From Thermoplasmata archaeon (GTDB lineage Archaea > Thermoplasmatota > Thermoplasmata > RBG-16-68-12 > JAGMCJ01): a stretch of 64,000 nucleotides of DNA. Both the position numbers and the translations under genes were made by a program. Shown piece after piece: positions 1-64,000 of this stretch. The DNA is taken from contig JAGLRN010000069.1 in the NCBI GenBank assembly GCA_023136265.1, positions 8,680 through 72,679 of the forward strand, in the 5' to 3' direction. The notes under the pieces were generated by a model, which saw only the letters and a list, made by a program, of their open reading frames with translations, was not told the origin of the DNA and made no database searches. Position 1 is the stretch's first letter. The number at the start of each line of letters is the position of its first letter.

Positions 1-460
1 ACTTTATGTTGGGATTGAGCGCTTGCGGCGGGTTCCTTCTCCATTTTGACGTGGTCAGCCGAAGGCCTTGCTCCGCCTTCTCCTCGTACAGGGGTGCCAG
101 CGTCGTGGCGATGACTATTACCGTCGGTCTCTCGGTCCTTCGCGGGTCGAGGCCGAGTGTGCCCGCTCCCCTCGTCACGATGGGCCTTATGTAGCCCTCC
201 TGGACCTCGTTCCTGCGGCAGACTTCCAGAATCACGTCCCTGAAATCGGCCTGGCCCAGTGGAACCTCCAGGCTTATCATCCCGGCCGATTGATAGAGTC
301 GCTCGAGGTGCCTGTCGAGCTTGAAGACCCTCCCGCCATAGGTCCGGATGCCCTCGAAGATGCCGTCCCCGTACAGAAGGCCGTGATCGAAAACCGATAT
401 CTTCGCGTCCTTCTTCGGAAGGTACTGACCGTCGATGTAGACTATCGGTTCCATACAGAC
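1..460 (-). CDS. ilvE: Branched-chain amino acid aminotransferase (class IV aminotransferase), N-terminal part; the gene continues past the window start
   Basis: The reverse-strand translation from the ATG at 458-460 gives MEPIVYIDGQYLPKKDAKISVFDHGLLYGDGIFEGIRTYGGRVFKLDRHLERLYQSA..., a typical BCAT/DAAT N-terminus. The open frame runs off the window edge, so it is not in the ORF track. Confidence 0.75.
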
Positions 461-572
461 CTACGAGATTCGTACTGACTATTAAAGCCCTTCATTGCGC
501 GCCCCCAGCACCTGCTTTGGAGCGGACCGACGGGAACGATTAATACCATGAGAGCGGATTGTATGACCGCCC

Positions 573-1244
573 ATGGATCCCCTGAACCACGCGCTCATTG
601 CCTGGATGATCGCCAACAGCTTCGACGTGGATACCCGAACCCGCCGATTCTGCCTGCTCGCGGGGGTCATCCCCGACCTCGACGGGATCCCGATTCTGTT
701 CGACGAGCAGTTGTTCCAGGCCGTGCACCACACGTTCGGGCACACGCTCCTTTTCGGAGTGCTCGTGTCGCTCGTCCTTGCCCTCTTCCTGGAGAAGAAG
801 AGGCTGGGATTCTCCGTGATCCTGCTGGGCTTCGCTGCCCACCTCGGGGCTGACATCATAGGCTCGAATTGGCCTGTTCCCGTGTTCGCGCCATTCCTTC
901 CCGCTCAGATCTCCGTCTCCCCGTACGTATCGGATTTCGTCATCTACAGCGTAATAGGCCCGGCGTTCCTGGTCCTGGGGACTTTGGCGGCGGTTCTCAT
1001 ACTGGTCCGACTGAAGAGAACACCGATGGAGTTCTTCTCCAAGAGATGGGACGGGATCATGGTCAACTTCCTGACACTGCCGTTCAAGGAGAGATGCTAC
1101 CTCTGCGGCAAGCGGGCGTTCCTTGTGTGCGAGGACTGCAATAGGACGGTGTGCATGTCTCACGTTGACGAGTCGACAAAGCGCATACTTTGCACTCCAT
1201 GCACTGACTCGACGGGGAATGTGAACCAGAGAGCGGACACCTAG
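573..1244 (+). CDS. Membrane-bound metal-dependent hydrolase (DUF457/YdjM-like) with a C-terminal Cys4 zinc ribbon
   Basis: N-terminal MDPLNHALIAW followed by several hydrophobic helices, as in DUF457. The C-terminus is CYLCGKRAFLVCEDC...CTPC (CxxC...CxxC...CxxC). Confidence 0.5.
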   Translation: MDPLNHALIAWMIANSFDVDTRTRRFCLLAGVIPDLDGIPILFDEQLFQAVHHTFGHTLLFGVLVSLVLALFLEKKRLGFSVILLGFAAHLGADIIGSNWPVPVFAPFLPAQISVSPYVSDFVIYSVIGPAFLVLGTLAAVLILVRLKRTPMEFFSKRWDGIMVNFLTLPFKERCYLCGKRAFLVCEDCNRTVCMSHVDESTKRILCTPCTDSTGNVNQRADT

Positions 1245-1420
1245 ATGAAAGAACCGGCACGATTCCCAATGCGACCTGAACCACTCTTCTCAGAGTCTCT
1301 CCCGTCGTTCCACACTCTCCCACTCATCTTGAGAGTAGTGCTCGGATGTAGATGATGTTCTCTGGGGTCATTGGGTGCTTCCGAAGAGTCTGGAAAGGTG
1401 AGTAACCTCTCCCAGAGGAC

Positions 1421-1428
1421 AAAAAAAA
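1421..1428 (-). terminator. Oligo-T tract (T8 on the minus strand) about 20 nt downstream of the pilin stop; candidate archaeal intrinsic terminator
   Basis: A8 run on the plus strand (ggacaaaaaaaatag) immediately 3' of the minus-strand gene that ends at 1446. Confidence 0.4.
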
Positions 1429-1445
1429 TAGAGAGGGGGGAGTGT

Positions 1446-1898
1446 TTAGGTCTCCCAGTCGACACTTCCCCTTATGTTCCCGGAATCTCTCCAGAATATG
1501 TTCAGCTCGTAGCGGCTCTCTGGTTCGCAGGTGATGATGAAGCGGTCACCAGAGGTCAGTCTGCCACCGTCATCGAGGTCGGTGAATCTATAGTTGCCTT
1601 TGCTGACTTCCTCGAGCGGGTCCATTGTGTGAACTCTGGTCCCGTTCTTGAGGATGATCACCTTGTAGAAGCTGAGTTCCTCGTTGGTCGGTGTGCTGGT
1701 GACACGAAACTCCCAAATGTCCGGTCCAATGGGTTCCTTGCTCATCACGACTTGCCCCGGCGGTTCTGGTTCGGGGGGGATGAGGTTGGTCACCAACACG
1801 TACAAAACAGCTGCGAGCACCACGGTGATCGCCACCATCAATATGGTCGCGATAACCGGAGACACGGCTACGTCGTTCCTTATCCAGGCTCTTTCCAA
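1446..1898 (-). CDS. Archaeal type IV pilin-like protein with a class III signal peptide
   Basis: N-terminal MERAWIRNDVAVSPVIATILMVAITVVLAAVLYV: a charged prepilin leader followed by the conserved hydrophobic helix of archaeal pilin_N domains. An upstream TATA-like ACATTTATC lies about 55 nt from the start. Confidence 0.7.
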   Translation of the reverse strand: MERAWIRNDVAVSPVIATILMVAITVVLAAVLYVLVTNLIPPEPEPPGQVVMSKEPIGPDIWEFRVTSTPTNEELSFYKVIILKNGTRVHTMDPLEEVSKGNYRFTDLDDGGRLTSGDRFIITCEPESRYELNIFWRDSGNIRGSVDWET

Positions 1899-2045
1899 GT
1901 TTTGTCCTCCTGCAGACTTTCGCCTGCAGTTAGTAGACTCTGTAATCGGAGCCAGATAAATGTTTCGGTGGAAACGAGGGTTTTGCAGTGCTCCAGCTCC
2001 GCGTCTGGAAAATAGTGACTAGAGGGCCTTGCGTGAAAGCCTTCC

Positions 2046-2240
2046 CTATTTCGCCCGCTTCATCGGTGCACCGCAGCAGTACGGTGTCGCCTGGGGCTCC
2101 TCATCGAACTCGATGACGCAGCACGTGCAATCGTCCCCACAGTCGCACTCGTACTTGATCGGCTTCCCGGTCTCAGAGCAACCGCATTTCTCGCACACAT
2201 TTACACCTCCCTTCATCTTCAGACCATCAACAGGTATCAC
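2046..2240 (-). CDS. Small cysteine-rich metal-binding protein, last gene of the isc operon
   Basis: 64 aa with 12 Cys (CEKCGCS...CDCGDDCTCC...CCG). The listed ORF overlaps the iscU stop by 14 nt. The true start may be the internal MKGG at about 2216. Confidence 0.4.
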   Translation of the reverse strand: MIPVDGLKMKGGVNVCEKCGCSETGKPIKYECDCGDDCTCCVIEFDEEPQATPYCCGAPMKRAK

Positions 2241-2682
2241 AGTGATTATGGTTGTGCTCGCACGTGTGCCCCGCCGGCTTCTCCTCTTCCTCGACTATCT
2301 CGCCTTTCTTGCGCTTGAAGTCCTTGATGGCCTCGTGAAGCGCGTCCGCTGCCAGGTTCGAGCAATGCATCTTGACGGGCGGGAGGCCGTCCAACTCGTC
2401 CGCCACGTCGTTGCGCGTGATCTTCATCGCCTCGTCCAAGCGCATCCCCTTCGCCATCTCGCTCACCATGCTGCTCGTCGCGATGGCCGAGCCGCAACCG
2501 AACGTCTGGAACCTGATGTCCTCGATCTTGTCGTCCTTGACCTTGATGAAGATCTCCATGAGGTCCCCGCAGATGGGGTTCCCGACCTTTCCGTGACCGT
2601 CTGCGTCGTCCATTGTCCCCACGTTCTTCGGGTTCATGAAGTGCTCCATCACCTTCTTGCTGTATCCTATCTGCTGTGCCAT
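2227..2682 (-). CDS. iscU: Fe-S cluster assembly scaffold IscU/NifU-like
   Basis: GNPICGDLMEIFIKV, TFGCGSAIATSSM and HCSNLAADAL: the three conserved Cys motifs of IscU. Confidence 0.9.
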   Translation of the reverse strand: MAQQIGYSKKVMEHFMNPKNVGTMDDADGHGKVGNPICGDLMEIFIKVKDDKIEDIRFQTFGCGSAIATSSMVSEMAKGMRLDEAMKITRNDVADELDGLPPVKMHCSNLAADALHEAIKDFKRKKGEIVEEEEKPAGHTCEHNHNHCDTC

Positions 2683-2692
2683 TCTATCACCC

Positions 2693-3853
2693 TTATTCCT
2701 TGCCCAAAGATGAAATCTTCCTCAGTTTCACGACCATTTCGTTCACGGCGTCCACGACCCTGGGCACCTGCTCGACCGTGTTCGACCGTCCGAGCGTCAT
2801 GACCATGGAACCGTGCGCCTCCTCGTGCTTCAGCCCGATGGCCAACAGCACGTGTGACGGCTCCAGCGTCTTTGACGAGCACGCCGAGCCTGTCGAGACC
2901 TGTATGCCTTGGGCGTCCATGATCAGGAGTATGCTCTCACCCTCTATGTGGCTGAAACGGAAGCTCGCGTGGTGCGGCAGCCTCTTCGTCGGATGCCCGG
3001 TGAGGTAGGTCTCCTCTATTTTCAGTATCTCCTCGATCAGGCTGTTCCTCATCTCGCTCAGGCGGGCGCTCTCCGTGCCCATCTCCTCACGCGCGATTCT
3101 GGCCGCCTCGCCCATGCCGGCGATTGCGAAGATGTTCTCGGTGCCTGACCTGAGCCCTCGCTCCTGTCCTCCGCCCGGAAGGACCGGCTGGATCCTGACG
3201 CCTGTCTTCACGTACAATGCACCGGCTCCTTGGGGACCGTACATGTCGTTGGAGGACAGCGTCAGCAGGTCTATGCCATCCGCCTGAACATCTATCGGTA
3301 TCCGACCTGCCGCGGCGGTCGCGTCCACATGAAGGTATACGCCCTTTTCATGCACAATCTCGCTGATCTCTCGGATGGGTTCAATCGTCCCGATCTCGTT
3401 GTTCGCGTACATTATCGACGTCACCGTGGTCTCCCTGGTCGCCGAGTCCTCCAGCTTCTCGAGGTCAACAATGCCGCTCGAATCCACGGGAACCGTGGTA
3501 AACTCGAATTCGTTCTTCTGCAGATCCTTCATCGGGTTGAGGACGGACATGTGCTCTATCGCACTGGAGACGACCTTCTTTCCCTTTCCGACATTCCTGA
3601 GAGCCGCACCCTTAATCGCCAGATTGTTCGCCTCGGTTGCCCCGCTCGTGAACAATATCGTCTTCTCTTTCTCCGCGTTGATTAGGGCGGCGACCTTCGT
3701 TCTGGCATCCTCAATGGCCCGCCTGGCTTCCAGACCGACGGAATGAAGGGACGAGGGGTTTCCGTAGCCGCCCGCAAGATACGGTTCAGCGAACCTGAGC
3801 GCTCTCGCGTCGACAGGCGTTACGGATGCGTGATCCAGGAATATTCTCTCCAT
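2693..3853 (-). CDS. iscS: Cysteine desulfurase IscS/NifS (PLP-dependent)
   Basis: 386 aa beginning MERIFLDHASVTPVDARAL..., with GGYGNPSSLHSVG, SGATEANNLAIKG, a PLP-Lys region and active-site SSGSACSS. Confidence 0.9.
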   Translation of the reverse strand: MERIFLDHASVTPVDARALRFAEPYLAGGYGNPSSLHSVGLEARRAIEDARTKVAALINAEKEKTILFTSGATEANNLAIKGAALRNVGKGKKVVSSAIEHMSVLNPMKDLQKNEFEFTTVPVDSSGIVDLEKLEDSATRETTVTSIMYANNEIGTIEPIREISEIVHEKGVYLHVDATAAAGRIPIDVQADGIDLLTLSSNDMYGPQGAGALYVKTGVRIQPVLPGGGQERGLRSGTENIFAIAGMGEAARIAREEMGTESARLSEMRNSLIEEILKIEETYLTGHPTKRLPHHASFRFSHIEGESILLIMDAQGIQVSTGSACSSKTLEPSHVLLAIGLKHEEAHGSMVMTLGRSNTVEQVPRVVDAVNEMVVKLRKISSLGKE

Positions 3854-3869
3854 GGCATTTCCCCGCGGA

Positions 3870-4109
3870 CTACTTCGTCTTCCTGATGTATGCTGTCATC
3901 ATTGTTCCTTCTCTCTCGAACCTGACTATATCGTGTCCCATATTCTTGGCCCAAACCTTGAGGTCGCCCTCATAGGCTGAGTCATCTGCCTCGACCATGA
4001 GTATCTGACCGACATCGAGGCTGTCAATCGCCTGCTTCGTCTTCATGATGGGCATGGGGCAGAAGAGCCCCACACAGTCGAGTTCGGCGTCAGGTACGAT
4101 GTCTTCCAT
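3870..4109 (-). CDS. tusA: TusA-like sulfurtransferase
   Basis: 79 aa with LDCVGLFCPMPIMKTKQAI (CPxP motif). Confidence 0.8.
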   Translation of the reverse strand: MEDIVPDAELDCVGLFCPMPIMKTKQAIDSLDVGQILMVEADDSAYEGDLKVWAKNMGHDIVRFEREGTMMTAYIRKTK

Positions 4110-4121
4110 TCTTTCCCCCGC

Positions 4122-4694
4122 TCAATAGTTCTCCGCCAGGAGCTCGAAGTAAGCCTTTGTGTGCAGGCAGGTCGGGCATTTCTCCGGCGGCTCCGTGCCC
4201 TCGTGGATGTACCCGCAGTTCCTGCACTTCCATTTCATCGGTGCGTCGACTTTGAAGACCTTCCCGCCGCGGACGTTCTCGAGCAGCTTGAGGTAGCGCT
4301 TCTCGTGCTGCCGCTCGACCTTTGCGATGTTCCTGAACTGAGCCGCTATCTCGGGCAAACCCTCTTCCTCGGCCACGTCGCCCATCTCCTTGTAGATCTG
4401 GGTCCACTCCATGTTCTCTCCCTTGGCGGACGCCTCGAGGTTCGCGGCGGTGTCGCCGATCACGCCCGCCGGATAAGCGGCAGTAATCTCGACGTCTCCG
4501 CCTTCCAGATACTGGAAGTATCTCTTGGCATGCTCTCTCTCGTTCTCGGCTGTCTCAAGGAAGATGGCGGCGATCTGCTCATAGCCCTCCTTCTTTGCCA
4601 CGCTCGCGAAATACGAGTATCTGTTCCTCGCCTGCGACTCTCCCGCGAAAGCCGCCAGGAGATTCTTCTCCGTTCTTGTTCCTTTCACACTCAT
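4122..4694 (-). CDS. rbr: Rubrerythrin
   Basis: A ferritin-like diiron domain (EKNLLAAFAGESQARNRY...ENEREHAK...) followed by a C-terminal rubredoxin-like CRNCGY...CPTC. Confidence 0.9.
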   Translation of the reverse strand: MSVKGTRTEKNLLAAFAGESQARNRYSYFASVAKKEGYEQIAAIFLETAENEREHAKRYFQYLEGGDVEITAAYPAGVIGDTAANLEASAKGENMEWTQIYKEMGDVAEEEGLPEIAAQFRNIAKVERQHEKRYLKLLENVRGGKVFKVDAPMKWKCRNCGYIHEGTEPPEKCPTCLHTKAYFELLAENY

Positions 4695-5869
4695 TCTCTC
4701 ACCTTCTTTCCCAATTCCAATCCAATCTGTCTGACCTTGTCCAACTCATCCTCATCGGGAACGAACTTGATGTTGATGCTCTCCAAGGGCATCTCCCACT
4801 TGAGCTCCTTCACGATGTCCTCCATGTGTCCAACAGCTTGCCCGCCCCAGCCGTAGGAGCCGAAGACGAAGCCGATCCTGTTGAGCGGCTTGAGTCCTTT
4901 CATGTAAGTCAGGAACCCGCCCATCGTCGGAAGCATCTGGTTGTTGAGGGTTGGGGAGCCCAGAAGAACGATCTTGGATGTGAGGATATCCGTCATCACA
5001 TCGGACATGTGGCTCACCTTCAGGTTCCTCTTCGTGGCAGGAATCCCGGATTCTCTCAGGCCCTCCTCGAGCTTACGGGCTATCATCTCAGTGGAACCCC
5101 ACATCGTGTCATAGACGATGACCGCCCTGTTCTCGGTCTCGTGGCTGGACCACTTCTTGTACTCCTCAAGAATCCTCGGCAGCCAAGTCCGCCAGATGAT
5201 CCCGTGACTCGGTCCTATCATGTCGATGTCGAGCCCAGAGAGAGCATCCAGTGCTTTGCTCACCTGCCCGTCATAGGGAAGGACTATGTTGCCGTAGTAC
5301 TTGGCGGCCTCCTCCTTGAGTATGTCCCAGCAGATCTCGTCATCGAACCGCTCTGACGTCGCCAGGTGCTGCCCGAAGGCATCGTTCGGCAGCAACAACT
5401 TCTCCTCCGGGATGTAGGTGACCATCGAGTCGGGCCAGTGGACCATCGGGATGTGTACGAACTGTAGTGTTCGTTCCCCTATCTTGAGTGATTCACCAGA
5501 CTCCACCGCTTTCAGGTTCAGATCCTTCTTGTAGTGCCTAACAAGGCCCTTCTTACCGCGAGGGGATGCCAGCACTGTTGCGTTAGGCACTACATCCAGC
5601 ATAAGCGGCAATGAGCCTGAGTGGTCCATCTCAACATGATTCGAAACTATGTAGTCGATCCTGGCGGGGTCAACGATCTCCTTGATCCGAGAGAGCATCT
5701 CATCGAAGAAAGGTCTCTTGACCGTGTCCACGAGCACGATCTTCTCGTCAACTATGAGATATGCGTTGTATGTTGAGCCCCGGTCCGTCGTGTAGCCGTG
5801 GAAGTCCCTGAGGTCCCAGTCAATCGCACCTACCCAGTATATGCCGGGTTTTATCTCGACCTTGTCCAC
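4691..5869 (-). CDS. fprA: Flavodiiron protein (type A flavoprotein FprA; O2/NO reductase)
   Basis: A metallo-beta-lactamase-like domain (NHVEMDHSG...) followed by a flavodoxin-like domain (VIVYDTMWGSTEMIA...GSPTLNN). 392 aa, overlapping the rbr start by 4 nt. Confidence 0.85.
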   Translation of the reverse strand: MDKVEIKPGIYWVGAIDWDLRDFHGYTTDRGSTYNAYLIVDEKIVLVDTVKRPFFDEMLSRIKEIVDPARIDYIVSNHVEMDHSGSLPLMLDVVPNATVLASPRGKKGLVRHYKKDLNLKAVESGESLKIGERTLQFVHIPMVHWPDSMVTYIPEEKLLLPNDAFGQHLATSERFDDEICWDILKEEAAKYYGNIVLPYDGQVSKALDALSGLDIDMIGPSHGIIWRTWLPRILEEYKKWSSHETENRAVIVYDTMWGSTEMIARKLEEGLRESGIPATKRNLKVSHMSDVMTDILTSKIVLLGSPTLNNQMLPTMGGFLTYMKGLKPLNRIGFVFGSYGWGGQAVGHMEDIVKELKWEMPLESINIKFVPDEDELDKVRQIGLELGKKVRE

Positions 5870-5873
5870 CCGA

Positions 5874-6293
5874 TCAGCCTCCGACCCCTTTCAGACAATC
5901 CCTGCAGGTGCCCTTGAAATAGCCGTGGACCTCTTCAACCTTATGACCCTTCTCGGGCATGCAATCCATGCAGAGCCCCTTGATGTGGATGTCCACTATC
6001 CGTCCGCAGCTGGTGCATAGGAAGTGCTGATGTCGAGTCGATTTGTAGTCGTATCTGGACTCGGTGCCGGATATCGTTAGAACCTCAACCAGCCCATACT
6101 TGCTCAGGATGTCCAAGACATTATAGACCGTCGTCTTCGATAGAGAAGGGTTGTCCTTCTTCAGTGCCCTGTAGATGTCGTCGGCGGTGGGATGGATTCT
6201 ATTCTTATCCAGGAATCTCAGGACCTCGAGTCTCTGTGGTGTTACTTTTATTCCGTTTTCGCGGAGTATTCCAGTGTACTTCTCTGTATCCAT
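5874..6293 (-). CDS. fur: Fur-family transcriptional regulator (PerR/Fur-like)
   Basis: The DNA-binding helix region TPQRLEVLRFL, and CxxC...CxxC (CTSCGRIVDIH...CMDC) typical of Fur/PerR. Confidence 0.85.
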   Translation of the reverse strand: MDTEKYTGILRENGIKVTPQRLEVLRFLDKNRIHPTADDIYRALKKDNPSLSKTTVYNVLDILSKYGLVEVLTISGTESRYDYKSTRHQHFLCTSCGRIVDIHIKGLCMDCMPEKGHKVEEVHGYFKGTCRDCLKGVGG

Positions 6294-6318
6294 CCGTTCA
6301 CCCTCTGGGCACCTTATC

Positions 6319-6347
6319 TGTAATGATTACAATGTAGTATTCAATAC
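6319..6347. promoter_or_regulatory. Two adjacent palindromes (TGTAATgATTACA and GTATTcAATAC) in the fur/perR divergent promoter; candidate Fur/PerR operator
   Basis: Perfect 6-1-6 and 5-1-5 inverted repeats 26-55 nt upstream of the fur start, in an AT-rich intergenic stretch. They resemble the PerR-box TTATAATnATTATAA. Confidence 0.45.
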
Positions 6348-6400
6348 AAGTTATCTATTAAAGGCTTACGAGGTTCACTCTCCCCCGAGGGAAGCGTTAA

Positions 6401-7249
6401 ATGGGCTCACAAGCTATCCGGGACTGTGAGTTCATGAATGCCATTATGCTAAGGGCGGACCCGCTCGATTTCCTGGAGGATCTGGAATCGCCAATCGGAG
6501 TGTACCTCAGGAGGGCTGTGTTCAGCAAGAAGGGGGATGCAGGCCTACGGAGAAACCTGCATGAAGAAATCACCTCCGAACAGTCCGATGACGGAAGCTG
6601 GAATCAGCTGTTCGTCCACACCGCCAACAACCTCTGGAAGCTCGCGCTTCTCGGGTACGGGGAGAATGATAGGAGCATGAAGAAGGGACTGGACTGGCTG
6701 CTGACGACCCAGAAATCCACGTATCACGACCATCCGGGGTTCTTCTACTCCGGAAACAGGAGGGACCCGAGCCTCATGCGCGAGACATCATACGGAGAGT
6801 TCGGTCCAGGATGTACGATATTCTATCAGACGGCGTACGCGGTCCATCTTTTCCACGTTCTCGGTCTTGACGACAAGGAAGAGGTCCAGCAGACCGTGAG
6901 GTCGTACCTCAAGTTCTGGACGCCCACCTGGTGCGGTGCGTGGTGCACGATCAACGTACTCCGCGTGCTGATAGAGCACCCGCTCAGCGCGAGGACAAAG
7001 CGGGTCCAGGAGGGCCTGAAGTATCTAGCGGAGAAGCAGACTAGGACAGGAGCGTGGAAGAGCTATCCGTTCTATCACACGTTCCACGGCATTTCCCGGG
7101 CGAAGTCCAAGATGGCGAGGATGCAGATCGAGAACGCGCTGCCCTCCGTCATCAGAAGGCAGAACAAGGACGGAAGCTGGGGAAAGAAGGACAGGGAGAG
7201 CAGTACGTTCCTGGTACTTGACGGATTGAGGAACGCGGGAGCCTTATAG
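6401..7249 (+). CDS. Hypothetical protein with three prenyltransferase/squalene-cyclase-type Q-x-x-D-G-S/A-W repeats
   Basis: SEQSDDGSWNQ, AEKQTRTGAWKS and RRQNKDGSWGKK motifs spaced about 100 aa apart. No signal peptide. Confidence 0.4.
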   Translation: MGSQAIRDCEFMNAIMLRADPLDFLEDLESPIGVYLRRAVFSKKGDAGLRRNLHEEITSEQSDDGSWNQLFVHTANNLWKLALLGYGENDRSMKKGLDWLLTTQKSTYHDHPGFFYSGNRRDPSLMRETSYGEFGPGCTIFYQTAYAVHLFHVLGLDDKEEVQQTVRSYLKFWTPTWCGAWCTINVLRVLIEHPLSARTKRVQEGLKYLAEKQTRTGAWKSYPFYHTFHGISRAKSKMARMQIENALPSVIRRQNKDGSWGKKDRESSTFLVLDGLRNAGAL

Positions 7250-7758
7250 GTTCTCCTATCTCTCCCCTATGATCCTCGCATCTTTTAGCTTCTTCCTCGC
7301 ATGTTTCACGCTTGGGGGTCGCATGTGGGTCGCATGGGCTCGCATGCAGCATGCTTGTAGCCTGCTTCTAGCCTGCTTGCAGCCTGCTCACGGCCCGCAC
7401 GCGGGTAGCTTGAATCGCTACGACCGTCCTACATGCTCCATTGTCGCCTCACCCTGCCCTGTTCCAGCCCCCTCCGAGGAATCCCTATGCATTCTCATCA
7501 TTTTGTCCCAATGGCGACGGCTTGCGAGTCGAAACCACATGTATGTGTGATACCTGCTGTGATATTCCACTTCTCAATACAGGAAGCAAAAGCCTTATTT
7601 GGTGACCAGACAATCCATGTCCTGGACTCGTGCGGTGTTCAATCCATGAGGTTCTCGGTCACCGCTCGTCATGCAGAAGAACGGGAAGACATATGTGGGC
7701 AGGAAAACTCAGACACAACGACTGTTCATATTCCATTTCCCACTCAAGGAGATAATTC

Positions 7759-10700
7759 ATGTCACGGAACGAGAGTGGATCTACCATCCAGACCTGGATT
7801 CTGGCTGTCATACTCATGGCGACATCGGCCTTTGCGTTTGCAGGCGGGCAGTTGGCCACGCCAGAGTCAGAAGCTCCCGCGAGAGAGCTCACGGATGTCC
7901 AGGCGGATTCGGTTTTCCACTACGAATCTCACGTTATCACCGCGGAGGAGGTCGAGAGGCTCAAGGCGGAGTTCGGCGTGCGGGACCCGCAGAAGAACTA
8001 CAACATACTGTTCGACGGGTTCGGCACAGGACTCGCCCCGCCGACGGAGGCTGAATGGCAGGCCATGATCGGCATATTGTGGATCGACGGCGTCAACGAC
8101 CCGATGCTCGAGCCCATGGTCGACCACTCACAGGAGCCGCACTTTCCGAAAGTTCGAAGCCAGCAGAGCCAGGGCTCCTGCTCGGCCTGGTCCGTCGCAT
8201 ACTACATAAACGGTTATAACCAGGCGAAGGACCTGAACTGGACGGACGCATCCACGGGGAACAACAACCATCTTATGAGCCCGGCCTTCGTGTACAACAA
8301 GGCAAACTCGGGCTTCGACTCCGGCTCCTGGCCGTCGGGAAACATGGAGGTCATCAAGACCGTCGGGAACTCCGTCTGGGCGGAGATGCCCTACGACGAT
8401 GGCGACGCGATCTCCTGGGGCGATGAGGACGCGTGGAGAAGTGCACCCGAGTTCCGCGGACTGGACTACCAGTTCACGGATCCGTCCAACACGGACATCA
8501 TCAAGGCGTGGGTCGCCGAGGGATACGCCATCTCGATAGTCCTGGATGCAGGCAACTACGGAAGGGGACTCGGAAGCGGCGACGACATTATCAATTCTAC
8601 CGAGCATGTAACGGGGAATCCCAATCACGCGAACACCATCGTGGGATACAACGACAGCAAGGAGGACGACGGTGAGATCGGCGCCTTCAAGGTCGTCAAT
8701 TCCTGGGGCGCTGGCTGGGGCTCTGCTTGGGGAGGCAACGGCTACTACTGGATGACCTACGAGGCCGCGGACGAGCTTCCAAACATGGCCATCAGATTCC
8801 GCGACAGGATCAACCACGAGCCGTCCCTGCTCGGCATCGTGAACATGGACCCCCAGGGCGGCAGAAACGCTCCCGTGACTCTTGGCATCGGTCCGATCAA
8901 CGACCCCACCGCCACTAGATTACCCTGGTGGAGGGGAGGGAACCACGACTTCCCGGCCTTCATGGCGCTGGACTACACCGACTTCAAGAACGAGTGGAGG
9001 ACCGGGCAAAACCTCTTCTTCCTCAGCGTCGGCACGGGGACAGACTACTCGACGATGACATCCTACAAGATTGAGCTTTACGAGGGCGGATACAGTCCAG
9101 GCGTCTACACGCGTGTATCGGACGAATCCCCTGACACGCCGGAGGACACGCCGGGGACTGTAACGGTCTCCTTCTACCCGAGCATGAGGATGTTGAGCCC
9201 TCTCGACGGCGACAACATCAACGGGCTCGTGAACATCTCGGGACTGGCGACGAACCCGATGTGGACGGTCGTTCTCAGAGAGGACTTCGAGGGCTCGTGG
9301 CCCGGCACCTGGGTCGTGGGCGACAGCACGAGCTCTGGAGGTGAGGACTACTGGGGCTTGACCAACACCACGTACTACGATGGTGTGACGAGCGTGTGGT
9401 CCGCGGCATTCGGAGAGTACCTCGAGACCGCTCATACGGAGGATTTCGACAGCGGCGGCCTCATGCCGCCGGATTGGACGACCCTCAGCATGGGTCCGGA
9501 CTCGCACCCGTGGGAGATGAAGCTGGAATCGGGAAGCGACTACATCGCGGAGTGTAGCAGCTTGAATGCGGGACCGGGTACCGACATCACGGAATGGTTA
9601 CAGATGAGCACGGGCTTCGATGCCAGCTCCCAGTCCTCGCTCAACCTCACGTTCTATTTGGACTATCAGCATGGCGACGGAGACGAGTACGCGAGCGTGC
9701 TGTACTCCACGAGCGCCAACTACCCTGCGTTCACGGGACTTCGAACGTGGATGTCCACGACGCAGGGGATTCAAAGCATCGATCTCTCGGCTGCGGCCGG
9801 AGACCCCTCCGTCTATCTCGCGTTCCTCTATCACGGCACGAGTGACCAGCACATGCGGGTCGACGACATCGAGGTCATCGGCGGGCTGCCCAACGGCAAC
9901 AGGCAGCAGTACGACAACGACATGGACGCCTATATGCAGCACGACGTCGACTTGAGCGGGCACGACCTGGCCACTCTCACGTACAACTACTGGGTGGACT
10001 CCGAGAGCGGCGTCGACTACATCTACGTCACATATTACGATGGGGCATGGAACTACGTCGATCCGCACACGGGTGACAGCGGCGGATGGCAGGGCTCGAC
10101 GGTCCCGATCCCGACGACCGCAACCAAGATAGGATTCCACTTCCACAGCGATGGCAGCGGCATGGCAGAGGGCGCCTACGTGGACGACGTCCTACTGCTC
10201 GGCCACGGCGTCATCGATGAGGTCTACGTTAAGATAGACGACGCCTCTTGGACGCTTGCGACGGGGACGGCGAACTGGTACTACGAATGGGACACATCGT
10301 CCCTGCTGGAGGGCTGGCACACCGTGTACGCGAGAGCGGACTACGGTTCCGACTCCACGGAGGACTCCGCTCGGGTCACGATCGACGACACGCTCCCGAT
10401 GAACCCGAACGGCCACACCTCCTCGCACACGCCATCGGTTTGGTCGAACGACGATACCGTGTGGATACGGTGGTATGGGGCTTGGGACAACGTTAGCGGG
10501 ATCGGGGGCTTCGCGGTCGAATGGACGATGAGTCCGACCTCAGTACCCGCGGAGACCGTCGACACGACGGAGGCAGAGACTACCAGCTTCGCGCTCACCG
10601 ACGGCAACAGCTGGTACGTGCATGTCAGGACCGTCGACAAAGCTGGCAACTGGGCAGTAGGTGCATACCACGTCGGACCGTTCTACATAGACACGACGCC

Positions 10701-12564
10701 GCCCGAGAATCCGAACAGCCACAGCTCCAGCCATGCGATACTCGTGTGGTCAGGCGACGACACTATATACATGGAGTGGGCAGGGGCCTCCGACACCATG
10801 AGCGGCGTCTACGGCTACTCGCACAGCTGGTCGTTGAACCCCAACACACTGCCGATCAATATGATAAGTTCCGTTTTCACGAATACCACCAGCTTCCCGC
10901 TGGGTCCGAGCGATAGCTGGTACTTCCACATCAGGGCGAGGGATAACGCGGAAAATTGGGCCTCGACCGCCTATCACGTAGGCCCGTTCTACATAGATGT
11001 TCAGGATCCGTGGACCACTCACGCCTTCACCGGAACGGTGGGCGACTTCGGCTGGTTCGTATCCGACGTCAACATCATTCTCATGCCTGCGGACAATCAC
11101 AGCGGCGTGGACGTGACGACCTACAGGATCAACGGTGCACCATGGACCGTGTACTTCTCGCCGCCGGATGTCGTTGTCGACGGGAACTACCTGGTGGAGT
11201 ACTACTCGGTGGACAACGTCGGCAACTTCGAGATGACGAACATCGGCACCTTCGACAGGGATGCCACCGCCCCGCTCAACCCCGACGGCTTCTCATCGAG
11301 TCATGGTGTCGGGATTTGGTCAGAGGACGACACTATAGACGTCAGCTGGACAGGCGCTTGGGATGCGACGAGCGGCGTATACGGCTACTCGTTCGATTGG
11401 ACGCAGTCACCCGCTACACTTCCTGACACGAACGTGGACTCGACAAGCCCGAGCACGACGAGCCCGCCACTCGGGACGGGCAGCGACTGGTACTTCCACG
11501 TGAGGACTCGAGATGTGGCAGGCAACTGGGCTCCTGACGCCTATCATGTGGGACCGTTCTGCATCGACGTCAGCCCGCCTACAACACTGGACGACGTATG
11601 GGCAGTCCTTGAAGGTGTCGGATGGCGGGATGTCAACATCACTTGGACGTTCGCAACGGACCTCGAATCGGGCGTCCAGAGGTATGACATATACTACGGC
11701 ACGACCTACGATCCGTTGGGGACTGGCTACGTGCTCCTTGGCTCTGTACCTGCTGACACGGACTACCTCGTTCATGCTAGTGGCGGAGAGGGGGACTTCA
11801 GCAACCACTTCTATCAGATCAGGGCGGTGGACCAAGCCAACAACTCGGCGCCTTACGCGACCCAGGCAGGTAAGTATGTGAAGAACCTTGCTCCGGGTTG
11901 GAAGCTTCTCTCGGTCCCGCTGGAGCAGAAGGATGAGTCCGTAGGTGCGGTACTCAGGACATTGGACTTCGACACCGCGCGCTACTACTATGCAGGAAGC
12001 TGGAAGAGCTACTCCACGCAGAAGAACTACTGCACACTGGAACAGATTGGCACGAACATGGGGATATGGGTAAACGTCATGAGCGGCTCCAATCTGACCG
12101 TAGCCGGCAGGGTCCCAACGGCGACCCTCGTAAACCTGGAAAAAGGGTGGAACCTCGTTGGCTTTCCGTCATTTGGTACAAGCTACACAATCGCGGACCT
12201 GAAATTCGATTCAGGGGCGATTAGAGTGGAGACGTTCAACGCATTCTCGCCACCTTACTTCCTTAGGGTCGCGAACGACATCGAGACGATGACAGCGGGC
12301 AATGGCTACTGGATCGAGGTCTCTATGTCGGGAACATGGACTGTGATGAATGAGGCGGGCAATCCGCAGGACCCGAAGGATTCCGCGGGCAATGAAGGAC
12401 TCAAATCTCTCCCGCCAGGAAACCAGGGCACATCAACCTCGGAGCCGGATCCCGCTCAAGTCGCTGGAGTTCAGGCCGCTCAGCAAATCGATATTCCCAG
12501 CCTGCTAGCACTCGCGCTCGTTTCGCTAATCGCTCTGCTGGGCACTGTTTTTCGCCGCCACTGA
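7759..12564 (+). CDS. Giant secreted, membrane-anchored protein. Its domains are an N-terminal signal peptide, a papain-like (C1) peptidase domain, about 100-aa SSH/W-DDT repeats, an FN3-like domain, a C-terminal module shared with two other proteins in the window, a low-complexity linker and a C-terminal TM anchor
   Basis: Signal peptide MSRNESGSTIQTWILAVILMATSAFAFAG. C1 peptidase motifs QGSCSAWSVAYY (Cys region), HANTIVGYND (His) and NSWGAGWGSAWGGNGYYWM (Asn/Trp). The repeat is ...SSH...W..DDT...W.GA.D..SG..GY...W...P.TLP...WY.H.R..D.AGNWA..AYHVGPFYID. The C-terminus is ...LLALALVSLIALLGTVFRRH. Confidence 0.75.
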   Translation: MSRNESGSTIQTWILAVILMATSAFAFAGGQLATPESEAPARELTDVQADSVFHYESHVITAEEVERLKAEFGVRDPQKNYNILFDGFGTGLAPPTEAEWQAMIGILWIDGVNDPMLEPMVDHSQEPHFPKVRSQQSQGSCSAWSVAYYINGYNQAKDLNWTDASTGNNNHLMSPAFVYNKANSGFDSGSWPSGNMEVIKTVGNSVWAEMPYDDGDAISWGDEDAWRSAPEFRGLDYQFTDPSNTDIIKAWVAEGYAISIVLDAGNYGRGLGSGDDIINSTEHVTGNPNHANTIVGYNDSKEDDGEIGAFKVVNSWGAGWGSAWGGNGYYWMTYEAADELPNMAIRFRDRINHEPSLLGIVNMDPQGGRNAPVTLGIGPINDPTATRLPWWRGGNHDFPAFMALDYTDFKNEWRTGQNLFFLSVGTGTDYSTMTSYKIELYEGGYSPGVYTRVSDESPDTPEDTPGTVTVSFYPSMRMLSPLDGDNINGLVNISGLATNPMWTVVLREDFEGSWPGTWVVGDSTSSGGEDYWGLTNTTYYDGVTSVWSAAFGEYLETAHTEDFDSGGLMPPDWTTLSMGPDSHPWEMKLESGSDYIAECSSLNAGPGTDITEWLQMSTGFDASSQSSLNLTFYLDYQHGDGDEYASVLYSTSANYPAFTGLRTWMSTTQGIQSIDLSAAAGDPSVYLAFLYHGTSDQHMRVDDIEVIGGLPNGNRQQYDNDMDAYMQHDVDLSGHDLATLTYNYWVDSESGVDYIYVTYYDGAWNYVDPHTGDSGGWQGSTVPIPTTATKIGFHFHSDGSGMAEGAYVDDVLLLGHGVIDEVYVKIDDASWTLATGTANWYYEWDTSSLLEGWHTVYARADYGSDSTEDSARVTIDDTLPMNPNGHTSSHTPSVWSNDDTVWIRWYGAWDNVSGIGGFAVEWTMSPTSVPAETVDTTEAETTSFALTDGNSWYVHVRTVDKAGNWAVGAYHVGPFYIDTTPPENPNSHSSSHAILVWSGDDTIYMEWAGASDTMSGVYGYSHSWSLNPNTLPINMISSVFTNTTSFPLGPSDSWYFHIRARDNAENWASTAYHVGPFYIDVQDPWTTHAFTGTVGDFGWFVSDVNIILMPADNHSGVDVTTYRINGAPWTVYFSPPDVVVDGNYLVEYYSVDNVGNFEMTNIGTFDRDATAPLNPDGFSSSHGVGIWSEDDTIDVSWTGAWDATSGVYGYSFDWTQSPATLPDTNVDSTSPSTTSPPLGTGSDWYFHVRTRDVAGNWAPDAYHVGPFCIDVSPPTTLDDVWAVLEGVGWRDVNITWTFATDLESGVQRYDIYYGTTYDPLGTGYVLLGSVPADTDYLVHASGGEGDFSNHFYQIRAVDQANNSAPYATQAGKYVKNLAPGWKLLSVPLEQKDESVGAVLRTLDFDTARYYYAGSWKSYSTQKNYCTLEQIGTNMGIWVNVMSGSNLTVAGRVPTATLVNLEKGWNLVGFPSFGTSYTIADLKFDSGAIRVETFNAFSPPYFLRVANDIETMTAGNGYWIEVSMSGTWTVMNEAGNPQDPKDSAGNEGLKSLPPGNQGTSTSEPDPAQVAGVQAAQQIDIPSLLALALVSLIALLGTVFRRH
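10400..11580 (+). repeat. Three or four tandem coding repeats of about 300 nt (100 aa) inside the giant protease-like gene
   Basis: Repeated peptide NP(N/D)GH(T/S)SSH...VWS.DDT...W.GAWD..SG..GYS..W...P.TLP...WY.HVRT.D.AGNWA..AYHVGPFYID at 10400, 10700 and 11270, with an unrelated insert between copies 2 and 3. Confidence 0.6.
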
Positions 12565-12583
12565 GTTCGGAGACCAACAACGA

Positions 12584-12964
12584 CTATTCCTGAGGCTGAG
12601 GCAAGCTCTCGAAGAGCGCCTGAACAGCCCCGTCGGGATCCTGGAAGACAGCAAACCAGCCTATGTTCGGGATCTCAGTCTTTGGAACGAGTATCTTACC
12701 ACCTAGGTCTTCGATCTTCTTCGACGTCTCGTCGACCGAGTCCACATTGATGTGGTTCAGAACTCCGTGTGAAGGCTGGCCCTCTTCTGGGACGAACAGC
12801 CCACCATGCGGCGGTGTCGGCGCGTAGAAAAGAGTGTAATCCATCTCGGGAACGTCCTCAAACTTCCAACCAAAGACCTCGCCATAGAACTCCTTGCTCT
12901 TCTCCTTGTCCTTCACAGGGATTTCTATGTGGGTGAAGCTTCCATGCTTAGGTTCTTCCGGCAT
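12584..12964 (-). CDS. Glyoxalase/bleomycin-resistance/VOC family protein
   Basis: HIEIPVKDKEKSKEFYGEVFGWKFED...HINVDSVDETSKKIEDLGGKIL...GWFAVFQDPDGAVQALFE. The likely start is the internal MPEEPKHG; the listed ORF extends to 13075. Confidence 0.7.
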   Translation of the reverse strand: MPEEPKHGSFTHIEIPVKDKEKSKEFYGEVFGWKFEDVPEMDYTLFYAPTPPHGGLFVPEEGQPSHGVLNHINVDSVDETSKKIEDLGGKILVPKTEIPNIGWFAVFQDPDGAVQALFESLPQPQE

Positions 12965-13400
12965 AATCAACCCCCTATGACCGACCCGAGTGAATACGAG
13001 ACTTAAAAGCTTGCGGGGGGAGATGAGTGAAAGCAGAAAATGCAGAGAGGGGTCCAGCTCGATCGCTGCGTTCATGGGACGGACCTGTCCGCCCCGTATG
13101 ACCCCTTTCCTACTGGGGGCGAAGGGCTCTGGCAGCCAGCCAGTCAGCGCCTGCGTTCCCCGCCTCGTTCCGAACGTACCTCACTCCTCCATACGAGGAC
13201 GTTCCAGTTCCCCTGTGGGGGGTTGCGCTTCTTGTGGTTCTTCCGGACGTTTCAATCACCTCAACCTATACTGAGGATGGTCACAGGGTTAGACTTGAGC
13301 GGTAAGAAGTGAACGAAAAGTGACCACTTTCGGGCACTTTCGGGCGCCATCCCGTGCGCTGAACAAGGTTTATTTACCAATCCAGCCGATGACATGACGG

Positions 13401-14180
13401 ATGAAGAAGATCAGAATCAAGAGATGGAGAGACGGCGATGTTCAGGAGGTCGAGGATGTCGTCGCCGAAGAGACGTTCCTCCATCTGGAGATCAACGAGA
13501 AGATCGGTTTTGACACGATAGTCTCCTCTCAGAACATCAAGGAGTTCGCTTACGGTAATCTCTTCGCCGAGGGCTTCATCGATGAGCCCTCTGACATCAA
13601 GACGTACTCGGAGAGGGAGAAGGACGGGAACTTCCAGATAGACGTCACGATCGACATGGACTCGGACATCTCCTACAGAAGGAACTACAACATACTCTGG
13701 ACGGACTGCACGGCGCCCTCGGACATACAGAAGAGGATCGGGGACAGGATCGGCAAGATCGACTCCCCGCTCAAGGTCAGGGCCTCGGACATCCCGCTCG
13801 TGCACAAGAGGATATCCGACCACGTGGACGTGTACAAGCAGACCGGCGCTTACCACTACGCGTTCCTCTTCGACGGAGAGATGGAGATCATGTCGGTGGC
13901 CTTCGACGTCAGCCGCCACAACGCGGTGGACAAGGTCATCGGATCCACATTCCTCGCGGGCGACACTTTCACGGACAAGGCCCTCTTCGTGACTGGCCGG
14001 ATAACGTCCAACATGATTTGGAAATGCCTGCGGGCGGGGATTCCGCTCGCCATGTCCAGGAGCGCACCACTGTTGGAGGCCATCGAGCTGGCGAAGGCGT
14101 ATGACATGGGAGTGATAGGCTTCGCCCGCGGGAAGCGGTTCAACCTGTACTGCGGGGACAGATTCATCGAGTTCGGGTGA
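13401..14180 (+). CDS. fdhD: Formate dehydrogenase accessory sulfurtransferase FdhD
   Basis: The conserved SRHNAVDKVIGS motif of the FdhD/NarQ family and a Cys in WTDCTAP. 259 aa. Confidence 0.7.
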   Translation: MKKIRIKRWRDGDVQEVEDVVAEETFLHLEINEKIGFDTIVSSQNIKEFAYGNLFAEGFIDEPSDIKTYSEREKDGNFQIDVTIDMDSDISYRRNYNILWTDCTAPSDIQKRIGDRIGKIDSPLKVRASDIPLVHKRISDHVDVYKQTGAYHYAFLFDGEMEIMSVAFDVSRHNAVDKVIGSTFLAGDTFTDKALFVTGRITSNMIWKCLRAGIPLAMSRSAPLLEAIELAKAYDMGVIGFARGKRFNLYCGDRFIEFG

Positions 14181-14187
14181 TTGCCTG

Positions 14188-14748
14188 ATGCATGTCTCCG
14201 TGGCGATTCTGACCGGCGGGAACTCCTCCCGCTTCGGGCGGTCCAAGCAGCTCCACGAGATCGAGGGCAGACCGCTCTACAGCATGTGCTACGAGAAGTT
14301 CACGCCCCTATCGGACGACGTCTTCCTCCAGGGAGGCTTCGCGGGCGCTGACGTTGACGTTCGTGGGGACATTGTGAGCGGCGTGGGACCGATCGGAGGG
14401 CTCTACTCGGCCCTCATGAACGCGAGACACGAGCGAGTGTTCGTCCTCGCGTGCGACATGCCGCATCTGGACCCGAGGATCCTGACCCTCCTCCTGGAGC
14501 ACGGGGAGAGCGAGCTCGTCGTTCCGAAATGGAGGAACGGGTATCTGGAGCCGCTCTGCTCGCTCTATTCGAAAACGCAGGCGCCGATCCTGAGGGAGAT
14601 GATGGACGGAGGCGTCCTCAAGATATCGAGGCTCTTCACGAAGGTGGAGAGGTCAGAGTTCCCCGTGATCGATGATTGGATCGAGGAAGGCCTCATCTCG
14701 AAGGACTGCTTCCTCAACATGAACGAGATGCCGGACTACAGGGACTAG
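14188..14748 (+). CDS. mobA: Molybdenum cofactor guanylyltransferase MobA
   Basis: N-terminal AILTGGNSSRFGRSK (the GGxSxRxG nucleotide-binding motif) and ACDMPHL. 186 aa. Confidence 0.8.
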   Translation: MHVSVAILTGGNSSRFGRSKQLHEIEGRPLYSMCYEKFTPLSDDVFLQGGFAGADVDVRGDIVSGVGPIGGLYSALMNARHERVFVLACDMPHLDPRILTLLLEHGESELVVPKWRNGYLEPLCSLYSKTQAPILREMMDGGVLKISRLFTKVERSEFPVIDDWIEEGLISKDCFLNMNEMPDYRD

Positions 14749-14749
14749 C

Positions 14750-17700
14750 CTACTCTTCCTGGGGCTCTTCCTGAATCAAGAGCCTGGGCAGCATTCTGGC
14801 TGTCTCGATCGTCGCCTTGCCAGAGCTCAAGAGCTCCTGGACATCCTTCTTGAGGAGCTTCGCTCCCCTTGGCGGGTAGACCATCCCGATGAGCGCGTCC
14901 TCGACCACGTACTTCCTCGGGATGAGTGCCAAACCGTGCTGGACGCCTTCGACGACGATGCAGCTCGTCACCTCTCCGATGACCGCCTTCCCTCTCACAA
15001 CGAACAATCCCGGACGGACGACCCTTATGCCCTTCCTCTCCATTCTGAAGCGGACGACCTCCCGCTTCCTGTCGAACGCCTTCTCGACGGCCCTCTGCCT
15101 GCCGACGAAGAACGGCTTGTGGAGCTTGACGAACGACCCGTATCCAGCCTCAGTCGGGAAGAGGTCGTGCTTGCCCGCCAGCTCGTTGCCCCAGAGCGGG
15201 AATCCCGCCTCGGTCCTCGTCGAGTCCCTCGCCCCCAGCCCCGCCGGCTTCACGCCGAAGAGTTTGCCCGCCTCAAGGATGAGATTCCACAGCTTGGGCG
15301 CCTTCTTCGGATGAATGAATAGCTCGTAGCCGTACTCCTCTCCCGTGTATCCTGTGCGGGAGATAATCAGAGGGGTGGCGGCTATCCTCGCTCTCATCAG
15401 TTCAAACCTACCGAGCGACCAGAGCTTCCTCCTGTCCTTCTCCCCTTGGACGAGTTCCATGAGGACCTCGCGGGACTTGGGTCCCTGCAGCGCGATGTCC
15501 ACCCGCTGGTCCCTCCCGCTCGATAGGTCCTTCAGGTCCCTCACGGAGACATCCCTGGTCGCCTCGACCGTTGGGTGCTCGCGGCTCAGGAGATATTCCC
15601 CGGTGCTCGCAGCCTGAAGCCAGGCGAACACCTTCTCCGCGTTCACGGCGTTCGCGACGACCATGTAATCGTCCTCGCCGATCTTGTAGATGAAGATGTC
15701 ATCGATGACGCGCCCCTCGATGTCCAGCACGTAGGAGTACTGCGACTCGCCGGGTCTGAGCCATCGTACGTAGTTCGTCGTCACGGCATCCAGGAACTCC
15801 GTCGCATCCCTGCCCTGAACGCTCAGGACGCCCATGTGGCTCACGTCGAAGAGCCCGGCCGTCTCGCGGACCGCCCTGTGCTCCTCCGCGATGCTCGTGT
15901 AGAGTATGGGCATCTCCCAGCCTGCGAAGGGCTTCATCGAGGTCTCCTTGGTCAGCTTCAGGTGCTCCTCGTACAGGCAGCTCCTCCGCAGCGGGATGTC
16001 CTCCGGCTCGTACCTGTATATCCTCTTCCGCGACCTCTGGCGAAGGAAGTCCCGCTGACCGATAAAGTAGGGTTTCGTCATGTCCATGAACTCCTTGCGC
16101 CTCAGGACGATCTCGCTCGCGTGGGCCTTCCTCCTGCCGTAGATGGGGAGGTAGCGCCTCTTCCGCATCTCCAGCTCGGCGTCCATCCCCGCCGGGCCCA
16201 CGCCCATCCTCTTTCCGGCGTCCAGTAGAGCGTTCCAGAGGTCCACGCACTTGCGCCTGCTGACGATCAGATGATATCTCTCGCACTTGAGGTGCATCCC
16301 GGACCATCCGATCGTGACTCTGATGCCATCCAGGGAGGCCTTCACCGCACCTCTGCCGTCCCATTTCTTCAGCTCTGGTGAGAGCTTGTTCAGCATCCTT
16401 AGGCTCTTATGCCCATGCAGGATTATGCTCGTCTTCCCATCACGCTTCAGGTCCCTCACTATGACGGGACCTTGGACCTTTCTGAAGATGTCGTCATCGA
16501 ATATGACGTAGGAATCGGAAAGCGCGCGGAACCACAGCTTGACCGTGTCCGCGTTCTGAGGGTTTGCAACAACGATGAACCTGTCCCTTCCCGTCTTGTC
16601 GGGGGTTTCCCTCATCACGACGACATCGTCGATTATCCTCCCCTCCTTGTCCAGAACCAGGGTCCTCAGGCTGTCACCGAATTCCATCCCACGAATCGGC
16701 CCCGTGCAGACCTCATCGAGGAAGGGTCTTGCCCGCCACCCGACGACCTCAAGCAGCCCGTGCGTCCAGCCGTCCAGGACGCCCGCCGTTTTCGAGATCT
16801 TCTCGAGGTCCTTCTTCGGCGTGTGATAGACCGCAGGAATCCTCCACCCGCCGACCCTCCTCATTTTGGCGCGGGACATCCTGTGAATCCCCTCAAGAGG
16901 ATTCTCGACTTCCTCACCTTCGCCGGTGCCATAGTGCGGATAGCCGTGTCTCGGTGCGGGCACCTCGCTCCTTGCCTCCTTGACAAGCTCGTCGACGTCT
17001 CGCTTGACCTCCTCGAGTATCCTGAGCTCGATCTTCCCCCTGCCCACGTCCTTCTCCCGACCGACGTAGTGGAAGGGCTGGATGTTCGTCAGGACCCTGT
17101 GGGCCAAGGCGGCGATCTTCTCCATCTGGCTCTTCCCGAACCCTCGCTGCGTCACCCACGTCGTGCCGAAGCGTACCGCGCTCGGGTGTATGGCATTCTC
17201 ATCGTACGGGATCGTGTTCTTGTTGATGACGATACCGCAGAGCTCCATGATGCGGGAGGCTATCTCGCCCGTGAGCGGGTAGCCGGTCTTCGTCTTGATG
17301 TCCCTGAGGTCAATGAGCAACAGGTGGCTGTCAGTCCCGCCGTAGGCCACCGTGAGCCCGAGCTTCTTGAACGAGCTCACCAGATGCTTCGCGTTCTCCA
17401 CGATCCTCCTCGTCAGCTCCCTGAACTCGGGCGTCTTGGCTATCTCGAAGCACACGGCCTTCGCGATGACGTTGTTCAGGTGCGGCCCGCTCTGCTCTCC
17501 CGGGAAGACCGCCCGGTCCAGCGCCTTCGCCTTCTCCTTGTCCGTGGTCAGGAGGACGGCCCCGCGAGGACCGCAGATCGACTTCTGGGTCGTGAACATG
17601 ACCACGTCCGCGTATCCTATCGGGTTGTTGAACTGCCCGCCGACGATGAGACCTGCGACGTGAGCCATGTCCGCGAGGAGAATGGCCCCGCCAGCCGCGT

Positions 17701-18409
17701 CGGCGACCTCCCTGAACTTCTTCCAATTGATGTTCCACGGGTAGGCGCTGTACCCCGCGATGACAAGCTTCGGTCTGTGCTCCTTGGCGAGCCTCTTCAG
17801 CTCTTTGAAGTTGAACTTGCCGGTCCTGTCGTCCGGGTAGTAGGGGATCACGTTGTAGTACCGTCCGGAGCGGTTCACCTCGCTCCCGTGGGTGAGATGT
17901 CCGCCCGCGTTCAGCGCCATCCCCATGACCGTGTCGCCGGGCTCAAGGAAGGCGTTGTAGACGGCGTTGTTGGCGATAGCGCCCGAGAGCGGCTGGACGT
18001 TCGTGTGAATCTCGTCCGCGGATATCTCGTCCGTCGCGAAGATCTCCGCCAGTCTCTTCTCCGCCAGGTTCTCCATGACGTTGACGTACTCACAGCCCTT
18101 GTAGTACCTCCTGTCCGCGTATCTGCGCTGATGCGTCATCTGGTGCTCGTAGTCCGTTGCCAGCCCCCTGTCCTCCTTGTCCATCCTGACCGATGGATGC
18201 CCCTCGGCGTAGAGGTTCGCGAAGGCGGACGCGACCGCCTCCCTCACCGGGCTGGGACAATAGCTCTCGGATGCGATCATTATGAGCTTCCTATCCTGCC
18301 TCTCCTCCTCGAAGCCTATGAGGTCAGCGACCTCCTTGTCGATATCCTCGAGGCGAGCGTTGAAGACCAAATCCGCGTAAGTTCTCTTGGCCATGCGACC
18401 ACTCCTCAT
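14750..18409 (-). CDS. glyA: Tri-domain fusion: serine hydroxymethyltransferase (GlyA/SHMT, about aa 1-480) fused to two tandem aminomethyltransferase (glycine-cleavage T protein, GcvT)-like units (about aa 500-790 and 800-1219)
   Basis: SHMT motifs: [46 protein letters not shown] (PLP-Lys region). Canonical GcvT unit: [48 protein letters not shown]...[17 protein letters not shown]...[23 protein letters not shown]. A degenerate paralogous GcvT unit lies upstream of it ([15 protein letters not shown]...DDVVVMR...[17 protein letters not shown]). It is one continuous 1219-aa ORF. Confidence 0.8.
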   Translation of the reverse strand: [1219 protein letters not shown]

Positions 18410-18735
18410 GCTATTGCCAAGTGATAGTTGCTCATAAGATTATTCTTTTGGAATCGCTCATTGTCCGAGTGGGGGCAAACCCAACCTAGCGCATCTCAAA
18501 GGGACTGAACAAGCAAGGGCGATGCTATGACAATCCGAGAGAGACAAGATCGACTTCCTGCATGGGTGGGAAAGGAGTCTAGTTCGAGGAGGATGTTCCA
18601 GCACAACTGAGGGGGTGTCAGTATGTGGAATATCGCGGTGGCTGTACTTGACGGTCGGCTGGTGCAAAACATGGTATGTACCACAATAGTTTCAAATAGT
18701 CTGGAGAGGTTCGAACACAAAGTGGAGGCCTCAAG

Positions 18736-19875
18736 ATGAAAGGGAAGGTATTGGCAATCTTCGCGGTGACTTCGCTCGGATTCCTCTTCATTCCGCTCTC
18801 CATTTCTGAGCCAGCGGCCGCTTCTTCGGTGACTCTTTTCGAACCGACCGAGATTGAGAGCAGTTCACTGCGATTGCGTTATTCAGATCACCCATATCAG
18901 GAACCAGATCCTGACGGAGAGGGAATCTGCTATTTTGACGGGATGGAAGTTCACACATCAACCGTACCTAGTTTCGCACCAGGCTTGGACACTCGGTATG
19001 GAACCGCCTATGGCTCTGGATCGACTCGCGTGCATGGCCTGACGCCTTCCACAACTCACTACTTCAAGATCGTCGTATTGCACAGAAGTGGATATGGCCA
19101 GGGGGAACCTTCATGTTCTCTCGAGGGAGAAGCCTCAAATGAGGTCTCTGCGACCACCCTACCATCTGCGGTATACTTCCGGGAAGCTGTCGCCAATCCC
19201 GATAGGCCATGGGACACTCTTGATCTGTCCTGGAGAGCGAACAGGGACGTAGAGGGCTTCCAGAAATATGTCGTCGAACGCGCTTCTGCTGCGAATTTTT
19301 CGGATGCCATCACGGCAGCCACTATCGAGAATCAGGCAACGGAGCAGTATTCAATTCGCGGACTGTCACCATCCACCGCCTATTTCTTCAGAATAGCAGT
19401 CCACGCTACAACGGGAGAAACAAGTCTCTCATCTCTGATTGCCGCGACTACGGAAGATGTGCCAGATGTAATCGCGGTTTCGCTTTATGTACCCTTCAGT
19501 TCGGATGTCACACAAACCAGCGTCGGCCTGAGCTGGCATCACGCACATGATAGATATTGCGAGAAACATGTCATCGAAAGAGCCACATCACCTGATTTCA
19601 CTGGTTCTGTATCCATCATCGTGAAAGACTGCAACATCACGGAATACAACTGGGGAGGTCTGAAAGCTGGTACGAAGTACTACTTCAGAGTGGTATCACA
19701 CAACACTGCTGGCATCGAGGCAACATCCAACACCGTCACTGCAACCACGAGGTCTCAGTCGGTACCCGTGACTGAAATCGTGATTGCTGCGAATACCGTA
19801 ATCTTGGTCATGATCCTGCTGCTGGTCCTGATATCACTAATGAGGAAGAAGACCAAATCCGGCAAGCAAGAATAA
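18736..19875 (+). CDS. Surface protein with a signal peptide, three fibronectin type III-like domains and a C-terminal TM anchor
   Basis: Signal peptide MKGKVLAIFAVTSLGFLFIPLSISEPAAA. Three FN3-like blocks ending GLTPSTTHYFKIVV, GLSPSTAYFFRIAV and GLKAGTKYYFRVVS. C-terminal IVIAANTVILVMILLLVLISLMRKKTKSGKQE. The gene and its upstream region are visibly less GC-rich than the neighbours. Confidence 0.7.
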   Translation: MKGKVLAIFAVTSLGFLFIPLSISEPAAASSVTLFEPTEIESSSLRLRYSDHPYQEPDPDGEGICYFDGMEVHTSTVPSFAPGLDTRYGTAYGSGSTRVHGLTPSTTHYFKIVVLHRSGYGQGEPSCSLEGEASNEVSATTLPSAVYFREAVANPDRPWDTLDLSWRANRDVEGFQKYVVERASAANFSDAITAATIENQATEQYSIRGLSPSTAYFFRIAVHATTGETSLSSLIAATTEDVPDVIAVSLYVPFSSDVTQTSVGLSWHHAHDRYCEKHVIERATSPDFTGSVSIIVKDCNITEYNWGGLKAGTKYYFRVVSHNTAGIEATSNTVTATTRSQSVPVTEIVIAANTVILVMILLLVLISLMRKKTKSGKQE

Positions 19876-19948
19876 TGTCCATCGTCCTGCGGCTTGCAGG
19901 AAATGCATAGGTTCATCAGATGCATTCTGTATCTGCAGAGTCTGGGAT

Positions 19949-20551
19949 ATGGTCATCGTGAGGGTCTGTGGGATCGTCGGCAGTCCGGTCAAGAAGGGGA
20001 ACGTGGACCTGCTCGTGTCGCGAGTTCTGGAGGGCGCCAAGAGCGAGGGAGCGGAGACCGAGAAGATATATCTGAACGACCTGAAGATCAGGCCCTGCCA
20101 GGACTGCGTGAAGGACCCCGATCCCGAGTACTGCCTCTTCGACGATGACATGAATGTCATCTATGACGCCCTGGACTCGTGCGACGTCATCGTCCTGGGT
20201 TCTCCCTTGTACTTCGACACCGTGAGTGCACAGACGAAGCTGATGATTGACCGCTGCAACTGTCTGATGCCCTACGTGAAGCATGAGGACGGCACGTATG
20301 GTTTTGAGAGAAGGAAAAAGAGTCGGAACAAGGGAGTATTCGTCGCGGTCGGCGGGCAGGACAGGGACTTCACGCCCATCCTGACGACCGTGAAGGCGTT
20401 CTTCAAGTGGGCGAACATCGAGTTTGTTGACAAGATTTTCTACGGTCAGACGGACGAGGTCAGGGGCGGCGTCAAGGACGACGAGGAGACCATGGCTAAG
20501 GCATTTGAGATTGGCGTCAGAATCACCGCGCCAGCAGAACGGACGGAATAG
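19949..20551 (+). CDS. NAD(P)H-dependent FMN reductase / flavodoxin-fold oxidoreductase
   Basis: MVIVRVCGIVGSPVKKGNVDLL...DVIVLGSPLYFDTVSAQTKLMIDR, as in the NADPH-dependent FMN reductase / iron-sulfur flavoprotein family. 200 aa. Confidence 0.65.
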   Translation: MVIVRVCGIVGSPVKKGNVDLLVSRVLEGAKSEGAETEKIYLNDLKIRPCQDCVKDPDPEYCLFDDDMNVIYDALDSCDVIVLGSPLYFDTVSAQTKLMIDRCNCLMPYVKHEDGTYGFERRKKSRNKGVFVAVGGQDRDFTPILTTVKAFFKWANIEFVDKIFYGQTDEVRGGVKDDEETMAKAFEIGVRITAPAERTE

Positions 20552-20554
20552 TCG

Positions 20555-20680
20555 CTATTCGACCTTCACCATAGCCTGGCCGCAGCAGATGAGCTCTCCG
20601 CCACCAGCTTCCTTGACCTCGACGACGTTCCCGCAGACCTCGCACCGAAACACTTCACCCACTTCGCTAACATGAACCAT
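20555..20680 (-). CDS. dsr: Desulforedoxin (a 41-aa rubredoxin-type Fe(Cys)4 protein). It is absent from the ORF track because it is shorter than 60 aa
   Basis: The minus-strand translation [41 protein letters not shown] matches the desulforedoxin signature C-x2-C-G...GGG.L.CCG..M. It is preceded by GGTGG about 6 nt upstream. It sits between the FMN reductase and ubiE genes. Confidence 0.7.
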
Positions 20681-20816
20681 TCTTCCACCTGGAGTCTGAG
20701 TCTCACAATTCAAAGAGCTTATGTAAATCTTACGACTTCTTCATAGGGTGGAACGGTCCGATGGAATGGTTAGGAATGACGCACACGCGGGTTATCGACC
20801 TGGATCGCTCAGGAAG

Positions 20817-21509
20817 ATGTTTCAGGACGTCTCGGATGAGTACGACTTGCTGAACCGTCTCCTGACCTTCGGACTGGACCGTCGTTGGAGGGCGAGGGCC
20901 ACGACATCATGCCTCGAGGACTCTCCCGGAGCGATTCTGGATCTGTGCTGCGGGACGGGCGACCTTCTCTTCACGATCCTGAGGCGGGCCCACGGCGGGT
21001 CAAGGGTGCTCGGCTTGGACTTCACAGAAGCGATGATAGGCAGGGCCAGCATGGCGGCGGGCCGGTCGAAGCCGCTGGTCCTCGCGGACGCGGGCCATCT
21101 GCCGTTCAGGGGCGAATCGTTCGACTGCGTGGCAATCGCCTTCTCGTTCAGGAACCTGCTCTACAAGAACCCCGCCATCGACAGGTACCTGGCCGAGGTC
21201 CTGAGGGTGCTGAGACCTGGCGGGCACTTCGTCATCGTGGAGACAAGCCAACCCGAATCGGACGTCCTCAGGAAGGTCTACCACGCGTATCTGAGGACGA
21301 TCGTGCCCTTCGTTGGCGGGGCGGCATCGGGGAACAAGGGCGCGTACACGTATCTCAGCAAATCCGCGACGAATTTCCCCGCTCCGGAGGAGGTTGCCAC
21401 CGTCCTGCGCGGGGCGGGCTTCAGCGAGGTCGGCTTCGAACCCCTCCTCCTCGGGATGGTCGGGATACACAAAGCCACGAAACAGGCGGGTTCGGAGAAA
21501 GAATCATAA
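20817..21509 (+). CDS. ubiE: UbiE/MenG-family SAM-dependent methyltransferase
   Basis: N-terminal MFQDVSDEYDLLNRLLTFGLDRRWR (a UbiE-type N-terminus), a SAM motif ILDLCCGTGD, and LRPGGHFVIVE. The listed ORF starts earlier, at 20748. Confidence 0.7.
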   Translation: MFQDVSDEYDLLNRLLTFGLDRRWRARATTSCLEDSPGAILDLCCGTGDLLFTILRRAHGGSRVLGLDFTEAMIGRASMAAGRSKPLVLADAGHLPFRGESFDCVAIAFSFRNLLYKNPAIDRYLAEVLRVLRPGGHFVIVETSQPESDVLRKVYHAYLRTIVPFVGGAASGNKGAYTYLSKSATNFPAPEEVATVLRGAGFSEVGFEPLLLGMVGIHKATKQAGSEKES

Positions 21510-21532
21510 ATGTGAACTCAGATGGCGAAGTC

Positions 21533-21967
21533 ATGAGAATGAAGAGCAACGACTTCGAGGATGGTGGAGACATCCCCTCTGGCTTCACTTGCGACGGAGA
21601 GGACATATCGCCCCATCTCGTCTGGGAGGAGGTCCCGGAGGGAGCGAAGAGCCTGGCGCTCATCATGGACGACCCTGATGCTCCAATGGGGACCTGGGTG
21701 CACTGGCTTCTGAGCGACATCCCGCCCGACACAAGAGAGATGCCTCAGAACTCGAGGCCCGAGGGCTCCCGCCAAGTGACGAACGATTTCGGGAGGGAGG
21801 ACTACGGAGGGCCTTGCCCGCCGAGTGGGACTCACAGGTACTACTTCAAGCTGTACGCGCTCAACGTCGAGAAGATCCTGGCGACCGAGAAGAGGGCCTT
21901 CTACCGCGAAGTGGAGGAGCACAAGATCGGCGAAGCCGTCATCATGGGAAGGTTCACCCGGAAGTAG
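21533..21967 (+). CDS. YbhB/YbcL-family phosphatidylethanolamine-binding (PEBP/RKIP) protein
   Basis: ISPHLVWEEVPEGAKSLALIMDDPDAP...GTWVHWLLSDIP...YGGPCPPSGTHRYYFKLYAL is the classic PEBP core. The longer listed ORF (from 20885) is an out-of-context N-terminal extension overlapping ubiE. Confidence 0.75.
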   Translation: MRMKSNDFEDGGDIPSGFTCDGEDISPHLVWEEVPEGAKSLALIMDDPDAPMGTWVHWLLSDIPPDTREMPQNSRPEGSRQVTNDFGREDYGGPCPPSGTHRYYFKLYALNVEKILATEKRAFYREVEEHKIGEAVIMGRFTRK

Positions 21968-21987
21968 CCTGAGCCGCCGAAAAACCG

Positions 21988-21994
21988 TTAAATA
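21988..21994 (+). promoter_or_regulatory. TATA-like box (TTAAATA) about 32 nt upstream of cooT
   Basis: An AT-rich element within a GC-rich intergenic region, at an archaeal-promoter distance from the ATG at 22026. Confidence 0.3.
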
Positions 21995-22025
21995 CCTTCC
22001 TTACTTTCTCCGAGCCAGTGAGAAC

Positions 22026-22214
22026 ATGTGCGAATCCACTGTATACGTTGAGATGGGCGGAGAGGAGACCGAGCTCATGAAGGACGTCGCCAAGATCGAG
22101 GTGAACGGCAAGACGATAACCTGCATAGACATCATGGGCGAGATGAAGACCGTCCAGGGGACGGTGAAGAGAGCTGACTTCGTGAACCACCGGTTCCTCA
22201 TTTCCTCCAAGTAG
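22026..22214 (+). CDS. cooT: CooT-like nickel-binding CODH maturation factor (62 aa, N-terminal Met-Cys)
   Basis: MCESTVYVEMGGEETELMKDVAKIEVNGKTITCIDIMGEMKTVQGTVKRADFVNHRFLISSK: the invariant Cys2, the size, and the ...DLxxHRxxI tail typical of the CooT family. It sits immediately upstream of cooC. Confidence 0.6.
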   Translation: MCESTVYVEMGGEETELMKDVAKIEVNGKTITCIDIMGEMKTVQGTVKRADFVNHRFLISSK

Positions 22215-22221
22215 GTCTCCG

Positions 22222-23013
22222 ATGGCCCAGAGGATAGGAATTGCCGGCAAAGGCGGCGTGGGCAAGACCACGCTAGCGGGAACCCTGGCGAGACTTCTAG
22301 CCAGGCGCGGAAAGAAGGTGCTGGCGGTCGACATCGACCCGTCTCCCAGCCTCGCGTCCGCGGTGGGGATACCGGAGGAGGAGAGAAAGAACCTGGTCCC
22401 GCTCTCCCGCATGCTGGACCTCATAGAGGAGAGGACGGGCGTGAGGCCAGGATCCTCCTACGGACAGATGTTCAAGCTCAACCCGAAGGTGGACGACCTC
22501 GTTGACACGTACGGCGCGATCGCGAAGGACGGCGTGAGACTCATCGTCCTAGGTACCATCGAACTGGGCGGGAGCGGATGCTTCTGCCCCGAGAACGCGT
22601 TGCTGAAGCGGCTCCTGAGGCACCTCGTTCTGGACAGGGACGAGGTCCTGATAATGGACATGGAGGCAGGGGTCGAGCATCTGGGCAGGGGCACGGCGGA
22701 GGGCGTAGACGTTCTCGTCATCGTAGTGGAGCCCGGGACGAAGTCCATCGAGACGGCGGGGAGGATAAGGAAGCTGGCGGAGGACGTGGGCATCGGCAGG
22801 GTTGTCGCGGTCCTGAACAAATCGCTCGGACAGGACGACTTCACCCGCTCGAAGCTTGCGGACATAGGCATAGAGCTGGTCGGGTCGATTCCATATAGGC
22901 CGTGCATAATCGAGGCGGACATGAAGGATATCCCACCAATCGACGACGAGGACTGCTCGGAGATCGTCGCGGCAATCGAGGACATCGGGGAGAAACTGGG
23001 ACTCCCGGACTGA
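22222..23013 (+). CDS. cooC: CO dehydrogenase maturation ATPase CooC (MinD/ParA-type, Ni insertion)
   Basis: Walker A GIAGKGGVGKTT, deviant P-loop architecture, and the CxC nickel-binding motif GSGCFCPENALL. Confidence 0.85.
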   Translation: MAQRIGIAGKGGVGKTTLAGTLARLLARRGKKVLAVDIDPSPSLASAVGIPEEERKNLVPLSRMLDLIEERTGVRPGSSYGQMFKLNPKVDDLVDTYGAIAKDGVRLIVLGTIELGGSGCFCPENALLKRLLRHLVLDRDEVLIMDMEAGVEHLGRGTAEGVDVLVIVVEPGTKSIETAGRIRKLAEDVGIGRVVAVLNKSLGQDDFTRSKLADIGIELVGSIPYRPCIIEADMKDIPPIDDEDCSEIVAAIEDIGEKLGLPD

Positions 23014-23063
23014 ACGATAGCTTTTTTCACAGGAAGGCATTCCGCTCTGCAAGGAGGTGCAAC

Positions 23064-23246
23064 ATGCCATTCATAAACGTCTACATGTGGCCAAGGGACA
23101 AGGAGAAGAAGCAGAAGCTCGCGCGAGCTATAACGGACGCCTTCGTGAGAATTGCGGGTATCCCACCAGACTCGATCTGGATCGTCTTCAACGACGTGGA
23201 GAAGTCCAATTGGGCCTCGGCGGGAGAGCTTGTCTCCGAGGATTAG
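23064..23246 (+). CDS. 4-oxalocrotonate tautomerase-family protein (60 aa, Pro1)
   Basis: MPFINVYMWPRDKEKKQKLARAITDAFVRIAGIPPDSIWIVFNDVEK..., the tautomerase-superfamily beta-alpha-beta fold signature with Pro after the initiator Met. A strong SD AAGGAGGTG lies 5 nt upstream. Confidence 0.65.
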   Translation: MPFINVYMWPRDKEKKQKLARAITDAFVRIAGIPPDSIWIVFNDVEKSNWASAGELVSED

Positions 23247-23354
23247 CATCCGTCGCAGCAAGTCGAACTTCGTCTTTTGCCGAAGATGATTCGCAAAAGC
23301 CAGCATCTGGCGGTTCGTGAAATGGGAAAAGAATCGGTGGCCAAGTAGGTCAGG

Positions 23355-23362
23355 TTTATAAA
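23355..23362 (+). promoter_or_regulatory. TATA box (TTTATAAA) about 55 nt upstream of the GTG start of the ferredoxin/cooS/acs genes
   Basis: A perfect archaeal TATA consensus in the 170-nt intergenic region, with GGGGGT SD-like sequence just before the start at 23417. Confidence 0.45.
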
Positions 23363-23416
23363 CAAGCGGTGTATACGACATAACCGGATTGTTGGCCATC
23401 TAATCGGGGGTAGTGA

Positions 23417-23845
23417 GTGAAGAAAGTCAAGTTTGACAAGGATATCTGCATGAGTTGCAGGGCTTGCGAGACCGCGTGCGGGGAGAGGCATTCCGACCAC
23501 TTGAATTGGCCGGACATCCTTCTTACGGAGCCGAGGCCGATCCCGCGTGTCAGGGTCTCTCTGAAGAAGGGTAACCCGTACCTCGCAAGGTGCCAGTTCT
23601 GCAAGAACCCGAAGTGCATGGAGGTCTGCGAGTTCGATGCCATCACGCAGGAAGAGGACGGGTTCGTGAGATTCGACGCGGAGAAGTGCACGGGATGTTG
23701 GGAGTGCTTGGAGGCATGCCCATTCGACTGCATAGAGAAGGACGAGGTCAACGAAGTCGCGATCAGGTGCGATCTCTGCGAGGAGTATGAGAACCTAGCC
23801 TGCGTCTCGGCCTGTCCGACTGATGCTTTGACGGTGAAGGAATAG
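23417..23845 (+). CDS. cooF: CooF-like ferredoxin with four [4Fe-4S] cluster motifs
   Basis: Four Cys clusters: CMSCRACETAC, CQFCKNPKCMEVC, CTGCWECLEACP, CDLCEEYENLACVSACP. The gene has a GTG start. Confidence 0.7.
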   Translation: MKKVKFDKDICMSCRACETACGERHSDHLNWPDILLTEPRPIPRVRVSLKKGNPYLARCQFCKNPKCMEVCEFDAITQEEDGFVRFDAEKCTGCWECLEACPFDCIEKDEVNEVAIRCDLCEEYENLACVSACPTDALTVKE

Positions 23846-23855
23846 GAGGAATAAC

Positions 23856-25871
23856 ATGGCTAAGGAATCTGAAATGAAACAGAAGTCAGTAGACCCAGCG
23901 ACACTGGAGATGTTGGAGAAGGTGCGCGATTCGGACGTGGATGCCACAACGATGTGGGACCGCTACGAGACGATGCAGCCACAGTGCCGCTTCGGAGAGC
24001 TGGGAATATGCTGCACGATATGTCTTCAGGGACCGTGCAGGATCAATCCGTTCGGCAAGGAACCCTCGCGAGGCATATGCGGGGCGACGGCCTACACGAT
24101 CGTCTCGAGGAACCTTCTCAGGAAGATAGCGGCAGGATGCTCTGCCCACTCCGACCACGGAAGACACATAGCCCATACCATGAAGGCTCTTGTCGACGGA
24201 AAAGCCGACGCCTACTCGATCAAGGACGAGGACAAGCTCAGAGTCGTCGCGCAGAGGGTTGGCATAGATGTAGATGGAAAGGACACGATGGAGCTGACGA
24301 AGGAGCTTCTCGGGGAGGCATTCGAGGACTTCTCAAGGGTAGAGCACGAACCACTCACCTGGTTGCGGACCACGCTCACTCCCAGGAGGCTGGAAATGTT
24401 GGACAGATATGGTGTCCTTCCAAGCAACATCGATGCCGCGGTCGTGGAAATCATGCATCGCACCCACATAGGTGTGGATGCAGATCCCGTTCCCCTCATC
24501 TTCAGCGGGATAAAATGCGCTCTCGCCGATCTGGCCGGTGAGCACATATCCACGGACCTGAGCGACATCCTGTTCGGAACTCCCATGCTCACGTTCACTG
24601 AGTCGAACCTCGGTGTGCTCAAGAAGGAGTCCGTCAACATCGCGATGAACGGTCACAACCCCGTACTGAGCGAGATCATGTGCGATATTGCAGAGGAGAT
24701 GAAGGGTGCCGCCGAGGAAGTTGGAGCGGACGGCATAAACATCGTAGGGATATGTTGCACCGGAAACGAACTGCTCATGCGGCGGGGGATTCCGCTTGCG
24801 ACCAACTTCGCCTCCCAGGAGCTGGCCATCATGACTGGTGTCCTTGACGCCATGGTCATCGACTATCAGTGTATATTGCCCTCGCTTGGGATGTGGGCGA
24901 ACTGCTTCCACACGAAGCTGATATCGACGTCCGACCTCTGCAGGCAGACAGGTGATATCCACATAGAGTTCAATCCCGCGAGCGCGAAGGAGGATGCACG
25001 GAGGATACTCCTTCTGGCCATCAACGCCTACAAGGACAGGAATGAGAATGCCATTCACATACCGGATGTGAAGGAGACTTCCTGTGTCGGATTCAGCGTG
25101 GAACAGATCATGGAGATTCTGTCCAAGGCCTCCGATGATCCTCTTCAATATCTTGCGGACAAGCTCAAAGAGGGAAAGATCCAAGGATTCGCAGCACTCG
25201 TTGGGTGCAACAATGTGAAGACCTGCCATGACCTCAATCATCTGACCCTCGCAAAGGAGTTCATCAAGAACGATATCCTTGTCATCTCGACAGGCTGTGC
25301 CGCGGGCGCCTACGTCAGAGCGGGACTCACGAACTCCAAGGCGACCAAGGACCTCGCGGGAGAAGGTCTGAAGGAAGTGCTCACCGAGCTTGGAGAGAAG
25401 TTTGGCTTCGACGGCCCGTTCCCGCCCGTCTGGCACATGGGGTCCTGCGTTGATAACTCACGAATACACGACTTCATGACGATGCTCGCGAACAAGATGG
25501 GAATTGACATCAAGGACCTTCCCGTCGTGGCGAGTGCGCCCGAGGACATGAGCGAGAAGGCGGTCGTGATAGGGACGTGGCTGGTGGCGACTGGCTGGCC
25601 GACCCACGTGGCGGTGCTACCGTTCATACATGGAAGTCCCCTCGTGGTGCAGATAGCCGAGAACACCGCCCGCGACGTTTACGGAGGCTACTTCGTCTTC
25701 GAGGAGGACCCGGACGAAGCTGCCAGGAAACTGGTCAACATAGTGAAGAACCGACGCTGGAGGTTGGGCATTGGTGAGGACAAGGAGACCATCTATTGGT
25801 CCGGCGAGACCAAGGAGGATGTTTTCGCGGAGAAACCTGAGGTCGCGGCTGACGGAGGTGAGGAGGAATGA
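23856..25871 (+). CDS. cooS: Ni-dependent carbon monoxide dehydrogenase catalytic subunit (CooS/AcsA)
   Basis: 671 aa with D/B-cluster cysteines CRFGELGICCTICLQGPCRI, C-cluster region HSDHGRH, and CCTGNELLMRRGIPLATNFASQELA...GCNNV. Confidence 0.9.
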   Translation: MAKESEMKQKSVDPATLEMLEKVRDSDVDATTMWDRYETMQPQCRFGELGICCTICLQGPCRINPFGKEPSRGICGATAYTIVSRNLLRKIAAGCSAHSDHGRHIAHTMKALVDGKADAYSIKDEDKLRVVAQRVGIDVDGKDTMELTKELLGEAFEDFSRVEHEPLTWLRTTLTPRRLEMLDRYGVLPSNIDAAVVEIMHRTHIGVDADPVPLIFSGIKCALADLAGEHISTDLSDILFGTPMLTFTESNLGVLKKESVNIAMNGHNPVLSEIMCDIAEEMKGAAEEVGADGINIVGICCTGNELLMRRGIPLATNFASQELAIMTGVLDAMVIDYQCILPSLGMWANCFHTKLISTSDLCRQTGDIHIEFNPASAKEDARRILLLAINAYKDRNENAIHIPDVKETSCVGFSVEQIMEILSKASDDPLQYLADKLKEGKIQGFAALVGCNNVKTCHDLNHLTLAKEFIKNDILVISTGCAAGAYVRAGLTNSKATKDLAGEGLKEVLTELGEKFGFDGPFPPVWHMGSCVDNSRIHDFMTMLANKMGIDIKDLPVVASAPEDMSEKAVVIGTWLVATGWPTHVAVLPFIHGSPLVVQIAENTARDVYGGYFVFEEDPDEAARKLVNIVKNRRWRLGIGEDKETIYWSGETKEDVFAEKPEVAADGGEEE

Positions 25872-28024
25872 CCAAGGTCACACAGACGGAACTGTTCAGC
25901 ATGGCGATTTCCGGAGCCATAACGGCAACCGGCTACGCTGACGTTCTCCTGAACCGCGCCCTGAGGAAATACGGTCCTAACCAGACGATCGAGTATCCAG
26001 ACACGGGATACGAGCTTCCCTGCTTCTACGGCTGGACGACGACGCCCGTGAAGACGCTCAGTGACCTTCCCGCCCTCCTCGGAGAGGTCAGGGGGAAGAT
26101 AAGGCACGAGCCTACTCTCGAGAACGCGCTAACGGCCGGTGAGGCCACCATGTGGTCCGCCGAGATCGTGGAGGCGCTTCGGTACATCAATAACGATAAG
26201 CCGTTCGAGAACGAGGCCCCGCCAGGAAAGCAGGAGTACTGCGGTTTCGTGGGCGATCCCGTCCTCAGGAATCTGGGCATAGCGTTCGTCGACGATACCA
26301 TCCCTGGTGCTGTAGTCTTCGTCGGAAAGGCGAAGGACCCGGAGGCGCTAGCGAGGATAGTGAGGGACTTCCAGAACAAGGGCATGCTGCTCATGGCGAC
26401 ATTCGACATAATCAGGCAGCTCGAGGACCAGGGAATCAAGATGGGGACTGACATAATGCTCTTTCCCCTCGGCGAGTTCACGCAGGCGATACACGGCCTG
26501 AGCTTCGCCATCAGGGCCGCCCTCGCTTTCGGCGGGATAAAGCGCGGAGACCGAGAGGGACTGCTGAAATACCTCAAGACGAGACCCAAGGTCGTGGTGT
26601 TCCAGTTCGGCCCGCTCGACCAGATTAAGGTCGCAGCCGAGTTCGCCGTGATGTTCAACGGCTCCCCGACGATCACGGACCAGGATGTAGAGGAGATCCC
26701 GGGCAAGTACATCGTGCAGAAGGACTACGACCAGATGGTTCAGACGGCCATCGAAGTAAGGGACATGCAGGTCAAGCTCGCAGCCGTCGACATCCCGGTC
26801 CCGTACGGACCCGCGTTCGAGGGCGAGACCGTCAGGAAACCGGACACATACGTGGAATGCGGTGGACCCTCCAAGACGCCCGTCTTCGAGCTGGTGAAGA
26901 TGCGAGAGGCGGACGAGGTCGAGGACGGCAAGATAACCATGATCGGGAAGGATGTCGACGAGCTCGAGGAAGGGAGCGGCAGCCCGCTCGGGATCGTAGT
27001 CGAGGTTTACGGAAAGGACATGCAGAAGGACTTCGAGTCTGTCCTGGAGAGGAGGATACATCAGTTCATCAACTTCACCGAGGGCGGGTGGCACACGGGC
27101 CAGAGGAACCTTCTTTGGATAAGGCTCAGCAAGGACGGTGTCGGCCAGGGACTGAGGTTCAAGCACTTCGGCGACGTGCTGCACGCCAAGTTCCACGACG
27201 ACTTTGGCGGACTGTTGAGCCGTGTTCAGGTGACCATAACAACGGACCCGGCGGAAATCGAGAAGCACCTTCCGGAGGCGATGGAATCCTACGATTACAG
27301 GGACGAACGCCTGAGAGGCATGACCGACGAGGCCGTGGAAACGTTCTACACCTGCACTCTGTGCCAGAGCTTTGCCCCGAACCACGTGTGTATCATCACT
27401 CCCGAGAGGCTCGGGCTCTGCGGCGCCATCAACTGGCTGGACGCCAAGGCCAGTAATCAGATTACGCCGACGGGTCCGAATCAACCCATTGACAAGAAGA
27501 CCACTATAGAGGAGGTCAAGGGCCAGTGGGAGGGCGTGAACGAGGCGGTAATCGAGCACTCTCACGGGAAGCTGGACAAGTTCAACATCTACACCATGAT
27601 GGAGGACCCGATGACATCGTGCGGCTGCTTCGAATGCATCGTCGGCATAGTTCCTGAGGCGAACGGCGTCGTCGTTGTAAACCGGGAGCACGGCGGGATG
27701 ACGCCCCTGGGGATGAAGTTCTCCACGCTCGCTGGAACTGTGGGCGGCGGACTGCAGATGCCTGGGTTCATAGGCGTCGGAAGGTACTACCTACTGTCGA
27801 ACAAGTTCATAAGCGCGGATGGCGGATTCCAGAGGATCGTCTGGATGCCGAAGGAGCTCAAGGACGCGATGTACGACAAACTTAAAGAGAGAGCAGAGGA
27901 ATTGGGCATTCCCGATTTCGTGGACAAGATCGCTGACGAGACGGTCGCAACGGAATCGGCGGAGCTGCTTGAGTTCCTCGCAGAGAAGGAGCATCCAGCT
28001 CTGAAGTTACCATCTATGCTGTAG
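25868..28024 (+). CDS. acsB: Acetyl-CoA synthase catalytic subunit, full-length bacterial type (AcsB)
   Basis: 718 aa with the N-terminal domain present (SGAITATGYADVLLNRALRKYGP), the A-cluster motif TSCGCFECIVGI, FYTCTLCQSFAPNHVCIITPERLGLCGAINWLD, and C-terminal ...HPALKLPSML. It is collinear with the Moorella-type AcsB rather than the about 470-aa archaeal CdhC. Confidence 0.9.
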   Translation: MTKVTQTELFSMAISGAITATGYADVLLNRALRKYGPNQTIEYPDTGYELPCFYGWTTTPVKTLSDLPALLGEVRGKIRHEPTLENALTAGEATMWSAEIVEALRYINNDKPFENEAPPGKQEYCGFVGDPVLRNLGIAFVDDTIPGAVVFVGKAKDPEALARIVRDFQNKGMLLMATFDIIRQLEDQGIKMGTDIMLFPLGEFTQAIHGLSFAIRAALAFGGIKRGDREGLLKYLKTRPKVVVFQFGPLDQIKVAAEFAVMFNGSPTITDQDVEEIPGKYIVQKDYDQMVQTAIEVRDMQVKLAAVDIPVPYGPAFEGETVRKPDTYVECGGPSKTPVFELVKMREADEVEDGKITMIGKDVDELEEGSGSPLGIVVEVYGKDMQKDFESVLERRIHQFINFTEGGWHTGQRNLLWIRLSKDGVGQGLRFKHFGDVLHAKFHDDFGGLLSRVQVTITTDPAEIEKHLPEAMESYDYRDERLRGMTDEAVETFYTCTLCQSFAPNHVCIITPERLGLCGAINWLDAKASNQITPTGPNQPIDKKTTIEEVKGQWEGVNEAVIEHSHGKLDKFNIYTMMEDPMTSCGCFECIVGIVPEANGVVVVNREHGGMTPLGMKFSTLAGTVGGGLQMPGFIGVGRYYLLSNKFISADGGFQRIVWMPKELKDAMYDKLKERAEELGIPDFVDKIADETVATESAELLEFLAEKEHPALKLPSML

Positions 28025-28036
28025 GGGCTTGGTACA

Positions 28037-28999
28037 ATGGCATTGGAGTTGCCCAAGGAGAAGTGGGTAGGGAAGATTGGACAAGTCGTCATCGGAGCCC
28101 TCGAGAGCGAGGGGGGAACGCGGACGAGCAAAGTTGCCCTGGGAGGGGCAACGAGCCTGCCTTTCCTCGGCTTTGAGGGCGAGTATCCGAACGAGCCGCC
28201 GATAGGGATGGAGATTTTCGACATCGTCCGAGAGGACTATCCAGAGGTTGCGAGGAAGCCCTTCGAGGATGTCATCGACGACCCCGGTAAGTGGGCCAAG
28301 AAGTGCGTCGAGGAATACGGCGCGGACATGATCTGCATCAGGATGATCGGCACGAACCCGGAGGAGGAGAACCGCTCGGTCGAGGACGCTGAACAGACGA
28401 TCAAGGAACTCAAGGAAGCGGTCGGAGTCCCGCTCCTGATCTACGGCTCCGGAGATGAGGAGAAGGACGCCAAGGTCCTCGAGATGGCCTCGAACGTTAT
28501 GGCCGGCGAGAGATGCCTTCTCGGTCTCGCGGAGGAGGCCGCGTACAAGTCGATATCCGTCGCGACCATGTCCAACGACCATGGAATCGTGGCGTTCAGC
28601 AATCTGGACATCAACCTGGCGAAGCAGATGAACATCCTGCTCACGGATTTCGGTGTCAAGCTCGGGAACATCGTCATGGACCCGCTTCAGGCGGGCCTAG
28701 GATACGGGCTCGAGTACTCGTACTCGGTCATCGAGAGGATCCGGCTCGCCGCGCTCATGGGAGATAAGATTCTTCAGGTTCCCATGATGTGCGGGACAGC
28801 GCGCGTCTGGAACGCGAGGGAGGCGTTCAAGGAGGACGCCGACACCGGGGATTCCACCTCCCGAGCGATATTCTGGGAGGCCACGACCGGTCTGTCCGCC
28901 CTACTGGCGGGCGCGGACGCGCTTCTCATGAGACATCCGGATGCCGTCAAGCACGTCAAGGAGTCCGTCAAGAACCTCTACGGAGGAGGCGAGCAGTAA
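28037..28999 (+). CDS. acsD: Corrinoid iron-sulfur protein small subunit (AcsD/CdhD-like TIM barrel, bacterial length)
   Basis: 320 aa, MALELPKEKWVGKIGQVVIGA...VALGGATSLPFLGFEG, typical of the CoFeSP delta subunit. Confidence 0.8.
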   Translation: MALELPKEKWVGKIGQVVIGALESEGGTRTSKVALGGATSLPFLGFEGEYPNEPPIGMEIFDIVREDYPEVARKPFEDVIDDPGKWAKKCVEEYGADMICIRMIGTNPEEENRSVEDAEQTIKELKEAVGVPLLIYGSGDEEKDAKVLEMASNVMAGERCLLGLAEEAAYKSISVATMSNDHGIVAFSNLDINLAKQMNILLTDFGVKLGNIVMDPLQAGLGYGLEYSYSVIERIRLAALMGDKILQVPMMCGTARVWNAREAFKEDADTGDSTSRAIFWEATTGLSALLAGADALLMRHPDAVKHVKESVKNLYGGGEQ

Positions 29000-30333
29000 T
29001 GGCGCTCACTGCCCTGGACATCTACAAGAAACTGCCGCAGACGAACTGCGGGAAATGTGGGTTCCCAACATGCCTGGCATTCGCGATGCAGCTGGCCAAC
29101 AAGAAGGCGAGCATCGACGCCTGTCCGGACGTCTCGGACGAGGCAAAGGAACTGCTGGAATCCTCAGCCGCACCGCCGATAAAACTGGTGAAGGTGGGCT
29201 CTGGGGACAGGGAGATTGAGATGGGAGACGAGGTCGTCATGCATAGGCACGAGAAGACGTTCTACCATCCTGTCGCGTACGCCCTGATGGTCGATGATGA
29301 CTCTCCAGACATAGAGTCCAAGGTCCAGGCGGCCGGGGAGATGAAGTTCGAGCGAGTGGGGCAGGAGATGCAACTCGACATGATCGCAATTCGCTCGAAA
29401 TCGGACGATCCAGCGAAGTTCTCCTCTGCCGTCTCCGCGGTGAAGGGAAAGACGTCAGTACCGCTCGCGCTCGTGTCGCAGAACCCAGCGGTCATAGAGG
29501 AAGGGCTGAAGGTCTGCGGCTCTGACAGACCGCTCATTCACGCCGCGACCAAAGACAACTTCGAGAAGATGGCGGAGCTCGCGAAGGCGAACAACTGCCC
29601 GCTGGCGGTCCTCGAGGACTCGGGACTGGAGGAGCTCGCTGAACTGAGCAAGAAGGTGAAGGAGGCGGGCGTGGAGGACATAGTCCTTGACCTCGGCAAG
29701 AAACCCCTGGGCAAGCTGTTCCAGGAGCTCACGCTGATCAGGCGGCTCGCCATCAAGAAGCTCTTCAGACCTCTCGGCTATCCGATCATCATGTTCGCCG
29801 AGGGCGAGGGGGCAAGCGAGGGTCTGGAAGCCGCGATCGGAACCCTGAAGTACGCTTCCATCGTCGTTATGAAGGAGGCGGACAGGGCCATCATGTATCC
29901 GCTGTTCACGCTCAGGCAGAACATCTACACAGACCCGCAGAAGCCCATACAGGTGAAGCCTGGCATATACGAACTCAACGGACCCGCCGAGGACTCACCG
30001 GTGATGATCACCACGAACTTCTCGCTCACTTACTTCACCGTCGCGGGGGACATCGAGACCAGCAAGGTCCCGAGCTATCTCCTCGTGGCCGATTCCGAGG
30101 GTCTGTCCGTGATGACGGCGTTCGCGGCGGACAAGTTCACCGCCGACACCGCTACGGAGCTGATAGAGAGCTGCGGGATTGCGGACAAGGTCAATCACAA
30201 GAAGATCATCATCCCCGGACAGGTGGCGAGGATGAGTGGAAAGCTCAACGAGAACTCCGGCTGGGAAGTGGTCGTGGGACCGAGGGATTCCTCCGGCCTT
30301 CCGAAGTACCTGAGAGAATACACTAGCGCCTAG
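28999..30333 (+). CDS. acsC: Corrinoid iron-sulfur protein large subunit (AcsC/CdhE) with an N-terminal [4Fe-4S] motif
   Basis: Starts MALTALDIYKKLPQTNCGKCGFPTCLAFAMQLA (Cx2Cx4C...C), with the ATG overlapping the acsD stop (TAATG), followed by TIM-barrel and B12-binding regions. The listed ORF has a spurious 70-aa N-terminal extension. Confidence 0.85.
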   Translation: MALTALDIYKKLPQTNCGKCGFPTCLAFAMQLANKKASIDACPDVSDEAKELLESSAAPPIKLVKVGSGDREIEMGDEVVMHRHEKTFYHPVAYALMVDDDSPDIESKVQAAGEMKFERVGQEMQLDMIAIRSKSDDPAKFSSAVSAVKGKTSVPLALVSQNPAVIEEGLKVCGSDRPLIHAATKDNFEKMAELAKANNCPLAVLEDSGLEELAELSKKVKEAGVEDIVLDLGKKPLGKLFQELTLIRRLAIKKLFRPLGYPIIMFAEGEGASEGLEAAIGTLKYASIVVMKEADRAIMYPLFTLRQNIYTDPQKPIQVKPGIYELNGPAEDSPVMITTNFSLTYFTVAGDIETSKVPSYLLVADSEGLSVMTAFAADKFTADTATELIESCGIADKVNHKKIIIPGQVARMSGKLNENSGWEVVVGPRDSSGLPKYLREYTSA

Positions 30334-31473
30334 CTACATCTGCGTCGGGTCCAGGTAGCTCGCTTCCTTCTTCCTGATCGGCTCGAGTGACTTGTCCACG
30401 GTCTTTTTCATCTGCAGACCGGAGACGTGCATCAGAGTGTCCCCGAGGTCGTCCTCGACGTTCATCGAGCACAGGCATGGATAGTGATGGTGCGCCAGCC
30501 CCGCCTTTTCCACGGCATCCCTGACCTCAGTTCCTGGGAGTTTATCGGCAACGAACCTCCCGCAGCCGCAGGGCGAGTCACGCACGACCTCCGTCCCCGT
30601 CACGGTGTTCTTCTCGACCTTCACGTCCAGTATGGGCCTTCCGAAGAATTCAGCGAACTTGTCGATGATAGGATTGCCCACCGCATCGAGGGTGCAAAAG
30701 GGCCTCGGGAACGCGGTTGCGATTCCGGTCTTTGAGAGTTCCCGCTTGATTTGCGTCTTCATCCCGAGTGGTAGCCACTGTGAGCTGTCCACCGGTGCGA
30801 TTAATGCCATCGCATCTGCGGCCTTCACTATGTCTACGATCAGTTGAGCGGCGCTCGAGTTCTCCTGCAGGGCGAGCACTAGGTCCGCTTTGGGCACGGA
30901 CTCTGGCAGGAACTCAGCGGGGTCGTCGATGACGAGTGGCAGGTCCACCGGGAGCATCAGTGTCTCCACCTTGAAGCCCTCGGGACCGTTGTCCTGAACA
31001 TTCTTGGCGATGCGCTCACCGTACTCACCCTGAACGAGCGCGAGAATCGTCATTTCTCCTTTGCCTACCCGCTCGAGTTCCTCGGCGGTCAGCTCCCGCT
31101 TCTGGATTTCCTCCTCCTTCTCCGCGGCCCGCTCGACGTGATAGGTCGGCCCTCTCTCCAGAGCCTCAAGAAGCCGCTTCTCGAAGGCCTCCATTTCGTC
31201 CCAATCTAGCTCTTCGCCTATGTCCAGAGCGATCGCCGAGTGCTTCGCCTCCCCCTGGAGCGTGTTCTTCTCGCCCGCGAGAACGGAGATCTCCGTCTCT
31301 CCAACGATCAATCGGAGGTTCGAGAAGACCTCCTTCTTCTTCTGAGCCTTGAGATATACCCTCTCAGGAGTGTAGTCGAAACGGCACGATCCTGTGCTGA
31401 GCGCCGCCGATCTGAGGGCCGCAACGACATCGCTTCCAGAGTATTCCTTGCCGAATGTGACTTCCTTTCTCAT
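30334..31473 (-). CDS. Hypothetical protein with a C-terminal Cys/His motif, embedded in the acs cluster
   Basis: 379 aa with no recognisable catalytic motif. C-terminal SPCGCGRFVADK...HHHYPCLCS. It is convergent with acsC with zero gap, and sits upstream of acsF/cooC2 on the same strand. Confidence 0.4.
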   Translation of the reverse strand: MRKEVTFGKEYSGSDVVAALRSAALSTGSCRFDYTPERVYLKAQKKKEVFSNLRLIVGETEISVLAGEKNTLQGEAKHSAIALDIGEELDWDEMEAFEKRLLEALERGPTYHVERAAEKEEEIQKRELTAEELERVGKGEMTILALVQGEYGERIAKNVQDNGPEGFKVETLMLPVDLPLVIDDPAEFLPESVPKADLVLALQENSSAAQLIVDIVKAADAMALIAPVDSSQWLPLGMKTQIKRELSKTGIATAFPRPFCTLDAVGNPIIDKFAEFFGRPILDVKVEKNTVTGTEVVRDSPCGCGRFVADKLPGTEVRDAVEKAGLAHHHYPCLCSMNVEDDLGDTLMHVSGLQMKKTVDKSLEPIRKKEASYLDPTQM

Positions 31474-31506
31474 GTTCTGCCTCTGCCGACTAGAAGTTGG
31501 CGCTGG

Positions 31507-32253
31507 CTAGATGTTCAGCTTGGCGAGGATCTCCTTGGCCCGCGCGTAGGCGACGCTGTCCGTGGGGAGGTCGATGAGCGGATCCCCGGTCAGGGAGAGC
31601 TCTTTTATGTTCTGGTCCTCGGGGAACACTTCCCTGCAGTTAAAACCAGCCTCCTCGATGACCGGGCTCAGGAGCTCCGGGATCTCGGCGGTGCGGCTGA
31701 TGACCAGGCATCTATCCTTCACCTTCAGGTCTAGGCTACCGCTCAGTTCCCTGATCCTTCCAGCGGTCACCACGCCGTGTTTGGTCGGGTCCGACAGTAT
31801 GAACATCATGTCGACGTTCCTTGTGGTCCTCCTGCTGAGGTGCTCCATCCCGGCCTCGTTGTCTATGACCACGTAATCGTAGTTCGCCGAGAGCTGGTCC
31901 AGATACGTCCGAAGGATGTTGTTGATGTAGCAGTAGCAACCCGGACCCTCCTGTCTGCCCATCGCGACTAGGTCGAACTTGTCGCCCTCGACCATGGCCA
32001 TACGGAGGTTATAGTCCACGTAGTCCTGCTTGGACATAGCGGGGGATGAATCACCAACGTTCTTGAGCAGGTCCTCTCTGAGATCGCCGATCGTCTGGTT
32101 CACTTCGACCCCGAGCATCACGTCGAGCGTCGAGTTTGGGTCTGCGTCGACCGCCAGAACCACGGACTTCTCGCTGAGCGCCTTTATCAGAAGCGTCGCG
32201 AACGTGGACTTCCCCACGCCGCCCTTGCCCGAAACGGCGATGGTCTTTCCCAT
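31507..32253 (-). CDS. acsF: Second CooC-family Ni-insertion ATPase (AcsF-like)
   Basis: MGKTIAVSGKGGVGKST Walker A and the CxC motif GPGCYCYINN. A GGAGGA SD lies 6 nt upstream of the internal ATG; the listed ORF begins 9 codons earlier. Confidence 0.8.
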   Translation of the reverse strand: MGKTIAVSGKGGVGKSTFATLLIKALSEKSVVLAVDADPNSTLDVMLGVEVNQTIGDLREDLLKNVGDSSPAMSKQDYVDYNLRMAMVEGDKFDLVAMGRQEGPGCYCYINNILRTYLDQLSANYDYVVIDNEAGMEHLSRRTTRNVDMMFILSDPTKHGVVTAGRIRELSGSLDLKVKDRCLVISRTAEIPELLSPVIEEAGFNCREVFPEDQNIKELSLTGDPLIDLPTDSVAYARAKEILAKLNI

Positions 32254-32254
32254 C

Positions 32255-33256
32255 TCAGTCCTCCAGACCGTACTTCTCACGCATGTGGCTGGACAGTTCC
32301 CTCGTCATCCTCAGGGCCGCCTCCGCCTGTTCCTCGCTCAGGCCTGATAGGCCGCACATGGGCGTCACAAGGGACTGCCTGCGAATCCTTTCCTCGTCCA
32401 CACCTTTCCCTGCCAGCAGTCCAATATTACTTTCAAGCTTCCCTATAAGACTTTGCAGATTCTCAGCTGCAAAGGCGTCGGGTGTCGATGGGACCACGCC
32501 CCACGCGATAAGGCCTCCCCGGTCCAGGAAGGCTGACACATCCTCGGGATAGAGCGAGAGCGTGTGACCATAGTTGTACGCGTCGAAGGAGAGCATGCTG
32601 GCAGGAGACCGCAGGATGAGCGGCCATTCCGTGTTCCCGCAGCAGTGGAACCCGCTCAGCCCGCCAAGGTCGTTGACCACGTCCTCGAACAATGTGAGGA
32701 CCTCGTCCTTGCTGATGTTCAGGAATGCCGAGCCATACATGTTGAGATACGGCTCGTCGAAGACGACCAGTGTGTTCTCGTGAAGACCGGAGAGGCGGTT
32801 TGCCATCCAACGCGCGGTCATGTTCACCGTCTTCGTGACGATCTCCTTGTACGTGTCGTCGTACAGAAGCGATCTCTTGTCCTCGTACGTCAGGTTGAGA
32901 CCCAGGCTGATGGGTCCCGTGACCTGCCCTCGAACAATCTTGGCGGGGGTTCCCTTCACCGCCCTCTCGAACTCGAAGAATGCGGTGGCGAACTCGGGTG
33001 ACAGCGAGAAGTATTCCAAATCCTCCTCAATGACCTTCTCGTAGAAGGACTCGATCTCAGATGCCTCCCCCGGTTCTACGAATATCCTGTCATCCTCCAT
33101 CCGGACGCCAGGGATGCTCTGCGAGTACTGGGCGTACATGTTCTCCTTGAATCCCCGGCGGGGAAGCTGTGGCCAGGTCGGGATCTCGGGCGTGTACTTC
33201 AGAACGAGCTCCACGGCCTTTTTGACGTCGGTGTGCGGGAGGCTTCCGACGGTCAT
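32255..33256 (-). CDS. Core MetE-like (cobalamin-independent methionine synthase C-terminal domain / URO-D fold) Zn-dependent methyltransferase
   Basis: LVVFDEPYLN (MetE IQIDEPAL-like), His-x-Cys FHCCGN, and a distal Cys in TPMCGLSGL (MetE PDCGL-like). 333 aa, without the N-terminal folate-binding barrel of full MetE. Confidence 0.6.
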   Translation of the reverse strand: MTVGSLPHTDVKKAVELVLKYTPEIPTWPQLPRRGFKENMYAQYSQSIPGVRMEDDRIFVEPGEASEIESFYEKVIEEDLEYFSLSPEFATAFFEFERAVKGTPAKIVRGQVTGPISLGLNLTYEDKRSLLYDDTYKEIVTKTVNMTARWMANRLSGLHENTLVVFDEPYLNMYGSAFLNISKDEVLTLFEDVVNDLGGLSGFHCCGNTEWPLILRSPASMLSFDAYNYGHTLSLYPEDVSAFLDRGGLIAWGVVPSTPDAFAAENLQSLIGKLESNIGLLAGKGVDEERIRRQSLVTPMCGLSGLSEEQAEAALRMTRELSSHMREKYGLED

Positions 33257-33279
33257 CGGAAGGAAATCCGCACGGAAGG

Positions 33280-35184
33280 TCAGATGACCAGCTCCCTGGC
33301 GCTCGGGAACTTCTCCAGGTTGGTATGAGGCAAGAACATGGCAGAGGTGAACTCATTGAAGAATGACGGTGTGACGCTAAGCTCGATGTAGGTCATCTTC
33401 TTGGCGATGTCTGTCGCCTCCTGCTTGCTCTTCTTCGACAGGATCGTCAAACGGGCGCCCGCCAAAGACCCGTTCCCGATGAACCTGAACTTGTTAGGGT
33501 CCACGTCAGGAAGCAGGCCGAGCCATATGCTCTTCCTCGTGTCCAGATAGTTCCCGAAGCCACCAGCGATGAATATCTGCTCGACATCGTCGAAGGAGTA
33601 GTTCATCGTCTTCAGTAGCACGGTCGCGGCCGCGTAGACCGCCGCCTTCGTTCGGATGATGTTCCTGATGTCGACCTCCGTGATGACCATGTCCTTGTAT
33701 ATCCTGGTCTCGTCCGCCCAGACGACGACGAACTCCTTGCCTTCGGGGCCGTCACGGACCCTCGGGATCTTGAGCGGTCTGATCCTCCCTGAACGGTCGA
33801 TGACACCGTGCATGAACATCTCCGCGAGCAGGTCGATGAGACCGGTGCCGCAGATGCCTTTCGGCTTCACATCCCCTATCGTCTTGTACTTGACCTCAAG
33901 GTCCGTGGTGAGAGCCACTTTCTCTATCGCACCGACCATCGCCCGGATGCCGTAATCGACCTCGCCGCCCTCGAACGCCGGGCCCGCCGAGCACGAACAG
34001 GAGACCATCCAGTCCTTGTTCCCGAGAACGACCTCGCCGTTCGTCCCGACGTCTATCAGCATGGAGAGCTTGTCCGTCTTGTGCAGCGCTGACGCCAGCA
34101 CATCCGCCGTGATGTCCCCGCCGACGTAGCTGCTGCGACACGGCAGGATGTAGACGTAGCCCTCCGGGTTGATCTTGATGCCAGTCTCCCTGGCCTTGAT
34201 GAGCGGGAAGAAGTTCGCCGACGGGATGTACGGCTCCCGCCTGATGTGCGCGGGGTTCAGTCCGAGAAGCAGATGAGTCATCACCGTGTTGCCAGCCGCG
34301 GCGGCGTAGCAGATCTCGTTCCGACGCACTCCCGCATCGTCCATCATCTCCTTGAGGAGGTAGTTAATCGTCTCCACAATCAGCATTCTGAGAACCTTCA
34401 GCCCGCCCTTCTCCTCCTCGGCGTGAAGAATCCTGGTGAGGACGTCCTCGCCGTGGATTACCTGCTTATTATAGGCTGCCTTCTTCGCGACTATCTCCCC
34501 GCTACTCAGGTTCACGAGCTCGGCGACGACAGTCGTGGTTCCCACGTCCACCGCCAGACTGAAGTTCCTCGCGGACGTATCTCCGCCCTGCAGATGCACG
34601 AGCTCGTGGCACTCGCCGTCCTCCACGACCGTGGCCGTCACGTCCCACTCGCTCTTCCTGAAGAGGTTGCTCATCCTCCTCATCACGGGCAGGGGGCCCA
34701 TGATGTCCTCGATTCCGTGGTCGCTCAGCGCTCGCTTCAGGCGGTCCAGATCGCTCAGGTTGTCCGTCAGCGTCGGTTCGCTCAGCTCAAAATAGAATTT
34801 CATGATGGGCGGGTCCAGCTTCTCCGCCTCCACGACGTCGGCCTTCATCAGTATCTGAAGCATCCCGACGCGGCTCTCTTCAGGGACGAGGACTTCGACA
34901 TCGCCCTCCGCCCTGGTCATGCATGCGAGGTGATAACCCTTCTTGATCTCGCTAGGTTCGAGAAGCTCCGTCTTCTCGGCGGTAACGTCTCCCGCCTGAA
35001 CGATGACCTTGCACTTGCCGCACTTGCCTCGACCGCCACAGATGGAATCGACGTAGATGTCGGCCTCGATCGCTGCGTCGAGGAGGTCCGTGCCCTTGTC
35101 GACCTCTATCGTCTTGTCGTCTGGTAGGAACCTGACCTGCACCTTCTTAGCCATGTCTCCCAGCATTCCGAAGTCTTGCGCCAT
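33280..35184 (-). CDS. acsV: Reductive activator of the corrinoid Fe-S protein (RACo/AcsV): an N-terminal [2Fe-2S] ferredoxin fused to an ASKHA-fold ATPase (DUF4445)
   Basis: N-terminal plant-type ferredoxin VDSICGGRGKCGKCKV...HLACMT followed by about 500 aa of ATPase-like domain. 634 aa. Confidence 0.75.
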   Translation of the reverse strand: MAQDFGMLGDMAKKVQVRFLPDDKTIEVDKGTDLLDAAIEADIYVDSICGGRGKCGKCKVIVQAGDVTAEKTELLEPSEIKKGYHLACMTRAEGDVEVLVPEESRVGMLQILMKADVVEAEKLDPPIMKFYFELSEPTLTDNLSDLDRLKRALSDHGIEDIMGPLPVMRRMSNLFRKSEWDVTATVVEDGECHELVHLQGGDTSARNFSLAVDVGTTTVVAELVNLSSGEIVAKKAAYNKQVIHGEDVLTRILHAEEEKGGLKVLRMLIVETINYLLKEMMDDAGVRRNEICYAAAAGNTVMTHLLLGLNPAHIRREPYIPSANFFPLIKARETGIKINPEGYVYILPCRSSYVGGDITADVLASALHKTDKLSMLIDVGTNGEVVLGNKDWMVSCSCSAGPAFEGGEVDYGIRAMVGAIEKVALTTDLEVKYKTIGDVKPKGICGTGLIDLLAEMFMHGVIDRSGRIRPLKIPRVRDGPEGKEFVVVWADETRIYKDMVITEVDIRNIIRTKAAVYAAATVLLKTMNYSFDDVEQIFIAGGFGNYLDTRKSIWLGLLPDVDPNKFRFIGNGSLAGARLTILSKKSKQEATDIAKKMTYIELSVTPSFFNEFTSAMFLPHTNLEKFPSARELVI

Positions 35185-35231
35185 AGATAAACGTTTTCGA
35201 CTGCCTGCAGGGAGAAGCGCCTTCTCTTCCG

Positions 35232-36059
35232 CTAGGTGGATACTGCCTTGTCAATCGCCTTCGAGAGATCGTACCCGCCAGGGACTGGTTGGCCATGGGC
35301 AACGACCGTTCCGTCCTCGATCCGGACCTCCCCCTCAGCGAATACTCTCAGTGTATGAACGATGAGCGGCAGCTCGCGTATGAAGCCCAGCCTGCGTATC
35401 TCCGCGAACAGTGGATTGCCCTCTCCGTCTTTCTTGGCGATGTCTCCCACCGTCTCGCTCTCCAATCTCGCGTCGAAGTCCCGCCAAAGCGGTCCCAAAT
35501 CCCCGCCAACGATCGGGAAAACACAGTACGTTATCACGGGTCCGCGGTCCAACTCCTCCGTGACGAGGTGCAGCATCACCCCTGTCCTGTCCACTCTTTT
35601 TTCGAGAAGCTCCCATATCACCTCCTGCCACGTTCCTTTGGGCCCGTCCGGAGCGGCTGGATGGAGGTTGATCATATCGTAGACCTTGCACATCTCGTCG
35701 CCGACAATGAGCATATAGCCCGCCAGAACGCCGAGGTCCATCTCGTGCCCCTCGAGGCGCTTCACTATCTCCCTGTCGTACTCCCTCCTCCACTGCTTCA
35801 GTATCCCCTCGTCCTTCCTGCCCTCGGCCCTCATCTCCGGCTTGAACTTGCTCGAGGAGAACTGGATGAGCGTGTATCCGAAGCTCCTCACAAGATCGAA
35901 GAAAAGGTCGCTCTGCTCGAACTCGCCGTCCTCGCGGTTGCTGAACACGAAGGATATCTTCCCTGGTATCGTCCCGTCCTCAATCCCGTCGTGCGCTTCG
36001 ATGAGTAGCTCCCGCGCGGCGGGGTCCCTTCCCGTGGAGAACCATCCAATCCTGAACAT
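35232..36059 (-). CDS. PurN-like formyltransferase-family protein
   Basis: INLHPAAPDGPKGTWQEVIWELLEKRVDRTGVMLHLVTEELDRGPVITYCVFPI resembles the formyl_trans_N HxSLLP...G...H.v.e.lD.GpII motif. Confidence 0.55.
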   Translation of the reverse strand: MFRIGWFSTGRDPAARELLIEAHDGIEDGTIPGKISFVFSNREDGEFEQSDLFFDLVRSFGYTLIQFSSSKFKPEMRAEGRKDEGILKQWRREYDREIVKRLEGHEMDLGVLAGYMLIVGDEMCKVYDMINLHPAAPDGPKGTWQEVIWELLEKRVDRTGVMLHLVTEELDRGPVITYCVFPIVGGDLGPLWRDFDARLESETVGDIAKKDGEGNPLFAEIRRLGFIRELPLIVHTLRVFAEGEVRIEDGTVVAHGQPVPGGYDLSKAIDKAVST

Positions 36060-36110
36060 GACCTCCCCGCCACCGGATTCGTTCTCCCGCCTAAAACCTT
36101 TCGCGTTCGA

Positions 36111-36737
36111 CTAGGAGTGGTGCTTCCCGGATTCCTGCGGGATCCCCTTCTTCAGCTTCTCATATCTCTCTCGATAGAGTTTCAAGCAGGACTCGCAGCA
36201 GAGGTAATGAGTTCTCCCGTCCATCTTGAGCGTGACAGGATCGTCCGTGATAGGTTTCCTGCACAGGTAGCAGGGAACGACTATCGATATCCCTTCCGAG
36301 ATGACCGCATCGGGCTCCTTCTTCGTCGTCCGAACGACGCGGTCGATGGAGTATCTGTCGATCTCCTCCAGCCCCTCAAGCCAGGCAAGGAAGCTGTTGA
36401 TCGTAGCTTCGCTTTCGGATACAAGCCTGCACATGAGCTTGGAGCCGCTGAGGACGAGGACCTCACGGATGTTCTCCTTCTCCGAAAGGCTCTTGGCCAG
36501 CTTCTCCAGGTGCTTCGGCTGACATTCTACCGAGACAATCGAGGTGGTCTCCCGGATCGCTTCCGTATCGATCAATGCCGAGTATCCTCTGATGACTCCC
36601 CGTTCCTCCAAAGCCTTGATCCTCGAACTCACGGTCGGAGTGCTGACACCGATGGTCTTGCCAAGCTCCCTGAAAGAGATCCGGGCATCCTCCTGAAGCT
36701 GCTTCAGTATTCTCGCGTCGGTCTCGTCGAGTTCCAT
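36111..36737 (-). CDS. Lrp/AsnC-family transcriptional regulator with a C-terminal TRASH metal-binding domain (CopR-like)
   Basis: N-terminal HTH MELDETDARILKQLQEDARISFRELGKTIGVSTPTVSSRIKALEE, a RAM-like middle region, and C-terminal CYLCRKPI...THYLCCESC (TRASH Cx2C...Cx3C). Confidence 0.75.
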   Translation of the reverse strand: MELDETDARILKQLQEDARISFRELGKTIGVSTPTVSSRIKALEERGVIRGYSALIDTEAIRETTSIVSVECQPKHLEKLAKSLSEKENIREVLVLSGSKLMCRLVSESEATINSFLAWLEGLEEIDRYSIDRVVRTTKKEPDAVISEGISIVVPCYLCRKPITDDPVTLKMDGRTHYLCCESCLKLYRERYEKLKKGIPQESGKHHS

Positions 36738-36870
36738 GGTTTGGTACTAGGCAGCCTCACCTATTATACCTTTGTAAAGCGGGCGGTTGCATCTCCTTAC
36801 AAACGTGAGAGGGAAGTAGGATAGATTGGCTTTCCCTAGTACCCTCCGTACTTCCTGAGAGTGAATCTCA

Positions 36871-37824
36871 ATGATAGCTCAGTTTCTACTCGTACTGAGA
36901 GAAGGTTTGGAAGCGGCCCTAATCGTCGGCATAGTCTTCGCCTATCTGAGGAGGATTGGCAAGGGCCCGCTCACAAGATTCCTGACTCTGGGTGCCGCAT
37001 CGGCAATCGGCGTCAGCATACTTGCGGCCCTGCTCATCTTCATGCTGGTGGGACAACTCTCGGACCCCCAGATGGAGATTTTCGAGGGTGTGGCGTCCCT
37101 CCTCGCGGTGGGCGTTCTGACCATCATGATCTTTTGGATGTCCAAGAAGGGACCTGAGCTGAAGAGGGAAATCGAAAGCAAACTGGACAGCAGGGTATCG
37201 AGAGGTGAGGTCTTCGCCGTGTTTGGGATATCCTTCGTCGCCGTCGTGCGGGAAGGTCTTGAGACGGTGCTCTTCCTCTTCCCGCTGGCTCTGTCTGATA
37301 GCGCGGCAACCATTCTAGGCCTAGTTGCCGGACTCGCTGTCGTCCTTCTCCTCCTCGTCCTCCTGATGAAGGGGATCGAGAGGCTGGACATCAAGAAGTT
37401 CTTCACAGTCACAGGAGTCCTCCTGATCGTCTTCGCCGCAGGCCTCACTGCGACCGCGGTCCACGAGTTCAACGAGGCTGGGGTCGTTCCGCCTGTCGTG
37501 AATGAGGTTTGGAACATCAACCCCCCGCGAAACCCAGATGGAAGCTATCCTGTGCTCCACGAGAAGGGAGCAATAGGCGGGATCATGAAGTCCCTCTTGG
37601 GATACAACGGAAACCCGTCCTTGACCGAGGTCACAGCCTATGTTTCGTATTGGATAGTGATCTCTGGATACCTGTTCCTCACAAACGCGGAGACTGTGAA
37701 GAGCATGCTTCGCGCGATGGGGGCCAAAGTCAGATCGCCATTGAGAAAGGGTCGGATGGCAGCGGTTCCTAGTGAGGACATACGGCTGGATGAAGCGACC
37801 GCCCGAGGGAGTGTCGAGAGGTGA
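36871..37824 (+). CDS. efeU: FTR1/EfeU-family high-affinity iron (or metal) permease
   Basis: Two REGLE motifs (LREGLEAALIVG and VREGLETVLFLF) in a polytopic membrane protein of 317 aa. Confidence 0.75.
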   Translation: MIAQFLLVLREGLEAALIVGIVFAYLRRIGKGPLTRFLTLGAASAIGVSILAALLIFMLVGQLSDPQMEIFEGVASLLAVGVLTIMIFWMSKKGPELKREIESKLDSRVSRGEVFAVFGISFVAVVREGLETVLFLFPLALSDSAATILGLVAGLAVVLLLLVLLMKGIERLDIKKFFTVTGVLLIVFAAGLTATAVHEFNEAGVVPPVVNEVWNINPPRNPDGSYPVLHEKGAIGGIMKSLLGYNGNPSLTEVTAYVSYWIVISGYLFLTNAETVKSMLRAMGAKVRSPLRKGRMAAVPSEDIRLDEATARGSVER

Positions 37825-38381
37825 GTGCTTTGACGGAATCGAGTAATAGAAACAGCCTGATCCTTGCCGGGCTCCTGGCGGGAGCCATCATCCTGATAGT
37901 TGGCATCACGTTGACCCTGTGGGACGCTGGGGGCATGACCGAAGACATGTGGAGCCATCACGGCATGGGACTGTCATTTCCCATGGGCATGTCTTTCGTG
38001 GTCTTAGGTGGAGTTGTCCTTGTCATCCTTTTCGTCCTCGCCATTCCTCAGCCCCGCGGTGTCGAGAGGCCCGTGGCAGCCTACATCCCGATGACTCCCC
38101 TTCAGAATAATGAGGATTGGACACCAGAAATGCGGAATCTGGCACTGAGGCTCCTCCAAGGGGATGAGCGCAGAATGCTAAGGCAGATTTTCGACGCGGG
38201 TGGTCAGATACTTCAGAAGGACCTGGTGTATCGAGCAGGCTTCTCGAAGGCCAAGGTGACGAGGCTGCTCGACAAGTTGGAGAGGAGAGGTCTAATCATC
38301 AGGGAGAGACACGGTTCAACGAACCTCGTCCGAGTGCTAGAGGACCTAGGAGGTAAGAACGATGGAATTTCAGAAAAGTGA
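37821..38381 (+). CDS. Membrane-tethered winged-helix transcriptional regulator: two N-terminal TM helices with a Met/His-rich extracytoplasmic loop, and a C-terminal wHTH
   Basis: TM1 LILAGLLAGAIILIVGITLTLW, loop DAGGMTEDMWSHHGMGLSFPMGMSF, TM2 VVLGGVVLVILFVLAI, then LRQIFDAGGQILQKDLVYRAGFSKAKVTRLLDKLERRGLIIRER (MarR/TrmB-like wHTH). The start overlaps the efeU stop (ATGA-type). Confidence 0.55.
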   Translation: MSALTESSNRNSLILAGLLAGAIILIVGITLTLWDAGGMTEDMWSHHGMGLSFPMGMSFVVLGGVVLVILFVLAIPQPRGVERPVAAYIPMTPLQNNEDWTPEMRNLALRLLQGDERRMLRQIFDAGGQILQKDLVYRAGFSKAKVTRLLDKLERRGLIIRERHGSTNLVRVLEDLGGKNDGISEK

Positions 38382-38459
38382 AACTCATTTCGCATCAATG
38401 ACTAATATCGTTTCATCCGTCAAACTCACAACGATTACCAAAAGCAAAGAGGTGATAGA

Positions 38460-38831
38460 ATGGAAGCAGGAATGATAGCGACTCTCGTGATAGGATCGCT
38501 TCTGACGACGGGAGCGGTGGTCGGTGTTGCATCGACGAACGGAGACATGATGCAGGGAACGACGGACGGCGGACACATGGGTGGATGGTATCACTCGATG
38601 GGTCACGGAATGATGCACGACCATGATGAGCACGACGAATGCGAAGAACACATGGAAGAATGGGAACACGAGTACTGTGAGGAGTACGAGGAAGAGTGCG
38701 AGGACTCGGAGAACGGGAACCACGCGGAAATGCACGAGGAATGTGAGGAGCACATGGAAGAGCGGGAGAACGAGGACTCCTCTGACGACGAGGACCACGA
38801 AGAGCACGACCATTGCGGCATGATGGGGTAA
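38460..38831 (+). CDS. Secreted or membrane-anchored His/Glu/Cys/Met-rich metal-binding protein
   Basis: N-terminal hydrophobic segment, then MMQGTTDGGHMGGWYHSMGHGMMHDHDEHDECEEHMEEWEHEYCEE...EDHEEHDHCGMMG. SD AGAGGTGA lies upstream. The local GC is lower than the surroundings. Confidence 0.55.
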   Translation: MEAGMIATLVIGSLLTTGAVVGVASTNGDMMQGTTDGGHMGGWYHSMGHGMMHDHDEHDECEEHMEEWEHEYCEEYEEECEDSENGNHAEMHEECEEHMEERENEDSSDDEDHEEHDHCGMMG

Positions 38832-39049
38832 GCTGTCCGCGCGCCAAGCGGGAGAAGTCCCCTTCACAGACGAGGATTGTCCTTTTCAGGTCTTGAGACC
38901 CCCAGATGGTGTGGGACTTACATACATCAATCCAACTGAGGCATTGGCATTCAATTGTCAAGGAGAATCCACAAAAGGAGGAAGCTGCCTAGCAACACCA
39001 GGAGGAGGACACGGATCAGGCGTGCCCTCGGCGTTCAACGCGTGATAAG

Positions 39050-39652
39050 ATGGGTCTCGTTAGCTGTCCTGTATGCAATGTGAAGGTCAAGGCTGAGAAC
39101 CTGCCCAATCACATAAAGAAGGTCCATCCTGGATCAGATGTGCGGGTGAAACCGGTGGGGAGGAAGATGAGGAATTCCTCGAGAGAAGGGGGCAGCAGAA
39201 GAATCGTCTATGCGGTCTCGGCGGCCATAATCCTTGTCGTTGGTTCGCTTCTCGTCTACAGCATGATCAGTAGTCCAGGCACACCGGAAATATCCGTCAG
39301 TCCGCTCAGCTACAGCTTCGGAGACATATCCCAGCGCGAGGTTTCAACGACTGTCCAAGTCAGAAACACCGGAGATTCGGATTTAGTGATAACGGGCATC
39401 TCTACGTCATGCGGGTGCACATCTGCGGTTCTCACGGTCGGAGGCAGGAGGAGTCCCACCTTCGGAATGCACAACAATCCCTCGGGTTGGAGCGAGACTC
39501 TTCTTCCTGGACAAACCGCGTCTCTCGACATCACATACGATGCGACTCTACATCCGGACGACGGCCCGGTGCTAAGAATCGTCTACATAGGGAGCAACGA
39601 CCCCGCCAGGCCCGAGGTCGAGATAGAGCTCACGGCCATTGTGATCCCATGA
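39050..39652 (+). CDS. Bitopic protein: an N-terminal C2H2-like zinc finger, one TM helix, and a C-terminal DUF1573-like beta-sandwich domain with a CGC motif
   Basis: CPVCNVKVKAENLPNHIKKVH (C-x2-C-x11-H-x4-H), TM IVYAVSAAIILVVGSLLVYSMI, then VQVRNTGDSDLVITGISTSCGCTSAVL...LRIVYIGSNDPARPEVEIEL. Confidence 0.6.
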   Translation: MGLVSCPVCNVKVKAENLPNHIKKVHPGSDVRVKPVGRKMRNSSREGGSRRIVYAVSAAIILVVGSLLVYSMISSPGTPEISVSPLSYSFGDISQREVSTTVQVRNTGDSDLVITGISTSCGCTSAVLTVGGRRSPTFGMHNNPSGWSETLLPGQTASLDITYDATLHPDDGPVLRIVYIGSNDPARPEVEIELTAIVIP

Positions 39653-40959
39653 ACGACGATTCCTGTCATGAACCGCCTTCTGACATGGAGAGGTACTCGA
39701 AGGAAAAGCAACCCGAGAAGCGATTCCAGAACCTTGTTTTCGTTTCGATAGTCCTATCATTGGGTGCGATAATGGTCATCGGCTCTCTCGCCCCATATTT
39801 CTTCCTGCCCCGGCCCAGTGACATAACGCTCAACGAGGGCGAGGGTCTCATCTACTACAACGAGGCGTGCGGGGAGTGCGCCATATACATCGACGACGAG
39901 CTCATTCCCACGCTGCGAATAGGAGGGATATCGACAGTTCACAAGAAGGATTACATCAACGAGAGGAGCTACAGAGGGGAGTTGAGTGCAATCAACGACC
40001 AGCTGGGCATTCCCCCGCATCTGCAGAGCCACATCGCGACGTTCGTCAAGAAGAACACGACCATGGTCTTCGAGGGTCATGTCCCGGAGCATGTGATATC
40101 GGACCTGATGACCAACTCATCCGCACTGAATCTGAGCAAGATACTCGTCTACCAGGAGGAGATGAGGGATCCCACGACGTATACCGCCTGGGGCTTCGAG
40201 GGTGAGGACCGAGAATATGCCATCGACGTTCCCATCAGCGAGTTCCTTCTCTGGTACGGCCAAGGTTCTCCTTCCACCAGCACAGAGGAGTCTCTCCTGC
40301 CGCTGGTGCTGATCACAGGATTCCTCGACGGTATAAATCCCTGCGCGATTGCCGTCCTGTTGTTCTTCATCACCTTTCTCTTCGTGATAAGGAGAACGAG
40401 AGGAAATGTGGCCACGATGGGCGCGGTATACATACTCTCGATCTTCTTTGTCTATTTCTTCATTGGCATCGGGCTACTCAGGGCCATCGTCTTGAGTGGG
40501 CAACCGCATCTCCTGGCCTACGTCGGGTCGTCACTCATACTTGTACTGGGAACGCTGAGTCTATTGCAGTACTTCTTTCCCAACCTCCCCCTCACGTTCA
40601 AGATGCCTGAGAGGACATGGACAAAGACCAAGGATTGGATCTCCAGGGCAACGCTCCCTTCCTCCTTGGTGGCCGGTCTGCTAGTCGGATTGTGCACATT
40701 CCCTTGCTCCGGTGGAATATATGTAGCTGTGCTGACCCTAATCGCTTCGGAGACGACCTATTTCGAGGGCGTTGGCTATCTTTATCTGTACAACATCATG
40801 TTCGTGCTTCCCCTAATACTGATACTCGTCTTCACATCAAACAGGTTTGTGGCCAGAAAACTCACAGGTTGGGAGAGATCGAACAGCAGGCTAATCGTCC
40901 TTTTCTCTGGAATCGTCATGATTCTGTTGGGTGTGGCCTTCCTGTTGTTTCTGATCTAA
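39649..40959 (+). CDS. ccdA: CcdA/DsbD-family thiol:disulfide transmembrane electron-transfer protein with an N-terminal extracytoplasmic CxxC domain
   Basis: A signal-anchor, then a roughly 200-aa soluble domain with YYNEACGECAIY. The CcdA-type 6-TM core carries the two conserved Cys motifs GFLDGINPCAIAV and GLCTFPCSGG. The start ATG overlaps the upstream stop (ATGA); the listed ORF carries a spurious 80-aa N-extension. Confidence 0.7.
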   Translation: MNDDSCHEPPSDMERYSKEKQPEKRFQNLVFVSIVLSLGAIMVIGSLAPYFFLPRPSDITLNEGEGLIYYNEACGECAIYIDDELIPTLRIGGISTVHKKDYINERSYRGELSAINDQLGIPPHLQSHIATFVKKNTTMVFEGHVPEHVISDLMTNSSALNLSKILVYQEEMRDPTTYTAWGFEGEDREYAIDVPISEFLLWYGQGSPSTSTEESLLPLVLITGFLDGINPCAIAVLLFFITFLFVIRRTRGNVATMGAVYILSIFFVYFFIGIGLLRAIVLSGQPHLLAYVGSSLILVLGTLSLLQYFFPNLPLTFKMPERTWTKTKDWISRATLPSSLVAGLLVGLCTFPCSGGIYVAVLTLIASETTYFEGVGYLYLYNIMFVLPLILILVFTSNRFVARKLTGWERSNSRLIVLFSGIVMILLGVAFLLFLI

Positions 40960-41094
40960 GGAGCCACAGATGAGGACCGGCAGACGATTATAGGCGGACT
41001 GGCAATCGCAGTCGTGGTATGATCTTGGTGGGAAATGCCTGTGTAAGGCGCAAAGATTAACTGGCCTAAGTCTTCTGCCCTTTGGCAGGAAGTC

Positions 41095-41703
41095 ATGGGT
41101 GGTAAAATGCCCTCGGAAAGATGTCCTGTTTGCGGCGTGAAGGTCAAGTCGGAGAACCTGTCAAGGCACATCAAGAAGGTCCATCCAGATGCGGAGGCGG
41201 GTGCGGAGAAGAAGGCCAAGAAGGCAAGGCGCCCGTCCGTGGGGGGAAGGAAAGCCATCTATGCGGTTGTGGCGGTAATCATAATCGTCGTGCTGGTGGC
41301 TTCCGCATTCGTTCTGCTCCCCGCAGCAGAAGAGCCCAAGATTGGCGTCGAGCCATCCAGCTACGACTTCGGGACCATCCCGAGGGTGCTGCAGACTGTC
41401 AACATAGAGGTTCGCAACGACGGAGAGGCCAACCTCGAGATAACGAGAATCTGGACTTCCTGTATGTGCACCTCGGCCGTACTGAGGGTCGGAGGAAGGA
41501 ACAGTCCCGTGTTTCAGGGCGATTCCCAGACATCTTGGATTGGTGAGACGCTGCTCCCGGGACAGCACGGATATCTGGATGTGACGTATGACCCCACGTA
41601 CATACCCGATTCCGGTTCCATTGCCAGGGCGGTCTACATACAGAGCAACGACCCCGACAGATCCGAAGTCCAGGTCACGATAACGGCTTACGTGACGCCT
41701 TGA
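41095..41703 (+). CDS. Paralogue of the 39050 gene, with the same C2H2-like zinc finger + TM + DUF1573-like (CMC motif) architecture
   Basis: CPVCGVKVKSENLSRHIKKVH, TM IYAVVAVIIIVVLVASAFVLL, then VEVRNDGEANLEITRIWTSCMCTSAVL...VYIQSNDPDRSEVQVTI. It is about 45% identical to the 39050 product by eye. Confidence 0.6.
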   Translation: MGGKMPSERCPVCGVKVKSENLSRHIKKVHPDAEAGAEKKAKKARRPSVGGRKAIYAVVAVIIIVVLVASAFVLLPAAEEPKIGVEPSSYDFGTIPRVLQTVNIEVRNDGEANLEITRIWTSCMCTSAVLRVGGRNSPVFQGDSQTSWIGETLLPGQHGYLDVTYDPTYIPDSGSIARAVYIQSNDPDRSEVQVTITAYVTP

Positions 41704-42665
41704 TTGCTCCGTCCTTTTCGAGGCGCGTACTTGAGCGTCTCGTAGTCGGTCCTGACCGCGTATCCGCCGTCCTGGATGATGCTCACGAACTGACCGCAGT
41801 TGCTCCCTATCTTGTTCTCCTCGAGCTCGCCGATGCTGAGAAGCACATCGAACCCGAAATCGCGGAAGCTGTCCGTGATCTGACGGGAGGAGTCCTCGTC
41901 GTGCGGGTCGACGACGGACCTCAGTCTCTTCCGCTTGACGTTCGCCGTCGGGTTCAGCGGTGTGATCTTGATGAAGAACTTGGCGGGGTCGAAGTGCTCC
42001 GCGATGACCTCCGGGTCGACCGGATAACCCTGAGTCATAGCGAAGTTCAGCGTGAGTTTCCTGTCCCCCTTGCGGAAGTAACTCTCGCCGTACTCCGAGA
42101 TCTGCGGGAGCCCCCACTTCTTGATCGGCATCAGCTCGTCCCGCCTCTGTCCGTTCGTCGTGTGCACGGAGAACTGCAACTGGAACCGTCCCGAGTAGTG
42201 GGCGTCCTTGATGTCGATGAGCTCGTCGAAGAAGCTCCCCCTGCCAACGGGAGCGAGCGTTGAGATGCAGGGCATGAGGCCAGGGGCATCGTACACATCC
42301 GCCAAAGCCCGCAGGGCGTCCGGCACGTCCGGGTTCAGCGAGGGCTCGCCCATACGGGCGAACTGCACCTTGAACTTCGGGATTGGCACCCGCCCGTCCG
42401 GAAACCGCCTCCGCACCATGTGGTCTATCTGCTGCAGGATCTCGTCCTTCGTCAGTTTCCCGAGGTAGTGCCCGCCAGCGTCGCACATCTTGCAGTTCAC
42501 CGGGCAACCGAAGGACGACGAGATTATCAGCACCCACTTCTCCTCGCGCGGCACCGGCGGCTGCAGCGATTCGACGAACTCGACGAGGTAGCCGTTGCCC
42601 TCCCTCATGGATGCCACGTAGACCTTCGCCAGATCCTCCTTTCCGAACTCACCCAGAATCCTCAT
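41688..42665 (-). CDS. Radical SAM enzyme of the RlmN/Cfr family (RNA C-methyltransferase-like)
   Basis: CPVNCKMC (Cx3Cx2C), ARMGEPSLNPD (RlmN MGMGEPLLN-like), CISTLAPVG (RlmN STSG region, with the conserved Cys), ITPLNPT (WNP-like), and C-terminal SNCGQFV (the RlmN catalytic CGQ). Confidence 0.6.
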   Translation of the reverse strand: MRILGEFGKEDLAKVYVASMREGNGYLVEFVESLQPPVPREEKWVLIISSSFGCPVNCKMCDAGGHYLGKLTKDEILQQIDHMVRRRFPDGRVPIPKFKVQFARMGEPSLNPDVPDALRALADVYDAPGLMPCISTLAPVGRGSFFDELIDIKDAHYSGRFQLQFSVHTTNGQRRDELMPIKKWGLPQISEYGESYFRKGDRKLTLNFAMTQGYPVDPEVIAEHFDPAKFFIKITPLNPTANVKRKRLRSVVDPHDEDSSRQITDSFRDFGFDVLLSIGELEENKIGSNCGQFVSIIQDGGYAVRTDYETLKYAPRKGRSNQGVT

Positions 42666-43600
42666 TTCCCGCTCCCCATTGACTCGATAATCGACATGGC
42701 CGCGAGGATGCCGTCGCCAACCGCAATCCCCACCTGCCTGTGGTTCCCCCGTCTCACGTCACCGACGAGGTATAAACCTGACGCCTCCTTCCAGTTCTCC
42801 GCGAGCTCGGGCGGCAGGACGCTGACGTCCGGCTCCCTCCCGCACGCGATAAGCCCGTAGTCGGCGACGATTTCCTTCTCGGTCCCCTCCTGCTCCAAGG
42901 TGAAGACGAGCTGACGTTCTTCCTCCTTCACTGACTTGAGCTCCGTTCCCGCGTGCGTCCTGATCTTCTCTGAACGGCTCGCCCTCTCGAGAAGCAGGGG
43001 AAGGCACCTGGGTTCTCCCCGGAATGCCACATCCACGTGGATGCCCCTTGAAGCCAGGTTGAGAGCGTAGTCGAACGCCGCGTCGCCACCGCCGATTACG
43101 AGGAAATTGCCTTTGACGGCCGGGGGCACGTCCCTGATCTCGTAGAAGACCTTGGACAGCTCCACGTCCTCGAGGCCTTGGATGTCGACCCGCTTGGGTC
43201 TCGTACCCGTGGCCACGATGACGGACTTCGCATATGCCTCTCCTGACTCGGAGGACACGTTGAAGATGTCCCCCTCCTTCGAGACGCTATGGACCTCCTC
43301 CATGCGAGTGTCGATCCTCCAGCGCACGAGGTGTCGCTTGAACAGCTCAACGAGTTCCGGCCCGCCGATGCCTTCGGGGAAGCCAGGGTAGTTCTCGACG
43401 AGGTGTGCGTTCCTCAGAAGCCCGCCGATCTCGTCCCGCTCGAAAACCAGCGGGTCAGCTCCCGCCCGCTTGAGATAGACGGCAGCGGCTATGCCCGCCG
43501 GACCTGCCCCAATGATGACGGCAACGTAAGTCTTCCCCTTCGCCTTCGATACCGCCAGAGTCGCCGACTGCGGAAGGAGCACAGACTCGCTTTCACCCAT
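42662..43600 (-). CDS. Thioredoxin-reductase-like FAD/NAD(P)-binding flavoprotein lacking the redox-active CxxC (TrxR-type ferredoxin/flavodoxin reductase-like)
   Basis: FAD motif VAVIIGAGPAGIAAAVYL, NAD(P) motif FLVIGGGDAAFDYALNL, and a C-terminal GD motif GLYLVGDV. No CATCD-type dithiol. It overlaps the radical SAM start by 4 nt. The start may be 43600 (MGESES) or 43660. Confidence 0.6.
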   Translation of the reverse strand: MGESESVLLPQSATLAVSKAKGKTYVAVIIGAGPAGIAAAVYLKRAGADPLVFERDEIGGLLRNAHLVENYPGFPEGIGGPELVELFKRHLVRWRIDTRMEEVHSVSKEGDIFNVSSESGEAYAKSVIVATGTRPKRVDIQGLEDVELSKVFYEIRDVPPAVKGNFLVIGGGDAAFDYALNLASRGIHVDVAFRGEPRCLPLLLERASRSEKIRTHAGTELKSVKEEERQLVFTLEQEGTEKEIVADYGLIACGREPDVSVLPPELAENWKEASGLYLVGDVRRGNHRQVGIAVGDGILAAMSIIESMGSGK

Positions 43601-43730
43601 GTTCTCAACCTTCGAGCCTTTTCCTGGATTGTGTGGCTGGAAAAGGCAAAACAATGCCACCTCCCCGCGGATGGTAGGGAGATATGGCAGGATATCTTAA
43701 GCATTTCGCAGTCGAGAAGCCACGTGGCGT

Positions 43731-46700
43731 TCAGTCCTCCACGTCTTCGTCCGCCTCGTCTTCGGTCTCCTCTTGCGGGGGCTCCTTCTTCCTCCAGAAC
43801 ATAAGCAGGATCAGGAGTGTCGTGATCGCCAGCAACGCGATGAGGGCCGCCCAGAAGAGCGCGTCCTCGAATCCGCCTCCTTCTTCCGCCACCAGCGGGT
43901 TCGGGTCGTTGCCGTCCCTGATGCCGTCCCCGTCCGTGTCTGCGTCGTTGGGATCGGTCTCAATCGAATACTCCTGAAGATTCGACAGTCCGTCGCTGTC
44001 GGGATCGTCATCCGCTCCCTGGCTCAGGTCCCCGAAGTTCTCACCCTCCCAATCGTCCGGCAGTCCGTCATGGTCCGTGTCGTCTTGCGCGACAGCCACC
44101 GTGAACACCCACGCAACGACCGCTCTGTTGGGCGGGTCAACCAGGTCCTCGACCTCCAGGTAGACAGTGTACGTCCCGTCCTCCAAGGGCATGAGGAACG
44201 TGAGCGTTATCGCGCTCCCCGTCACCACGGCAGAGCCGGTGACGTCCGCCGAGGCGAGCTTCAGAGCCACGCTTGTCGTGTCGATCCCCGATGCATCGCT
44301 GTAGGTCGCGCTGATCGTCGGTGTGTTGTCGCTAAGCGTAGATCCGTTCACAGGCAGCATGTTCGAGATTGTCGGCGGGGACGTGTCAACCGTGAACTGC
44401 CAGGTCACTGTGGCGACGTTCTGCGGTGTCGACTGATCCTTCACTTCTAGGTAGACGTTGTGCGTGCCTTCCGAGAGGGCGCTCGCGGGCGTGTAACTCA
44501 TCGAATTCGCGGTCACCGTGGCCGAGGCAGTGACATCCACCGAGTCGACCTTCAGTGTGACGCTCGAAACGTCAATCCCAGAATCGTCGGTGTAGCTCGC
44601 ACTCACGAGGGGCTTCGTCTCCCCGATCGTCGCCAGATCGATGGGCTGCAGGTCGGTGATCGCCGGAGTCACTGTGTCCACTGTGAACCACCACGTCTCC
44701 GTCGCCTTGTTGCGGTTGGACGAGTCGTCCTCCACCTCCAAGAGCACGGTGTGAGTTCCTTCCGAGAGGGGGGCCATCGGAGTGTAAGTCACGCCCGAGG
44801 ACGTGACCGTCGCCAGTGAGGAGATGTCCACAGAATCGACTTCGAGGACAACGCTGCCCTCATCGATTCCGTTCTCATCGCTGTAGGTGGCCCCTATGAC
44901 TGGCGTGCTGTCGCTTACGGTCGACCCGTCAACAGGTTGCGCACCTGCTATCTCGGGTGGTGTCACGTCGAGCATGGTCGTGTCAATCGTGAAGTACCAG
45001 TTCTCTTCCGCAGGATTCTGGGGCGAGGAGGTGTCGCTGACCTCCACATGCACAGTGTGAATCCCGTTCGTGAGAGGAGCAATGGGAACGTACGTTGCCC
45101 CGCCAGAAGTCACGGTCGCGGACCCAGTAACGTCGACCGCGTCGACGACCACCCTGACGCTCGATAAGTCGATCCCGGTGGCGTCGTTGAAGCTCACGCC
45201 GATCGTCGGGGTCGTATCCGGGATGGTCGACATATGGGCGGGCTGAGCGTTCGAGATCACTGGAGGTAACGTGTCCACAGTGAACCACCAGGTCATCGTG
45301 GCGGTGTTCTGGGGCGTAGCCTGGTCCTTCACCTCAAGGTAGACATCGTGTATGCCTTCCGACAGAGAGCTGGGGACATAGACCACCTGATTCACGCCCA
45401 CAGCCGCGGATGCGGTCACGTCGATCGAGTCCACCAGGAGCACGACGCTCGCCAGGTCAATCCCCGAATCGTCCCCGTAGCTGGCGCCTATGGCGGGAGT
45501 GCTGTCACTGATCACAGACTGATCCGAGGGCTGCAAGTTCGATATGCTGGGTTCGACAGTATCTACAGTGAATGACCACGTCTCGGTCGCGATGTTCTGG
45601 CCTGGCGAGTCATCCGCGACCTCGAGATACACGCTGTGAACGCCCTCGGACAGAGGTGACGATGGCGTGTATGTCACATCCAAGAGAGTCACTGTCGCTT
45701 GAGCGGTGACGTCGAACCCGTCCACCCTGAGAAGGACGCTCGCGGTGTCTATCCCAGACACGTCGGTATAGCTCGCTCCTATCCCGGGTGTGCTGTCACT
45801 TACGATTGATAGATCGGCGGGCTGCAGGTCAGAAATCGTTGGCGGGTCCGGGTCGATGATGCTTGTGTCGATCGTGAACGACCACATCTTCTTCGCCACA
45901 TTGGCGGGAGAGGAGTTGTCAAGAACCTCAACGTAGACGTCGTGCGGTCCATCCGCCATTGGGGAGGGCACGAGATAGGTGACCCTGTCGAACTCCACCG
46001 TCGCCTGGGCGGTAACGTCCACCGAGTCCACTTCCAGCACAACGGTCGAGATGTCTATCCCAGACAGGTCGCCGTAGGATGCGCTTATCGTGGGTGTGTC
46101 GTCAGCTATCGTGGATTGATTGGCGGGCTGCGGGTCCGTGATCGTCGGGGGCAGCGTGTCCACAGCGAACCACCAGGCCCTCACGGCCACGTTCATTGGT
46201 GTGGAATTGTCACCCGCGTGGAGGCTCACGGTATGTGGCCCTTCTGAGAGGGGAGATGCAGGAGCATAGGCGATGTCGGAGAAGGTGATCGTGGAGCTGT
46301 TCGTCACGTCGACGCCGTCCACTTCCAGCAGCAAGTTCTGTGGAAAGATGGAGGAATCGTCACTGAAGTCCGCGCCGATGGTCGGCGTGTCGTCGCTTAC
46401 TATCGACTGATTGACGGGTTGCAGGTTGGTGATGTCCGGCGGGACCGTGTCAACAACGAACCACCAGGACTCTGTCGCGGTGTTCGGCGGTGAAGAAAGA
46501 TCCTCGATGTCAAGGTCGACCCAGTGAGGTCCTTCCGTCAAGGGCGCCGATGTGTACGTTATGCTCGTCCCGGTGACCGTCGCAGAGGCGGTCACATCCA
46601 CGGCGTCCAGTTGCAGCGTCACAGCGGATGAGTTGACTCCTGACGGATCTGTGTAGTTCGCTGCGATCCCGGGAGAATCGTCACTGATGATGGTCTTCCA

Positions 46701-48494
46701 TGGTCGGGGGTCCGCGATCTGCGGGGGCTGAGTGTCCACCGTGAACGACCACGACTCGGTCGCCAGGTTATGGATGAGTGAGGCGTCCCTGACCTCCAGG
46801 GAGACATCGTGAATGCCATCCGGCAGAGGAGGTGACGGCGTGTATGTCACATCCGAGGGAGTTACTGTCGCTTGAGCGGTGATGTCGAACCCGTCCACCC
46901 TCAGGACCACGCTGCCCGTGTCAATGCCTGACGCGTCGCTGTAGCTGGCACCTATCCCGGGCGTCGTGTCGCCTATTACCGACCCGTTGGCGGGCTGTAT
47001 GTCCGATATCACGGGCGGGTCCGTCTCGACGCCGATGATCGTGAACGACCCATTGCTCTTGTCCCAGTTCGTCTTGGCGGTCGAGTCGGTCACGTTCACC
47101 CTGACGTAGCAGTCCGCGGAGGGCGTGTTGTTGACCGTCCACAGATACGAGCCGTCGTTCGCCTCATCGTCACTGATCTCCGCATATGGCCCGAAGAGAC
47201 CGCTCACGGAGTATTCTATCCTGATAGTCAGAGGTGGCGTGCCGCCAGAAGCTGTCCAGTTGATGTAATGCTGCGTCAACGCGTCCCAACTCTCACCGCC
47301 GTTGGGCCCGTCAACTTCAACCGTCAGCGGTGGTGCGGTCTCGTCATTCTTCAGCACCCGAACTCCGAAGCCCTCGCCGGCCGCACCGATGTCCAGGTAC
47401 CCGTCACCGTCAATATCGCCCGCCGTTACGCCTATCACCGATCCAGTTGGAAGGCCCAGTGATGCATCGGTCCAGGAATCCCCTCCATCCCCCTTCCAGA
47501 TCTGAATCCCGCCGCTGGTGTACTTCGCTGTCAGGATGTCAGGGTATTTGTCCCCGACCATGTCGGCAAGAATGACGCCGTAGTAGGTACCAGTCGTCGG
47601 CAAGCCGCTGGAAGCCAGGGTCCAATTGCTCGTTCCGTCGCCAAGCCATGCGCGAAGGCCATGTCCGTCCTGATCCATCGCCGCAACGAGGTCCAAGTGT
47701 CCATCGAGGTTGAGATCCCCGAGCGTGACGCTGTTCCACTGATCGGTCCACGGGAGGCCGTTCGAGGCCTCGGTCCAGCCGCCCGTTCCATCTCCCAGCC
47801 AGACATGCATGCCCGCACCGGCGACGGCGAGGTCCGTATGATTGTCATGGTTCACATCGTCCATCCACACGCTGAAGTACTTCCCGGTCGTGGGCAAGTT
47901 GGTCGATGACTCGGTCCATGAGCCCGCTCCATTGCCGAGGTAGACCTCCACACCGCCGCCGTCGTTGGCGACGGCGAGGTCCAGATTATCGTCGTGGTTG
48001 ACATCCGCCAGGAATATCCCCGTGCGCATCGAGGTCGTCGGCAGACCAGTGTTGGCAAGGGTCCAAGTCCCTGCGCCGTCCCCGGTCCAAACGGAGACAC
48101 CGCCAGAACCGTAGGCGTAGTTCGTGGCCGCGATGTCCAGGTCGCCGTCGTTGTTTATGTCTCCCAGGAAAACGCCTCCGTCGTAGGCGTTGTCCGGCAG
48201 GCCGTTGGCGGCAAGCGTCCATGTTCCCGCACCGTCGCCCGTCCACACTTTCACACCGAAGTAGCCCGCGGTCGCGATGTCCAGGTTGGTATCATTGTTG
48301 ATATCACCGAACCAAACGGAGAAGTGGCTCTCACCCGACGGCAGACCGTTCGAAGCAGAGACAAAGCCCGTGACGGCAGGGCCATCGTCCTCGGAGGCTT
48401 CGACAAGAACGACCAGAAGTCCGTTGGCCATGAGTCCGGCGACGAGGACCGCCGCCATCAAGGATGAGAACGTGAATCGAAGCCTGCGATCCAT
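43731..48494 (-). CDS. Giant surface protein: a signal peptide, an FG-GAP/VCBS beta-propeller (about 6 blades), about 10 tandem Ig-like (Big-like) domains, thrombospondin-type-3-like Ca-binding repeats, and a C-terminal TM followed by an acidic tail
   Basis: Signal peptide MDRRLRFTFSSLMAAVLVAGLMANGLLVVLVEA, taken from the internal ATG with GGTGG SD (the listed ORF starts 24 codons earlier and would overlap the neighbouring gene). Propeller repeats GDINND(T/G)(N/D)LDIA...WTGDGAGTWT. The Ig-like repeat is TVDTQPPQI.N.QP...S..SD.TP.IGA.Y.D.SGID..SV.L.VD.VDVTA.ATVT...TY.P...L.EG.H.V.LEV.D. C-terminal DTDHDGLPDDWEGENFGDLSQGADDDPDSDGLSN...DTDGDGIRDGNDPN, then ALIALLAITTLLILLMFWRKKEPPQEETEDEADEDVED. 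Confidence 0.75.
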   Translation of the reverse strand: MDRRLRFTFSSLMAAVLVAGLMANGLLVVLVEASEDDGPAVTGFVSASNGLPSGESHFSVWFGDINNDTNLDIATAGYFGVKVWTGDGAGTWTLAANGLPDNAYDGGVFLGDINNDGDLDIAATNYAYGSGGVSVWTGDGAGTWTLANTGLPTTSMRTGIFLADVNHDDNLDLAVANDGGGVEVYLGNGAGSWTESSTNLPTTGKYFSVWMDDVNHDNHTDLAVAGAGMHVWLGDGTGGWTEASNGLPWTDQWNSVTLGDLNLDGHLDLVAAMDQDGHGLRAWLGDGTSNWTLASSGLPTTGTYYGVILADMVGDKYPDILTAKYTSGGIQIWKGDGGDSWTDASLGLPTGSVIGVTAGDIDGDGYLDIGAAGEGFGVRVLKNDETAPPLTVEVDGPNGGESWDALTQHYINWTASGGTPPLTIRIEYSVSGLFGPYAEISDDEANDGSYLWTVNNTPSADCYVRVNVTDSTAKTNWDKSNGSFTIIGVETDPPVISDIQPANGSVIGDTTPGIGASYSDASGIDTGSVVLRVDGFDITAQATVTPSDVTYTPSPPLPDGIHDVSLEVRDASLIHNLATESWSFTVDTQPPQIADPRPWKTIISDDSPGIAANYTDPSGVNSSAVTLQLDAVDVTASATVTGTSITYTSAPLTEGPHWVDLDIEDLSSPPNTATESWWFVVDTVPPDITNLQPVNQSIVSDDTPTIGADFSDDSSIFPQNLLLEVDGVDVTNSSTITFSDIAYAPASPLSEGPHTVSLHAGDNSTPMNVAVRAWWFAVDTLPPTITDPQPANQSTIADDTPTISASYGDLSGIDISTVVLEVDSVDVTAQATVEFDRVTYLVPSPMADGPHDVYVEVLDNSSPANVAKKMWSFTIDTSIIDPDPPTISDLQPADLSIVSDSTPGIGASYTDVSGIDTASVLLRVDGFDVTAQATVTLLDVTYTPSSPLSEGVHSVYLEVADDSPGQNIATETWSFTVDTVEPSISNLQPSDQSVISDSTPAIGASYGDDSGIDLASVVLLVDSIDVTASAAVGVNQVVYVPSSLSEGIHDVYLEVKDQATPQNTATMTWWFTVDTLPPVISNAQPAHMSTIPDTTPTIGVSFNDATGIDLSSVRVVVDAVDVTGSATVTSGGATYVPIAPLTNGIHTVHVEVSDTSSPQNPAEENWYFTIDTTMLDVTPPEIAGAQPVDGSTVSDSTPVIGATYSDENGIDEGSVVLEVDSVDISSLATVTSSGVTYTPMAPLSEGTHTVLLEVEDDSSNRNKATETWWFTVDTVTPAITDLQPIDLATIGETKPLVSASYTDDSGIDVSSVTLKVDSVDVTASATVTANSMSYTPASALSEGTHNVYLEVKDQSTPQNVATVTWQFTVDTSPPTISNMLPVNGSTLSDNTPTISATYSDASGIDTTSVALKLASADVTGSAVVTGSAITLTFLMPLEDGTYTVYLEVEDLVDPPNRAVVAWVFTVAVAQDDTDHDGLPDDWEGENFGDLSQGADDDPDSDGLSNLQEYSIETDPNDADTDGDGIRDGNDPNPLVAEEGGGFEDALFWAALIALLAITTLLILLMFWRKKEPPQEETEDEADEDVED
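44100..47030 (-). repeat. About 10 tandem coding repeats of roughly 300 nt (Ig-like domains) within the 43731 gene
   Basis: The periodic recurrence of the TVDTQPPQI...SGID...VDVTA.ATVT...EG.H.VYLEV.D motif is visible in the translation. Antisense ORFs in the track also show periodicity. Confidence 0.65.
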
Positions 48495-48507
48495 ATGACC
48501 ACCGTGT

Positions 48508-51500
48508 TTACTCCTCGTCCTGCTCCTCGGGTTCCTCTTCCTTTCTCCTTCTCCAGAACAGGACAACGAGCAGCATTAGGATTATGACAACAAGCAATAT
48601 CAGCACCCACCAGGGGAACTCACCAGATACTTCCTGAGAGGCGAACGTGATCGTGACCGTGTCCGTGTCGCTGTTCCCCGCGCGGTCCACGACCGTCAGC
48701 GTCACAACGTACACGTCCCTGTCCTCGAACGTGAATGAGGGTGTTGCATTGCTGAGCGTCCTGGTCGAGCCCCTGTATGTGAATGTCCACGTGTAGCTCA
48801 CTATCCCGCTCCCGATGGGTCCGTCGTCCGAGCCGCTTCCATCGAAGAGGATAGTGTCGCCCTTGCGGATCTCCACGTCGTCACCCGCATCGGCGATCGG
48901 CGGCGCGGTGTCCAGGAAGACAATGATGAGATTGATCTCCTCCTCGTTCCCCACGTTGTCTGTGCTCTTGTAGTAGATGTTGTGCGGGCCCTCGCTCATC
49001 GCTCCCGCGATCAGTGGCCCAGCATAGGTCGAGGGACAGTTCGGGTCGTCCACCCCGTAGCTGATCGAGCCCACGTCCGAGCCGTCATCCGTCGCGGTGA
49101 TGGCTATCGTCGCCAACGAGCTGCTGATATAGTTCGTGCTCACCGGGTCATATCCCGGCACAGAGCTCGTCGGCGGGGTTTCGTCCAGGAAGACGTACTC
49201 AATGACCTCGACTTCCTCGTTGCCGAGGTTGTCCATGCTCCTGAATCGTATCTCCCTCTGACCGTCATCCCCTGACACGGAGACCGATCCGGATATGAAC
49301 TGCGTCCAGTCCACCTCCGCGGTCCCGCCCTTGAAGATGGCGTACGACGTGGACGCCGCGCCGCTCCCCGCTCCGTCGTCGGCGGAGAAAGAAATCGGCG
49401 TCGATGATGTGATGAACGTAACGCCAGAGTCCGCGTGACTGGGCACACCAACCACGATGCTCGAGCTCGGCGGGGTGTTGTCCAAGTACACTGTCTCGAC
49501 CACCGCGTTCTCCTCGTTGTCGAGGACGTCGATGCTCTTGACCTGTATCTCCCTCAGCCCGTCGTCACCGGACAGGAGGACCGTTCCCGTCGAGTACGGA
49601 GTCCAATCCACCTCCACCGTGGCGCCCTTCATGACCCTGTATAACGTAGTCGTCGTGGTGCTCACGAAATCGTCCTTGTAGAACCTGACGGGAGTGAACG
49701 ACGTCATGTACGTGACGCCGGAATCCACGTGCTTCGGGTCCTCCACTGAGATGCTCGACACGGGCGGCGTGTTGTCCAGGTAGACCTCCATGGTCTTCGG
49801 GATCTCTTCATTCCCGTAATCGTCCACGCTCTTGTACTTGATAAACGTCAATCCGTCGCTCTTCGAGGTCGGAATCCAGAACTCGGACGTGTACTGACCG
49901 TATGCGGGCTCGGGTTCACCCGAGCTGTAGTACATGTACCAGATCGCCTCGATGCCAGCCGGGTCCTCCGCTGTCAGGCGGAACGACGTGAGAGAGCTGA
50001 CGTATGTCTCGCCCAGACCGCCAGTATAGTTGATTCCAAGAACCGCGAGTGAGGTCGTTGGAGGCGTCGCGTCAATGATGAATGACCACGACTCCGTCGT
50101 AACCCGCGTGTCGATGTCCGCCACGGACAGGAAGACGTCATGGGCCCCATCCGACAGAGGAGTCGAGGGCACATAGAGCACGCCGGTCTGCGTCACTGTC
50201 GCTTGCGCGGTCACGTCCACAGCATCGACCCTAAGAACAACGCTGCTCACATCGATGCCCGTGTCGTCGCTGTAGCTAGCACTTATGGCAGGCGTTGTGT
50301 CGCCTATCGTTGCCTGGTCGGCGGGCTGCAGGTTCGTTATCTCGGGCGGCTGAATGTCCACAGAGAACCACCATGTCTTCATGGCAACGTTCTGCGGATT
50401 GGAGTTGTCACCTACCGCCAGATAGACATCGTGAACGCCATCCGAGAGCGGCACGCTCGGAACATACGTGATCCCGCCAGAAGTCACAGTAGCGAGATGA
50501 GTGACGTCGACCGCATCCACCCTCATTGTCACGCTGGCGGTGTCTATCCCAGACAAGTCGATATAGCTCGCTCCTATCGTGGGCATCGTCTCGCCGACGG
50601 ACGACTCGTTCGCGGGCTGCAGGTTCGAGATGAGCGGCGACTGCGTGTCCACGGTGAAGGACCATATCTCAACGGCCACGTTCGCCGGTACGGCCTGATC
50701 GCCGACCTCCAGGCGGATGTTGTGCGTCCCTTCCGACAGGGCAATCGTCGGCGCATAGGTTACCATGTTGGGGCCTACGGTCGCCTGGGCCGTGATATCG
50801 ACTCCGTCGAGTTCGAGCAGCACGCTGGCCAAATCAATCCCGGAATCGTCGCTGTACATCGCGCTTATGTCAGGCGTGCTGTCGCCTGTCGTAGACTGAT
50901 TCGCAGGCAGAATATTGAATATCGACGGGTCGGTCGCATCCACCGTGAACGACCACATCTCGGTCGCCAGGTTCTGCGGCGCGGAGTTATCCTTCACCTC
51001 CAAGTAAGCGCTATGGATTCCATCCCAGAGGAGGATGCCTGGAACGTACGTGATGTCGCTCGCGGTAACCGTCGCGGAAGGCGTGACATTGATCCCATCC
51101 ACCTGGAAGAACACGCTGCCCACGTCTATCCCGGAAACGTCGCTGTAGTCCGCGCCTATGGCGGGCATTGCATCGCTGACGATCGATAGATGCGCTGGCT
51201 GCATGTTAGCTATCTGGGGAGGCTGGGTGTCCACCGTAAAGGACCAAGTCTCCATCGCAGTGTTCTGCGGCGCGGAGTTGTCCCCGACCTCTAGATAGAC
51301 GTTATGAGCACCTTCCGAGAGAGGACTCATCGGAACGTACGTGATGTCCGTGCCCGTCACGGTTGCGGACGCCGTCACATCGATCGCATCCACCCAGAGG
51401 GCGACGCTCGAAGTGTCGATTCCTGAGGGATCGCTGTAACTTGCACCCATAATCGGTGTCGCATCGCTCGTGAAGGAGCCATTGGCTGGCTGGAGGTTCG

Positions 51501-52698
51501 TGATGGTGGGCGGTTGCGTGTCCACGATAAACCACCACGTGGCCGCAGCCGCGTTCTGAGGGCTCGACAGATCCCTCACCTCGACGCGGACGTCATGCAC
51601 CCCATCTGCGAGAGGGACCGCCGGCACATAGCTCACGTCCGTGGCGGTGACCGTCGCCTGAGCGGTGACGTCTATTGAATCGATATACAGGACGACGCTG
51701 CCAGCATCGATGCCCGAAGCGTCACTATAGCTCGCAGCGATCGTGGGTGTCGTATCACCGATGGAGGATTCGTTCACAGGCTGGAGGTCTGTGATTGAAG
51801 GTCCGAGCGTGTCCACGATGAACCACCAGGACACCGTTGCCTTGTTGTCGTTCGGGGTATCGTCCTGAACCTCCAGGTAGACGTTGTGGACTCCCTCGGA
51901 CAGTGCCACCGCCGGAGTGTAGGACACATCAGAGGCGGTTGCGGTCGCCTGGGAGGTGCGGTCAACTCCGTCAACGCGCAGCAGGACGCTACTCACATCT
52001 ATACCAGACGCGTCGCTGTACGACGCCCCTATGACAGGTGTGTTGTCGCTGACGGTCGATTGGTTGACGGGCTGGAGGTTTGATATCGTTGGCGGGACGA
52101 AGTCATCGCTCACGCCCGTTATGTTCACCAGATCGACATAGCAGCTCCTGAGCGGATTCATTGGGTACCACGTATTGTAGCACCCCAAAGCGGCATAGAC
52201 CTGTCCCGTTGGCCCGGACATGAACGCATTTGAGTGAGTGTACTCCAACCAGGTACCCGCCTGGTCGACCACGCCTACGACCGTGAAGTCCGGGTAGTCC
52301 TCGGGGTCATCGTTGCCCAGGTACGCAACGACTTCGATCATCTCGCCCACTGGGCCTTCGCTGTACAGTTGGAATTGGAGACCTGCGACAAGCCATGTAT
52401 TGGGAGGACCCTGTACGGTCCGCTCAATCCAAGCCGTGTTCATGTCAGGAAGAGGGAGCCCGTGGGACGTGAGCTTGACTGAGAAGGAGCCGTCAAAGGC
52501 ATACAAGCTAGATATCGCTATGTCGAAGTACGCGGGGTCCTGGTTCATGTCGGGAGACCAATCGCCGAATCCTGTCTCGAAGCTCTCCGTGATCAGTGCC
52601 GAGGCAACCATTGTAGCCTGATTGAAGGTCACGAGAATTAGCATAGCACACAGCAATGCTGAGAGTATTCTCCCAGCGTGTCCGTTTTCCGTTCTCAT
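48508..52698 (-). CDS. Giant surface protein: a signal peptide, an N-terminal beta domain, 7 tandem Ig-like domains (same family as in the 43731 gene), beta-sandwich repeats, a PKD domain, and a C-terminal TM followed by an acidic tail
   Basis: MRTENGHAGRILSALLCAMLILVTFNQATMVASA. Repeats beginning VPPTISNLQPVNQS, TLGPSITDLQPVNES, TQPPTITNLQPANGS and so on. The PKD domain is PIADAGDDVEIRKGDTILFDGSGSDDGPIGSGIVSYTWTF...YVVTLTVVDRAGNSDTDTVTITF. The C-terminus is FPWWVLILLVVIILMLLVVLFWRRRKEEEPEEQDEE. Confidence 0.75.
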   Translation of the reverse strand: MRTENGHAGRILSALLCAMLILVTFNQATMVASALITESFETGFGDWSPDMNQDPAYFDIAISSLYAFDGSFSVKLTSHGLPLPDMNTAWIERTVQGPPNTWLVAGLQFQLYSEGPVGEMIEVVAYLGNDDPEDYPDFTVVGVVDQAGTWLEYTHSNAFMSGPTGQVYAALGCYNTWYPMNPLRSCYVDLVNITGVSDDFVPPTISNLQPVNQSTVSDNTPVIGASYSDASGIDVSSVLLRVDGVDRTSQATATASDVSYTPAVALSEGVHNVYLEVQDDTPNDNKATVSWWFIVDTLGPSITDLQPVNESSIGDTTPTIAASYSDASGIDAGSVVLYIDSIDVTAQATVTATDVSYVPAVPLADGVHDVRVEVRDLSSPQNAAAATWWFIVDTQPPTITNLQPANGSFTSDATPIMGASYSDPSGIDTSSVALWVDAIDVTASATVTGTDITYVPMSPLSEGAHNVYLEVGDNSAPQNTAMETWSFTVDTQPPQIANMQPAHLSIVSDAMPAIGADYSDVSGIDVGSVFFQVDGINVTPSATVTASDITYVPGILLWDGIHSAYLEVKDNSAPQNLATEMWSFTVDATDPSIFNILPANQSTTGDSTPDISAMYSDDSGIDLASVLLELDGVDITAQATVGPNMVTYAPTIALSEGTHNIRLEVGDQAVPANVAVEIWSFTVDTQSPLISNLQPANESSVGETMPTIGASYIDLSGIDTASVTMRVDAVDVTHLATVTSGGITYVPSVPLSDGVHDVYLAVGDNSNPQNVAMKTWWFSVDIQPPEITNLQPADQATIGDTTPAISASYSDDTGIDVSSVVLRVDAVDVTAQATVTQTGVLYVPSTPLSDGAHDVFLSVADIDTRVTTESWSFIIDATPPTTSLAVLGINYTGGLGETYVSSLTSFRLTAEDPAGIEAIWYMYYSSGEPEPAYGQYTSEFWIPTSKSDGLTFIKYKSVDDYGNEEIPKTMEVYLDNTPPVSSISVEDPKHVDSGVTYMTSFTPVRFYKDDFVSTTTTTLYRVMKGATVEVDWTPYSTGTVLLSGDDGLREIQVKSIDVLDNEENAVVETVYLDNTPPSSSIVVGVPSHADSGVTFITSSTPISFSADDGAGSGAASTSYAIFKGGTAEVDWTQFISGSVSVSGDDGQREIRFRSMDNLGNEEVEVIEYVFLDETPPTSSVPGYDPVSTNYISSSLATIAITATDDGSDVGSISYGVDDPNCPSTYAGPLIAGAMSEGPHNIYYKSTDNVGNEEEINLIIVFLDTAPPIADAGDDVEIRKGDTILFDGSGSDDGPIGSGIVSYTWTFTYRGSTRTLSNATPSFTFEDRDVYVVTLTVVDRAGNSDTDTVTITFASQEVSGEFPWWVLILLVVIILMLLVVLFWRRRKEEEPEEQDEE
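50010..52100 (-). repeat. About 7 tandem coding repeats of roughly 300 nt (Ig-like domains of the same family) within the 48508 gene
   Basis: The same repeat family as 44100-47030. The antisense ORF 50140..51189 shows the same periodic motif (GLQVRD...). Confidence 0.65.
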
Positions 52699-52775
52699 CG
52701 TTTCGCCCCGCCTCTCCCCTGTTAAGCCAGCAGAATGACAGTCTGGATAATAACGGACTATTAAAGTGCATCGTA

Positions 52776-55700
52776 TTAGAAACTTTCCAAACTCTCTTGC
52801 TCTTCTGGCGGCTCTTCAGGCTCTTCGGCAGTCCCGCCTCTTCTCCTACTCAGAATCAACATGGCAAAGAGGACTACGATGGCGATTGCGACGATCAATG
52901 GTATGAGAATCCACAGCCAATTGAACTGCTCAACGGACTCAGTCGTGCCGAAGGCCTCATCCGAATCTGGAGATTCATTTCCCCGTTTGTCCACTGCGGT
53001 CACGACATAGTAGTATGTCTTCCCGTTCTCTAACGGGGTGTCCAGGAATGTGGTTGTGCTTACCGGATTGTCATTGACCAATGTCTTCGGTCCTCCTGAC
53101 GAGGTCATCCTGTAGATGTTGTAGCCCGCCAAATCGGTCAGAGGAGATCCGTCTGTGTTGTTGGCGGGAGCGGTCCAGTTTAGGGAGAGGGTGCCTTCCT
53201 CATCGCCGGTTGTCACAATCAAATCTGTTGGTGCTGAGGGGCTCAGGGTGTCTGGATTGATCTCAATGATGAAGACAGCCGTCATGGCGACGTTGCCTTC
53301 CGTGTCCTCAGCCCAGACGAAGTAGCTCACGGACCCAGTGGAGTCCTGAGCGGGAATCTGATAGGTGTGGTTGTCTCCCGAGAGGGTCATCGTGTGATTG
53401 TGAGATGAACCGCCAACGTCCGTGAAGTTGAGATTGACCAAACTGACCTGCAGGTTGTCGGTGACAACCGCCTCGATCTGTATCGAATCGAGTACTATCG
53501 TGCTTGTCACGGGAATGTGAGAAATCGTGGGCGGTGTAGTATCCTCCATGACGAACTCACCTGGTGTGGATGCCCAATTGCCGAAGACATCCGTTGCGGA
53601 GATCGTGAGGCTGAACGTTCCCACATCCGAATAGCTACGATTGTGGTAGTATCGCCCCGCCAAAGAGTCGTAGTACATGGAGTAGTTGCCCACTCCGGTT
53701 ACGTCAATCCAGACGCCTTCAACACCACTAACATCCTCCACAACGGCGGATACGTTCACATAGCCGTGGACTTCCTGTGGGGAAGGATTGATGCGAACGT
53801 CGGAAATCGAGGGAGGAGTGAACAGGTGTGTGACGTTGAGACATGCCTCGCTGGAGGGGATGGACTCAATCGATGAGTCCTTTGCCGTGATGACATAGCA
53901 GTAGTCGCCGTTCGGGCCCAGACTTGGGTCGACAAAGGAAGTCCGAGGTGCTACTTCATCGATAAGCTGGTAGGGGCCTCCGCTCACAGAGGACCTGTAC
54001 ACGGCGTAGCCTTGGAGGTCAATCTCCTCGTTTGCCTTCCATGTGAGGGTTATGTTGGAATCTTGATTGAGAAAAGCGCGCAGTCCAAGGGGTCTGTCCG
54101 TCACAGTGTCAAAGAGCGAATAGACTTCCATGAACGACCAGAAGTTGTTGATTCCGCCTGGCATCTGCACCCAACCCTCAAAGCGGGTTTCATTGTAGAT
54201 CTCTATCGTCTCATATCGTAGGACTGGGATCAGAGGGACCTTCTCCGAGATGATTCCCAGCGCTTTCTTCACATGGGCAGCCCTCTCGGTCACGTTCAGG
54301 GCGTCATCTGCTTCCTGAAGAGCGAGGGACAGCTCCGCGTCGGCAAAGTTCACAATCTCCGCTATCGAGGAGATTCCACTCGGGTCCAAGGAGAGATGTC
54401 CAACGCCAAGATAGATATCGTGGTCTGCGGGATCAGCAGAGGAGTCAAGAACAGCGCTTGCGTTGAGTCCAGCCCACCATAGTCCCCCGGCCAACACTTG
54501 GGCTACAGTGGCTTTCAGAAGGTCGACCGCAAGCGACGGCCCCAAAACAGAGAGGGAGAGATTCTGTCCGTCAGGCTTCTCCCGCCAACCGTCGTCATCC
54601 ACATCGAAGTAGCCCGAAGCTTCCAGATGAGCTACTGCTGGGTATATGTTAGTGGCTTGCCAGCCATCTATGAAAGTATATCCGGCATTGAACTCCCGAA
54701 GGCTCGAATTGTACCAAGGGATGTTCCTGTTAGACATCACCGAATGCGCCATCCCCGAGAAGGGCTCAATCATCTCGAGCAGTTCCTTGTTCATCAACTT
54801 CGATATCGACAGCCTGAGATTGAGATCGTCGAGTGAGTTGCTCGCCTTGGGATTGAGACCGAAGTAGAGGTAATCCAGTCCCGGTGTAATCCTGACTGCT
54901 GCCTCCTCCAAAAGAAGAAGCATTCTTCCACCGATCCTGGGATCCGTGAGGTCTTGGGGTTCGAGTTCCCAGCCGATGAAGTCGATTGTTCCGTTTATGA
55001 ACGCATTCGCAGCCTCGTTGATGCCTGAGACACGGATGAAGTCGACACCTCCGACCATAGGACCTTCGGTGAAGTAATCTCGATATACCTCGACTAGGGT
55101 GTGAGCTGGGCTGTAGGAAATGAGTTCGAATGGACCGCATCCCTCAACGGGATTGATGTCACCGCTCTTCACCAACGGCATCAGGAGGCCAGTGGTCATG
55201 AACCTCCCTCCGCCACCCGCAGAGAAGTCGAAGTATACCGACGTCGGGGAAATCACCGTGACATCGTATCCTCCGTAGAACTCCTCGAATGTGTATCTGA
55301 CATCGTCTGCAGTGACCGGAGAACCATCGTGCCACTTGGCCTCCGGTCTGAGTGCGACGGTTATGAGACCTGACACATCGTCTGCTGACCAACTGCTGGC
55401 CACCCACGGAACGATCTCAAGAGTGTTCTGATCTCTCCTTCCGAGTGAGTCGTAGAGAAGGTCGATGATTCTCTTGCTTGTAGGATTCGAGGCCAACCGT
55501 GGGTCGGGTTCAACGTCCTCCATCACCGCGACCTTCATGACTTCTGGCGATTCTTCCAAAGGTATCTCTTCACCAGGGGGCGGTGGGTCGACGTACAGAA
55601 CAAGATGCGGTGCTTGTGAATCAAGGGGATGTGTAATGGCGTTGACGCCATCTGAACCCTGGATGTAGTAATTCACTGAGGATTGGGAAATCGCGCTGCC

Positions 55701-57449
55701 TGGAATCATTCCTTCATAGACATGGCCGCCCAAGTTCACCATGGCTGTCGAGTTGTAGATGGTTGCCGACGCATTCTTGTAGAAGAGATTCACACTCGAT
55801 ATCGCTTGGTCATCTGAAACCAGGACAGTCACAGTGATGTTCTCACCAGTGTGAGCCTCCACTGGCTTGTGAGTGATTTTCGGGAACCCGAAGGGTTGGA
55901 TTTCGATTTCAAAGGGGTTCGAAGCTGGGACAGTCCCAGGAAGAGTTGCGACGTTACCAGAGCTGTCCTTTGCGCTCAGATAGTATTGAATGCTCAAGGG
56001 GAACTGCTGCGGTGGTATTGTGGCCACGTAGTTGTTCGATCGGTCGACCTGATTCATAAGCAACGCCAGATAGGAAGGGTCTCCAGGTCGCCGATACAAC
56101 AAGGAGATGTTGCCCAGAGTGAAGTTCTCGTGGACACGCGCAGTTATCGGGATGGCATATCCTTCGCTGCTCATAGTCTCAGGCGTGTGGTATATCACGG
56201 GAGGGGTCTCGTCGGCAGTCACGAAGGACCACTGTCTCTGGGCTATGTTGCCAGCGTAGTCTCCGACCTCCAGAGTGACCTGATGAAGCCCGAATGGGAT
56301 GTCATAAAGAGGTGTGAAAATTACACGTCCCGAATAGTATCCATACTCGCCATCAGGGTCCTGGCTGAAATGCAGATGCACTTCGGTCATGTAGGTGACG
56401 TTCACGCCGTCGAGAAAGAGCTTGACAGTATCGCGGGAGAGTTCCCCGTCCGAGTCGCTGAAGAAGGCGTATATGAGCGGCCTGAGGTCCTCTACAGGCG
56501 GTGGGGATTCTGGGGACACCTCATCGATCTCTGGCGCCGACCTATCGAGTTTGAGCGACACTCGAACATAGGTCACGTGCGGACTGGACGCATACCCCAG
56601 ATAGAGACCAGCATAATACCAGTTGTCCATTGTTGCGCCTGAAAAATCCCACTCGAGGTCGAAACTGGCAACCTGGAAGGACGGAACTGTTCCGGTCGGG
56701 ATGTTGGTGGCTCTGAGCCAACCGGTTCCGCTCTCTGCCACCGCGACCGTTAAATCGAAGTAGCCAGGATTTCCAGAAACCTCAAAGCCAGCGACTTTGA
56801 TGATGTAGGTCCCATTCTCGGGCTCAATGAGTTCGATTGACTCCGAGCTTGATGCCGTGGCAGAATATTCTATGAATTCACCGGCCTGGGCTATGCCGTC
56901 CAAGGGATTCCCATCCTTTCCATCCAGGAACAAGCCAAGATCTATGTCGGCCACACCAGCGCCGCCGACTGTTGAGACCCTCAGCTCCGGTGATGACGAA
57001 ATCGTCACCGTCCTATTGTAGGTCACGTTTGCTAGATAGTCTACGAAGGTCCCTCCGGGGTAGGGGTCATTATAGATTTCCTCATCGGGATAGTACGTCT
57101 CGTTGAGGAAGTACGTCTCCACAGTCATGTCGATGAAGGATTCGTTGCTCCATACACCGACGGCGATGGATCCGCTGAGGTCATTTGTGAATATCGTCAC
57201 GGGTCCCCCGCTCAGCTGGAAGTCTGCGGGGCTGCCACTCACTGGGGAGACAATCAGCGTCGATGTGAAGAAGCACAACGCTAGAACGCCCGCCCACACT
57301 CTTCTCAGGATTGCCAAATCCTCCACTCCAGATAGGTTCAACACTACAGCTGGTATTATTACTTTCGGCTCACATGAACTCGATGTTTGGAGGCTAGCTT
57401 TTCCAAGATGAAGTATGTGAATGCTCAATGAATCCTTATATATTACCAA
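52776..57449 (-). CDS. Giant surface protein containing an embedded family-5 solute-binding (OppA/DppA/NikA-like) domain, Ig-like/beta-sandwich repeats, an FN3 domain, and a C-terminal TM followed by an acidic tail
   Basis: The listed start is a TTG; the true start is uncertain (a signal-peptide-like AILRRVWAGVLALCFFTSTLIVSPVSG lies about 45 codons in). The SBP_bac_5-like region runs from about aa 640 to 1110 (RIIDLLYDSLGRRDQNTLEIVPWVASSWSADDVSGLITVALRPEAKWHDGSPVTADDVRYTFEEF...). The FN3 is SAPTDLIVTTGDEEGTLSLNWTAPAN...GYNIYRMTSSGGP...GKTYYYVVTAVDKRGNES. The C-terminus is WLWILIPLIVAIAIVVLFAMLILSRRRGGTAEEPEEPPEEQESLESF. Confidence 0.65.
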   Translation of the reverse strand: MVIYKDSLSIHILHLGKASLQTSSSCEPKVIIPAVVLNLSGVEDLAILRRVWAGVLALCFFTSTLIVSPVSGSPADFQLSGGPVTIFTNDLSGSIAVGVWSNESFIDMTVETYFLNETYYPDEEIYNDPYPGGTFVDYLANVTYNRTVTISSSPELRVSTVGGAGVADIDLGLFLDGKDGNPLDGIAQAGEFIEYSATASSSESIELIEPENGTYIIKVAGFEVSGNPGYFDLTVAVAESGTGWLRATNIPTGTVPSFQVASFDLEWDFSGATMDNWYYAGLYLGYASSPHVTYVRVSLKLDRSAPEIDEVSPESPPPVEDLRPLIYAFFSDSDGELSRDTVKLFLDGVNVTYMTEVHLHFSQDPDGEYGYYSGRVIFTPLYDIPFGLHQVTLEVGDYAGNIAQRQWSFVTADETPPVIYHTPETMSSEGYAIPITARVHENFTLGNISLLYRRPGDPSYLALLMNQVDRSNNYVATIPPQQFPLSIQYYLSAKDSSGNVATLPGTVPASNPFEIEIQPFGFPKITHKPVEAHTGENITVTVLVSDDQAISSVNLFYKNASATIYNSTAMVNLGGHVYEGMIPGSAISQSSVNYYIQGSDGVNAITHPLDSQAPHLVLYVDPPPPGEEIPLEESPEVMKVAVMEDVEPDPRLASNPTSKRIIDLLYDSLGRRDQNTLEIVPWVASSWSADDVSGLITVALRPEAKWHDGSPVTADDVRYTFEEFYGGYDVTVISPTSVYFDFSAGGGGRFMTTGLLMPLVKSGDINPVEGCGPFELISYSPAHTLVEVYRDYFTEGPMVGGVDFIRVSGINEAANAFINGTIDFIGWELEPQDLTDPRIGGRMLLLLEEAAVRITPGLDYLYFGLNPKASNSLDDLNLRLSISKLMNKELLEMIEPFSGMAHSVMSNRNIPWYNSSLREFNAGYTFIDGWQATNIYPAVAHLEASGYFDVDDDGWREKPDGQNLSLSVLGPSLAVDLLKATVAQVLAGGLWWAGLNASAVLDSSADPADHDIYLGVGHLSLDPSGISSIAEIVNFADAELSLALQEADDALNVTERAAHVKKALGIISEKVPLIPVLRYETIEIYNETRFEGWVQMPGGINNFWSFMEVYSLFDTVTDRPLGLRAFLNQDSNITLTWKANEEIDLQGYAVYRSSVSGGPYQLIDEVAPRTSFVDPSLGPNGDYCYVITAKDSSIESIPSSEACLNVTHLFTPPSISDVRINPSPQEVHGYVNVSAVVEDVSGVEGVWIDVTGVGNYSMYYDSLAGRYYHNRSYSDVGTFSLTISATDVFGNWASTPGEFVMEDTTPPTISHIPVTSTIVLDSIQIEAVVTDNLQVSLVNLNFTDVGGSSHNHTMTLSGDNHTYQIPAQDSTGSVSYFVWAEDTEGNVAMTAVFIIEINPDTLSPSAPTDLIVTTGDEEGTLSLNWTAPANNTDGSPLTDLAGYNIYRMTSSGGPKTLVNDNPVSTTTFLDTPLENGKTYYYVVTAVDKRGNESPDSDEAFGTTESVEQFNWLWILIPLIVAIAIVVLFAMLILSRRRGGTAEEPEEPPEEQESLESF
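57436..57443 (+). promoter_or_regulatory. TATA-like element (TTATATAT) about 90 nt upstream of the probable start of the 57529 gene, in a divergent intergenic region
   Basis: An AT-rich octamer in an otherwise GC-rich region. The downstream gene has a strong SD GAAGGAGTG just before the ATG at 57529. Confidence 0.3.
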
Positions 57450-57528
57450 TCAGATGAGAAACGAGGGAGAGGGTCGCTTGTCTGGAGGAGGAAGTGCAGG
57501 GGCCGATTCTTGTGCCAGAAGGAGTGCG

Positions 57529-59793
57529 GTTATGTCCGCTTTGATTCTCCTCATACTCATCCTGGCTTCGCAGTCTCCACAGCTGTCCTCGTCCTCAAGG
57601 GATCCCCGTCCGAATTGGGATGGCCCCATCAACGACGTCAACAACGCCCAATACGTCAACTTCACGAACCCCTCGTGGAACTGGACCGCGTGGTTCCACA
57701 ACGTCTCGTTCCCGCAGGGCTCGTGGGAAAAGATTGAGCTCACGTTGACGCTAATCAACCACGGCGACCCGTGGGACAGAGCCAACATCGTTGGGGTCAA
57801 CTCTGTCATCCTCCTGGAGATGACGACCAAGGAGAACGGCACGGTCCTCATCAATCCCGTCCAGACGTTCACGAAGGACGTTACGATATACGCGAACCTG
57901 TTCAACGAATCGGCATCGGTCTACTGGTCTGGAATGCCCAACTTCGACGGTGGCTGGAACTGCAGCCTCAGCTTCGCCTTCTATCCAGGAACGCCTCCGT
58001 TCGTCCTGCCAGAGATCGTGCCTGCCATATTCCATCGGCACTTGAGCGCGTCGAACACGACGAGCGTCAACGTTACGTTCCCGCCAGGCATAACGTCCGC
58101 CAAGGCTGTCCTCATCGAGAGGGGGGGCTCCGCCGAGGAGTTCTGGTTCGCGAACGTGCCGCCCACGGTGAGGGACTTCACGCTCGACGTGAACGGGACG
58201 AGGGTCTTCGACATCACGGGCTATCCGTTCTTGAACTCGGGTGCCTGCCTGAACCCGCCAAACTGCTGGACGCTCTACGAATGGAACGGCACTCCCCCGC
58301 CCGGGACGGGTCTGAGACCGCAGTTCGAGATCGACATCTCGCCCTACGTGTCACTGCTCAATGGAACCCAGCCCATCACGTTCAGCGTCGGGAACGGGGG
58401 GAACTACTGGAAGATCAGCCTCTCGTTCTTCATCTGGAGGAATCCCCGCCTGACGGCCTACATCCTGGACGCCTCCTCGTTCTACAGGAGCGCCACGAGC
58501 TCCGTGCAGTACCTCGAATCGAGCTCGACAGCCCATAGACCAGTGGCCAACGGGGTGGAGACCGTCGAGGTCGCTTACAAGGCATGGCTCAACGGCAGCT
58601 TCCCTGACGTTACCGCGCACTCCATCGCGACCGTCTCGCGGACGATCACTTCCTCGACCGTGACAGTCCACTTGGACGAGAAGGAGGAGATCTTCCACAA
58701 CGTCACGAGGGACGGGTCCGGCGCGGGCGATGTAACATACATCATCAGGCACTCCAACACGACGACCTCCTTGGGGAACGGGCAGGACTACGTCAGAATA
58801 GACAACCACTCTTCGTTCAACTTCATCGACGGCGACAACGGTGGGCGGGCCTCCGTTCAAACGCGGCTGTGGAGCGACTACAGCTATGGAGACTACACGA
58901 ATCTGGGGATCTCGTGGGAGCGCACGTCGCTGCTATGGCATAACCGTACGTCCTCGTTCGGCACGGGAGTTGACGAGCCGCAGTACCTGTATGAGGATTT
59001 GAGGGGGGCGGCGCATCCTTTCCCCGCCATACTCTTCGTCGAGCCCGCCCGCGACAGCGAGGTGGGCGACACGATGACCGTCTTCGACTTCGTCTTCGCG
59101 GATGACAACATTGTGAATGCTTCCCTCTCAATTGGTAATGCCACGTATGACATCTCTGGTGCACAGAGCTTCACGTGGAACTCCACGGCCGCGTACGGAC
59201 CCTATTTCACAGCGAACGCGAGCGCGACGAATGTCATCAACGTCACGAGTCACAACGAGCTCCCGCTCAGGGGAACGAAGTGGCGCTTCGCGATGAACTT
59301 CACGGTGGCGGACCTGGGATGGCACTTCATCTCGGTCCCGATCCCGCTGACCGACGACTCGGTCGAGAACGTCCTCTCCTCGATAGACGGCAAGTACAAC
59401 GCCCTGCGCTACTACGATGCATCGGACCCGGGCGACAGATGGAAGACCTATCACACCTTCAAGCCCTATCGGGACCTGTTGTCAATCGACTCACGAACGG
59501 GCTTCTGGATAAACATAACGGCACCCGCCAATCTCGATATCATCGGCCCACTCCCGAACGTCACGTCGATCCTCCTGCGCAAGGGTTGGAACATGGTGGG
59601 CTTTCCGTCTCTTGCTGATGGCTACACTGTCTCAGACCTGATGGCGGACACGGGCGCGATGAGTGTGGAGGGATACGCGGATGCACCGCCGTACCATTTG
59701 GCGGAGCTTCCGGGCAGCCATGTCATGAGACAGGGAGAGGGGTACTGGATCCAGCTTCCAGCGAACGCGGACTGGTTTGTCCCATCCGTCTAG
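57529..59793 (+). CDS. Secreted N-glycosylation-sequon-rich protein carrying the shared C-terminal module of about 150 aa
   Basis: Signal peptide MSALILLILILASQSPQLSSSS. More than 30 N-x-S/T sequons. The C-terminal GWHFISVPIPLTDDSVENVL...RYYDASDPGDRWKTYH...GFWINIT...LLRKGWNMVGFPS...GEGYWIQL is homologous to the C-termini of the 7759 and 60391 products. The listed ORF begins at 57421; the start at 57529 is preferred on the basis of the signal peptide and SD. Confidence 0.65.
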   Translation, partial: VMSALILLILILASQSPQLSSSSRDPRPNWDGPINDVNNAQYVNFTNPSWNWTAWFHNVSFPQGSWEKIELTLTLINHGDPWDRANIVGVNSVILLEMTTKENGTVLINPVQTFTKDVTIYANLFNESASVYWSGMPNFDGGWNCSLSFAFYPGTPPFVLPEIVPAIFHRHLSASNTTSVNVTFPPGITSAKAVLIERGGSAEEFWFANVPPTVRDFTLDVNGTRVFDITGYPFLNSGACLNPPNCWTLYEWNGTPPPGTGLRPQFEIDISPYVSLLNGTQPITFSVGNGGNYWKISLSFFIWRNPRLTAYILDASSFYRSATSSVQYLESSSTAHRPVANGVETVEVAYKAWLNGSFPDVTAHSIATVSRTITSSTVTVHLDEKEEIFHNVTRDGSGAGDVTYIIRHSNTTTSLGNGQDYVRIDNHSSFNFIDGDNGGRASVQTRLWSDYSYGDYTNLGISWERTSLLWHNRTSSFGTGVDEPQYLYEDLRGAAHPFPAILFVEPARDSEVGDTMTVFDFVFADDNIVNASLSIGNATYDISGAQSFTWNSTAAYGPYFTANASATNVINVTSHNELPLRGTKWRFAMNFTVADLGWHFISVPIPLTDDSVENVLSSIDGKYNALRYYDASDPGDRWKTYHTFKPYRDLLSIDSRTGFWINITAPANLDIIGPLPNVTSILLRKGWNMVGFPSLADGYTVSDLMADTGAMSVEGYADAPPYHLAELPGSHVMRQGEGYWIQLPANADWFVPSV

Positions 59794-59815
59794 CGTCTCA
59801 CTGCCCCTTCGCCGA

Positions 59816-60130
59816 TCAGAACATGTCCTTCAGCATCGTCTTCGAGTCCGTCACCTGCTTCTCTTCCACGGCGGCGCTGAGAAGGTACCTGTCCTTGACG
59901 AAACTGGTGGTCGGTCCGGAGATCACGTACTCGTACAGCCTCGCGGAGGGGTACACTGTCACCTTGTCATCCTCGAACACCGCCATCGTCTCGTGCGAAG
60001 AGAAGAGGTACACGTTCTCGTGCGTAATGAAATCCAGGTCATCGACCTTCCCGCCCTCCTTGTGCTTGTAGAACGTAACCCTGTCGACCCTAGCCCGCTC
60101 CATGAACTCTTCCTCGGTTATCTTAGCCAT
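59816..60130 (-). CDS. Hypothetical cytoplasmic protein (104 aa)
   Basis: Clean ORF with SD AAGGTGGA 6 nt upstream of the ATG. No recognisable motif. Confidence 0.45.
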   Translation of the reverse strand: MAKITEEEFMERARVDRVTFYKHKEGGKVDDLDFITHENVYLFSSHETMAVFEDDKVTVYPSARLYEYVISGPTTSFVKDRYLLSAAVEEKQVTDSKTMLKDMF

Positions 60131-60390
60131 CGGTTTTCCACCTTGCTCCCCAACGTCTCAAGCGGTAGATAATCCATTCGTTTATGGTGGTTTCTGCGGG
60201 TGCCGCTTCCCCGCTCTGCCCACCTCGGACGTCCTGTGGTCTGCCCATCCACCCAGCCAAAGGGTCCCGTCCATAACTATAAATGTCCGCGACAATTTGT
60301 GGCATTCAGCATCTGGCGGGGTCTTTCACCTGCGCTGGGGGGTCGAAGATGGAGCATAGTCGATGTTTGTCCGATGTGGGCATTGTTGTG

Positions 60391-63300
60391 ATGATTGTAA
60401 CCGTACTTGTTGTCTCTCTCTGTGGGACGATTTCAACCGTGACCGAGAGGGATGAATTGCTGGGGACCGACGTAACCACAAGTGTTCGTTCGGACCAGGT
60501 CGGAGATACACTTCCCTTTGATGTCATTCAAGAGATCTCCGCGCAGATAACAGTACCTGCTGGAAGGGAGTACTACGTCGTCTACGACAGCGCGAGTCAG
60601 ACCCTGACGGAGATCCCGATAGCCAGCCCCACGTTTGGGTTCCCGCAGAGCGCCTTGGACGCGATCGACAGAAGCCCGAACTGGATCAAGGACAACCTCA
60701 CCCGCAAGTTCGAGCAAATGGCGGATGAGCCCATACAGGTACAAGGCTTCGCGGCGCCCGCCTTCGCGGACCTCGATGCCGATGGCGATCTGGACCTCGT
60801 CGTCGGGACGGAGAACGACGGGCTCAAGTACTTCGAGAATGTCGAAGAAGGACTGCATTACTACGAGGCCTATGACGTCTATGTCGGAGGCGTTCTTGTC
60901 TCAAACGACTCGATGTTTGGAGCCCTTGCCCTGACAAGGGCGGACCCGGCAGTTACGGACCTGGACGGCGACAACGACCTTGACATCCTCATCGGCGTCA
61001 GCAACGGCGTCTGGTTCCTTACGAACCTCGGCACCCCGCAGGCGCCTTCCTGGAGTAGCATCCAGTCGACGAGCATACCTCTCCAGTACAGCTCGATTGA
61101 TGTGGGGGACGTGGATGCGGACGGGGACCCCGACCTCGTCATCGGCGATCAGGAAGGGAAGCTGTACCTCTCAGAGAACCTCGCGTCTAACCCGCAATAC
61201 ATCTCTGACGGCAACCCCGCAACCGTGACCACTTCGGCCTTCGCGACGATCGTGAATCTCGCTCTTGACGTGGGTGACTACGCGAGCCCCGCACTTGCTG
61301 ACGTGGACGCTGACGGGGACCTGGACATGGTGTCAGGCAACCTGGCCGGAGAGCTGAGCTTCCACGAGAACATCTGGGACCCCACGAGCCCCAACTGGGC
61401 GCCCAACGACCCGACCGTGTTCGAGAACCTCGACATCGGGGACAACAGCGTGCCCACGTTCGCGGACGTGGACCTTGACATGCTTCCAGAGATTGTGATA
61501 GGGGACGAGGACGGGAAGGTCCACTACCTGCCAAATGTGGGGACCGCGTCGAATCCGTTGTTCCTCGTTTGGGACAACGTTCCCACGACGTTCTACCAAT
61601 GGTCCAATCGCGACTACTACTACATCGATGACTCGGATGTCCTTCTCAAGGAAAGGACGATTCCCGCCAGAATGATAGACTACGCCAACCTGATAAACTC
61701 CGTCCCGGACCACATGGTCGATGAGCTTGCCTTCTCGATCGCCAACACCGCAACGGCATCACTGATGCACAGCTCTACTTATCCCGACGCGTACAGGAAC
61801 AACACGGAGGCCCTCTACTACAACGACATGTTCATCGACTACGCGGACATCCTCGACCTCGTTGACGCTGCCACCGGGGACCGCTACTCCACATTGAGAT
61901 ACTGGGTCAATGAGAGCGGAACTAGAGTGGCGTACATCGTTCCCAGGGATGTCTACTACTGGAACCTCGCCCATCCGAGGGTCTCCTACGAGTTGCCGAC
62001 GTTCATCAACCCGAACGTGGTGACCAATCTCCACGGAGGCGCTGCCGCTCCTCCCGCGGGGAAATTCTGGCGGTGGTATCTCTTCAACGAGAACGATACT
62101 GTCTGGCCTGCGGATCCTGGGAGCGTCAAGTACCCGAAGGACGAAGGCCCTCCTTTGCTGAAAGAGAAACTGGCGGGAGTGACGACCGCGTGGAACGTGA
62201 CCAATCACATCTCGCCGGCCGGCTACGGCAACGACGGTCACAACAACTCGAGGCCTTGGAACTACAGCGACCACGCGGTCGAGAAGGTCAGCCACTGGGT
62301 CAGCCTCACGCTTGCTCTGAACGTTGCCGAGCACAACGACGGGAACAGGCCGAGGCAGCCCGTCAGGATAGCTCACGAGCACAACGGCAACTGCGGAGAG
62401 CTATCCGATCTGACCGCGGCGGCCTTCAGGGCGGCCCTTATCCCAGCATATGGGGTGATGAGCATGGCGGAGGATCACTGCTGGAACGAGTTCTGGCATA
62501 ACGGTTGGCATCACCATGACAACTACTGGAGCAACTCCGCATCGATCATCGGGAACAACGACTTCAAGCACTACACGCCTGGATGGAACAGGGACTGGAC
62601 TGCGATATATGGTTGGAAAGGAGACACTAGGGTGACGAACCACATCAACACGTACCATCACGAGGAGGATCACAACGGCGATGGATTCCAGGACAGGGGT
62701 AACGTCAGCGTCAAGGTTGTTGATTCGGCAGGCAATCCTATTGATGGAGCCAAGGTTTCGATTGCAGGGTGGAGCTTCGGCCCACCCTATACTAACATTG
62801 GCGACTTCTCCACATACACGGGCCCGGATGGCGTGGCGTTCTTCACCACCAGCGAGGCCCGCCAGAACGACACCTTCGATGACGGCATCCAGATAGACGT
62901 CAGCAGCAAGTTCGGGGGCGGCTCGCTGAACCAGGGCTACGCCAACAGGTTCAAGATATGCATCGACCCGCCAAATCTCCCTCTGTACAGCTATCAGTAT
63001 CAGGTGAGCGACACCGTGCCCCGGCCTTGGCTGGAGGCGAACGTGGTTGCGCCGCCGCAGGGGGAGGGGTATTGGCTGGATGTGGACTTTGATGTGCAGT
63101 TCGGTATCCAGCACCCGCTCGCGGATGCGACGTCCCACGCCGATGACCAGGTCAATGGTGACAGGGTCGCCCATCCCGAGTACTTCTGGGACAACATCAC
63201 ACTGGATACATTCATCGCGGACGAGCAGAACTTCCAGAAATATGTCAGAGGGGAGGCATTCGATTCCACCAATCTCTCGTTGAATGTCTCTTCCGGCAGC

Positions 63301-64000
63301 GTGTTCCTCGGCCTCCCCTTGAGCGGGAACTGGTACTTCGTGCTCTCGAACAGGGATTCGCTGGAGACGAAGAAGCTCGTGAACGTCACCATCAGGCTGA
63401 TAGAGGACCTGCGTCCAGGGGCACCCCACATCACAAGAGGGGCATTCACTGGTGTCTCACAGGAGGATATCACGCTGACTTGGGAGAGGAGCACTGACGA
63501 CGGACAGGGCGAGGATGATATCCTCGCGTACACCGTGCACAGGGCGCTTGACTACCACGGACCGTACTCGGTGGTGGACACGGTTGCGGCGGATGGTCGC
63601 CTTTACTACAACTGGACCGATCCCGGACTGGGAATCGGGGATCTGACGGACTACTTCTACTATATTGTGTGTCACGACAACCTCTCGGTGATGAGAAGCC
63701 CGGAGACGGTGGGCAAAGTGGTCCAGTACATGTACCCCGGTGCGAACCTGCTCTCGGTTCCTGTGTATACGGAGGACGACAGCGTTCCGGGGGTCCTGGC
63801 GACCGTTGGATTCAACGAGGTCAGGCTGTACGATGCGAGCGATGCTGGCGACCCGTGGAAGTCCTACCACAAGGCCAAATACATCAACGACCTGCAGGGA
63901 ATCCACCCGCTCGACGGCATATGGGTCAATGCTCTCTCCGAGGGGAACCTGACGGTTATCGGTCTGATCCAACCTTACCACTCGGTCGATCTGGAGCAGG
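60391..64000 (+). CDS. Giant secreted protein, partial (runs off the window): a signal-anchor, an FG-GAP/VCBS beta-propeller, a transglutaminase-like Cys-His-Asp core, beta-sandwich domains, and the shared C-terminal module
   Basis: Signal-anchor MIVTVLVVSLCGTIST. FG-GAP blades (FADLDADGDLDLVVGTENDG, TDLDGDNDLDILIGVSNG, GDVDADGDPDLVIGDQEG, ADVDADGDLDMVSGNLAG, ADVDLDMLPEIVIGDEDG). The transglutaminase-like core is GNCGELSDLTAAAFRAALIPAYGVMSMAEDHCWNEFWHNGWHHHD. The end of the window reads NLLSVPVYTEDDSVPGVLATV...RLYDASDAGDPWKSYH...GIWVN.... It is not in the ORF track because there is no stop within the window. Confidence 0.7.
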   Translation, partial: MIVTVLVVSLCGTISTVTERDELLGTDVTTSVRSDQVGDTLPFDVIQEISAQITVPAGREYYVVYDSASQTLTEIPIASPTFGFPQSALDAIDRSPNWIKDNLTRKFEQMADEPIQVQGFAAPAFADLDADGDLDLVVGTENDGLKYFENVEEGLHYYEAYDVYVGGVLVSNDSMFGALALTRADPAVTDLDGDNDLDILIGVSNGVWFLTNLGTPQAPSWSSIQSTSIPLQYSSIDVGDVDADGDPDLVIGDQEGKLYLSENLASNPQYISDGNPATVTTSAFATIVNLALDVGDYASPALADVDADGDLDMVSGNLAGELSFHENIWDPTSPNWAPNDPTVFENLDIGDNSVPTFADVDLDMLPEIVIGDEDGKVHYLPNVGTASNPLFLVWDNVPTTFYQWSNRDYYYIDDSDVLLKERTIPARMIDYANLINSVPDHMVDELAFSIANTATASLMHSSTYPDAYRNNTEALYYNDMFIDYADILDLVDAATGDRYSTLRYWVNESGTRVAYIVPRDVYYWNLAHPRVSYELPTFINPNVVTNLHGGAAAPPAGKFWRWYLFNENDTVWPADPGSVKYPKDEGPPLLKEKLAGVTTAWNVTNHISPAGYGNDGHNNSRPWNYSDHAVEKVSHWVSLTLALNVAEHNDGNRPRQPVRIAHEHNGNCGELSDLTAAAFRAALIPAYGVMSMAEDHCWNEFWHNGWHHHDNYWSNSASIIGNNDFKHYTPGWNRDWTAIYGWKGDTRVTNHINTYHHEEDHNGDGFQDRGNVSVKVVDSAGNPIDGAKVSIAGWSFGPPYTNIGDFSTYTGPDGVAFFTTSEARQNDTFDDGIQIDVSSKFGGGSLNQGYANRFKICIDPPNLPLYSYQYQVSDTVPRPWLEANVVAPPQGEGYWLDVDFDVQFGIQHPLADATSHADDQVNGDRVAHPEYFWDNITLDTFIADEQNFQKYVRGEAFDSTNLSLNVSSGSVFLGLPLSGNWYFVLSNRDSLETKKLVNVTIRLIEDLRPGAPHITRGAFTGVSQEDITLTWERSTDDGQGEDDILAYTVHRALDYHGPYSVVDTVAADGRLYYNWTDPGLGIGDLTDYFYYIVCHDNLSVMRSPETVGKVVQYMYPGANLLSVPVYTEDDSVPGVLATVGFNEVRLYDASDAGDPWKSYHKAKYINDLQGIHPLDGIWVNALSEGNLTVIGLIQPYHSVDLEQ

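Follow-up and report, generated by a model that had tools for sequence, protein, structure and literature searches.

Three large secreted proteins with unrelated heads, all encoded in the window (the whole 64,000-nucleotide stretch of DNA from an uncultivated sediment Thermoplasmata archaeon analyzed here), carry copies of the same module, which is very probably an autonomous, compact extracellular domain of ~155 aa that arose by tandem duplication of a ~75–90-aa unit. It is a member of a very large family that has no name. As a domain family it is new; its general kind is already known. We infer a role in anchoring, S-layer binding or secretion recognition, and with it any binding, ligand and cell association. 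The reading that we favor, at a probability of roughly 40%, is that of a non-catalytic module by which Sec-exported proteins without a membrane anchor are docked or retained.

All three proteins (A, B and C) lie on the forward strand. Protein A (7759–12564; 1601 aa) opens with a signal-like N-terminal hydrophobic segment, followed by a papain-like peptidase (aa 121–335) and three repeats of ~100 aa, with an OmpL47-type barrel. Next come an FN3-like region (11470–11895) that adjoins the module upstream, and the module itself (aa 1380–1531, nt 11896–12351). The first unit of this copy (11896–12144; unit HMM E 1.4e-6) contains GWKLLSVP, GIWVNV and NLTVAG, and the second (12145–12351; unit HMM E 9.9e-5) contains GWNLVGFPS, GNGYWIEV and WTVMN. 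On its 3′ side, a low-complexity Pro/Gly/Ser/Gln/acidic linker (12355–12492) leads to the C-terminal end (12493–12564), which consists of a transmembrane (TM) helix (IPSLLALALVSLIALLGTVF; 2.37 in a 19-residue Kyte–Doolittle window) and the basic residues RRH as a tail before the stop codon. This linker and helix are kept in the orthologs L001 and L002 but are unusual compared with most family members, in which the stop comes right after the module.

Protein B (57421–59793; 790 aa) comprises an N-terminal hydrophobic segment, a PNGase-A-like head (aa 94–249), a sequon-rich middle and the module (aa 633–790, nt 59317–59790) at a free C-terminus. Unit 1 of B (59317–59583; unit HMM E 4.7e-13) carries GWHFISVP, RYYDASDPGDRWKTYH and GFWINIT; unit 2 (59584–59790) carries GWNMVGFPS, GEGYWIQL and DWFVPSV, and then stops. 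Protein C (from 60391, or from a possible upstream start at 60283, to past 63999; more than 1203 aa) leaves the window. Behind its N-terminal hydrophobic segment come FG-GAP repeats, then a transglutaminase-like core and an FN3-like region, and finally the beginning of the module, of which the window end leaves only unit 1 (from aa 1117, nt 63739–63999; unit HMM E 3.2e-9), with GANLLSVP, RLYDASDAGDPWKSYH, GIWVNA and NLTVIG. A search for the exact sequence of B with three alternative starts returned no database record, and no orthologs of B or C occur among the collected genome loci.

A first-pass annotation of the window had proposed these three segments, and we located all of them in their open reading frames to within a few codons. 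Its view of a discrete, uncharacterized module on proteins with different heads also stands: Pfam assigns Peptidase_C1 to A, PNGaseA to B, and FG-GAP and Transglut_core to C, and no Pfam or NCBIfam model covers the module. In the signature motif that it had put forward, the first position needs correction for C, where Ala replaces Trp (GANLLSVP). In BLASTP with compositional adjustment, the module of B aligns with that of A at 40% identity over 156 aa (E 6e-40) and with that of C at 40% identity over 89 aa (E 4e-20); the similarity of the copies is therefore not compositional. A and C have a longer cassette in common, since residues 1238–1462 of A match residues 975–1203 of C (31% identity over 235 aa, BLASTP E 3e-18); the cassette consists of the module preceded by an FN3-like stretch of ~140 aa. 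The N-terminal boundary of the module is set by B only. The upstream region appears FN3-like by its motif, and a cassette of the form FYxxCAVDxxNxS...AGKF precedes the module in most archaeal relatives.

When the window was translated in six frames and searched with a three-copy HMM without filters, no further copy was detected (next match E 2.4), and the four other giant ORFs are without the module. Other secreted giants of the window that lack it end in a TM helix and a charged tail; the two kinds of ending look like alternatives.

Each unit has the layout strand, helix, four strands, starting with G-W-x-L-x-x-x-P and ending with G-x-G-Y-W-[IV]. The two halves of the module align with each other in hhalign with a probability of 94% (E 1e-7), the two units of bacterial members are up to ~60% identical, and a unit HMM built from bacterial sequences only matches both halves of A. 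Exactly two units were found in 275 of 365 proteins and more than two in none of the 365. Trp and Gly positions are nearly invariant, motifs are conserved across the family, and the module is acidic (pI 4.4–5.0). The structure prediction that the first-pass annotation had called for yielded a confident fold without a PDB match: the AF2 model reaches a pLDDT of 95.9 and a pTM of 0.88, which suggests one compact domain, predicted to be strand-rich with one helix per unit. Foldseek searches with this model gave no match at E≤1e-3 in PDB and BFVD. The predicted fold is probably new and would add a new fold to domain classifications.

An earlier, weaker model (pLDDT 77.7) likewise had no significant Foldseek match. 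A relationship to cupins was rejected, the Foldseek similarity being local and non-significant, and PDB sequence searches with profiles A2, A4 and A6 yielded only noise, namely PRDM16 (E 1.4) and 21 residues of a designed Kelch propeller (E 0.0075). The best local likeness of a single unit is to RCK_C/TrkA_C domains (BusR 7wjg_B and GsuK 4gx5_B; 61–63 columns, rmsd 3.1–3.8 Å), a non-significant likeness (Foldseek E 0.46–0.72, probability 0.63–0.77, query-normalized TM-score ≤0.28), and Pfam gave no match to TrkA_C (PF02080). RCK_C domains are cytoplasmic ligand sensors.

The HMM search also suggested in the first pass uncovered a very large family: an exhaustive HMMER search collected 12,671 cluster representatives with E≤1e-3, of which 975 reach E≤1e-30. 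Such numbers bear on a further reading, namely that the resemblance arose by chance or from composition, or that the module is a passive structural spacer without specific function. We regard it as extremely improbable: chance resemblance is refuted by the adjusted BLASTP E-values and by family conservation, and the 12,671 relatives, the near-invariant Trp and Gly, the confident compact fold and the strict positional conservation all argue against this reading.

The hosts are MAGs of Thermoplasmata and their relatives (Methanomassiliicoccales-labelled, Ca. Proteinoplasmatales) and of Chloroflexi/Anaerolineae, and three genomes hold at least 13, 11 and 8 paralogs. No copy was found on PLSDB plasmids, and literature searches by module motif or topic returned nothing relevant. 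Members range from ~260 to ~1600 aa, so the earlier description of the host proteins as giants does not extend to the family. What follows the module, a question raised in the first pass, is nearly always a free C-terminus: in 81 of 85 copies from genome loci, the module lies within 5 residues of the stop codon. Similarly, the best 150 matches end 0–3 aa after the module, except for P0101, whose match is partial (profile 4–168, residues 294–458 of 502). The module is internal in A, L001 and L002, where linker and TM helix follow, and in L073, where 241 aa follow. There is always one copy per protein. An N-terminal hydrophobic segment was found in 115 of 149 relatives and a C-terminal TM helix in none of the 149.

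This extreme C-terminal position with a single copy per protein, and the many paralogs that each genome encodes as cargo with differing, unrelated heads, as in T9SS cargo, would also fit a sorting or secretion signal that a dedicated export, attachment or processing machine recognizes and possibly cleaves. We consider such a signal unlikely. Thermoplasmata-related archaea and Chloroflexi have a single membrane, and together with the Sec-type N-terminal segments this means that a second translocation step is not expected. In addition, no T9SS CTD, PGF-CTERM or other sorting-signal model matches, the module is internal in the four proteins named above, cargo-less proteins consisting of signal peptide and module occur, and no conserved sortase- or translocon-like neighbor was found within ±3 kb of 80 loci.

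While the tail is constant, the heads vary and include NosD β-helix, CARDB, VWA, BNR and peptidase domains; NosD/β-helix heads occur in 40 of 55 sampled relatives. β-helix heads are often oligomeric. The module could mediate oligomerization or assembly via homotypic contacts of a pseudo-symmetric two-unit domain, giving β-helix dimers or trimers, or a lattice possibly nucleated by TM-anchored members like A. Its internal pseudo-two-fold architecture, the frequency of β-helix heads, the presence of TM-anchored members (A, L001, L002) alongside many free ones in related genomes and the cross-domain distribution are all consistent with assembly. The heads are, however, too diverse for a head-specific folding role, and paralog modules within one genome are only ~50% identical, making this an improbable function.

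In the favored reading of docking or retention, Sec export and removal of the signal peptide would leave the head (peptidase, amidase, transglutaminase-like, β-helix, CARDB, VWA and others) without a membrane anchor. Attachment would then fall to the C-terminal module, binding the producer's own surface non-covalently, through a membrane-anchored or S-layer protein or a glycan thereof, and this binding would keep exoenzymes and adhesins cell-associated. Its logic would be that of the WxL, GW, SLH or dockerin modules of monoderm bacteria, realized with a different fold. Speaking for docking are homology, duplication, family size, C-terminal position and export without a C-terminal TM helix. The same holds for the diverse heads on a constant tail, the many paralogs, gene clustering, acidic pI, compact fold and lack of a catalytic match, and for the alternative TM-helix ending of the window's secreted giants without the module. 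Module genes are indeed clustered, with small signal-peptide plus module-only proteins beside large multidomain ones, and neither Pfam nor NCBIfam gave a catalytic-family match to the module.

Several observations speak against docking. Flanking-ORF clustering found no conserved non-module neighbor gene within ±3 kb of the 80 loci; the clusters obtained contained only shadow ORFs antisense to the module genes. Proteins made of signal peptide and module only complicate an anchoring interpretation. The module was also not found on viral contigs (IMG/VR); viral receptor-binding proteins sometimes borrow host surface-binding domains. Since A, L001 and L002 carry module, linker and TM anchor, the module cannot be the sole anchor there. 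Paralog modules share 0.42–0.65 identity within genomes versus 0.47 between genomes, a comparison that reveals no concerted evolution of paralogs in one genome. Paralogs are therefore not homogenized and show no sign of having co-evolved with a single receptor specific to their genome. Finally, the family is common to archaea and Chloroflexi, whose envelopes differ; a generic ligand or a protein partner is therefore more likely than an envelope-specific ligand.

The main rival to docking, which we consider doubtful, is a substrate- or particle-binding module, CBM-like or lectin-like, that steers the enzyme head to an environmental polymer instead of the producer cell; candidates are detrital glycan, peptidoglycan fragments and mineral-associated organic matter. 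The heads are mostly hydrolase-, lyase- or adhesin-like, the module sits beside a TM anchor in protein A, and signal-peptide plus module-only proteins occur. The family is found in two unrelated lineages of anoxic-sediment heterotrophs, Thermoplasmata/Ca. Proteinoplasmatales and Anaerolineae (PMC9123169), a distribution that a ligand independent of the host envelope would explain more easily. Substrate binding would also suit the conserved loop motifs with aromatic and acidic residues, for example YDAxDxxDPWKxY, which B, C and both bacterial units carry. However, all archaeal copies have lost this acidic-loop motif from unit 2, and A and most archaeal members have lost it from unit 1 as well. 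The module is single-copy and C-terminal (81/85), never N-terminal or in tandem arrays, and in this it differs from most CBM families. Likewise, no likeness to a CBM or lectin family emerged from Pfam, PDB sequences or Foldseek.

Returning to docking, we put forward only tentatively its broader form: a previously undescribed cross-domain system of non-covalent surface display, acting via a receptor, in uncultivated sediment Thermoplasmatota and Anaerolineae, in which the module would be a new-fold counterpart of WxL, SLH and dockerin. Relatives of these Thermoplasmatota are often wall-less. If the display reading is true, dozens of exoenzymes and adhesins would be held on cells via the module. 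In anoxic sediments, detrital protein and polysaccharide have as their major candidate degraders Anaerolineae and Thermoplasmata-related archaea (Ca. Proteinoplasmatales/SG8-5, MBG-D relatives; PMC9123169), and whether their extracellular enzymes are free or cell-bound bears on models of carbon turnover. The module marks a large share of the secretome (at least 10 proteins per genome), yet current annotation does not see it. With a name for it, thousands of "hypothetical" C-termini could be annotated and there would be a handle for finding a receptor or ligand. If it serves retention, it could also be used to display proteins on the surfaces of archaea or Chloroflexi.

For comparison with known systems, we ran Pfam hmmscan on the three window proteins (E≤0.1), 15 module sequences (E≤10) and 10 + 55 full-length relatives. 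No Pfam or NCBIfam model lies over the module in the window proteins, in isolated modules at E≤10 or in ~75 full-length relatives. No SLH, cohesin/dockerin or T9SS CTD match was seen in the window proteins and ~90 relatives, in line with the first-pass impression for SLH and T9SS CTDs. The T9SS CTD (Por_Secre_tail) shares with the module the extreme C-terminal position, one copy per protein and dozens of cargo paralogs with unrelated heads. The module is nevertheless about twice its size, built of two strand-plus-helix units and occasionally internal; its named hosts do not include Bacteroidota and allies, the T9SS-bearing lineage, and neither Pfam nor NCBIfam matched the CTD models (PF18962/TIGR04183). 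PGF-CTERM and archaeosortase/exosortase sorting signals combine a short signature motif with a TM helix and a basic tail at the C-terminus. NCBIfam gave no match to them; B and typical relatives are without a C-terminal TM helix, and a PGF-type motif is missing in A, which does have a TM helix and RRH.

Dockerins are mostly C-terminal docking modules with an internal duplication, borne by many enzymes with different catalytic heads, and they occur in bacteria and archaea. They differ in being ~70 aa long with two Ca-binding helical segments, as opposed to ~155 mostly β residues, and Pfam matched neither dockerin (PF00404) nor cohesin (PF00963). GW and SLH modules also form tandem units at protein termini that mediate non-covalent surface retention (PMC5817068), and GW units, named for a Gly-Trp dipeptide, have ~80 aa. 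In contrast, their ligands are bacterial (LTA, peptidoglycan, pyruvylated wall polysaccharide). Archaea are without peptidoglycan, which therefore cannot be the ligand of the module in archaeal hosts. Pfam gave no match to SLH (PF00395), whose units are ~55 aa and usually three, versus two of ~70–90 aa here, or to the GW module SH3_8 (PF13457), and no SH3b/GW or SLH structure was among the Foldseek PDB matches.

By analogy, the module most resembles in its logic the Gram-positive WxL domain (PF13731/IPR027994; Lactobacillales, Bacillales; CscB/CscC), although no match to PF13731 was obtained with hmmscan in the three window proteins, 15 modules and 10 + 55 relatives. The module hosts are archaea and Chloroflexi, not Firmicutes. 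At their C-terminal end, WxL proteins carry YxxxLTWxLxxxP as a distal motif, with I or V allowed for L (PMC5817068), whereas WxLxxxP stands at the unit starts of the module, ~155 and ~70 aa from the end; the distal motif is absent, the second WxLxxxP following [AKS]G and not Y...[LIV]T. The last 158 residues of B include both W-x-[LMF]-x-x-x-P motifs; those of A lie ~138–221 residues from the C-terminus, the first outside the 120–190 range of WxL. C lacks the first Trp, and both WxL-like motifs occur in only 37 of 131 family members, such a short motif being possible by chance. The module and WxL are both C-terminal domains of comparable size (WxL ~120–190 aa) on Sec-exported proteins, both have an acidic pI, and WxL has two Trp-x-Leu motifs, just as W-x-L-x-x-x-P opens each module unit in A and B. 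WxL domains attach non-covalently to the surface and interact with a cognate TM protein (PMC5817068). Their clustered genes encode small, near-domain-only proteins and large multidomain proteins with variable N-termini (PMC1534035, PMC5817068), and the small signal-peptide plus module proteins beside large ones recall this arrangement in CscB/CscC (PMC1534035).

Three plus-strand ORFs of the window carry a homologous module near the C-terminus: A (7759-12564, 1601 aa), B (57421-59793, 790 aa) and C (from 60391, or upstream from 60283, to beyond the window end), B and C being adjacent genes. The module starts at aa 1380 of A (nt 11896), aa 633 of B (nt 59317) and aa 1117 of C (nt 63739). The shared C-terminal segment proposed by the first-pass annotation is borne out by BLASTP with compositional adjustment: the B module is 40% identical to that of A across 156 aligned aa (E 6e-40) and 40% identical to that of C across 89 aligned aa (E 4e-20). 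No fourth copy was found in the window using the three-copy HMM on the six-frame translation with filters off (next match E 2.4). The proposed signature holds overall but not at its first Trp, which is Ala in C. The heads, meaning the domains upstream of the module, are indeed unrelated: Peptidase_C1 in A, to which NCBIfam adds an OmpL47-type barrel, a PNGaseA-like region in B, and FG-GAP repeats with a transglutaminase core in C. All three proteins have an N-terminal hydrophobic, signal-like segment. While the similarity among the three comprises the module, that between A and C is longer and includes ~140 aa of FN3-like sequence immediately upstream; since B has the module alone in common with the others, B sets the N-terminal boundary. 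A also contains three tandem ~100-aa repeats (aa ~880-1290, window ~10400-11400) with the motif NPNxHxSSHxxxVWSxDDT...SGVxGYSxxW...WYFHVRxxDxAGNW...YHVGPFxID, and the OmpL47-type barrel (aa 1101-1161) lies between repeats two and three; the same repeats occur in L002, an ortholog of A.

Judged from profile comparison, the module of ~155 residues is an internal tandem duplication of units of ~75-90 aa, its first-half and second-half profiles aligning with a probability of 94% (hhalign, E 1e-7). The likeness between both units is obvious in bacterial relatives such as P0211, where each contains GWNL..., YDLVYAYxAxDxxDPWKKYNTAAPPFLNDLTE and G.GxWIR. A unit HMM built from bacterial sequences only matches both halves of A (E 1.4e-6 and 9.9e-5) and also the first units of B and C. 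The second unit is degenerate in archaeal copies, and B, although complete, scores with the unit HMM for its first unit only. Exactly two units were found in 275 of 365 matched proteins or ORFs and one unit in 86, probably either fragments or copies whose second unit has diverged; three genuine units were found in none of the 365, the four scored “three” being split matches. The ancestral acidic loop YDASDxGDxWKxY is retained in unit 1 of B and C, and unit 1 of A has a 4-residue deletion at this site.

AlphaFold2, run for the B module with a 131-sequence alignment as part of the follow-up that the first-pass annotation had called for, gave a confident model (mean pLDDT 95.9, pTM 0.88) in which each unit is predicted to run from a strand through a helix to four strands. 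The high pTM suggests that both units pack as one compact domain. N-x-T sequons (WVNVT and SNLTV, with FNxT in unit 2) are strongly conserved in archaeal copies, including NLT at window 12091-12099 in A, NIT at 59512-59520 in B and NLT at 63946-63954 in C, and are absent in Chloroflexi copies, which suggests conserved N-glycosylation of the archaeal module.

The module had been called uncharacterised, and this description stands. Pfam-A (2025) and NCBIfam (2026) contain no model that covers it in the window proteins, in isolated modules at E<=10, in bacterial members or in 65 full-length relatives, and the precomputed Pfam columns of ~240 database matches list upstream domains only. Three module profiles revealed nothing credible among PDB sequences, and literature searches by motif and by topic recovered no description. 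Foldseek with the B model returned no match at E<=1e-3 in PDB or BFVD; the best local fold likeness is between one unit and RCK_C/TrkA_C (61-63 columns, rmsd 3.1-3.8 Å, E 0.46-0.72), and the predicted fold thus appears to be without a solved relative in PDB.

When 1.84 billion cluster representatives were searched exhaustively with HMMER, 12,671 related proteins scored at E<=1e-3; of these, 5,554 reached E<=1e-10 and 975 reached E<=1e-30. Querying a word index with the three copies returned just 16 short fragments. For this family the word-index route yielded solely proteins of at most ~311 aa, which are incomplete or come from short gene calls, as against mostly 500-1400-aa proteins in the exhaustive search, and it therefore seems to under-represent long members. 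A pattern scan covering a single genome for each GTDB species yielded 104 confirmed loci. Among the best 80 of these, 78 lie in MAGs labelled Thermoplasmata, Thermoplasmatota, Methanomassiliicoccales or “Methanobacteriota”, and two in Chloroflexia and Anaerolinea. Named database matches, all annotated “hypothetical” or after another domain, add Ca. Proteinoplasmatales SG8-5, Chloroflexi, Anaerolineae and Brevefilum; no copies turned up on viral contigs or plasmids. Paralogs are numerous, individual MAGs having at least 13, 11 and 8. Overall, the two-unit domain is real and autonomous, occurs very widely and has gone unannotated until now: as a non-catalytic C-terminal module shared by secreted proteins it is of a known general kind, and the family itself is new as judged against Pfam-A, NCBIfam, PDB sequences and PDB/BFVD structures.

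As for what follows the module, B stops 3 residues past the last strand, C is interrupted by the window end, and in A the module is followed by 46 aa of low-complexity linker, then by a TM helix (IPSLLALALVSLIALLGTVF) and finally by RRH. In the best 80 of the 104 loci, 81 of 85 copies have <5 aa before the stop codon. The exceptions include L001 and L002, orthologs of A (85-88% identical) that share its linker and TM helix, and, as the sole one not of the A type, L073 (2068-4200, MAG “Methanobacteriota archaeon” S2_100), whose module (aa 312-470 of a 711-aa ORF) precedes 241 unrelated residues. The best 150 matches of the exhaustive search have 0-3 residues after the module except P0101, a partial match (profile 4-168, residues 294-458 of 502). 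Among 149 relatives, a hydrophobic N-terminal segment is present in 115 and a TM-like C-terminal segment in none.

The remaining giant secreted proteins encoded in the window (43731-57449, minus strand) are without the module; they end instead in a TM helix and acidic tail. Two are adjacent paralogous ORFs (43731-52698, 1611 and 1396 aa; ORF calls overlapping by 59 nt) that contain many internal repeats of Big_13 domains; they are 45-55% identical across numerous offset alignments, and both end in this way. The third (52776-57449, 1557 aa) combines PPC, Big_13, SBP_bac_5 (solute-binding-protein family 5) and fn3 and has a TM anchor at its C-terminus; here an SBP forms part of a giant surface protein. 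Elsewhere, two enzymes of one-carbon metabolism are, unusually, fused in a single 1219-aa ORF (14750-18409, minus): SHMT (aa 97-434) and an aminomethyltransferase/GcvT folate-binding domain (aa 815-1091). A 379-aa protein with fn3/PhoD_N-like domains (18736-19875, plus), lying among metabolic genes, may be another small secreted protein. A Wood-Ljungdahl-type cluster (23856-35184) comprises CODH of the Prismane family (23856-25871), the ACS/CODH beta subunit (25868-28024), two overlapping ORFs both matching CdhD (28037-28999 and 28789-30333), perhaps separate subunits or the result of a frameshift, a DUF166 protein (30334-31473, minus) and the RACo corrinoid activase (33280-35184, minus).

Heads were counted in 55 randomly sampled relatives: NosD/beta-helix in 40, CARDB and fn3 in 5 each, VWA in 3, LTD in 2, and beta-propellers, BNR and FG-GAP in 1 each. 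Chloroflexi members carry metallophosphatase, Listeria-Bacteroides repeats, PKD, MBG-type and cadherin-like domains. Module genes are clustered, with more than one copy each at loci L015, L036, L081 and L082. The module is not confined to giant proteins: proteins of 262-315 aa consisting of signal peptide and module exist and adjoin giant ones. In the Chloroflexi-like JGI metagenome contigs L082 (585-9958) and L081 (43-6006), clusters of two to three module genes place such proteins (262, 266 and 315 aa) beside a 1574-aa beta-helix protein and a giant S8 peptidase. Thermoplasmata-related archaea and Chloroflexi are single-membrane organisms, in which a second translocation step is unnecessary. 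Together with the occasional internal position and these cargo-less members, this ranks low the idea that the module is a pure secretion signal.

What the module does is wholly inferred; the most likely role, at a probability of roughly 0.4, is non-covalent docking or retention, whereby the module of an exported protein would bind a protein or glycan receptor on the producer's own surface. The pattern of one copy per protein, extreme C-terminal position, dozens of paralogs per genome, unrelated heads and Sec-type N-termini, with typical members lacking the membrane anchor that module-less neighbours have, is characteristic of docking or sorting modules (T9SS CTD, WxL, dockerin) and not of catalytic domains or typical CBMs. 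This reading is weakened by the additional TM anchor in A and its orthologs, a family spanning archaea and bacteria, the lack of a conserved neighbour gene in our search, and paralogs not homogenised within genomes. The same observations favour binding of a substrate or particle, the main rival though a less probable one, and homotypic assembly, which we consider improbable. If docking were true, sediment archaea and Chloroflexi would have in this module a new system of surface display.

In logic, the module comes closest to the WxL domain of Lactobacillales, which lies at the C-terminus, spans 120-190 aa, has two WxL motifs and an acidic pI, and occurs in small domain-only and large multidomain proteins encoded in gene clusters; it binds the cell surface non-covalently and also cognate TM proteins (PMC1534035, PMC5817068). 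The module fails the WxL model and the distal-motif test and is therefore not a WxL member. W-x-L-x-x-x-P, a short motif that chance could produce, opens each unit in A and B, and the layout of the L081 and L082 clusters is reminiscent of the WxL csc clusters.

Follow-up and report, generated by a model that had tools for sequence, protein, structure and literature searches.

The genome of a Thermoplasmata archaeon very probably encodes a complete and apparently functional Wood-Ljungdahl carbonyl branch of the AcsB/CooS type, long resident in its lineage, that would be served by a folate methyl branch encoded elsewhere. The cluster occupies positions 22026-36059 of the window (the entire 64,000-nt stretch of DNA analyzed) and consists of two abutting convergent operons, cooT-cooC-tautomerase followed by ferredoxin-cooS-acsB-acsD-acsC on the plus strand and formyltransferase-acsV(RACo)-mesB-cooC2/acsF-DUF166 on the minus strand. 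All 13 genes listed in the original prediction were found in the order given there, and the open reading frame (ORF) list and the Pfam and NCBIfam profile searches showed every gene of the cluster to be an intact ORF. The cluster is thus real, but its proposed start at 21988 corresponds to an upstream TTAAATA motif, and cooT begins at 22026. Within each run, the intergenic gaps range from -26 to 58 nt, with the sole exception of a 170-nt gap upstream of the ferredoxin gene that, read by eye, carries a TATA-like motif, TTTATAAA.

Gene content of the cluster

The catalytic operon is headed by a gene for a small CooF-like poly-[4Fe-4S] ferredoxin of 142 aa (23417..23845, plus strand; Fer4_11, 53.4 bits; Fer4, 54.8 bits). 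The cooS/acsA gene for the Ni-CODH catalytic subunit (23856..25871, plus strand) yields a score of 738.6 bits with TIGR01702 (cut-off, 478) versus only 76.7 bits with the cdhA model TIGR00314 (cut-off, 781.3), and its product retains all the Cys and His residues that are conserved in 98 to 100% of 48 aligned rows (C44, C52, C53, C56, C61, C75, H267, C300/301, C339, C451, C481, and C531). The acsB gene (25868..28024, plus strand), which overlaps cooS by 4 nt, encodes a three-domain acetyl-CoA synthase of 718 aa (NF040764, 998.4 bits; cut-off, 800). Residues 14-717 of this protein align with positions 1-704 of the 705 in the model, and its Pfam domains are CODH_A_N (95.9 bits), CdhC, and ACS_CODH_B_C, in agreement with the earlier description of a full-length AcsB that includes the N-terminal domain. 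Residues C496, C499, C508, C518, and C585 are invariant in 107 rows, and C587, the end of the C-G-C motif at 585-587, is found in 99% of them. The corrinoid iron-sulfur protein is encoded by acsD (small subunit, 28037..28999, plus strand; NF003376, 385.7 bits; cut-off, 280), which specifies the short form of 320 aa, the bacterial length noted previously, and acsC (large subunit, 444 aa, 28999..30333, plus strand; NF003195, 603 bits), whose N-terminal C17, C20, C25, and C42 are conserved in 97 to 100% of 60 rows. Judged by these matches, the subunits are assigned to the AcsB/CooS “bacterial” type (AcsA/CooS-AcsB-AcsC-AcsD), as had been proposed; profile searches of the genome found no CdhB and no CdhA, the best CdhA match (36 bits) being CooS itself.

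Genes for predicted nickel-handling and maturation proteins are found on both strands. The start of cooT, which encodes a CODH nickel chaperone of 62 aa with Cys2 (22026..22214, plus strand; PF10133, 64.1 bits), was set from the sequence, and loci from Thermoplasmata and Methanomassiliicoccales have homologues of it upstream of cooC. CooC1, a P-loop Ni-insertion ATPase with CbiA/ParA-type P-loop domains (22222..23013, plus strand), has a GKGGVGK P-loop and a CxC motif at residue 120; its closest homologue in Bacillota loci is encoded upstream of cooS. In the window, cooC1 occupies the CODH-maturase position. The cooC2/acsF-like gene for another P-loop ATPase (31507..32280, minus strand; AAA_31 and CbiA domains), which probably starts at 32256, codes for a protein that keeps the P-loop and has CxC at residue 115, and the gene for its closest Bacillota homologue sits between acsV and acsD. 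The gene previously listed as hypothetical is present and can now be assigned to the DUF166 family (30334..31473, minus strand; 379 aa; PF02593, 174.5 bits over residues 146-364); its product carries an N-terminal extension of ∼140 aa. In Methanococcus maripaludis, a DUF166 gene adjoining cooC2 is required for CO2 fixation, according to the preprint 10.1101/2024.03.05.583561, and the DUF166 protein encoded here is a candidate CODH/ACS accessory factor. The RACo reductive activator of the corrinoid protein is encoded by acsV (33280..35184, minus strand) and contains Fer2, RACo_linker, Raco_middle, and RACo_C_ter domains; its score with NF040756 is 674 bits, under the cut-off of 800.

The gene at 32255..33256 (minus strand) had been described as a core MetE. 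MesB is reportedly such a core methionine synthase, described by Deobald in 2020 in Dehalococcoides mccartyi (PMC7005905). Pfam and NCBIfam searches with the ORF from the window returned no matches. However, its AlphaFold2 model (pLDDT, 89.6) has MetE catalytic domains as its best Foldseek matches (E value, 4e-9), and residues H204, C206, D225, C301, and D167 are invariant, with S5 nearly so. These residues equal the MesB positions given in PMC7857596 after subtraction of 10, a correspondence of positions and not an alignment to DET0516. With its MetE-like barrel, HCDC zinc site, Ser/Asp homocysteine-binding residues, and location in an acs cluster, the product is assigned, on fold and conserved residues, as a predicted MesB-type core methionine synthase, which upholds the earlier reading in this form. 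The same paper (Price et al. 2021) credits Methanomassiliicoccales with MesB only.

The remaining genes are less firmly tied to the pathway. A tautomerase of the 4-oxalocrotonate family (23064..23246, plus strand; 60 aa) begins with Met-Pro, providing Pro1, and matches PF01361 (56.7 bits); its DmpI score in NCBIfam, 51.2 bits, is under the cut-off of 70. A longer ORF in another frame (23057-23320) was rejected as the tautomerase gene, since it had no hit in the profile search. The minus-strand run is headed by a gene for a PurN-like formyltransferase of 275 aa (35232..36059, minus strand; Formyl_trans_N, 51.1 bits; PurN TIGR00639, 63.7 bits, under the cut-off of 150.1) that retains the INLHP and EELD motifs and is the only Formyl_trans_N match in the genome. 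Among the loci compared, the tautomerase recurred only in the same-genus loci L048 and L049, and the formyltransferase was near the cluster in only one other locus, that of a same-genus relative. The formyltransferase is not a conserved cluster member and most likely serves purine synthesis. An Lrp/AsnC-TRASH regulator (36111..36737, minus strand; PF13404, 63 bits; PF24273 TRASH, 46.8 bits) is encoded on the same strand 51 nt upstream of the formyltransferase gene; it is a neighbor that may belong to the cluster. Its presence agrees with the claim of archaeal flanks, which the TATA-like motifs, seen by eye and without statistics, leave where it was.

Distribution within Thermoplasmatota

AcsB is encoded in 7 of 7 same-genus genomes (83 to 98% identity, all frames open) and in 42 of the 401 genomes of the phylum Thermoplasmatota. 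At the order level the spread is patchy, with 7 of 7 genomes positive in family f1, 2 of 3 in family f52, and none of 10 in the five other families, and, of 21 related genomes, the 10 that encode AcsB are also the ones with MesB and DUF166. In the AcsB tree, the window genus falls outside the clade that unites other-class genomes with Methanomassiliicoccales (95/96), although the latter belong to its own class, and groups with G010, a member of another class (98/96). Given this spread and placement, f1 and f52 could equally well have received the cluster by transfer within the phylum, from a different lineage of Thermoplasmatota, or have kept it by vertical descent while their sister families lost it; we treat the transfer as a serious alternative of somewhat less than even probability. 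On the other side, the AcsB tree is unrooted and unreconciled with the species tree, the G010 branch is long (0.5), and large oxygen-sensitive pathways are often lost.

Methyl branch and direction of the pathway

The proposed mechanism rests on the known biochemistry of the gene families. The small ferredoxin would supply CooS with electrons for the reduction of CO2 to CO, and AcsB would join CO and CoA with a methyl group carried by the AcsC/AcsD corrinoid iron-sulfur protein, which RACo would re-reduce when its corrinoid is oxidized. CooT and CooC1 would insert nickel into CODH, CooC2/AcsF would mature ACS, probably with the DUF166 protein, and MesB could take methyl groups from the corrinoid protein to form methionine. 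Methyl groups would come from Fhs, (FolD), MetF-MetV-MvhD, and AcsE, encoded elsewhere in the genome.

The expectation of a folate C1 carrier was borne out, but the PurN-like gene did not hold up as its marker. The fhs gene lies on contig C46, which ends inside it (FTHFS, 713 bits), and contig C86 carries genes for MetF (136 bits), MetV (126.8 bits), and an MvhD/ferredoxin protein, with an AcsE-like gene beside MetF-MetV (NF005719, 292.6 bits; cut-off, 259). Profile searches found no MCH or FTR in 21 genomes and no Mer in the one genome searched, and the methyl branch is predicted to be folate-dependent. Neither FolD (best match 19.8 bits, below the cut-off) nor any molybdopterin enzyme or formate dehydrogenase (FDH) turned up in the assembly, which is 92% complete; that the organism has them is inferred from the congeners, all 7 of which have FolD, adjoining fhs wherever one contig holds both, and which carry an FDH-like gene ∼9 kb from fhs on the same contig.

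As for direction, we lean towards reductive or bidirectional use, where the reductive option would be CO2 fixation or an electron sink leading to acetate through an ADP-forming acetyl-CoA synthetase (555 bits, slightly below the cut-off of 567). A mainly oxidative pathway, in which acetyl-CoA would be split to CO2 and a respiratory chain would take up the electrons, draws on the established reversibility of CODH/ACS and the folate branch, but appears less likely given that the synthetase and several 2-oxoacid:ferredoxin oxidoreductases (five POR_N loci) suit fermentative acetate formation and an electron sink, and MetF with MetV and an MvhD-like protein is acetogen-like; neither point is decisive. 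A weak hint of expression comes from two marine-sediment runs labeled RNA-Seq, in which contigs 95 to 99% alike cover 29 of 30 and 15 of 30 cluster bins (these libraries may include DNA).

Origin and relation to known systems

The original prediction had left two options, horizontal acquisition and a lineage to which a bacterial-type complex is native. The latter is favored by the presence of AcsB in all congeners and across the phylum and by the phylogenies of AcsB, CooS, and AcsC, which set Thermoplasmatota apart from the sampled bacteria. With 54 hand-picked AcsB rows (27 archaeal, 27 bacterial), IQ-TREE recovered a single archaea-bacteria split (100/99; 100% of 200 bootstraps); FastTree gave the same split for AcsB (107 rows, support 99; the bacterial rows were the best 80 matches to the window AcsB, an unbalanced sample in which Chloroflexota and Desulfobacterota, among others, are missing), CooS (9 versus 39 rows, 98), and AcsC (14 versus 46 rows, 96). 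Because these trees are unrooted, lacking an archaeal CdhC outgroup, an ancient inter-domain transfer may lie behind the cluster. A recent gain from a bacterium, in the form of a genomic island newly arrived in this genome or this genus, would suit subunit types classically termed bacterial and the absence of the cluster from the five sister families. It is nevertheless very improbable, as all sampled bacteria lie across that one branch, full-length bacterial AcsB proteins reach at most 55% identity versus 56 to 99% for Thermoplasmatota (among the best matches listed), the GC content does not deviate (57.7% for the cluster contig versus 56.9% genome-wide), and the gene order is shared with Methanomassiliicoccales metagenome-assembled genomes (MAGs) and not with Bacillota or Actinomycetota. 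These comparisons favor the cluster as an old Thermoplasmatota trait.

The host itself is an uncultured archaeon of marine sediment. That the cluster sits on a mis-binned bacterial contig is the least probable reading of all: the assembly is a MAG of 120 contigs (∼92% complete) whose archaeal 16S gene (RF01959, 1118.8 bits) lies on a different contig, but its contamination estimate is 0.75%, the cluster contig also encodes regulators of Haloferax-named families (TRASH_HVO_1752_C, DUF7343, HTH_HVO_0163_N, and HVO_A0261_N), the cluster recurs in seven further assemblies of the genus, and public records of Thermoplasmata archaeon show it with the same flanks, including ubiE and PEBP genes at locus L049. 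The closest named AcsB holders among the best matches listed are Thermoplasmata MAGs (94% and 87% identity), consistent with the archaeal host originally assumed.

Moorella thermoacetica and Carboxydothermus hydrogenoformans, which we take to be the bacterial reference type, have CODH/ACS with CoFeSP, RACo, AcsF/CooC, and AcsE. By family and not by sequence comparison, the system described here resembles that type in its CooS-type CODH, three-domain AcsB, short AcsD, RACo, AcsC N-terminal four-Cys cluster, a pair of CooC paralogues, and an AcsE encoded outside the cluster, but differs in its archaeal host, unlinked acsE, and the presence of mesB, DUF166, and cooT inside the cluster. The order cooS-acsB-acsD-acsC is also unlike those of Bacillota (acsB-acsC-acsV-cooC2-acsD or acsB-acsC-acsD) and Actinomycetota (acsD-cooS-acsB-acsC). 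With the archaeal ACDS (CdhABCDE) it shares the chemistry, and AcsB residues 307-713, the A2-A3 part, match the cdhC model TIGR00316 (461 bits); in the M. maripaludis study, too, cooC2 and DUF166 are described as paired next to the operon, on its opposite strand. Unlike ACDS, AcsB has an extra N-terminal domain, CdhA, CdhB, and the H4MPT enzymes searched for were not found, and AcsD lacks the long N terminus of CdhD, aligning to positions 65-373 of the 389 in TIGR00381.

AcsB-type acetyl-CoA synthases have already been published for Thermoplasmatota and Methanomassiliicoccales: preprint PMC13370988 and PMC7857596 describe AcsB-type CODH/ACS in Methanomassiliicoccales and other Thermoplasmatota, and PMC9239135 describes it in clade A of “Ca. 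Yaplasmales”; a folate-type methyl branch is on record for Thermoprofundales (PMC6461988). The window proteins form one clan with these systems in the AcsB, CooS, and AcsC trees. In many relatives cooS and acsB are fused in frame, whereas here they are separate; Methanomassiliicoccaceae loci, unlike the window, lack cooS within the flanks covered, and tautomerase and formyltransferase genes flank the cluster only in the window genus among the loci compared. The convergent cooC2-mesB-acsV arrangement is shared with Methanomassiliicoccales loci such as L054, and cooT-cooC lies upstream in both L052 and L054.

Composition and type of the CODH/ACS cluster

The CODH/ACS genes at positions 22026-36059 of the window form a real and well-formed cluster of two abutting convergent runs, and an open reading frame listing combined with Pfam and NCBIfam searches confirmed in full the gene content and order of the original prediction. 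The plus-strand run starts with cooT (22026-22214; PF10133, 64.1 bits), which encodes a 62-aa protein with a Cys residue at position 2 and whose start was fixed from the sequence, followed by cooC1 (22222-23013) and a gene for a 60-aa tautomerase with a Met-Pro start (23064-23246; PF01361, 56.7 bits). A 170-nt gap containing TTTATAAA separates the latter from the gene for a 142-aa poly-[4Fe-4S] ferredoxin (23417-23845), after which come cooS (23856-25871; TIGR01702, 738.6 bits, cut-off 478), acsB (25868-28024; NF040764, 998.4 bits, cut-off 800), and the genes for the two subunits of the corrinoid Fe-S protein, acsD (28037-28999; NF003376, 385.7 bits) and acsC (28999-30333; NF003195, 603 bits). 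In the genus of the window, cooS and acsB are separate genes with a 4-nt overlap. The minus-strand run abuts the end of acsC with a gap of 0 and comprises the genes for a DUF166 protein (30334-31473; PF02593, 174.5 bits), a second CooC paralogue, CooC2 (31507-32280), a 333-aa protein without any family match (32255-33256), RACo/AcsV (33280-35184), and a formyltransferase (35232-36059). Gaps of -26 to 58 nt within each run suggest two or three transcription units.

The subunits had been described from the outset as bacterial in type, a view upheld by the domains of AcsB, the type of CooS, and the short AcsD, so that the CODH/ACS of the window is predicted to be the bacterial-type enzyme (AcsA/CooS-AcsB-AcsC-AcsD). 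AcsB has three domains, including the N-terminal CODH_A_N (PF18537, 95.9 bits, residues 27-107), and covers positions 1-704 of the 705-position alpha/beta model NF040764; the archaeal cdhC model aligns with its residues 307-713 only. CooS scores 76.7 bits on the cdhA model (cut-off 781.3), and the match of AcsD, a short form, to the 389-position cdhD model spans positions 65-373. Profile searches of the window's genome (92% complete) found neither a cdhA match above the cut-off nor CdhB (PF02552). These results argue against an archaeal ACDS (CdhABCDE), with CdhA and CdhB not found in this assembly and AcsB unlike the two-domain CdhC. Across 401 genomes of the phylum, matches to AcsB never consisted of the CdhC-like part by itself; partial ones came from 4 genomes only and were contig-end fragments with the N-terminal halves on other contigs.

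Residues expected at the metal sites are retained. Cys496, Cys499, Cys508, Cys518, and Cys585 of AcsB are invariant, and Cys587 is found in 99%, of 107 aligned AcsB sequences (from loci covering 80% or more of the query and free of internal stops); we take these to be the A-cluster ligands. In CooS, Cys44, Cys52, Cys53, Cys56, Cys61, Cys75, His267, Cys300/301, Cys339, Cys451, Cys481, and Cys531 are all present, and these 13 Cys/His residues, presumably ligands of the B-, C-, and D-clusters, are kept in 98-100% of 48 sequences. AcsC retains its four N-terminal Cys residues, and the P-loop and CxC motif are conserved in CooC1 as well as in CooC2. RACo/AcsV carries four of four Pfam domains (2Fe-2S ferredoxin, linker, middle, and ASKHA), each above its cut-off, and scores 674 bits on the NCBIfam exception model, under the cut-off of 800. 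Compared with the Bacillota loci, CooC2 is by position the counterpart of acsF, and CooC1 that of the cooC upstream of cooS.

Methyl branch and proposed pathway

The methyl branch is predicted to be folate-dependent, as had been suspected from the formyltransferase gene: Fhs, MetF, MetV, and AcsE were found, and Mch, Ftr, and Mer were not. Fhs (713 bits) is truncated at the end of contig C46. Contig C86 carries consecutive genes for MetF (136 bits), MetV (DUF5981, 126.8 bits), and an MvhD/ferredoxin protein and, divergent from metF-metV, a gene for an AcsE-like methyltransferase (C86:3908-4711; NF005719, 292.6 bits, cut-off 259), which is unlinked to the cluster. An H4MPT-dependent branch is not supported: Mch (PF02289) and Ftr (PF01913) were each found in 0 of 21 related genomes, with positive methanogen controls, and Mer (TIGR03555) in 0 of 1 genome.

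FolD was not found in the window's genome (best score, 19.8 bits), and profile searches detected no molybdopterin enzyme or Fdh-alpha there, hence no FwdB. All seven genomes of the same genus encode FolD, which adjoins fhs wherever one contig carries both, and six of the seven encode a molybdopterin enzyme (~300 bits). This enzyme is encoded on one contig with folD-fhs, ~9 kb away in genome G405 and ~24 and 37 kb away in G419 and G408, respectively. From this gene order, the FolD and molybdopterin genes of the window's genome most likely lie past the end of C46. In G419 and G408, members of the related family f52, the genes for an FDH-like protein, folD, fhs, metF, mesB, DUF166, and acsB all fall within ~60 and 78 kb (contigs C54 and C99, respectively), a tighter grouping of the pathway than the window's genome shows.

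Other genes for C1 metabolism are found on the cluster contig, C87. Upstream of the cluster by 7 kb, at 13401-14748 of the window, are genes for FdhD (PF02634, 180 bits) and a MobA-like protein, although the molybdopterin enzyme itself was not found in the assembly. The adjacent minus-strand gene (14750-18409) codes for a protein of 1,219 aa that combines serine hydroxymethyltransferase with GcvT-like aminomethyltransferase domains, a folate-linked C1 enzyme, and the far end of C87 encodes PurH and a FolC-like ligase.

Judging by what is established about the biochemistry of these families, we infer that CooS and the ferredoxin would interconvert CO2 and CO, and that AcsB would join CO and CoA with a methyl group from AcsCD, to which AcsE would pass it from methyl-H4folate. 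RACo would repair oxidised corrinoid, CooT/CooC1 and CooC2/DUF166 would serve the maturation of the nickel sites, and the 333-aa protein, assigned below to the MesB type, would take methyl groups for methionine from the methyl-corrinoid. An ADP-forming acetyl-CoA synthetase (555 bits, cut-off 567) could link acetyl-CoA with the formation of acetate and ATP, and 2-oxoacid oxidoreductases (five loci) could link it with pyruvate; flux may run in either direction. Contigs 95-99% alike to the cluster from two marine-sediment runs labelled as RNA-Seq match 29 of 30 bins in one run and 15 of 30 in the other; as DNA carry-over may contribute, they are only a weak hint of transcription.

Accessory and flanking genes

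The 333-aa protein, listed in the original prediction as a core MetE, is assigned to the MesB-type core methionine synthases by its modelled fold and conserved residues. Its AlphaFold model (pLDDT 89.6, built from 24 aligned homologues) retrieved MetE catalytic domains as the top Foldseek matches (E 4e-9, probability 1.00), followed by single-domain methionine synthases and then by UroD and MtaA. The residues His204, Cys206, Asp225, Cys301, and Asp167 are invariant among the 24 sequences, and Ser5 is found in at least 90% of them. They correspond, with a shift of 10, to the published zinc- and homocysteine-binding positions of MesB (PMC7857596). PDB matches by sequence are weak (a phage tail protein at E 0.0033 and, with the profile, 3rpd at E 0.021), which is why the assignment draws on fold and conserved residues. 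Homologues occupy the same position in Methanomassiliicoccales loci (39-44% identity) and are also present within acs clusters of Actinomycetota (37-43%), but the Bacillota loci examined yielded no homologue. Price et al. define MesB by a score of at least 173 bits to Dehalococcoides mccartyi DET0516 and describe Methanomassiliicoccales as carrying MesB only, with a corrinoid protein proposed as the methyl donor (PMC7857596).

The DUF166 gene lies 3' of cooC2, 33 nt apart on the same strand and opposite to the catalytic operon, which is the arrangement of Methanococcus maripaludis (MMP_RS05055 type); a preprint on that organism reports that deletion of duf166 abolished CO2 fixation (10.1101/2024.03.05.583561). 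DUF166 and MesB both occur in 10 of 10 AcsB-positive and 0 of 11 AcsB-negative members of the 21-genome set, which, these genomes being kin, counts as few independent events. No solved relative of DUF166 was found by sequence. Weak DUF166 homologues (30-34% identity) are encoded near bacterial acs clusters in three Armatimonadota loci (L088, L089, and L123), and the link of DUF166 with CODH/ACS may therefore reach beyond archaea.

The formyltransferase is most simply read as the organism's GAR transformylase: it is the product of the sole Formyl_trans_N gene in the genome and retains the INLHP and EELD motifs, which we take to be the Asn-His and Asp catalytic motifs of PurN. It scores 63.7 bits on the PurN model TIGR00639 (cut-off 150.1) and has AAPDGP in place of the usual SLLP. 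Only one other acs locus among those examined has a formyltransferase gene near the cluster.

Between the minus-strand run and a divergent gene for an FTR1-type iron permease lies a gene for an Lrp/AsnC-TRASH regulator (36111-37824 for the region), which could regulate the run, the permease, or both; none of the other acs loci examined showed such a regulator next to the cluster. Farther downstream, regions 43731-57449 and 60283-63999 encode very large predicted surface proteins of 1,239 to 1,611 aa with FG-GAP, Big_13, PKD, and fn3 domains.

Distribution and origin of the cluster

A full-length, open acsB is present in all seven genomes of the same genus (83-98% identity), and in two of the three genomes of family f52. 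AcsB was found in none of the 10 genomes from five other families of the order and in 42 of the 401 sampled genomes of the phylum, the window's own included. In a FastTree analysis of the 107 AcsB sequences, the 56 bacterial ones lie across a single branch (support 99). IQ-TREE (LG+G4, ultrafast bootstrap) reproduced this split, with support 100/99 and in 100% of 200 bootstrap trees, from 54 sequences (27 archaeal, 27 bacterial) hand-picked to represent the FastTree clades. The same division was seen in the trees of CooS (9 archaeal, 39 bacterial sequences; support 98) and AcsC (14 and 46; support 96). The bacterial sequences were the nearest matches to the window's AcsB, an unbalanced sample. 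All these trees are unrooted because a CdhC outgroup was not recovered: no archaeal CdhC was found among the at least 120 matches listed for the A2-A3 part of AcsB, all of which were of AcsB type or fragments.

Its presence throughout the genus and in the phylum and the agreeing splits of AcsB, CooS, and AcsC indicate that the cluster is a long-time resident of Thermoplasmatota, within which it appears to have moved as a unit. Of the two original options, horizontal acquisition and a lineage natively using a bacterial-type complex, the data favour the second, though unrooted trees are also compatible with an ancient transfer. Inside the phylum, the IQ-TREE tree of AcsB departs from the kinship labels in pairing the window's genus with a genome from a different class and in leaving it outside the clade of other-class genomes and Methanomassiliicoccales. 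This mismatch makes within-phylum transfer into the lineage of the window's family and f52 as plausible as descent with losses.

It is improbable, though conceivable, that the AcsB/CooS complex of Thermoplasmatota is an ancestral archaeal form, older than the divergence between the two enzyme types, and not a bacterial import. Such an origin would agree with the single clan that archaeal AcsB, CooS, and AcsC form apart from every sampled bacterium, with the presence of the same accessory pair, cooC2-DUF166, beside the archaeal ACDS of Methanococcus, and with the root of the ACS tree, which a 2026 preprint leaves open (PMC13370988). In that case, "bacterial-type" would be a misnomer, and the ancestral state could be the three-domain ACS.

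Several observations point to an archaeal host and not to a mis-binned contig. Contig C53 carries a partial 16S rRNA gene scoring 1118.8 bits on the archaeal model, the winner of the clan competition, and C87 (79.7 kb) has a GC content of 57.7%, compared with 56.9% for the genome. Besides Lrp-TRASH, C87 encodes further regulators from Pfam families named after Haloferax proteins. Among the best 80 of 595 confirmed AcsB matches in species-representative genomes, the 19 archaeal ones are all titled Thermoplasmata, Thermoplasmatota, or Methanomassiliicoccales (56-99% identity), and the full-length ones among the 61 bacterial matches reach at most 55%. One Thermoplasmata MAG (L049) shares the entire cluster together with the upstream ubiE and PEBP genes. 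Taken together, the archaeal 16S, the regulators, these matches, and the shared flanks make mis-binning very unlikely.

The scan also uncovered several variants of the locus. In 15 of the 25 loci examined (L006-L014, L050, and L052-L056; e.g., YWDGTTAAEERPKISQQELFKK), with L009 and L053 having identical AcsB sequences and perhaps representing the same genome, cooS and acsB share one stop-free frame and are predicted to encode a CooS-AcsB fusion of ~1,370-1,390 aa; one full-text literature search listed nothing that clearly dealt with a fusion of this kind. MAGs of Methanomassiliicoccaceae, Methanomassiliicoccus, and Methanomassiliicoccales (L058, L060-L063, L065, and L084) carry acsB-acsD-acsC and a convergent cooC2-mesB-acsV, and L057, with a short downstream flank, carries acsB-acsD alone; no cooS match was found within the flanks (up to 10 kb) of any of these loci, which represent an ACS/CoFeSP/MesB module with no CODH next to it. 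Finally, all six small genomes of genus g15 in family f2 (G116, G136, G144, G152, G236, and G287) encode an AcsB-like protein with 34-35% identity to that of the window, matching from about residue 127 on, a divergent form whose N-terminus is different or missing.

A widespread marine-sediment genus of Thermoplasmata would thus have a complete folate-based Wood-Ljungdahl pathway, traced gene by gene, with FolD and the FDH-like enzyme supplied from the related genomes. This matters for the question of which organisms in anoxic sediments fix CO2 and which produce or use acetate, and it bears on the debate over the distribution of the two forms of this ancient enzyme between the domains. Because the phylum was already known to have the trait, the value of the present analysis lies in confirmation and in detail, namely, MesB, DUF166, CooT, the two CooC paralogues, and the unlinked AcsE-MetFV module. 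AcsB has been reported in Methanomassiliicoccales, Thermoplasmatota, and other archaea by the 2026 preprint (PMC13370988), and an H4folate methyl branch in Thermoprofundales MAGs (PMC6461988). Another study credits clade A MAGs of "Candidatus Yaplasmales" with the full Wood-Ljungdahl set, CooS/CooF and AcsB/E among it, which clades B and C are described as lacking (PMC9239135).

Follow-up and report, generated by a model that had tools for sequence, protein, structure and literature searches.

Genes at the locus

The window, by which is meant the whole stretch of 64,000 nucleotides (64 kb) analysed here, contains a CODH/ACS cluster made of two facing gene strings (Table 1). A plus-strand string, cooC1-fdx-acsA-acsB-acsD-acsC (22222-30333), is met by a converging minus-strand string of five genes, PurN-like, RACo, mesB, cooC2 and DUF166, which are separated by spacers of 1 to 47 nt and presumably form an operon. 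The gene of interest is mesB. In an earlier note, made from the letters alone, it had been described as a core MetE-like zinc methyltransferase gene lying between those of the corrinoid reductive activator and of the Ni-insertion ATPase; both neighbours are indeed found here, RACo/AcsV upstream and a CooC/AcsF-type ATPase downstream.

Table 1. Genes of the CODH/ACS region of the window (L001 is one of the loci compared in the text).
Gene	Position	Strand	Product	Size and basis
cooC1	22222..23013	+	First CooC-type ATPase	PF01656 and others
fdx	23417..23845	+	Polyferredoxin-like 4Fe-4S protein, upstream of acsA	Cys-rich ORF; syntenic gene of L001 has Fer4 families
acsA	23856..25871	+	Ni-CODH	PF03063 Prismane, 535.6 bits
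acsB	25868..28024	+	Bacterial-type acetyl-CoA synthase	PF18537, PF03598, PF19436
acsD	28037..28999	+	Small CoFeSP subunit	PF03599
acsC	28999..30333	+	Large CoFeSP subunit, presumed methyl donor protein	444 aa; PF04060, PF03599; gene model as in L001
DUF166	30334..31473	-	DUF166 protein, CODH/ACS accessory factor	379 aa, with N-terminal extension of about 140 aa; PF02593, 174.5 bits
cooC2	31507..32253	-	cooC2/acsF-type Ni-insertion P-loop ATPase	248 aa; Pfam CbiA/AAA_31/ArsA_ATPase
mesB	32255..33256	-	MesB-type core methionine synthase (predicted methyl-corrinoid:homocysteine S-methyltransferase)	333 aa; ORF, homologues, residues, AF2/Foldseek
RACo	33280..35184	-	RACo/AcsV, ATP-dependent reductive activator of CoFeSP	PF14574, PF17651, PF17650, Fer2
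PurN-like	35232..36059	-	Divergent PurN/PurU-like formyltransferase	275 aa; PF00551; first gene of the co-directional string

The mesB-cooC2 junction reads TGA-g-ATG. The cooC2 start codon (ATG at 32253) thus follows the mesB stop codon by a single nucleotide and cooC2 is apparently translationally coupled to mesB; the 248-aa form of cooC2 is the one chosen by gene callers. The RACo product scores 674 bits against NF040756, under the curated cutoff of 800, and has all three RACo Pfam domains together with a 2Fe-2S domain. The formyltransferase-like protein encoded at the head of the string gives a weak, sub-cutoff match to the PurN model TIGR00639 (63.7 bits). Among the loci compared below, a PurN-like gene is also the neighbour of RACo in L001, L002 and L006, and the position of the DUF166 gene is kept in L001, L002, L005, L006 and L060. 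In M. maripaludis, a CooC2-DUF166 operon is needed for autotrophic growth and is cofit with CODH/ACS (bioRxiv 10.1101/2024.03.05.583561). In that archaeon as in the window, CooC2 is followed by DUF166 on the strand opposite the CODH/ACS operon. However, the operon of the window also contains RACo, mesB and the formyltransferase-like gene, and the ACS of the window is bacterial-type.

Fold, ligand residues and family assignment

Homologue searches show that the 333-aa minus-strand ORF is a real gene. Full-length homologues, 71-97% identical, are found in metagenome-assembled genomes of Thermoplasmata, the identical protein is encoded on 10 independent metagenome contigs, and the family as a whole counts more than 1100 members. 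The protein is 45% identical to that of Methanomassiliicoccus sp. P0035 and 40-46% identical to Methanomassiliicoccales homologues in general; identity with Dehalococcoidia members is only 38-46%. Alignment of 37 diverse homologues shows that S5, D167-E168-P169, H204-C205-C206, D225 and T298-P299-x-C301 are invariant (37/37), and that at least 90% of the sequences keep G4. The DEP, H-x-C and distal Cys motifs pointed out previously are among these invariant positions.

Domain models say little about the protein. It matches no Pfam family at E ≤ 0.1 and no NCBIfam family at E ≤ 1, and the search for Meth_synt_2 or URO-D that had been suggested as a check gives neither. The signature of canonical MetE (Meth_synt_2 or TIGR01371, together with an N-terminal Meth_synt_1) is absent from it, and the AcsE models (Pterin_bind, NF005719 and NF040758) do not match. 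Within the set of 37 family members, marginal Pfam matches are obtained with Meth_synt_2 in four cases and with URO-D in three, and, with a best E-value of 0.014 for both, they fail to tell one from the other. The NCBIfam model PRK00957, "methionine synthase", weakly matches one Dehalococcoidales member (E = 1e-7). A single-sequence search of the PDB returned phage tail-terminator proteins at E = 0.003, which were dismissed as chance matches.

Only the fold, profile searches and the motifs reveal the kinship with MetE. An AF2 model computed from the family alignment (pLDDT 92.6, pTM 0.91) consists of a single (beta-alpha)8 barrel. The second, folate-binding barrel is absent from it, which bears out the earlier statement that the folate-binding N-terminal barrel is missing. 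When this model is compared with the PDB using Foldseek, ranks 1 to 14 all go to methionine synthases of the MetE or MesD type (E = 4e-9 to 1e-6, TM 0.53-0.60); the structural matches share 13-16% sequence identity with MesB and include the 341-aa protein 3RPD. An MT2-like fold is not the top match: the MtaA-like methyltransferase of M. mazei, 4AY7, comes at rank 15 (E = 3.8e-6, TM 0.55). A profile built from the family alignment finds 3RPD, annotated as "B12-independent methionine synthase", as its sole match in the PDB (E = 0.0099), with the DEP and HxC motifs aligned.

The family to which the protein belongs can be recognized from the spacing of its ligand residues. Deobald et al. (2020; PMC7005905) showed that cbdbA481 of D. 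mccartyi, a 343-aa "core-MetE", uses methylcob(III)alamin, and not methyl-THF, to methylate homocysteine. Its zinc ligands are His215, Cys217, Asp236 and Cys312, and SAM synthetase and SAH hydrolase are encoded in the same operon. The MesB family was later defined and named by Price et al. (2021; PLoS Genet, PMC7857596), with zinc ligands at positions 214, 216, 235 and 311 and homocysteine ligands Ser15 and Asp177 in DET0516. In the window protein, spacing predicts H204, C206, D225 and C301 as zinc ligands, and S5 and D167 as homocysteine ligands. Counted from the His (n = 204), these residues stand at n-199 (S), n-37 (D), n+2 (C), n+21 (D) and n+97 (C), offsets identical to those published for MesB of DET0516/cbdbA481 and unlike those of MesC (-193, -38, +110). 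The same spacing recurs across the family, many members of which, including a Thermoplasmata protein 77% identical to that of the window, carry the residues at the exact DET0516 numbering. The Asp as fourth zinc ligand is a hallmark of MesB and, as judged from the sequence, is found in the window protein. The variant sites (FSHG, YCDQ, YREQ) of the non-enzymatic Chloroflexales subfamily are not.

The published threshold for MesB, at least 173 bits with phmmer against DET0516, is reached here by proxy only, using Dehalococcoidia members: the window ORF scores 281-335 bits against 22 homologues from Dehalococcoidia/Dehalococcoidales, which share the operon context described for cbdbA481. In addition, the Methanomassiliicoccus protein to which it is 45% identical comes from a genus listed as having MesB only (Price et al., 2021). 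In agreement with the expected link to CoFeSP, acsD and acsC lie within 2 kb of mesB. Membership is thus judged from the spacing of the residues, the operon context and the proxy scores. The description of the protein as a core-MetE-like zinc methyltransferase was therefore right, and can be made more precise: it is a member of the MesB family, whose prototype is the core-MetE of D. mccartyi.

Comparison with related enzymes places the protein further. It resembles D. mccartyi MesB (cbdbA481, CAI82680; DET0516, UniProt Q3Z939) in its size (about 340 aa), its single MetE-like barrel, its H-x-C...D...C zinc site with Asp as fourth ligand, and the identical spacing of the Ser and Asp that bind homocysteine; the window protein, the host of which is an uncultured Thermoplasmata archaeon, has an N-terminus 9-10 residues shorter. 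Canonical MetE (TIGR01371; Meth_synt_1 and Meth_synt_2) has in common with it the catalytic barrel, the zinc-thiolate chemistry and the DEP motif, but has an N-terminal folate barrel, a Glu zinc ligand in place of the Asp of MesB and methyl-THF as donor, where MesB has a corrinoid. MesA (the core MetE of methanogens, PRK00957), MesC and MesD (3RPD) are also core methionine synthases without a folate domain; nevertheless, MesA, MesC and MesD show less than 30% identity with MesB, as is the case between families (Price et al., 2021). Moreover, MesD requires MesX and O2; the locus of the window has no such partner.

Gene context across the family

GTDB species genomes supplied 80 of the loci at which the surroundings of mesB were compared; these are the 80 best of at least 592, and neither D. 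mccartyi nor the lineage of the window is represented among them. Four more loci came from other assemblies. The context counts are over 83 loci. Flanking regions were scored by tblastn with the proteins of the window and of loci L003 and L004 as queries, and a neighbour-joining tree was built from 83 MesB sequences and that of the window.

Two contexts emerge. At all 17 archaeal loci (Thermoplasmata, Methanomassiliicoccales, Methanomethylophilaceae), mesB lies beside CooC2, RACo or AcsB/C/D, and the same ACS context is found at seven bacterial loci, from Deltaproteobacteria, Syntrophaceae, Clostridia, one Anaerolineales and unclassified bacteria. In this set of 24 loci, cooC2 directly follows mesB in 17, and RACo is located within 3.5 kb upstream in 15. 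The RACo-mesB-cooC2-DUF166 string of the window is also present in L001, L002 and L006 (46% identity), as well as in the Deltaproteobacteria locus L060. At 47 of the 83 loci, all from Chloroflexota, mesB stands instead beside the genes of MtnA, MTA phosphorylase, SAH hydrolase or SAM synthetase. The family thus has links with the methionine/SAM cycle as well as with CoFeSP, and this dual context is what a CoFeSP-dependent methionine synthase predicts.

These observations fit with what is known of the family. AcsC or AcsD is encoded in all of the 123 MesB-containing proteomes (123/123), mesB-acsCD operons are known in methanogens, and CoFeSP was predicted to be the methyl donor (Price et al., 2021). 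The mesB gene of the window is clustered with CoFeSP genes as in these methanogen operons (Fig 3B and S1 Table of Price et al., 2021), and has cooC2 directly downstream as in Methanomassiliicoccales. Its genome also resembles that of D. mccartyi, where AcsC and AcsD are encoded and methyl-CoFeSP is the predicted donor. However, in D. mccartyi, mesB belongs to a SAM-cycle operon, whereas that of the window belongs to the acs accessory operon RACo-mesB-cooC2-DUF166; in addition, the CODH AcsA is encoded in the cluster of the window and not in D. mccartyi.

Predicted function of MesB and alternatives

Taken together, the data indicate that the ORF very likely encodes a MesB-type core methionine synthase that takes its methyl group from a methyl-Co(III) corrinoid, most likely that of CoFeSP. 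By analogy with the D. mccartyi enzyme, the sole member measured, the protein of the window would have methylcobalamin:homocysteine activity; as for the physiological donor, we infer from clustering and co-occurrence that it is CoFeSP. The following mechanism can be proposed. A Zn2+ ion held by His204, Cys206, Asp225 and Cys301 would activate the thiol of homocysteine, itself positioned by Ser5 and Asp167. The resulting thiolate would attack the methyl group of the methyl-Co(III) corrinoid, yielding methionine. The corrinoid would most likely be that of methylated CoFeSP, whose subunits AcsC and AcsD are products of the convergent acs operon; ACS would load the protein with a methyl group drawn from either acetyl-CoA or the methyl branch. 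RACo would hold CoFeSP in its active Co(I) state, and CooC2 and DUF166 may mature or support ACS. Co-transcription of mesB with the RACo, cooC2 and DUF166 accessory genes would couple the expression of methionine synthesis to that of the enzyme by which its methyl donor is loaded. Methionine synthesis from methyl-CoFeSP, one of the two roles envisaged in the earlier note, is thus supported: it is the hypothesis already published for MesB enzymes, and is in line with the gene contexts seen here.

The second role envisaged was that the mesB product replaces AcsE as the methyl-folate partner of CoFeSP. The gene is set among CoFeSP-related genes, and AcsE is, as had been noted, missing from the 64-kb window: the best tblastn match of an AcsE-like query (E = 0.014) is at chance level and falls inside acsC, and Pfam scans of about 45 window ORFs revealed no Pterin_bind or MtrH domain. 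Nor was AcsE found within 10 kb in the syntenic loci L001, L002 and L006 of the Thermoplasmata clade. However, the mesB product has neither a pterin-binding domain nor the N-terminal folate barrel of MetE, the characterised MesB is inactive on methyl-THF, and the homocysteine-binding Ser and Asp are invariant, as is the thiol-activating zinc site. Moreover, five loci, L003, L032, L063, L064 and L077 (Methanomassiliicoccaceae and one Anaerolineales locus), have an AcsE-type gene at a distance of 6-9 kb from mesB. In L003, this gene reaches 285 bits with NF005719 (cutoff 259) and adjoins the MTHFR gene. Because an AcsE-type gene coexists with mesB at these five loci, MesB is no generic replacement for AcsE; its place in the SAM-cycle operons of Chloroflexota also argues against such a role, which we consider very improbable. 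It should be noted that the Methanomassiliicoccaceae loci, with AcsE nearby, and MTHFR as well in L003, have no AcsA within 10 kb, whereas the clade of the window has AcsA, DUF166 and the PurN-like gene and no AcsE nearby.

Two other readings leave the methionine cycle aside. In one of them, the protein would be an MT2-type (MtaA/MtbA-like) methylcobamide:thiol methyltransferase acting on coenzyme M or on another thiol than homocysteine. Its HxCG-type zinc motif resembles that of MT2 enzymes, many relatives are found in methanogenic Methanomassiliicoccales, and both the structural match to 4AY7 and the marginal URO-D matches of three family members point in this direction. Yet 4AY7 is outranked by MetE and MesD structures, the window protein itself has no URO-D match, and the Asp of the DEP motif, which in MetE binds the alpha-amino group of homocysteine, is invariant. 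In addition, the family (38-47% identity) also occurs in SAM-cycle operons of non-methanogenic Dehalococcoidia, and homocysteine methyltransferase activity was measured for the D. mccartyi member, so that an MT2-type enzyme seems highly unlikely. In the other reading, the protein would be in this lineage an accessory or maturation factor of ACS/CoFeSP rather than a biosynthetic methionine synthase, involved for instance in metal handling with the adjacent CooC2 or in the reset of mis-methylated CoFeSP. The tightest linkage kept in the ACS context is that of mesB with the following cooC2, in both domains and here with a 1-nt spacer, and the rest of the operon was taken as containing only accessory genes (RACo, CooC2 and DUF166). 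Nevertheless, co-expression with the accessory genes of the methyl donor is enough to explain this linkage. All catalytic and homocysteine-binding residues are kept, unlike in the non-enzymatic Chloroflexales subfamily (Price et al., 2021). Furthermore, MesB is the only methionine synthase in many prototrophs (Price et al., 2021). Little credence can therefore be given to a purely accessory function.

A MesB-type methionine synthase at this locus reveals no new kind of enzyme or pathway. The family, its missing folate domain, the corrinoid donor, the link with the Wood-Ljungdahl CoFeSP and the archaeal clustering with acsCD are already published. The novelty that the earlier note implied is therefore unsupported, since Price et al. 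(2021) already reported that mesB clusters with acsCD and proposed CoFeSP as the donor. What is added here is a family member in a clade of uncultured Thermoplasmata, the order RACo-mesB-cooC2-DUF166 of an accessory operon, and a clean split of the family between ACS context and SAM-cycle context. Genomic context, in archaea and in several bacterial phyla, thereby supports the idea that a Wood-Ljungdahl corrinoid protein hands its methyl group straight to a methionine synthase, bypassing folate. There is also a consequence for annotation. No Pfam or NCBIfam model recognises MesB, and archaeal copies are therefore labelled "hypothetical"; because of this blind spot, genomes that encode MesB could be miscalled methionine auxotrophs.

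Finally, the CODH/ACS locus is flanked in the window by about 30 kb on each side in which AcsE was looked for and not found, as it was within 10 kb in the syntenic loci. In this Thermoplasmata clade, CoFeSP would then have no methyl-transfer partner other than MesB among the proteins encoded with the complex. One may go further and imagine a Thermoplasmata lineage devoid of AcsE and MetF, in which a complete CODH/ACS would mainly or partly supply the methyl groups of methionine and SAM by cleaving acetyl-CoA. Such a situation, which we regard as rather unlikely, would amount to a Dehalococcoides-like cleavage of acetyl-CoA, except that CO would be oxidised by AcsA. In that case, the RACo-mesB-cooC2-DUF166 string, common to the window and to a Deltaproteobacteria genome, would represent a transferable "CoFeSP-to-methionine" module.

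ACS loci lacking a nearby CODH gene and the annotation of MesB

Genes for bacterial-type AcsB, AcsC and AcsD are found together with mesB and cooC2 at ten loci of MesB homologues from Methanomassiliicoccales and Methanomethylophilaceae (L003, L010, L028, L032, L040, L045, L056, L063, L064 and L076). At all ten, AcsA, the CODH, is absent within 10 kb. This layout, ACS without CODH, resembles that of Dehalococcoides mccartyi, the source of the characterised MesB. An AcsE-type gene is present in four of the ten (L003, L032, L063 and L064), and in L003, from Methanomassiliicoccus, it is adjoined by a gene for MTHFR. The MesB family, as represented by an alignment of 37 homologues, is covered by no Pfam or NCBIfam model, and none of the 240 MesB homologues listed carries a precomputed Pfam domain. 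The archaeal copies are named "hypothetical protein" by NCBI.

Genes within and beside the acs cluster

Features of the window, with coordinates and strands
Feature	Position	Strand	Remarks
SHMT/GCV_T fusion ORF	14750-18409	-	1219 aa; serine hydroxymethyltransferase and two GCV_T domains
UbiE/MenG-type SAM-dependent methyltransferase	20748-21509	+	0.7 kb upstream of cooC1
Small ORF	23064-23246	+	60 aa; downstream of cooC1, ahead of the ferredoxin gene that precedes acsA
DUF166 protein	30334-31473	-	N-terminal extension of ~140 aa
Formyl_trans_N protein	35232-36059	-	275 aa; weak PurN/PurU match
FTR1 iron permease, flanking regulators	36111-38381		adjoins the acs accessory operon
Very large putative surface proteins (several)	7759-12564	+	
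	43731-59793		

The N-terminal extension of the DUF166 protein matches no family. The stop codons of its gene and of the convergent acsC adjoin directly (30333/30334). In M. maripaludis, autotrophy was shown to need DUF166 together with CooC2 (bioRxiv 10.1101/2024.03.05.583561). The Formyl_trans_N protein scores 63.7 bits with PurN and 26.6 bits with PurU, both far under the cutoffs, and its gene also lies next to RACo at the three syntenic Thermoplasmata-clade loci (L001, L002 and L006). A role as a divergent folate formyltransferase or hydrolase tied to the acs locus is possible.

On the other side of the cluster, the UbiE/MenG-type methyltransferase has a weaker relative directly upstream of mesB in Methanomassiliicoccus (L003, 9176-9949); both proteins give sub-threshold matches to the model "corrinoid protein-associated methyltransferase CpaM". 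At the position that corresponds to the small ORF, L001 encodes a 60-aa protein annotated with the Tautomerase family.

The fusion protein

The serine hydroxymethyltransferase domain is assigned to PF00464 (380 bits). One GCV_T domain is divergent (89.7 bits), and the other is a canonical aminomethyltransferase domain (252.7 bits). The best 120 matches listed are 1172-1282 aa long and 46-97% identical, and each spans 94-100% of the query. Their sources are Thermoplasmata, Methanomassiliicoccales, Anaerolineae/Chloroflexi, Aerophobetes and [Eubacterium] cellulosolvens; GcvT or SHMT is the only annotation given. A keyword search of the literature returned nothing obviously on this fusion. Several homologues appear, from contigs of equal length, to lie on the same contigs as MesB homologues.

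FTR1 region and surface proteins

The regulators on either side of FTR1, an AsnC-HTH protein with a TRASH domain and a DUF7343/MarR protein, are of archaeal type. The arrangement, which L001 and L002 share in synteny, supports an archaeal host. The putative surface proteins include a papain-like protease (1601 aa) and a PNGase-A-like protein (790 aa); FG-GAP, Big_13, PKD, fn3 and SBP_bac_5 domains occur in those of 1611, 1396 and 1557 aa.
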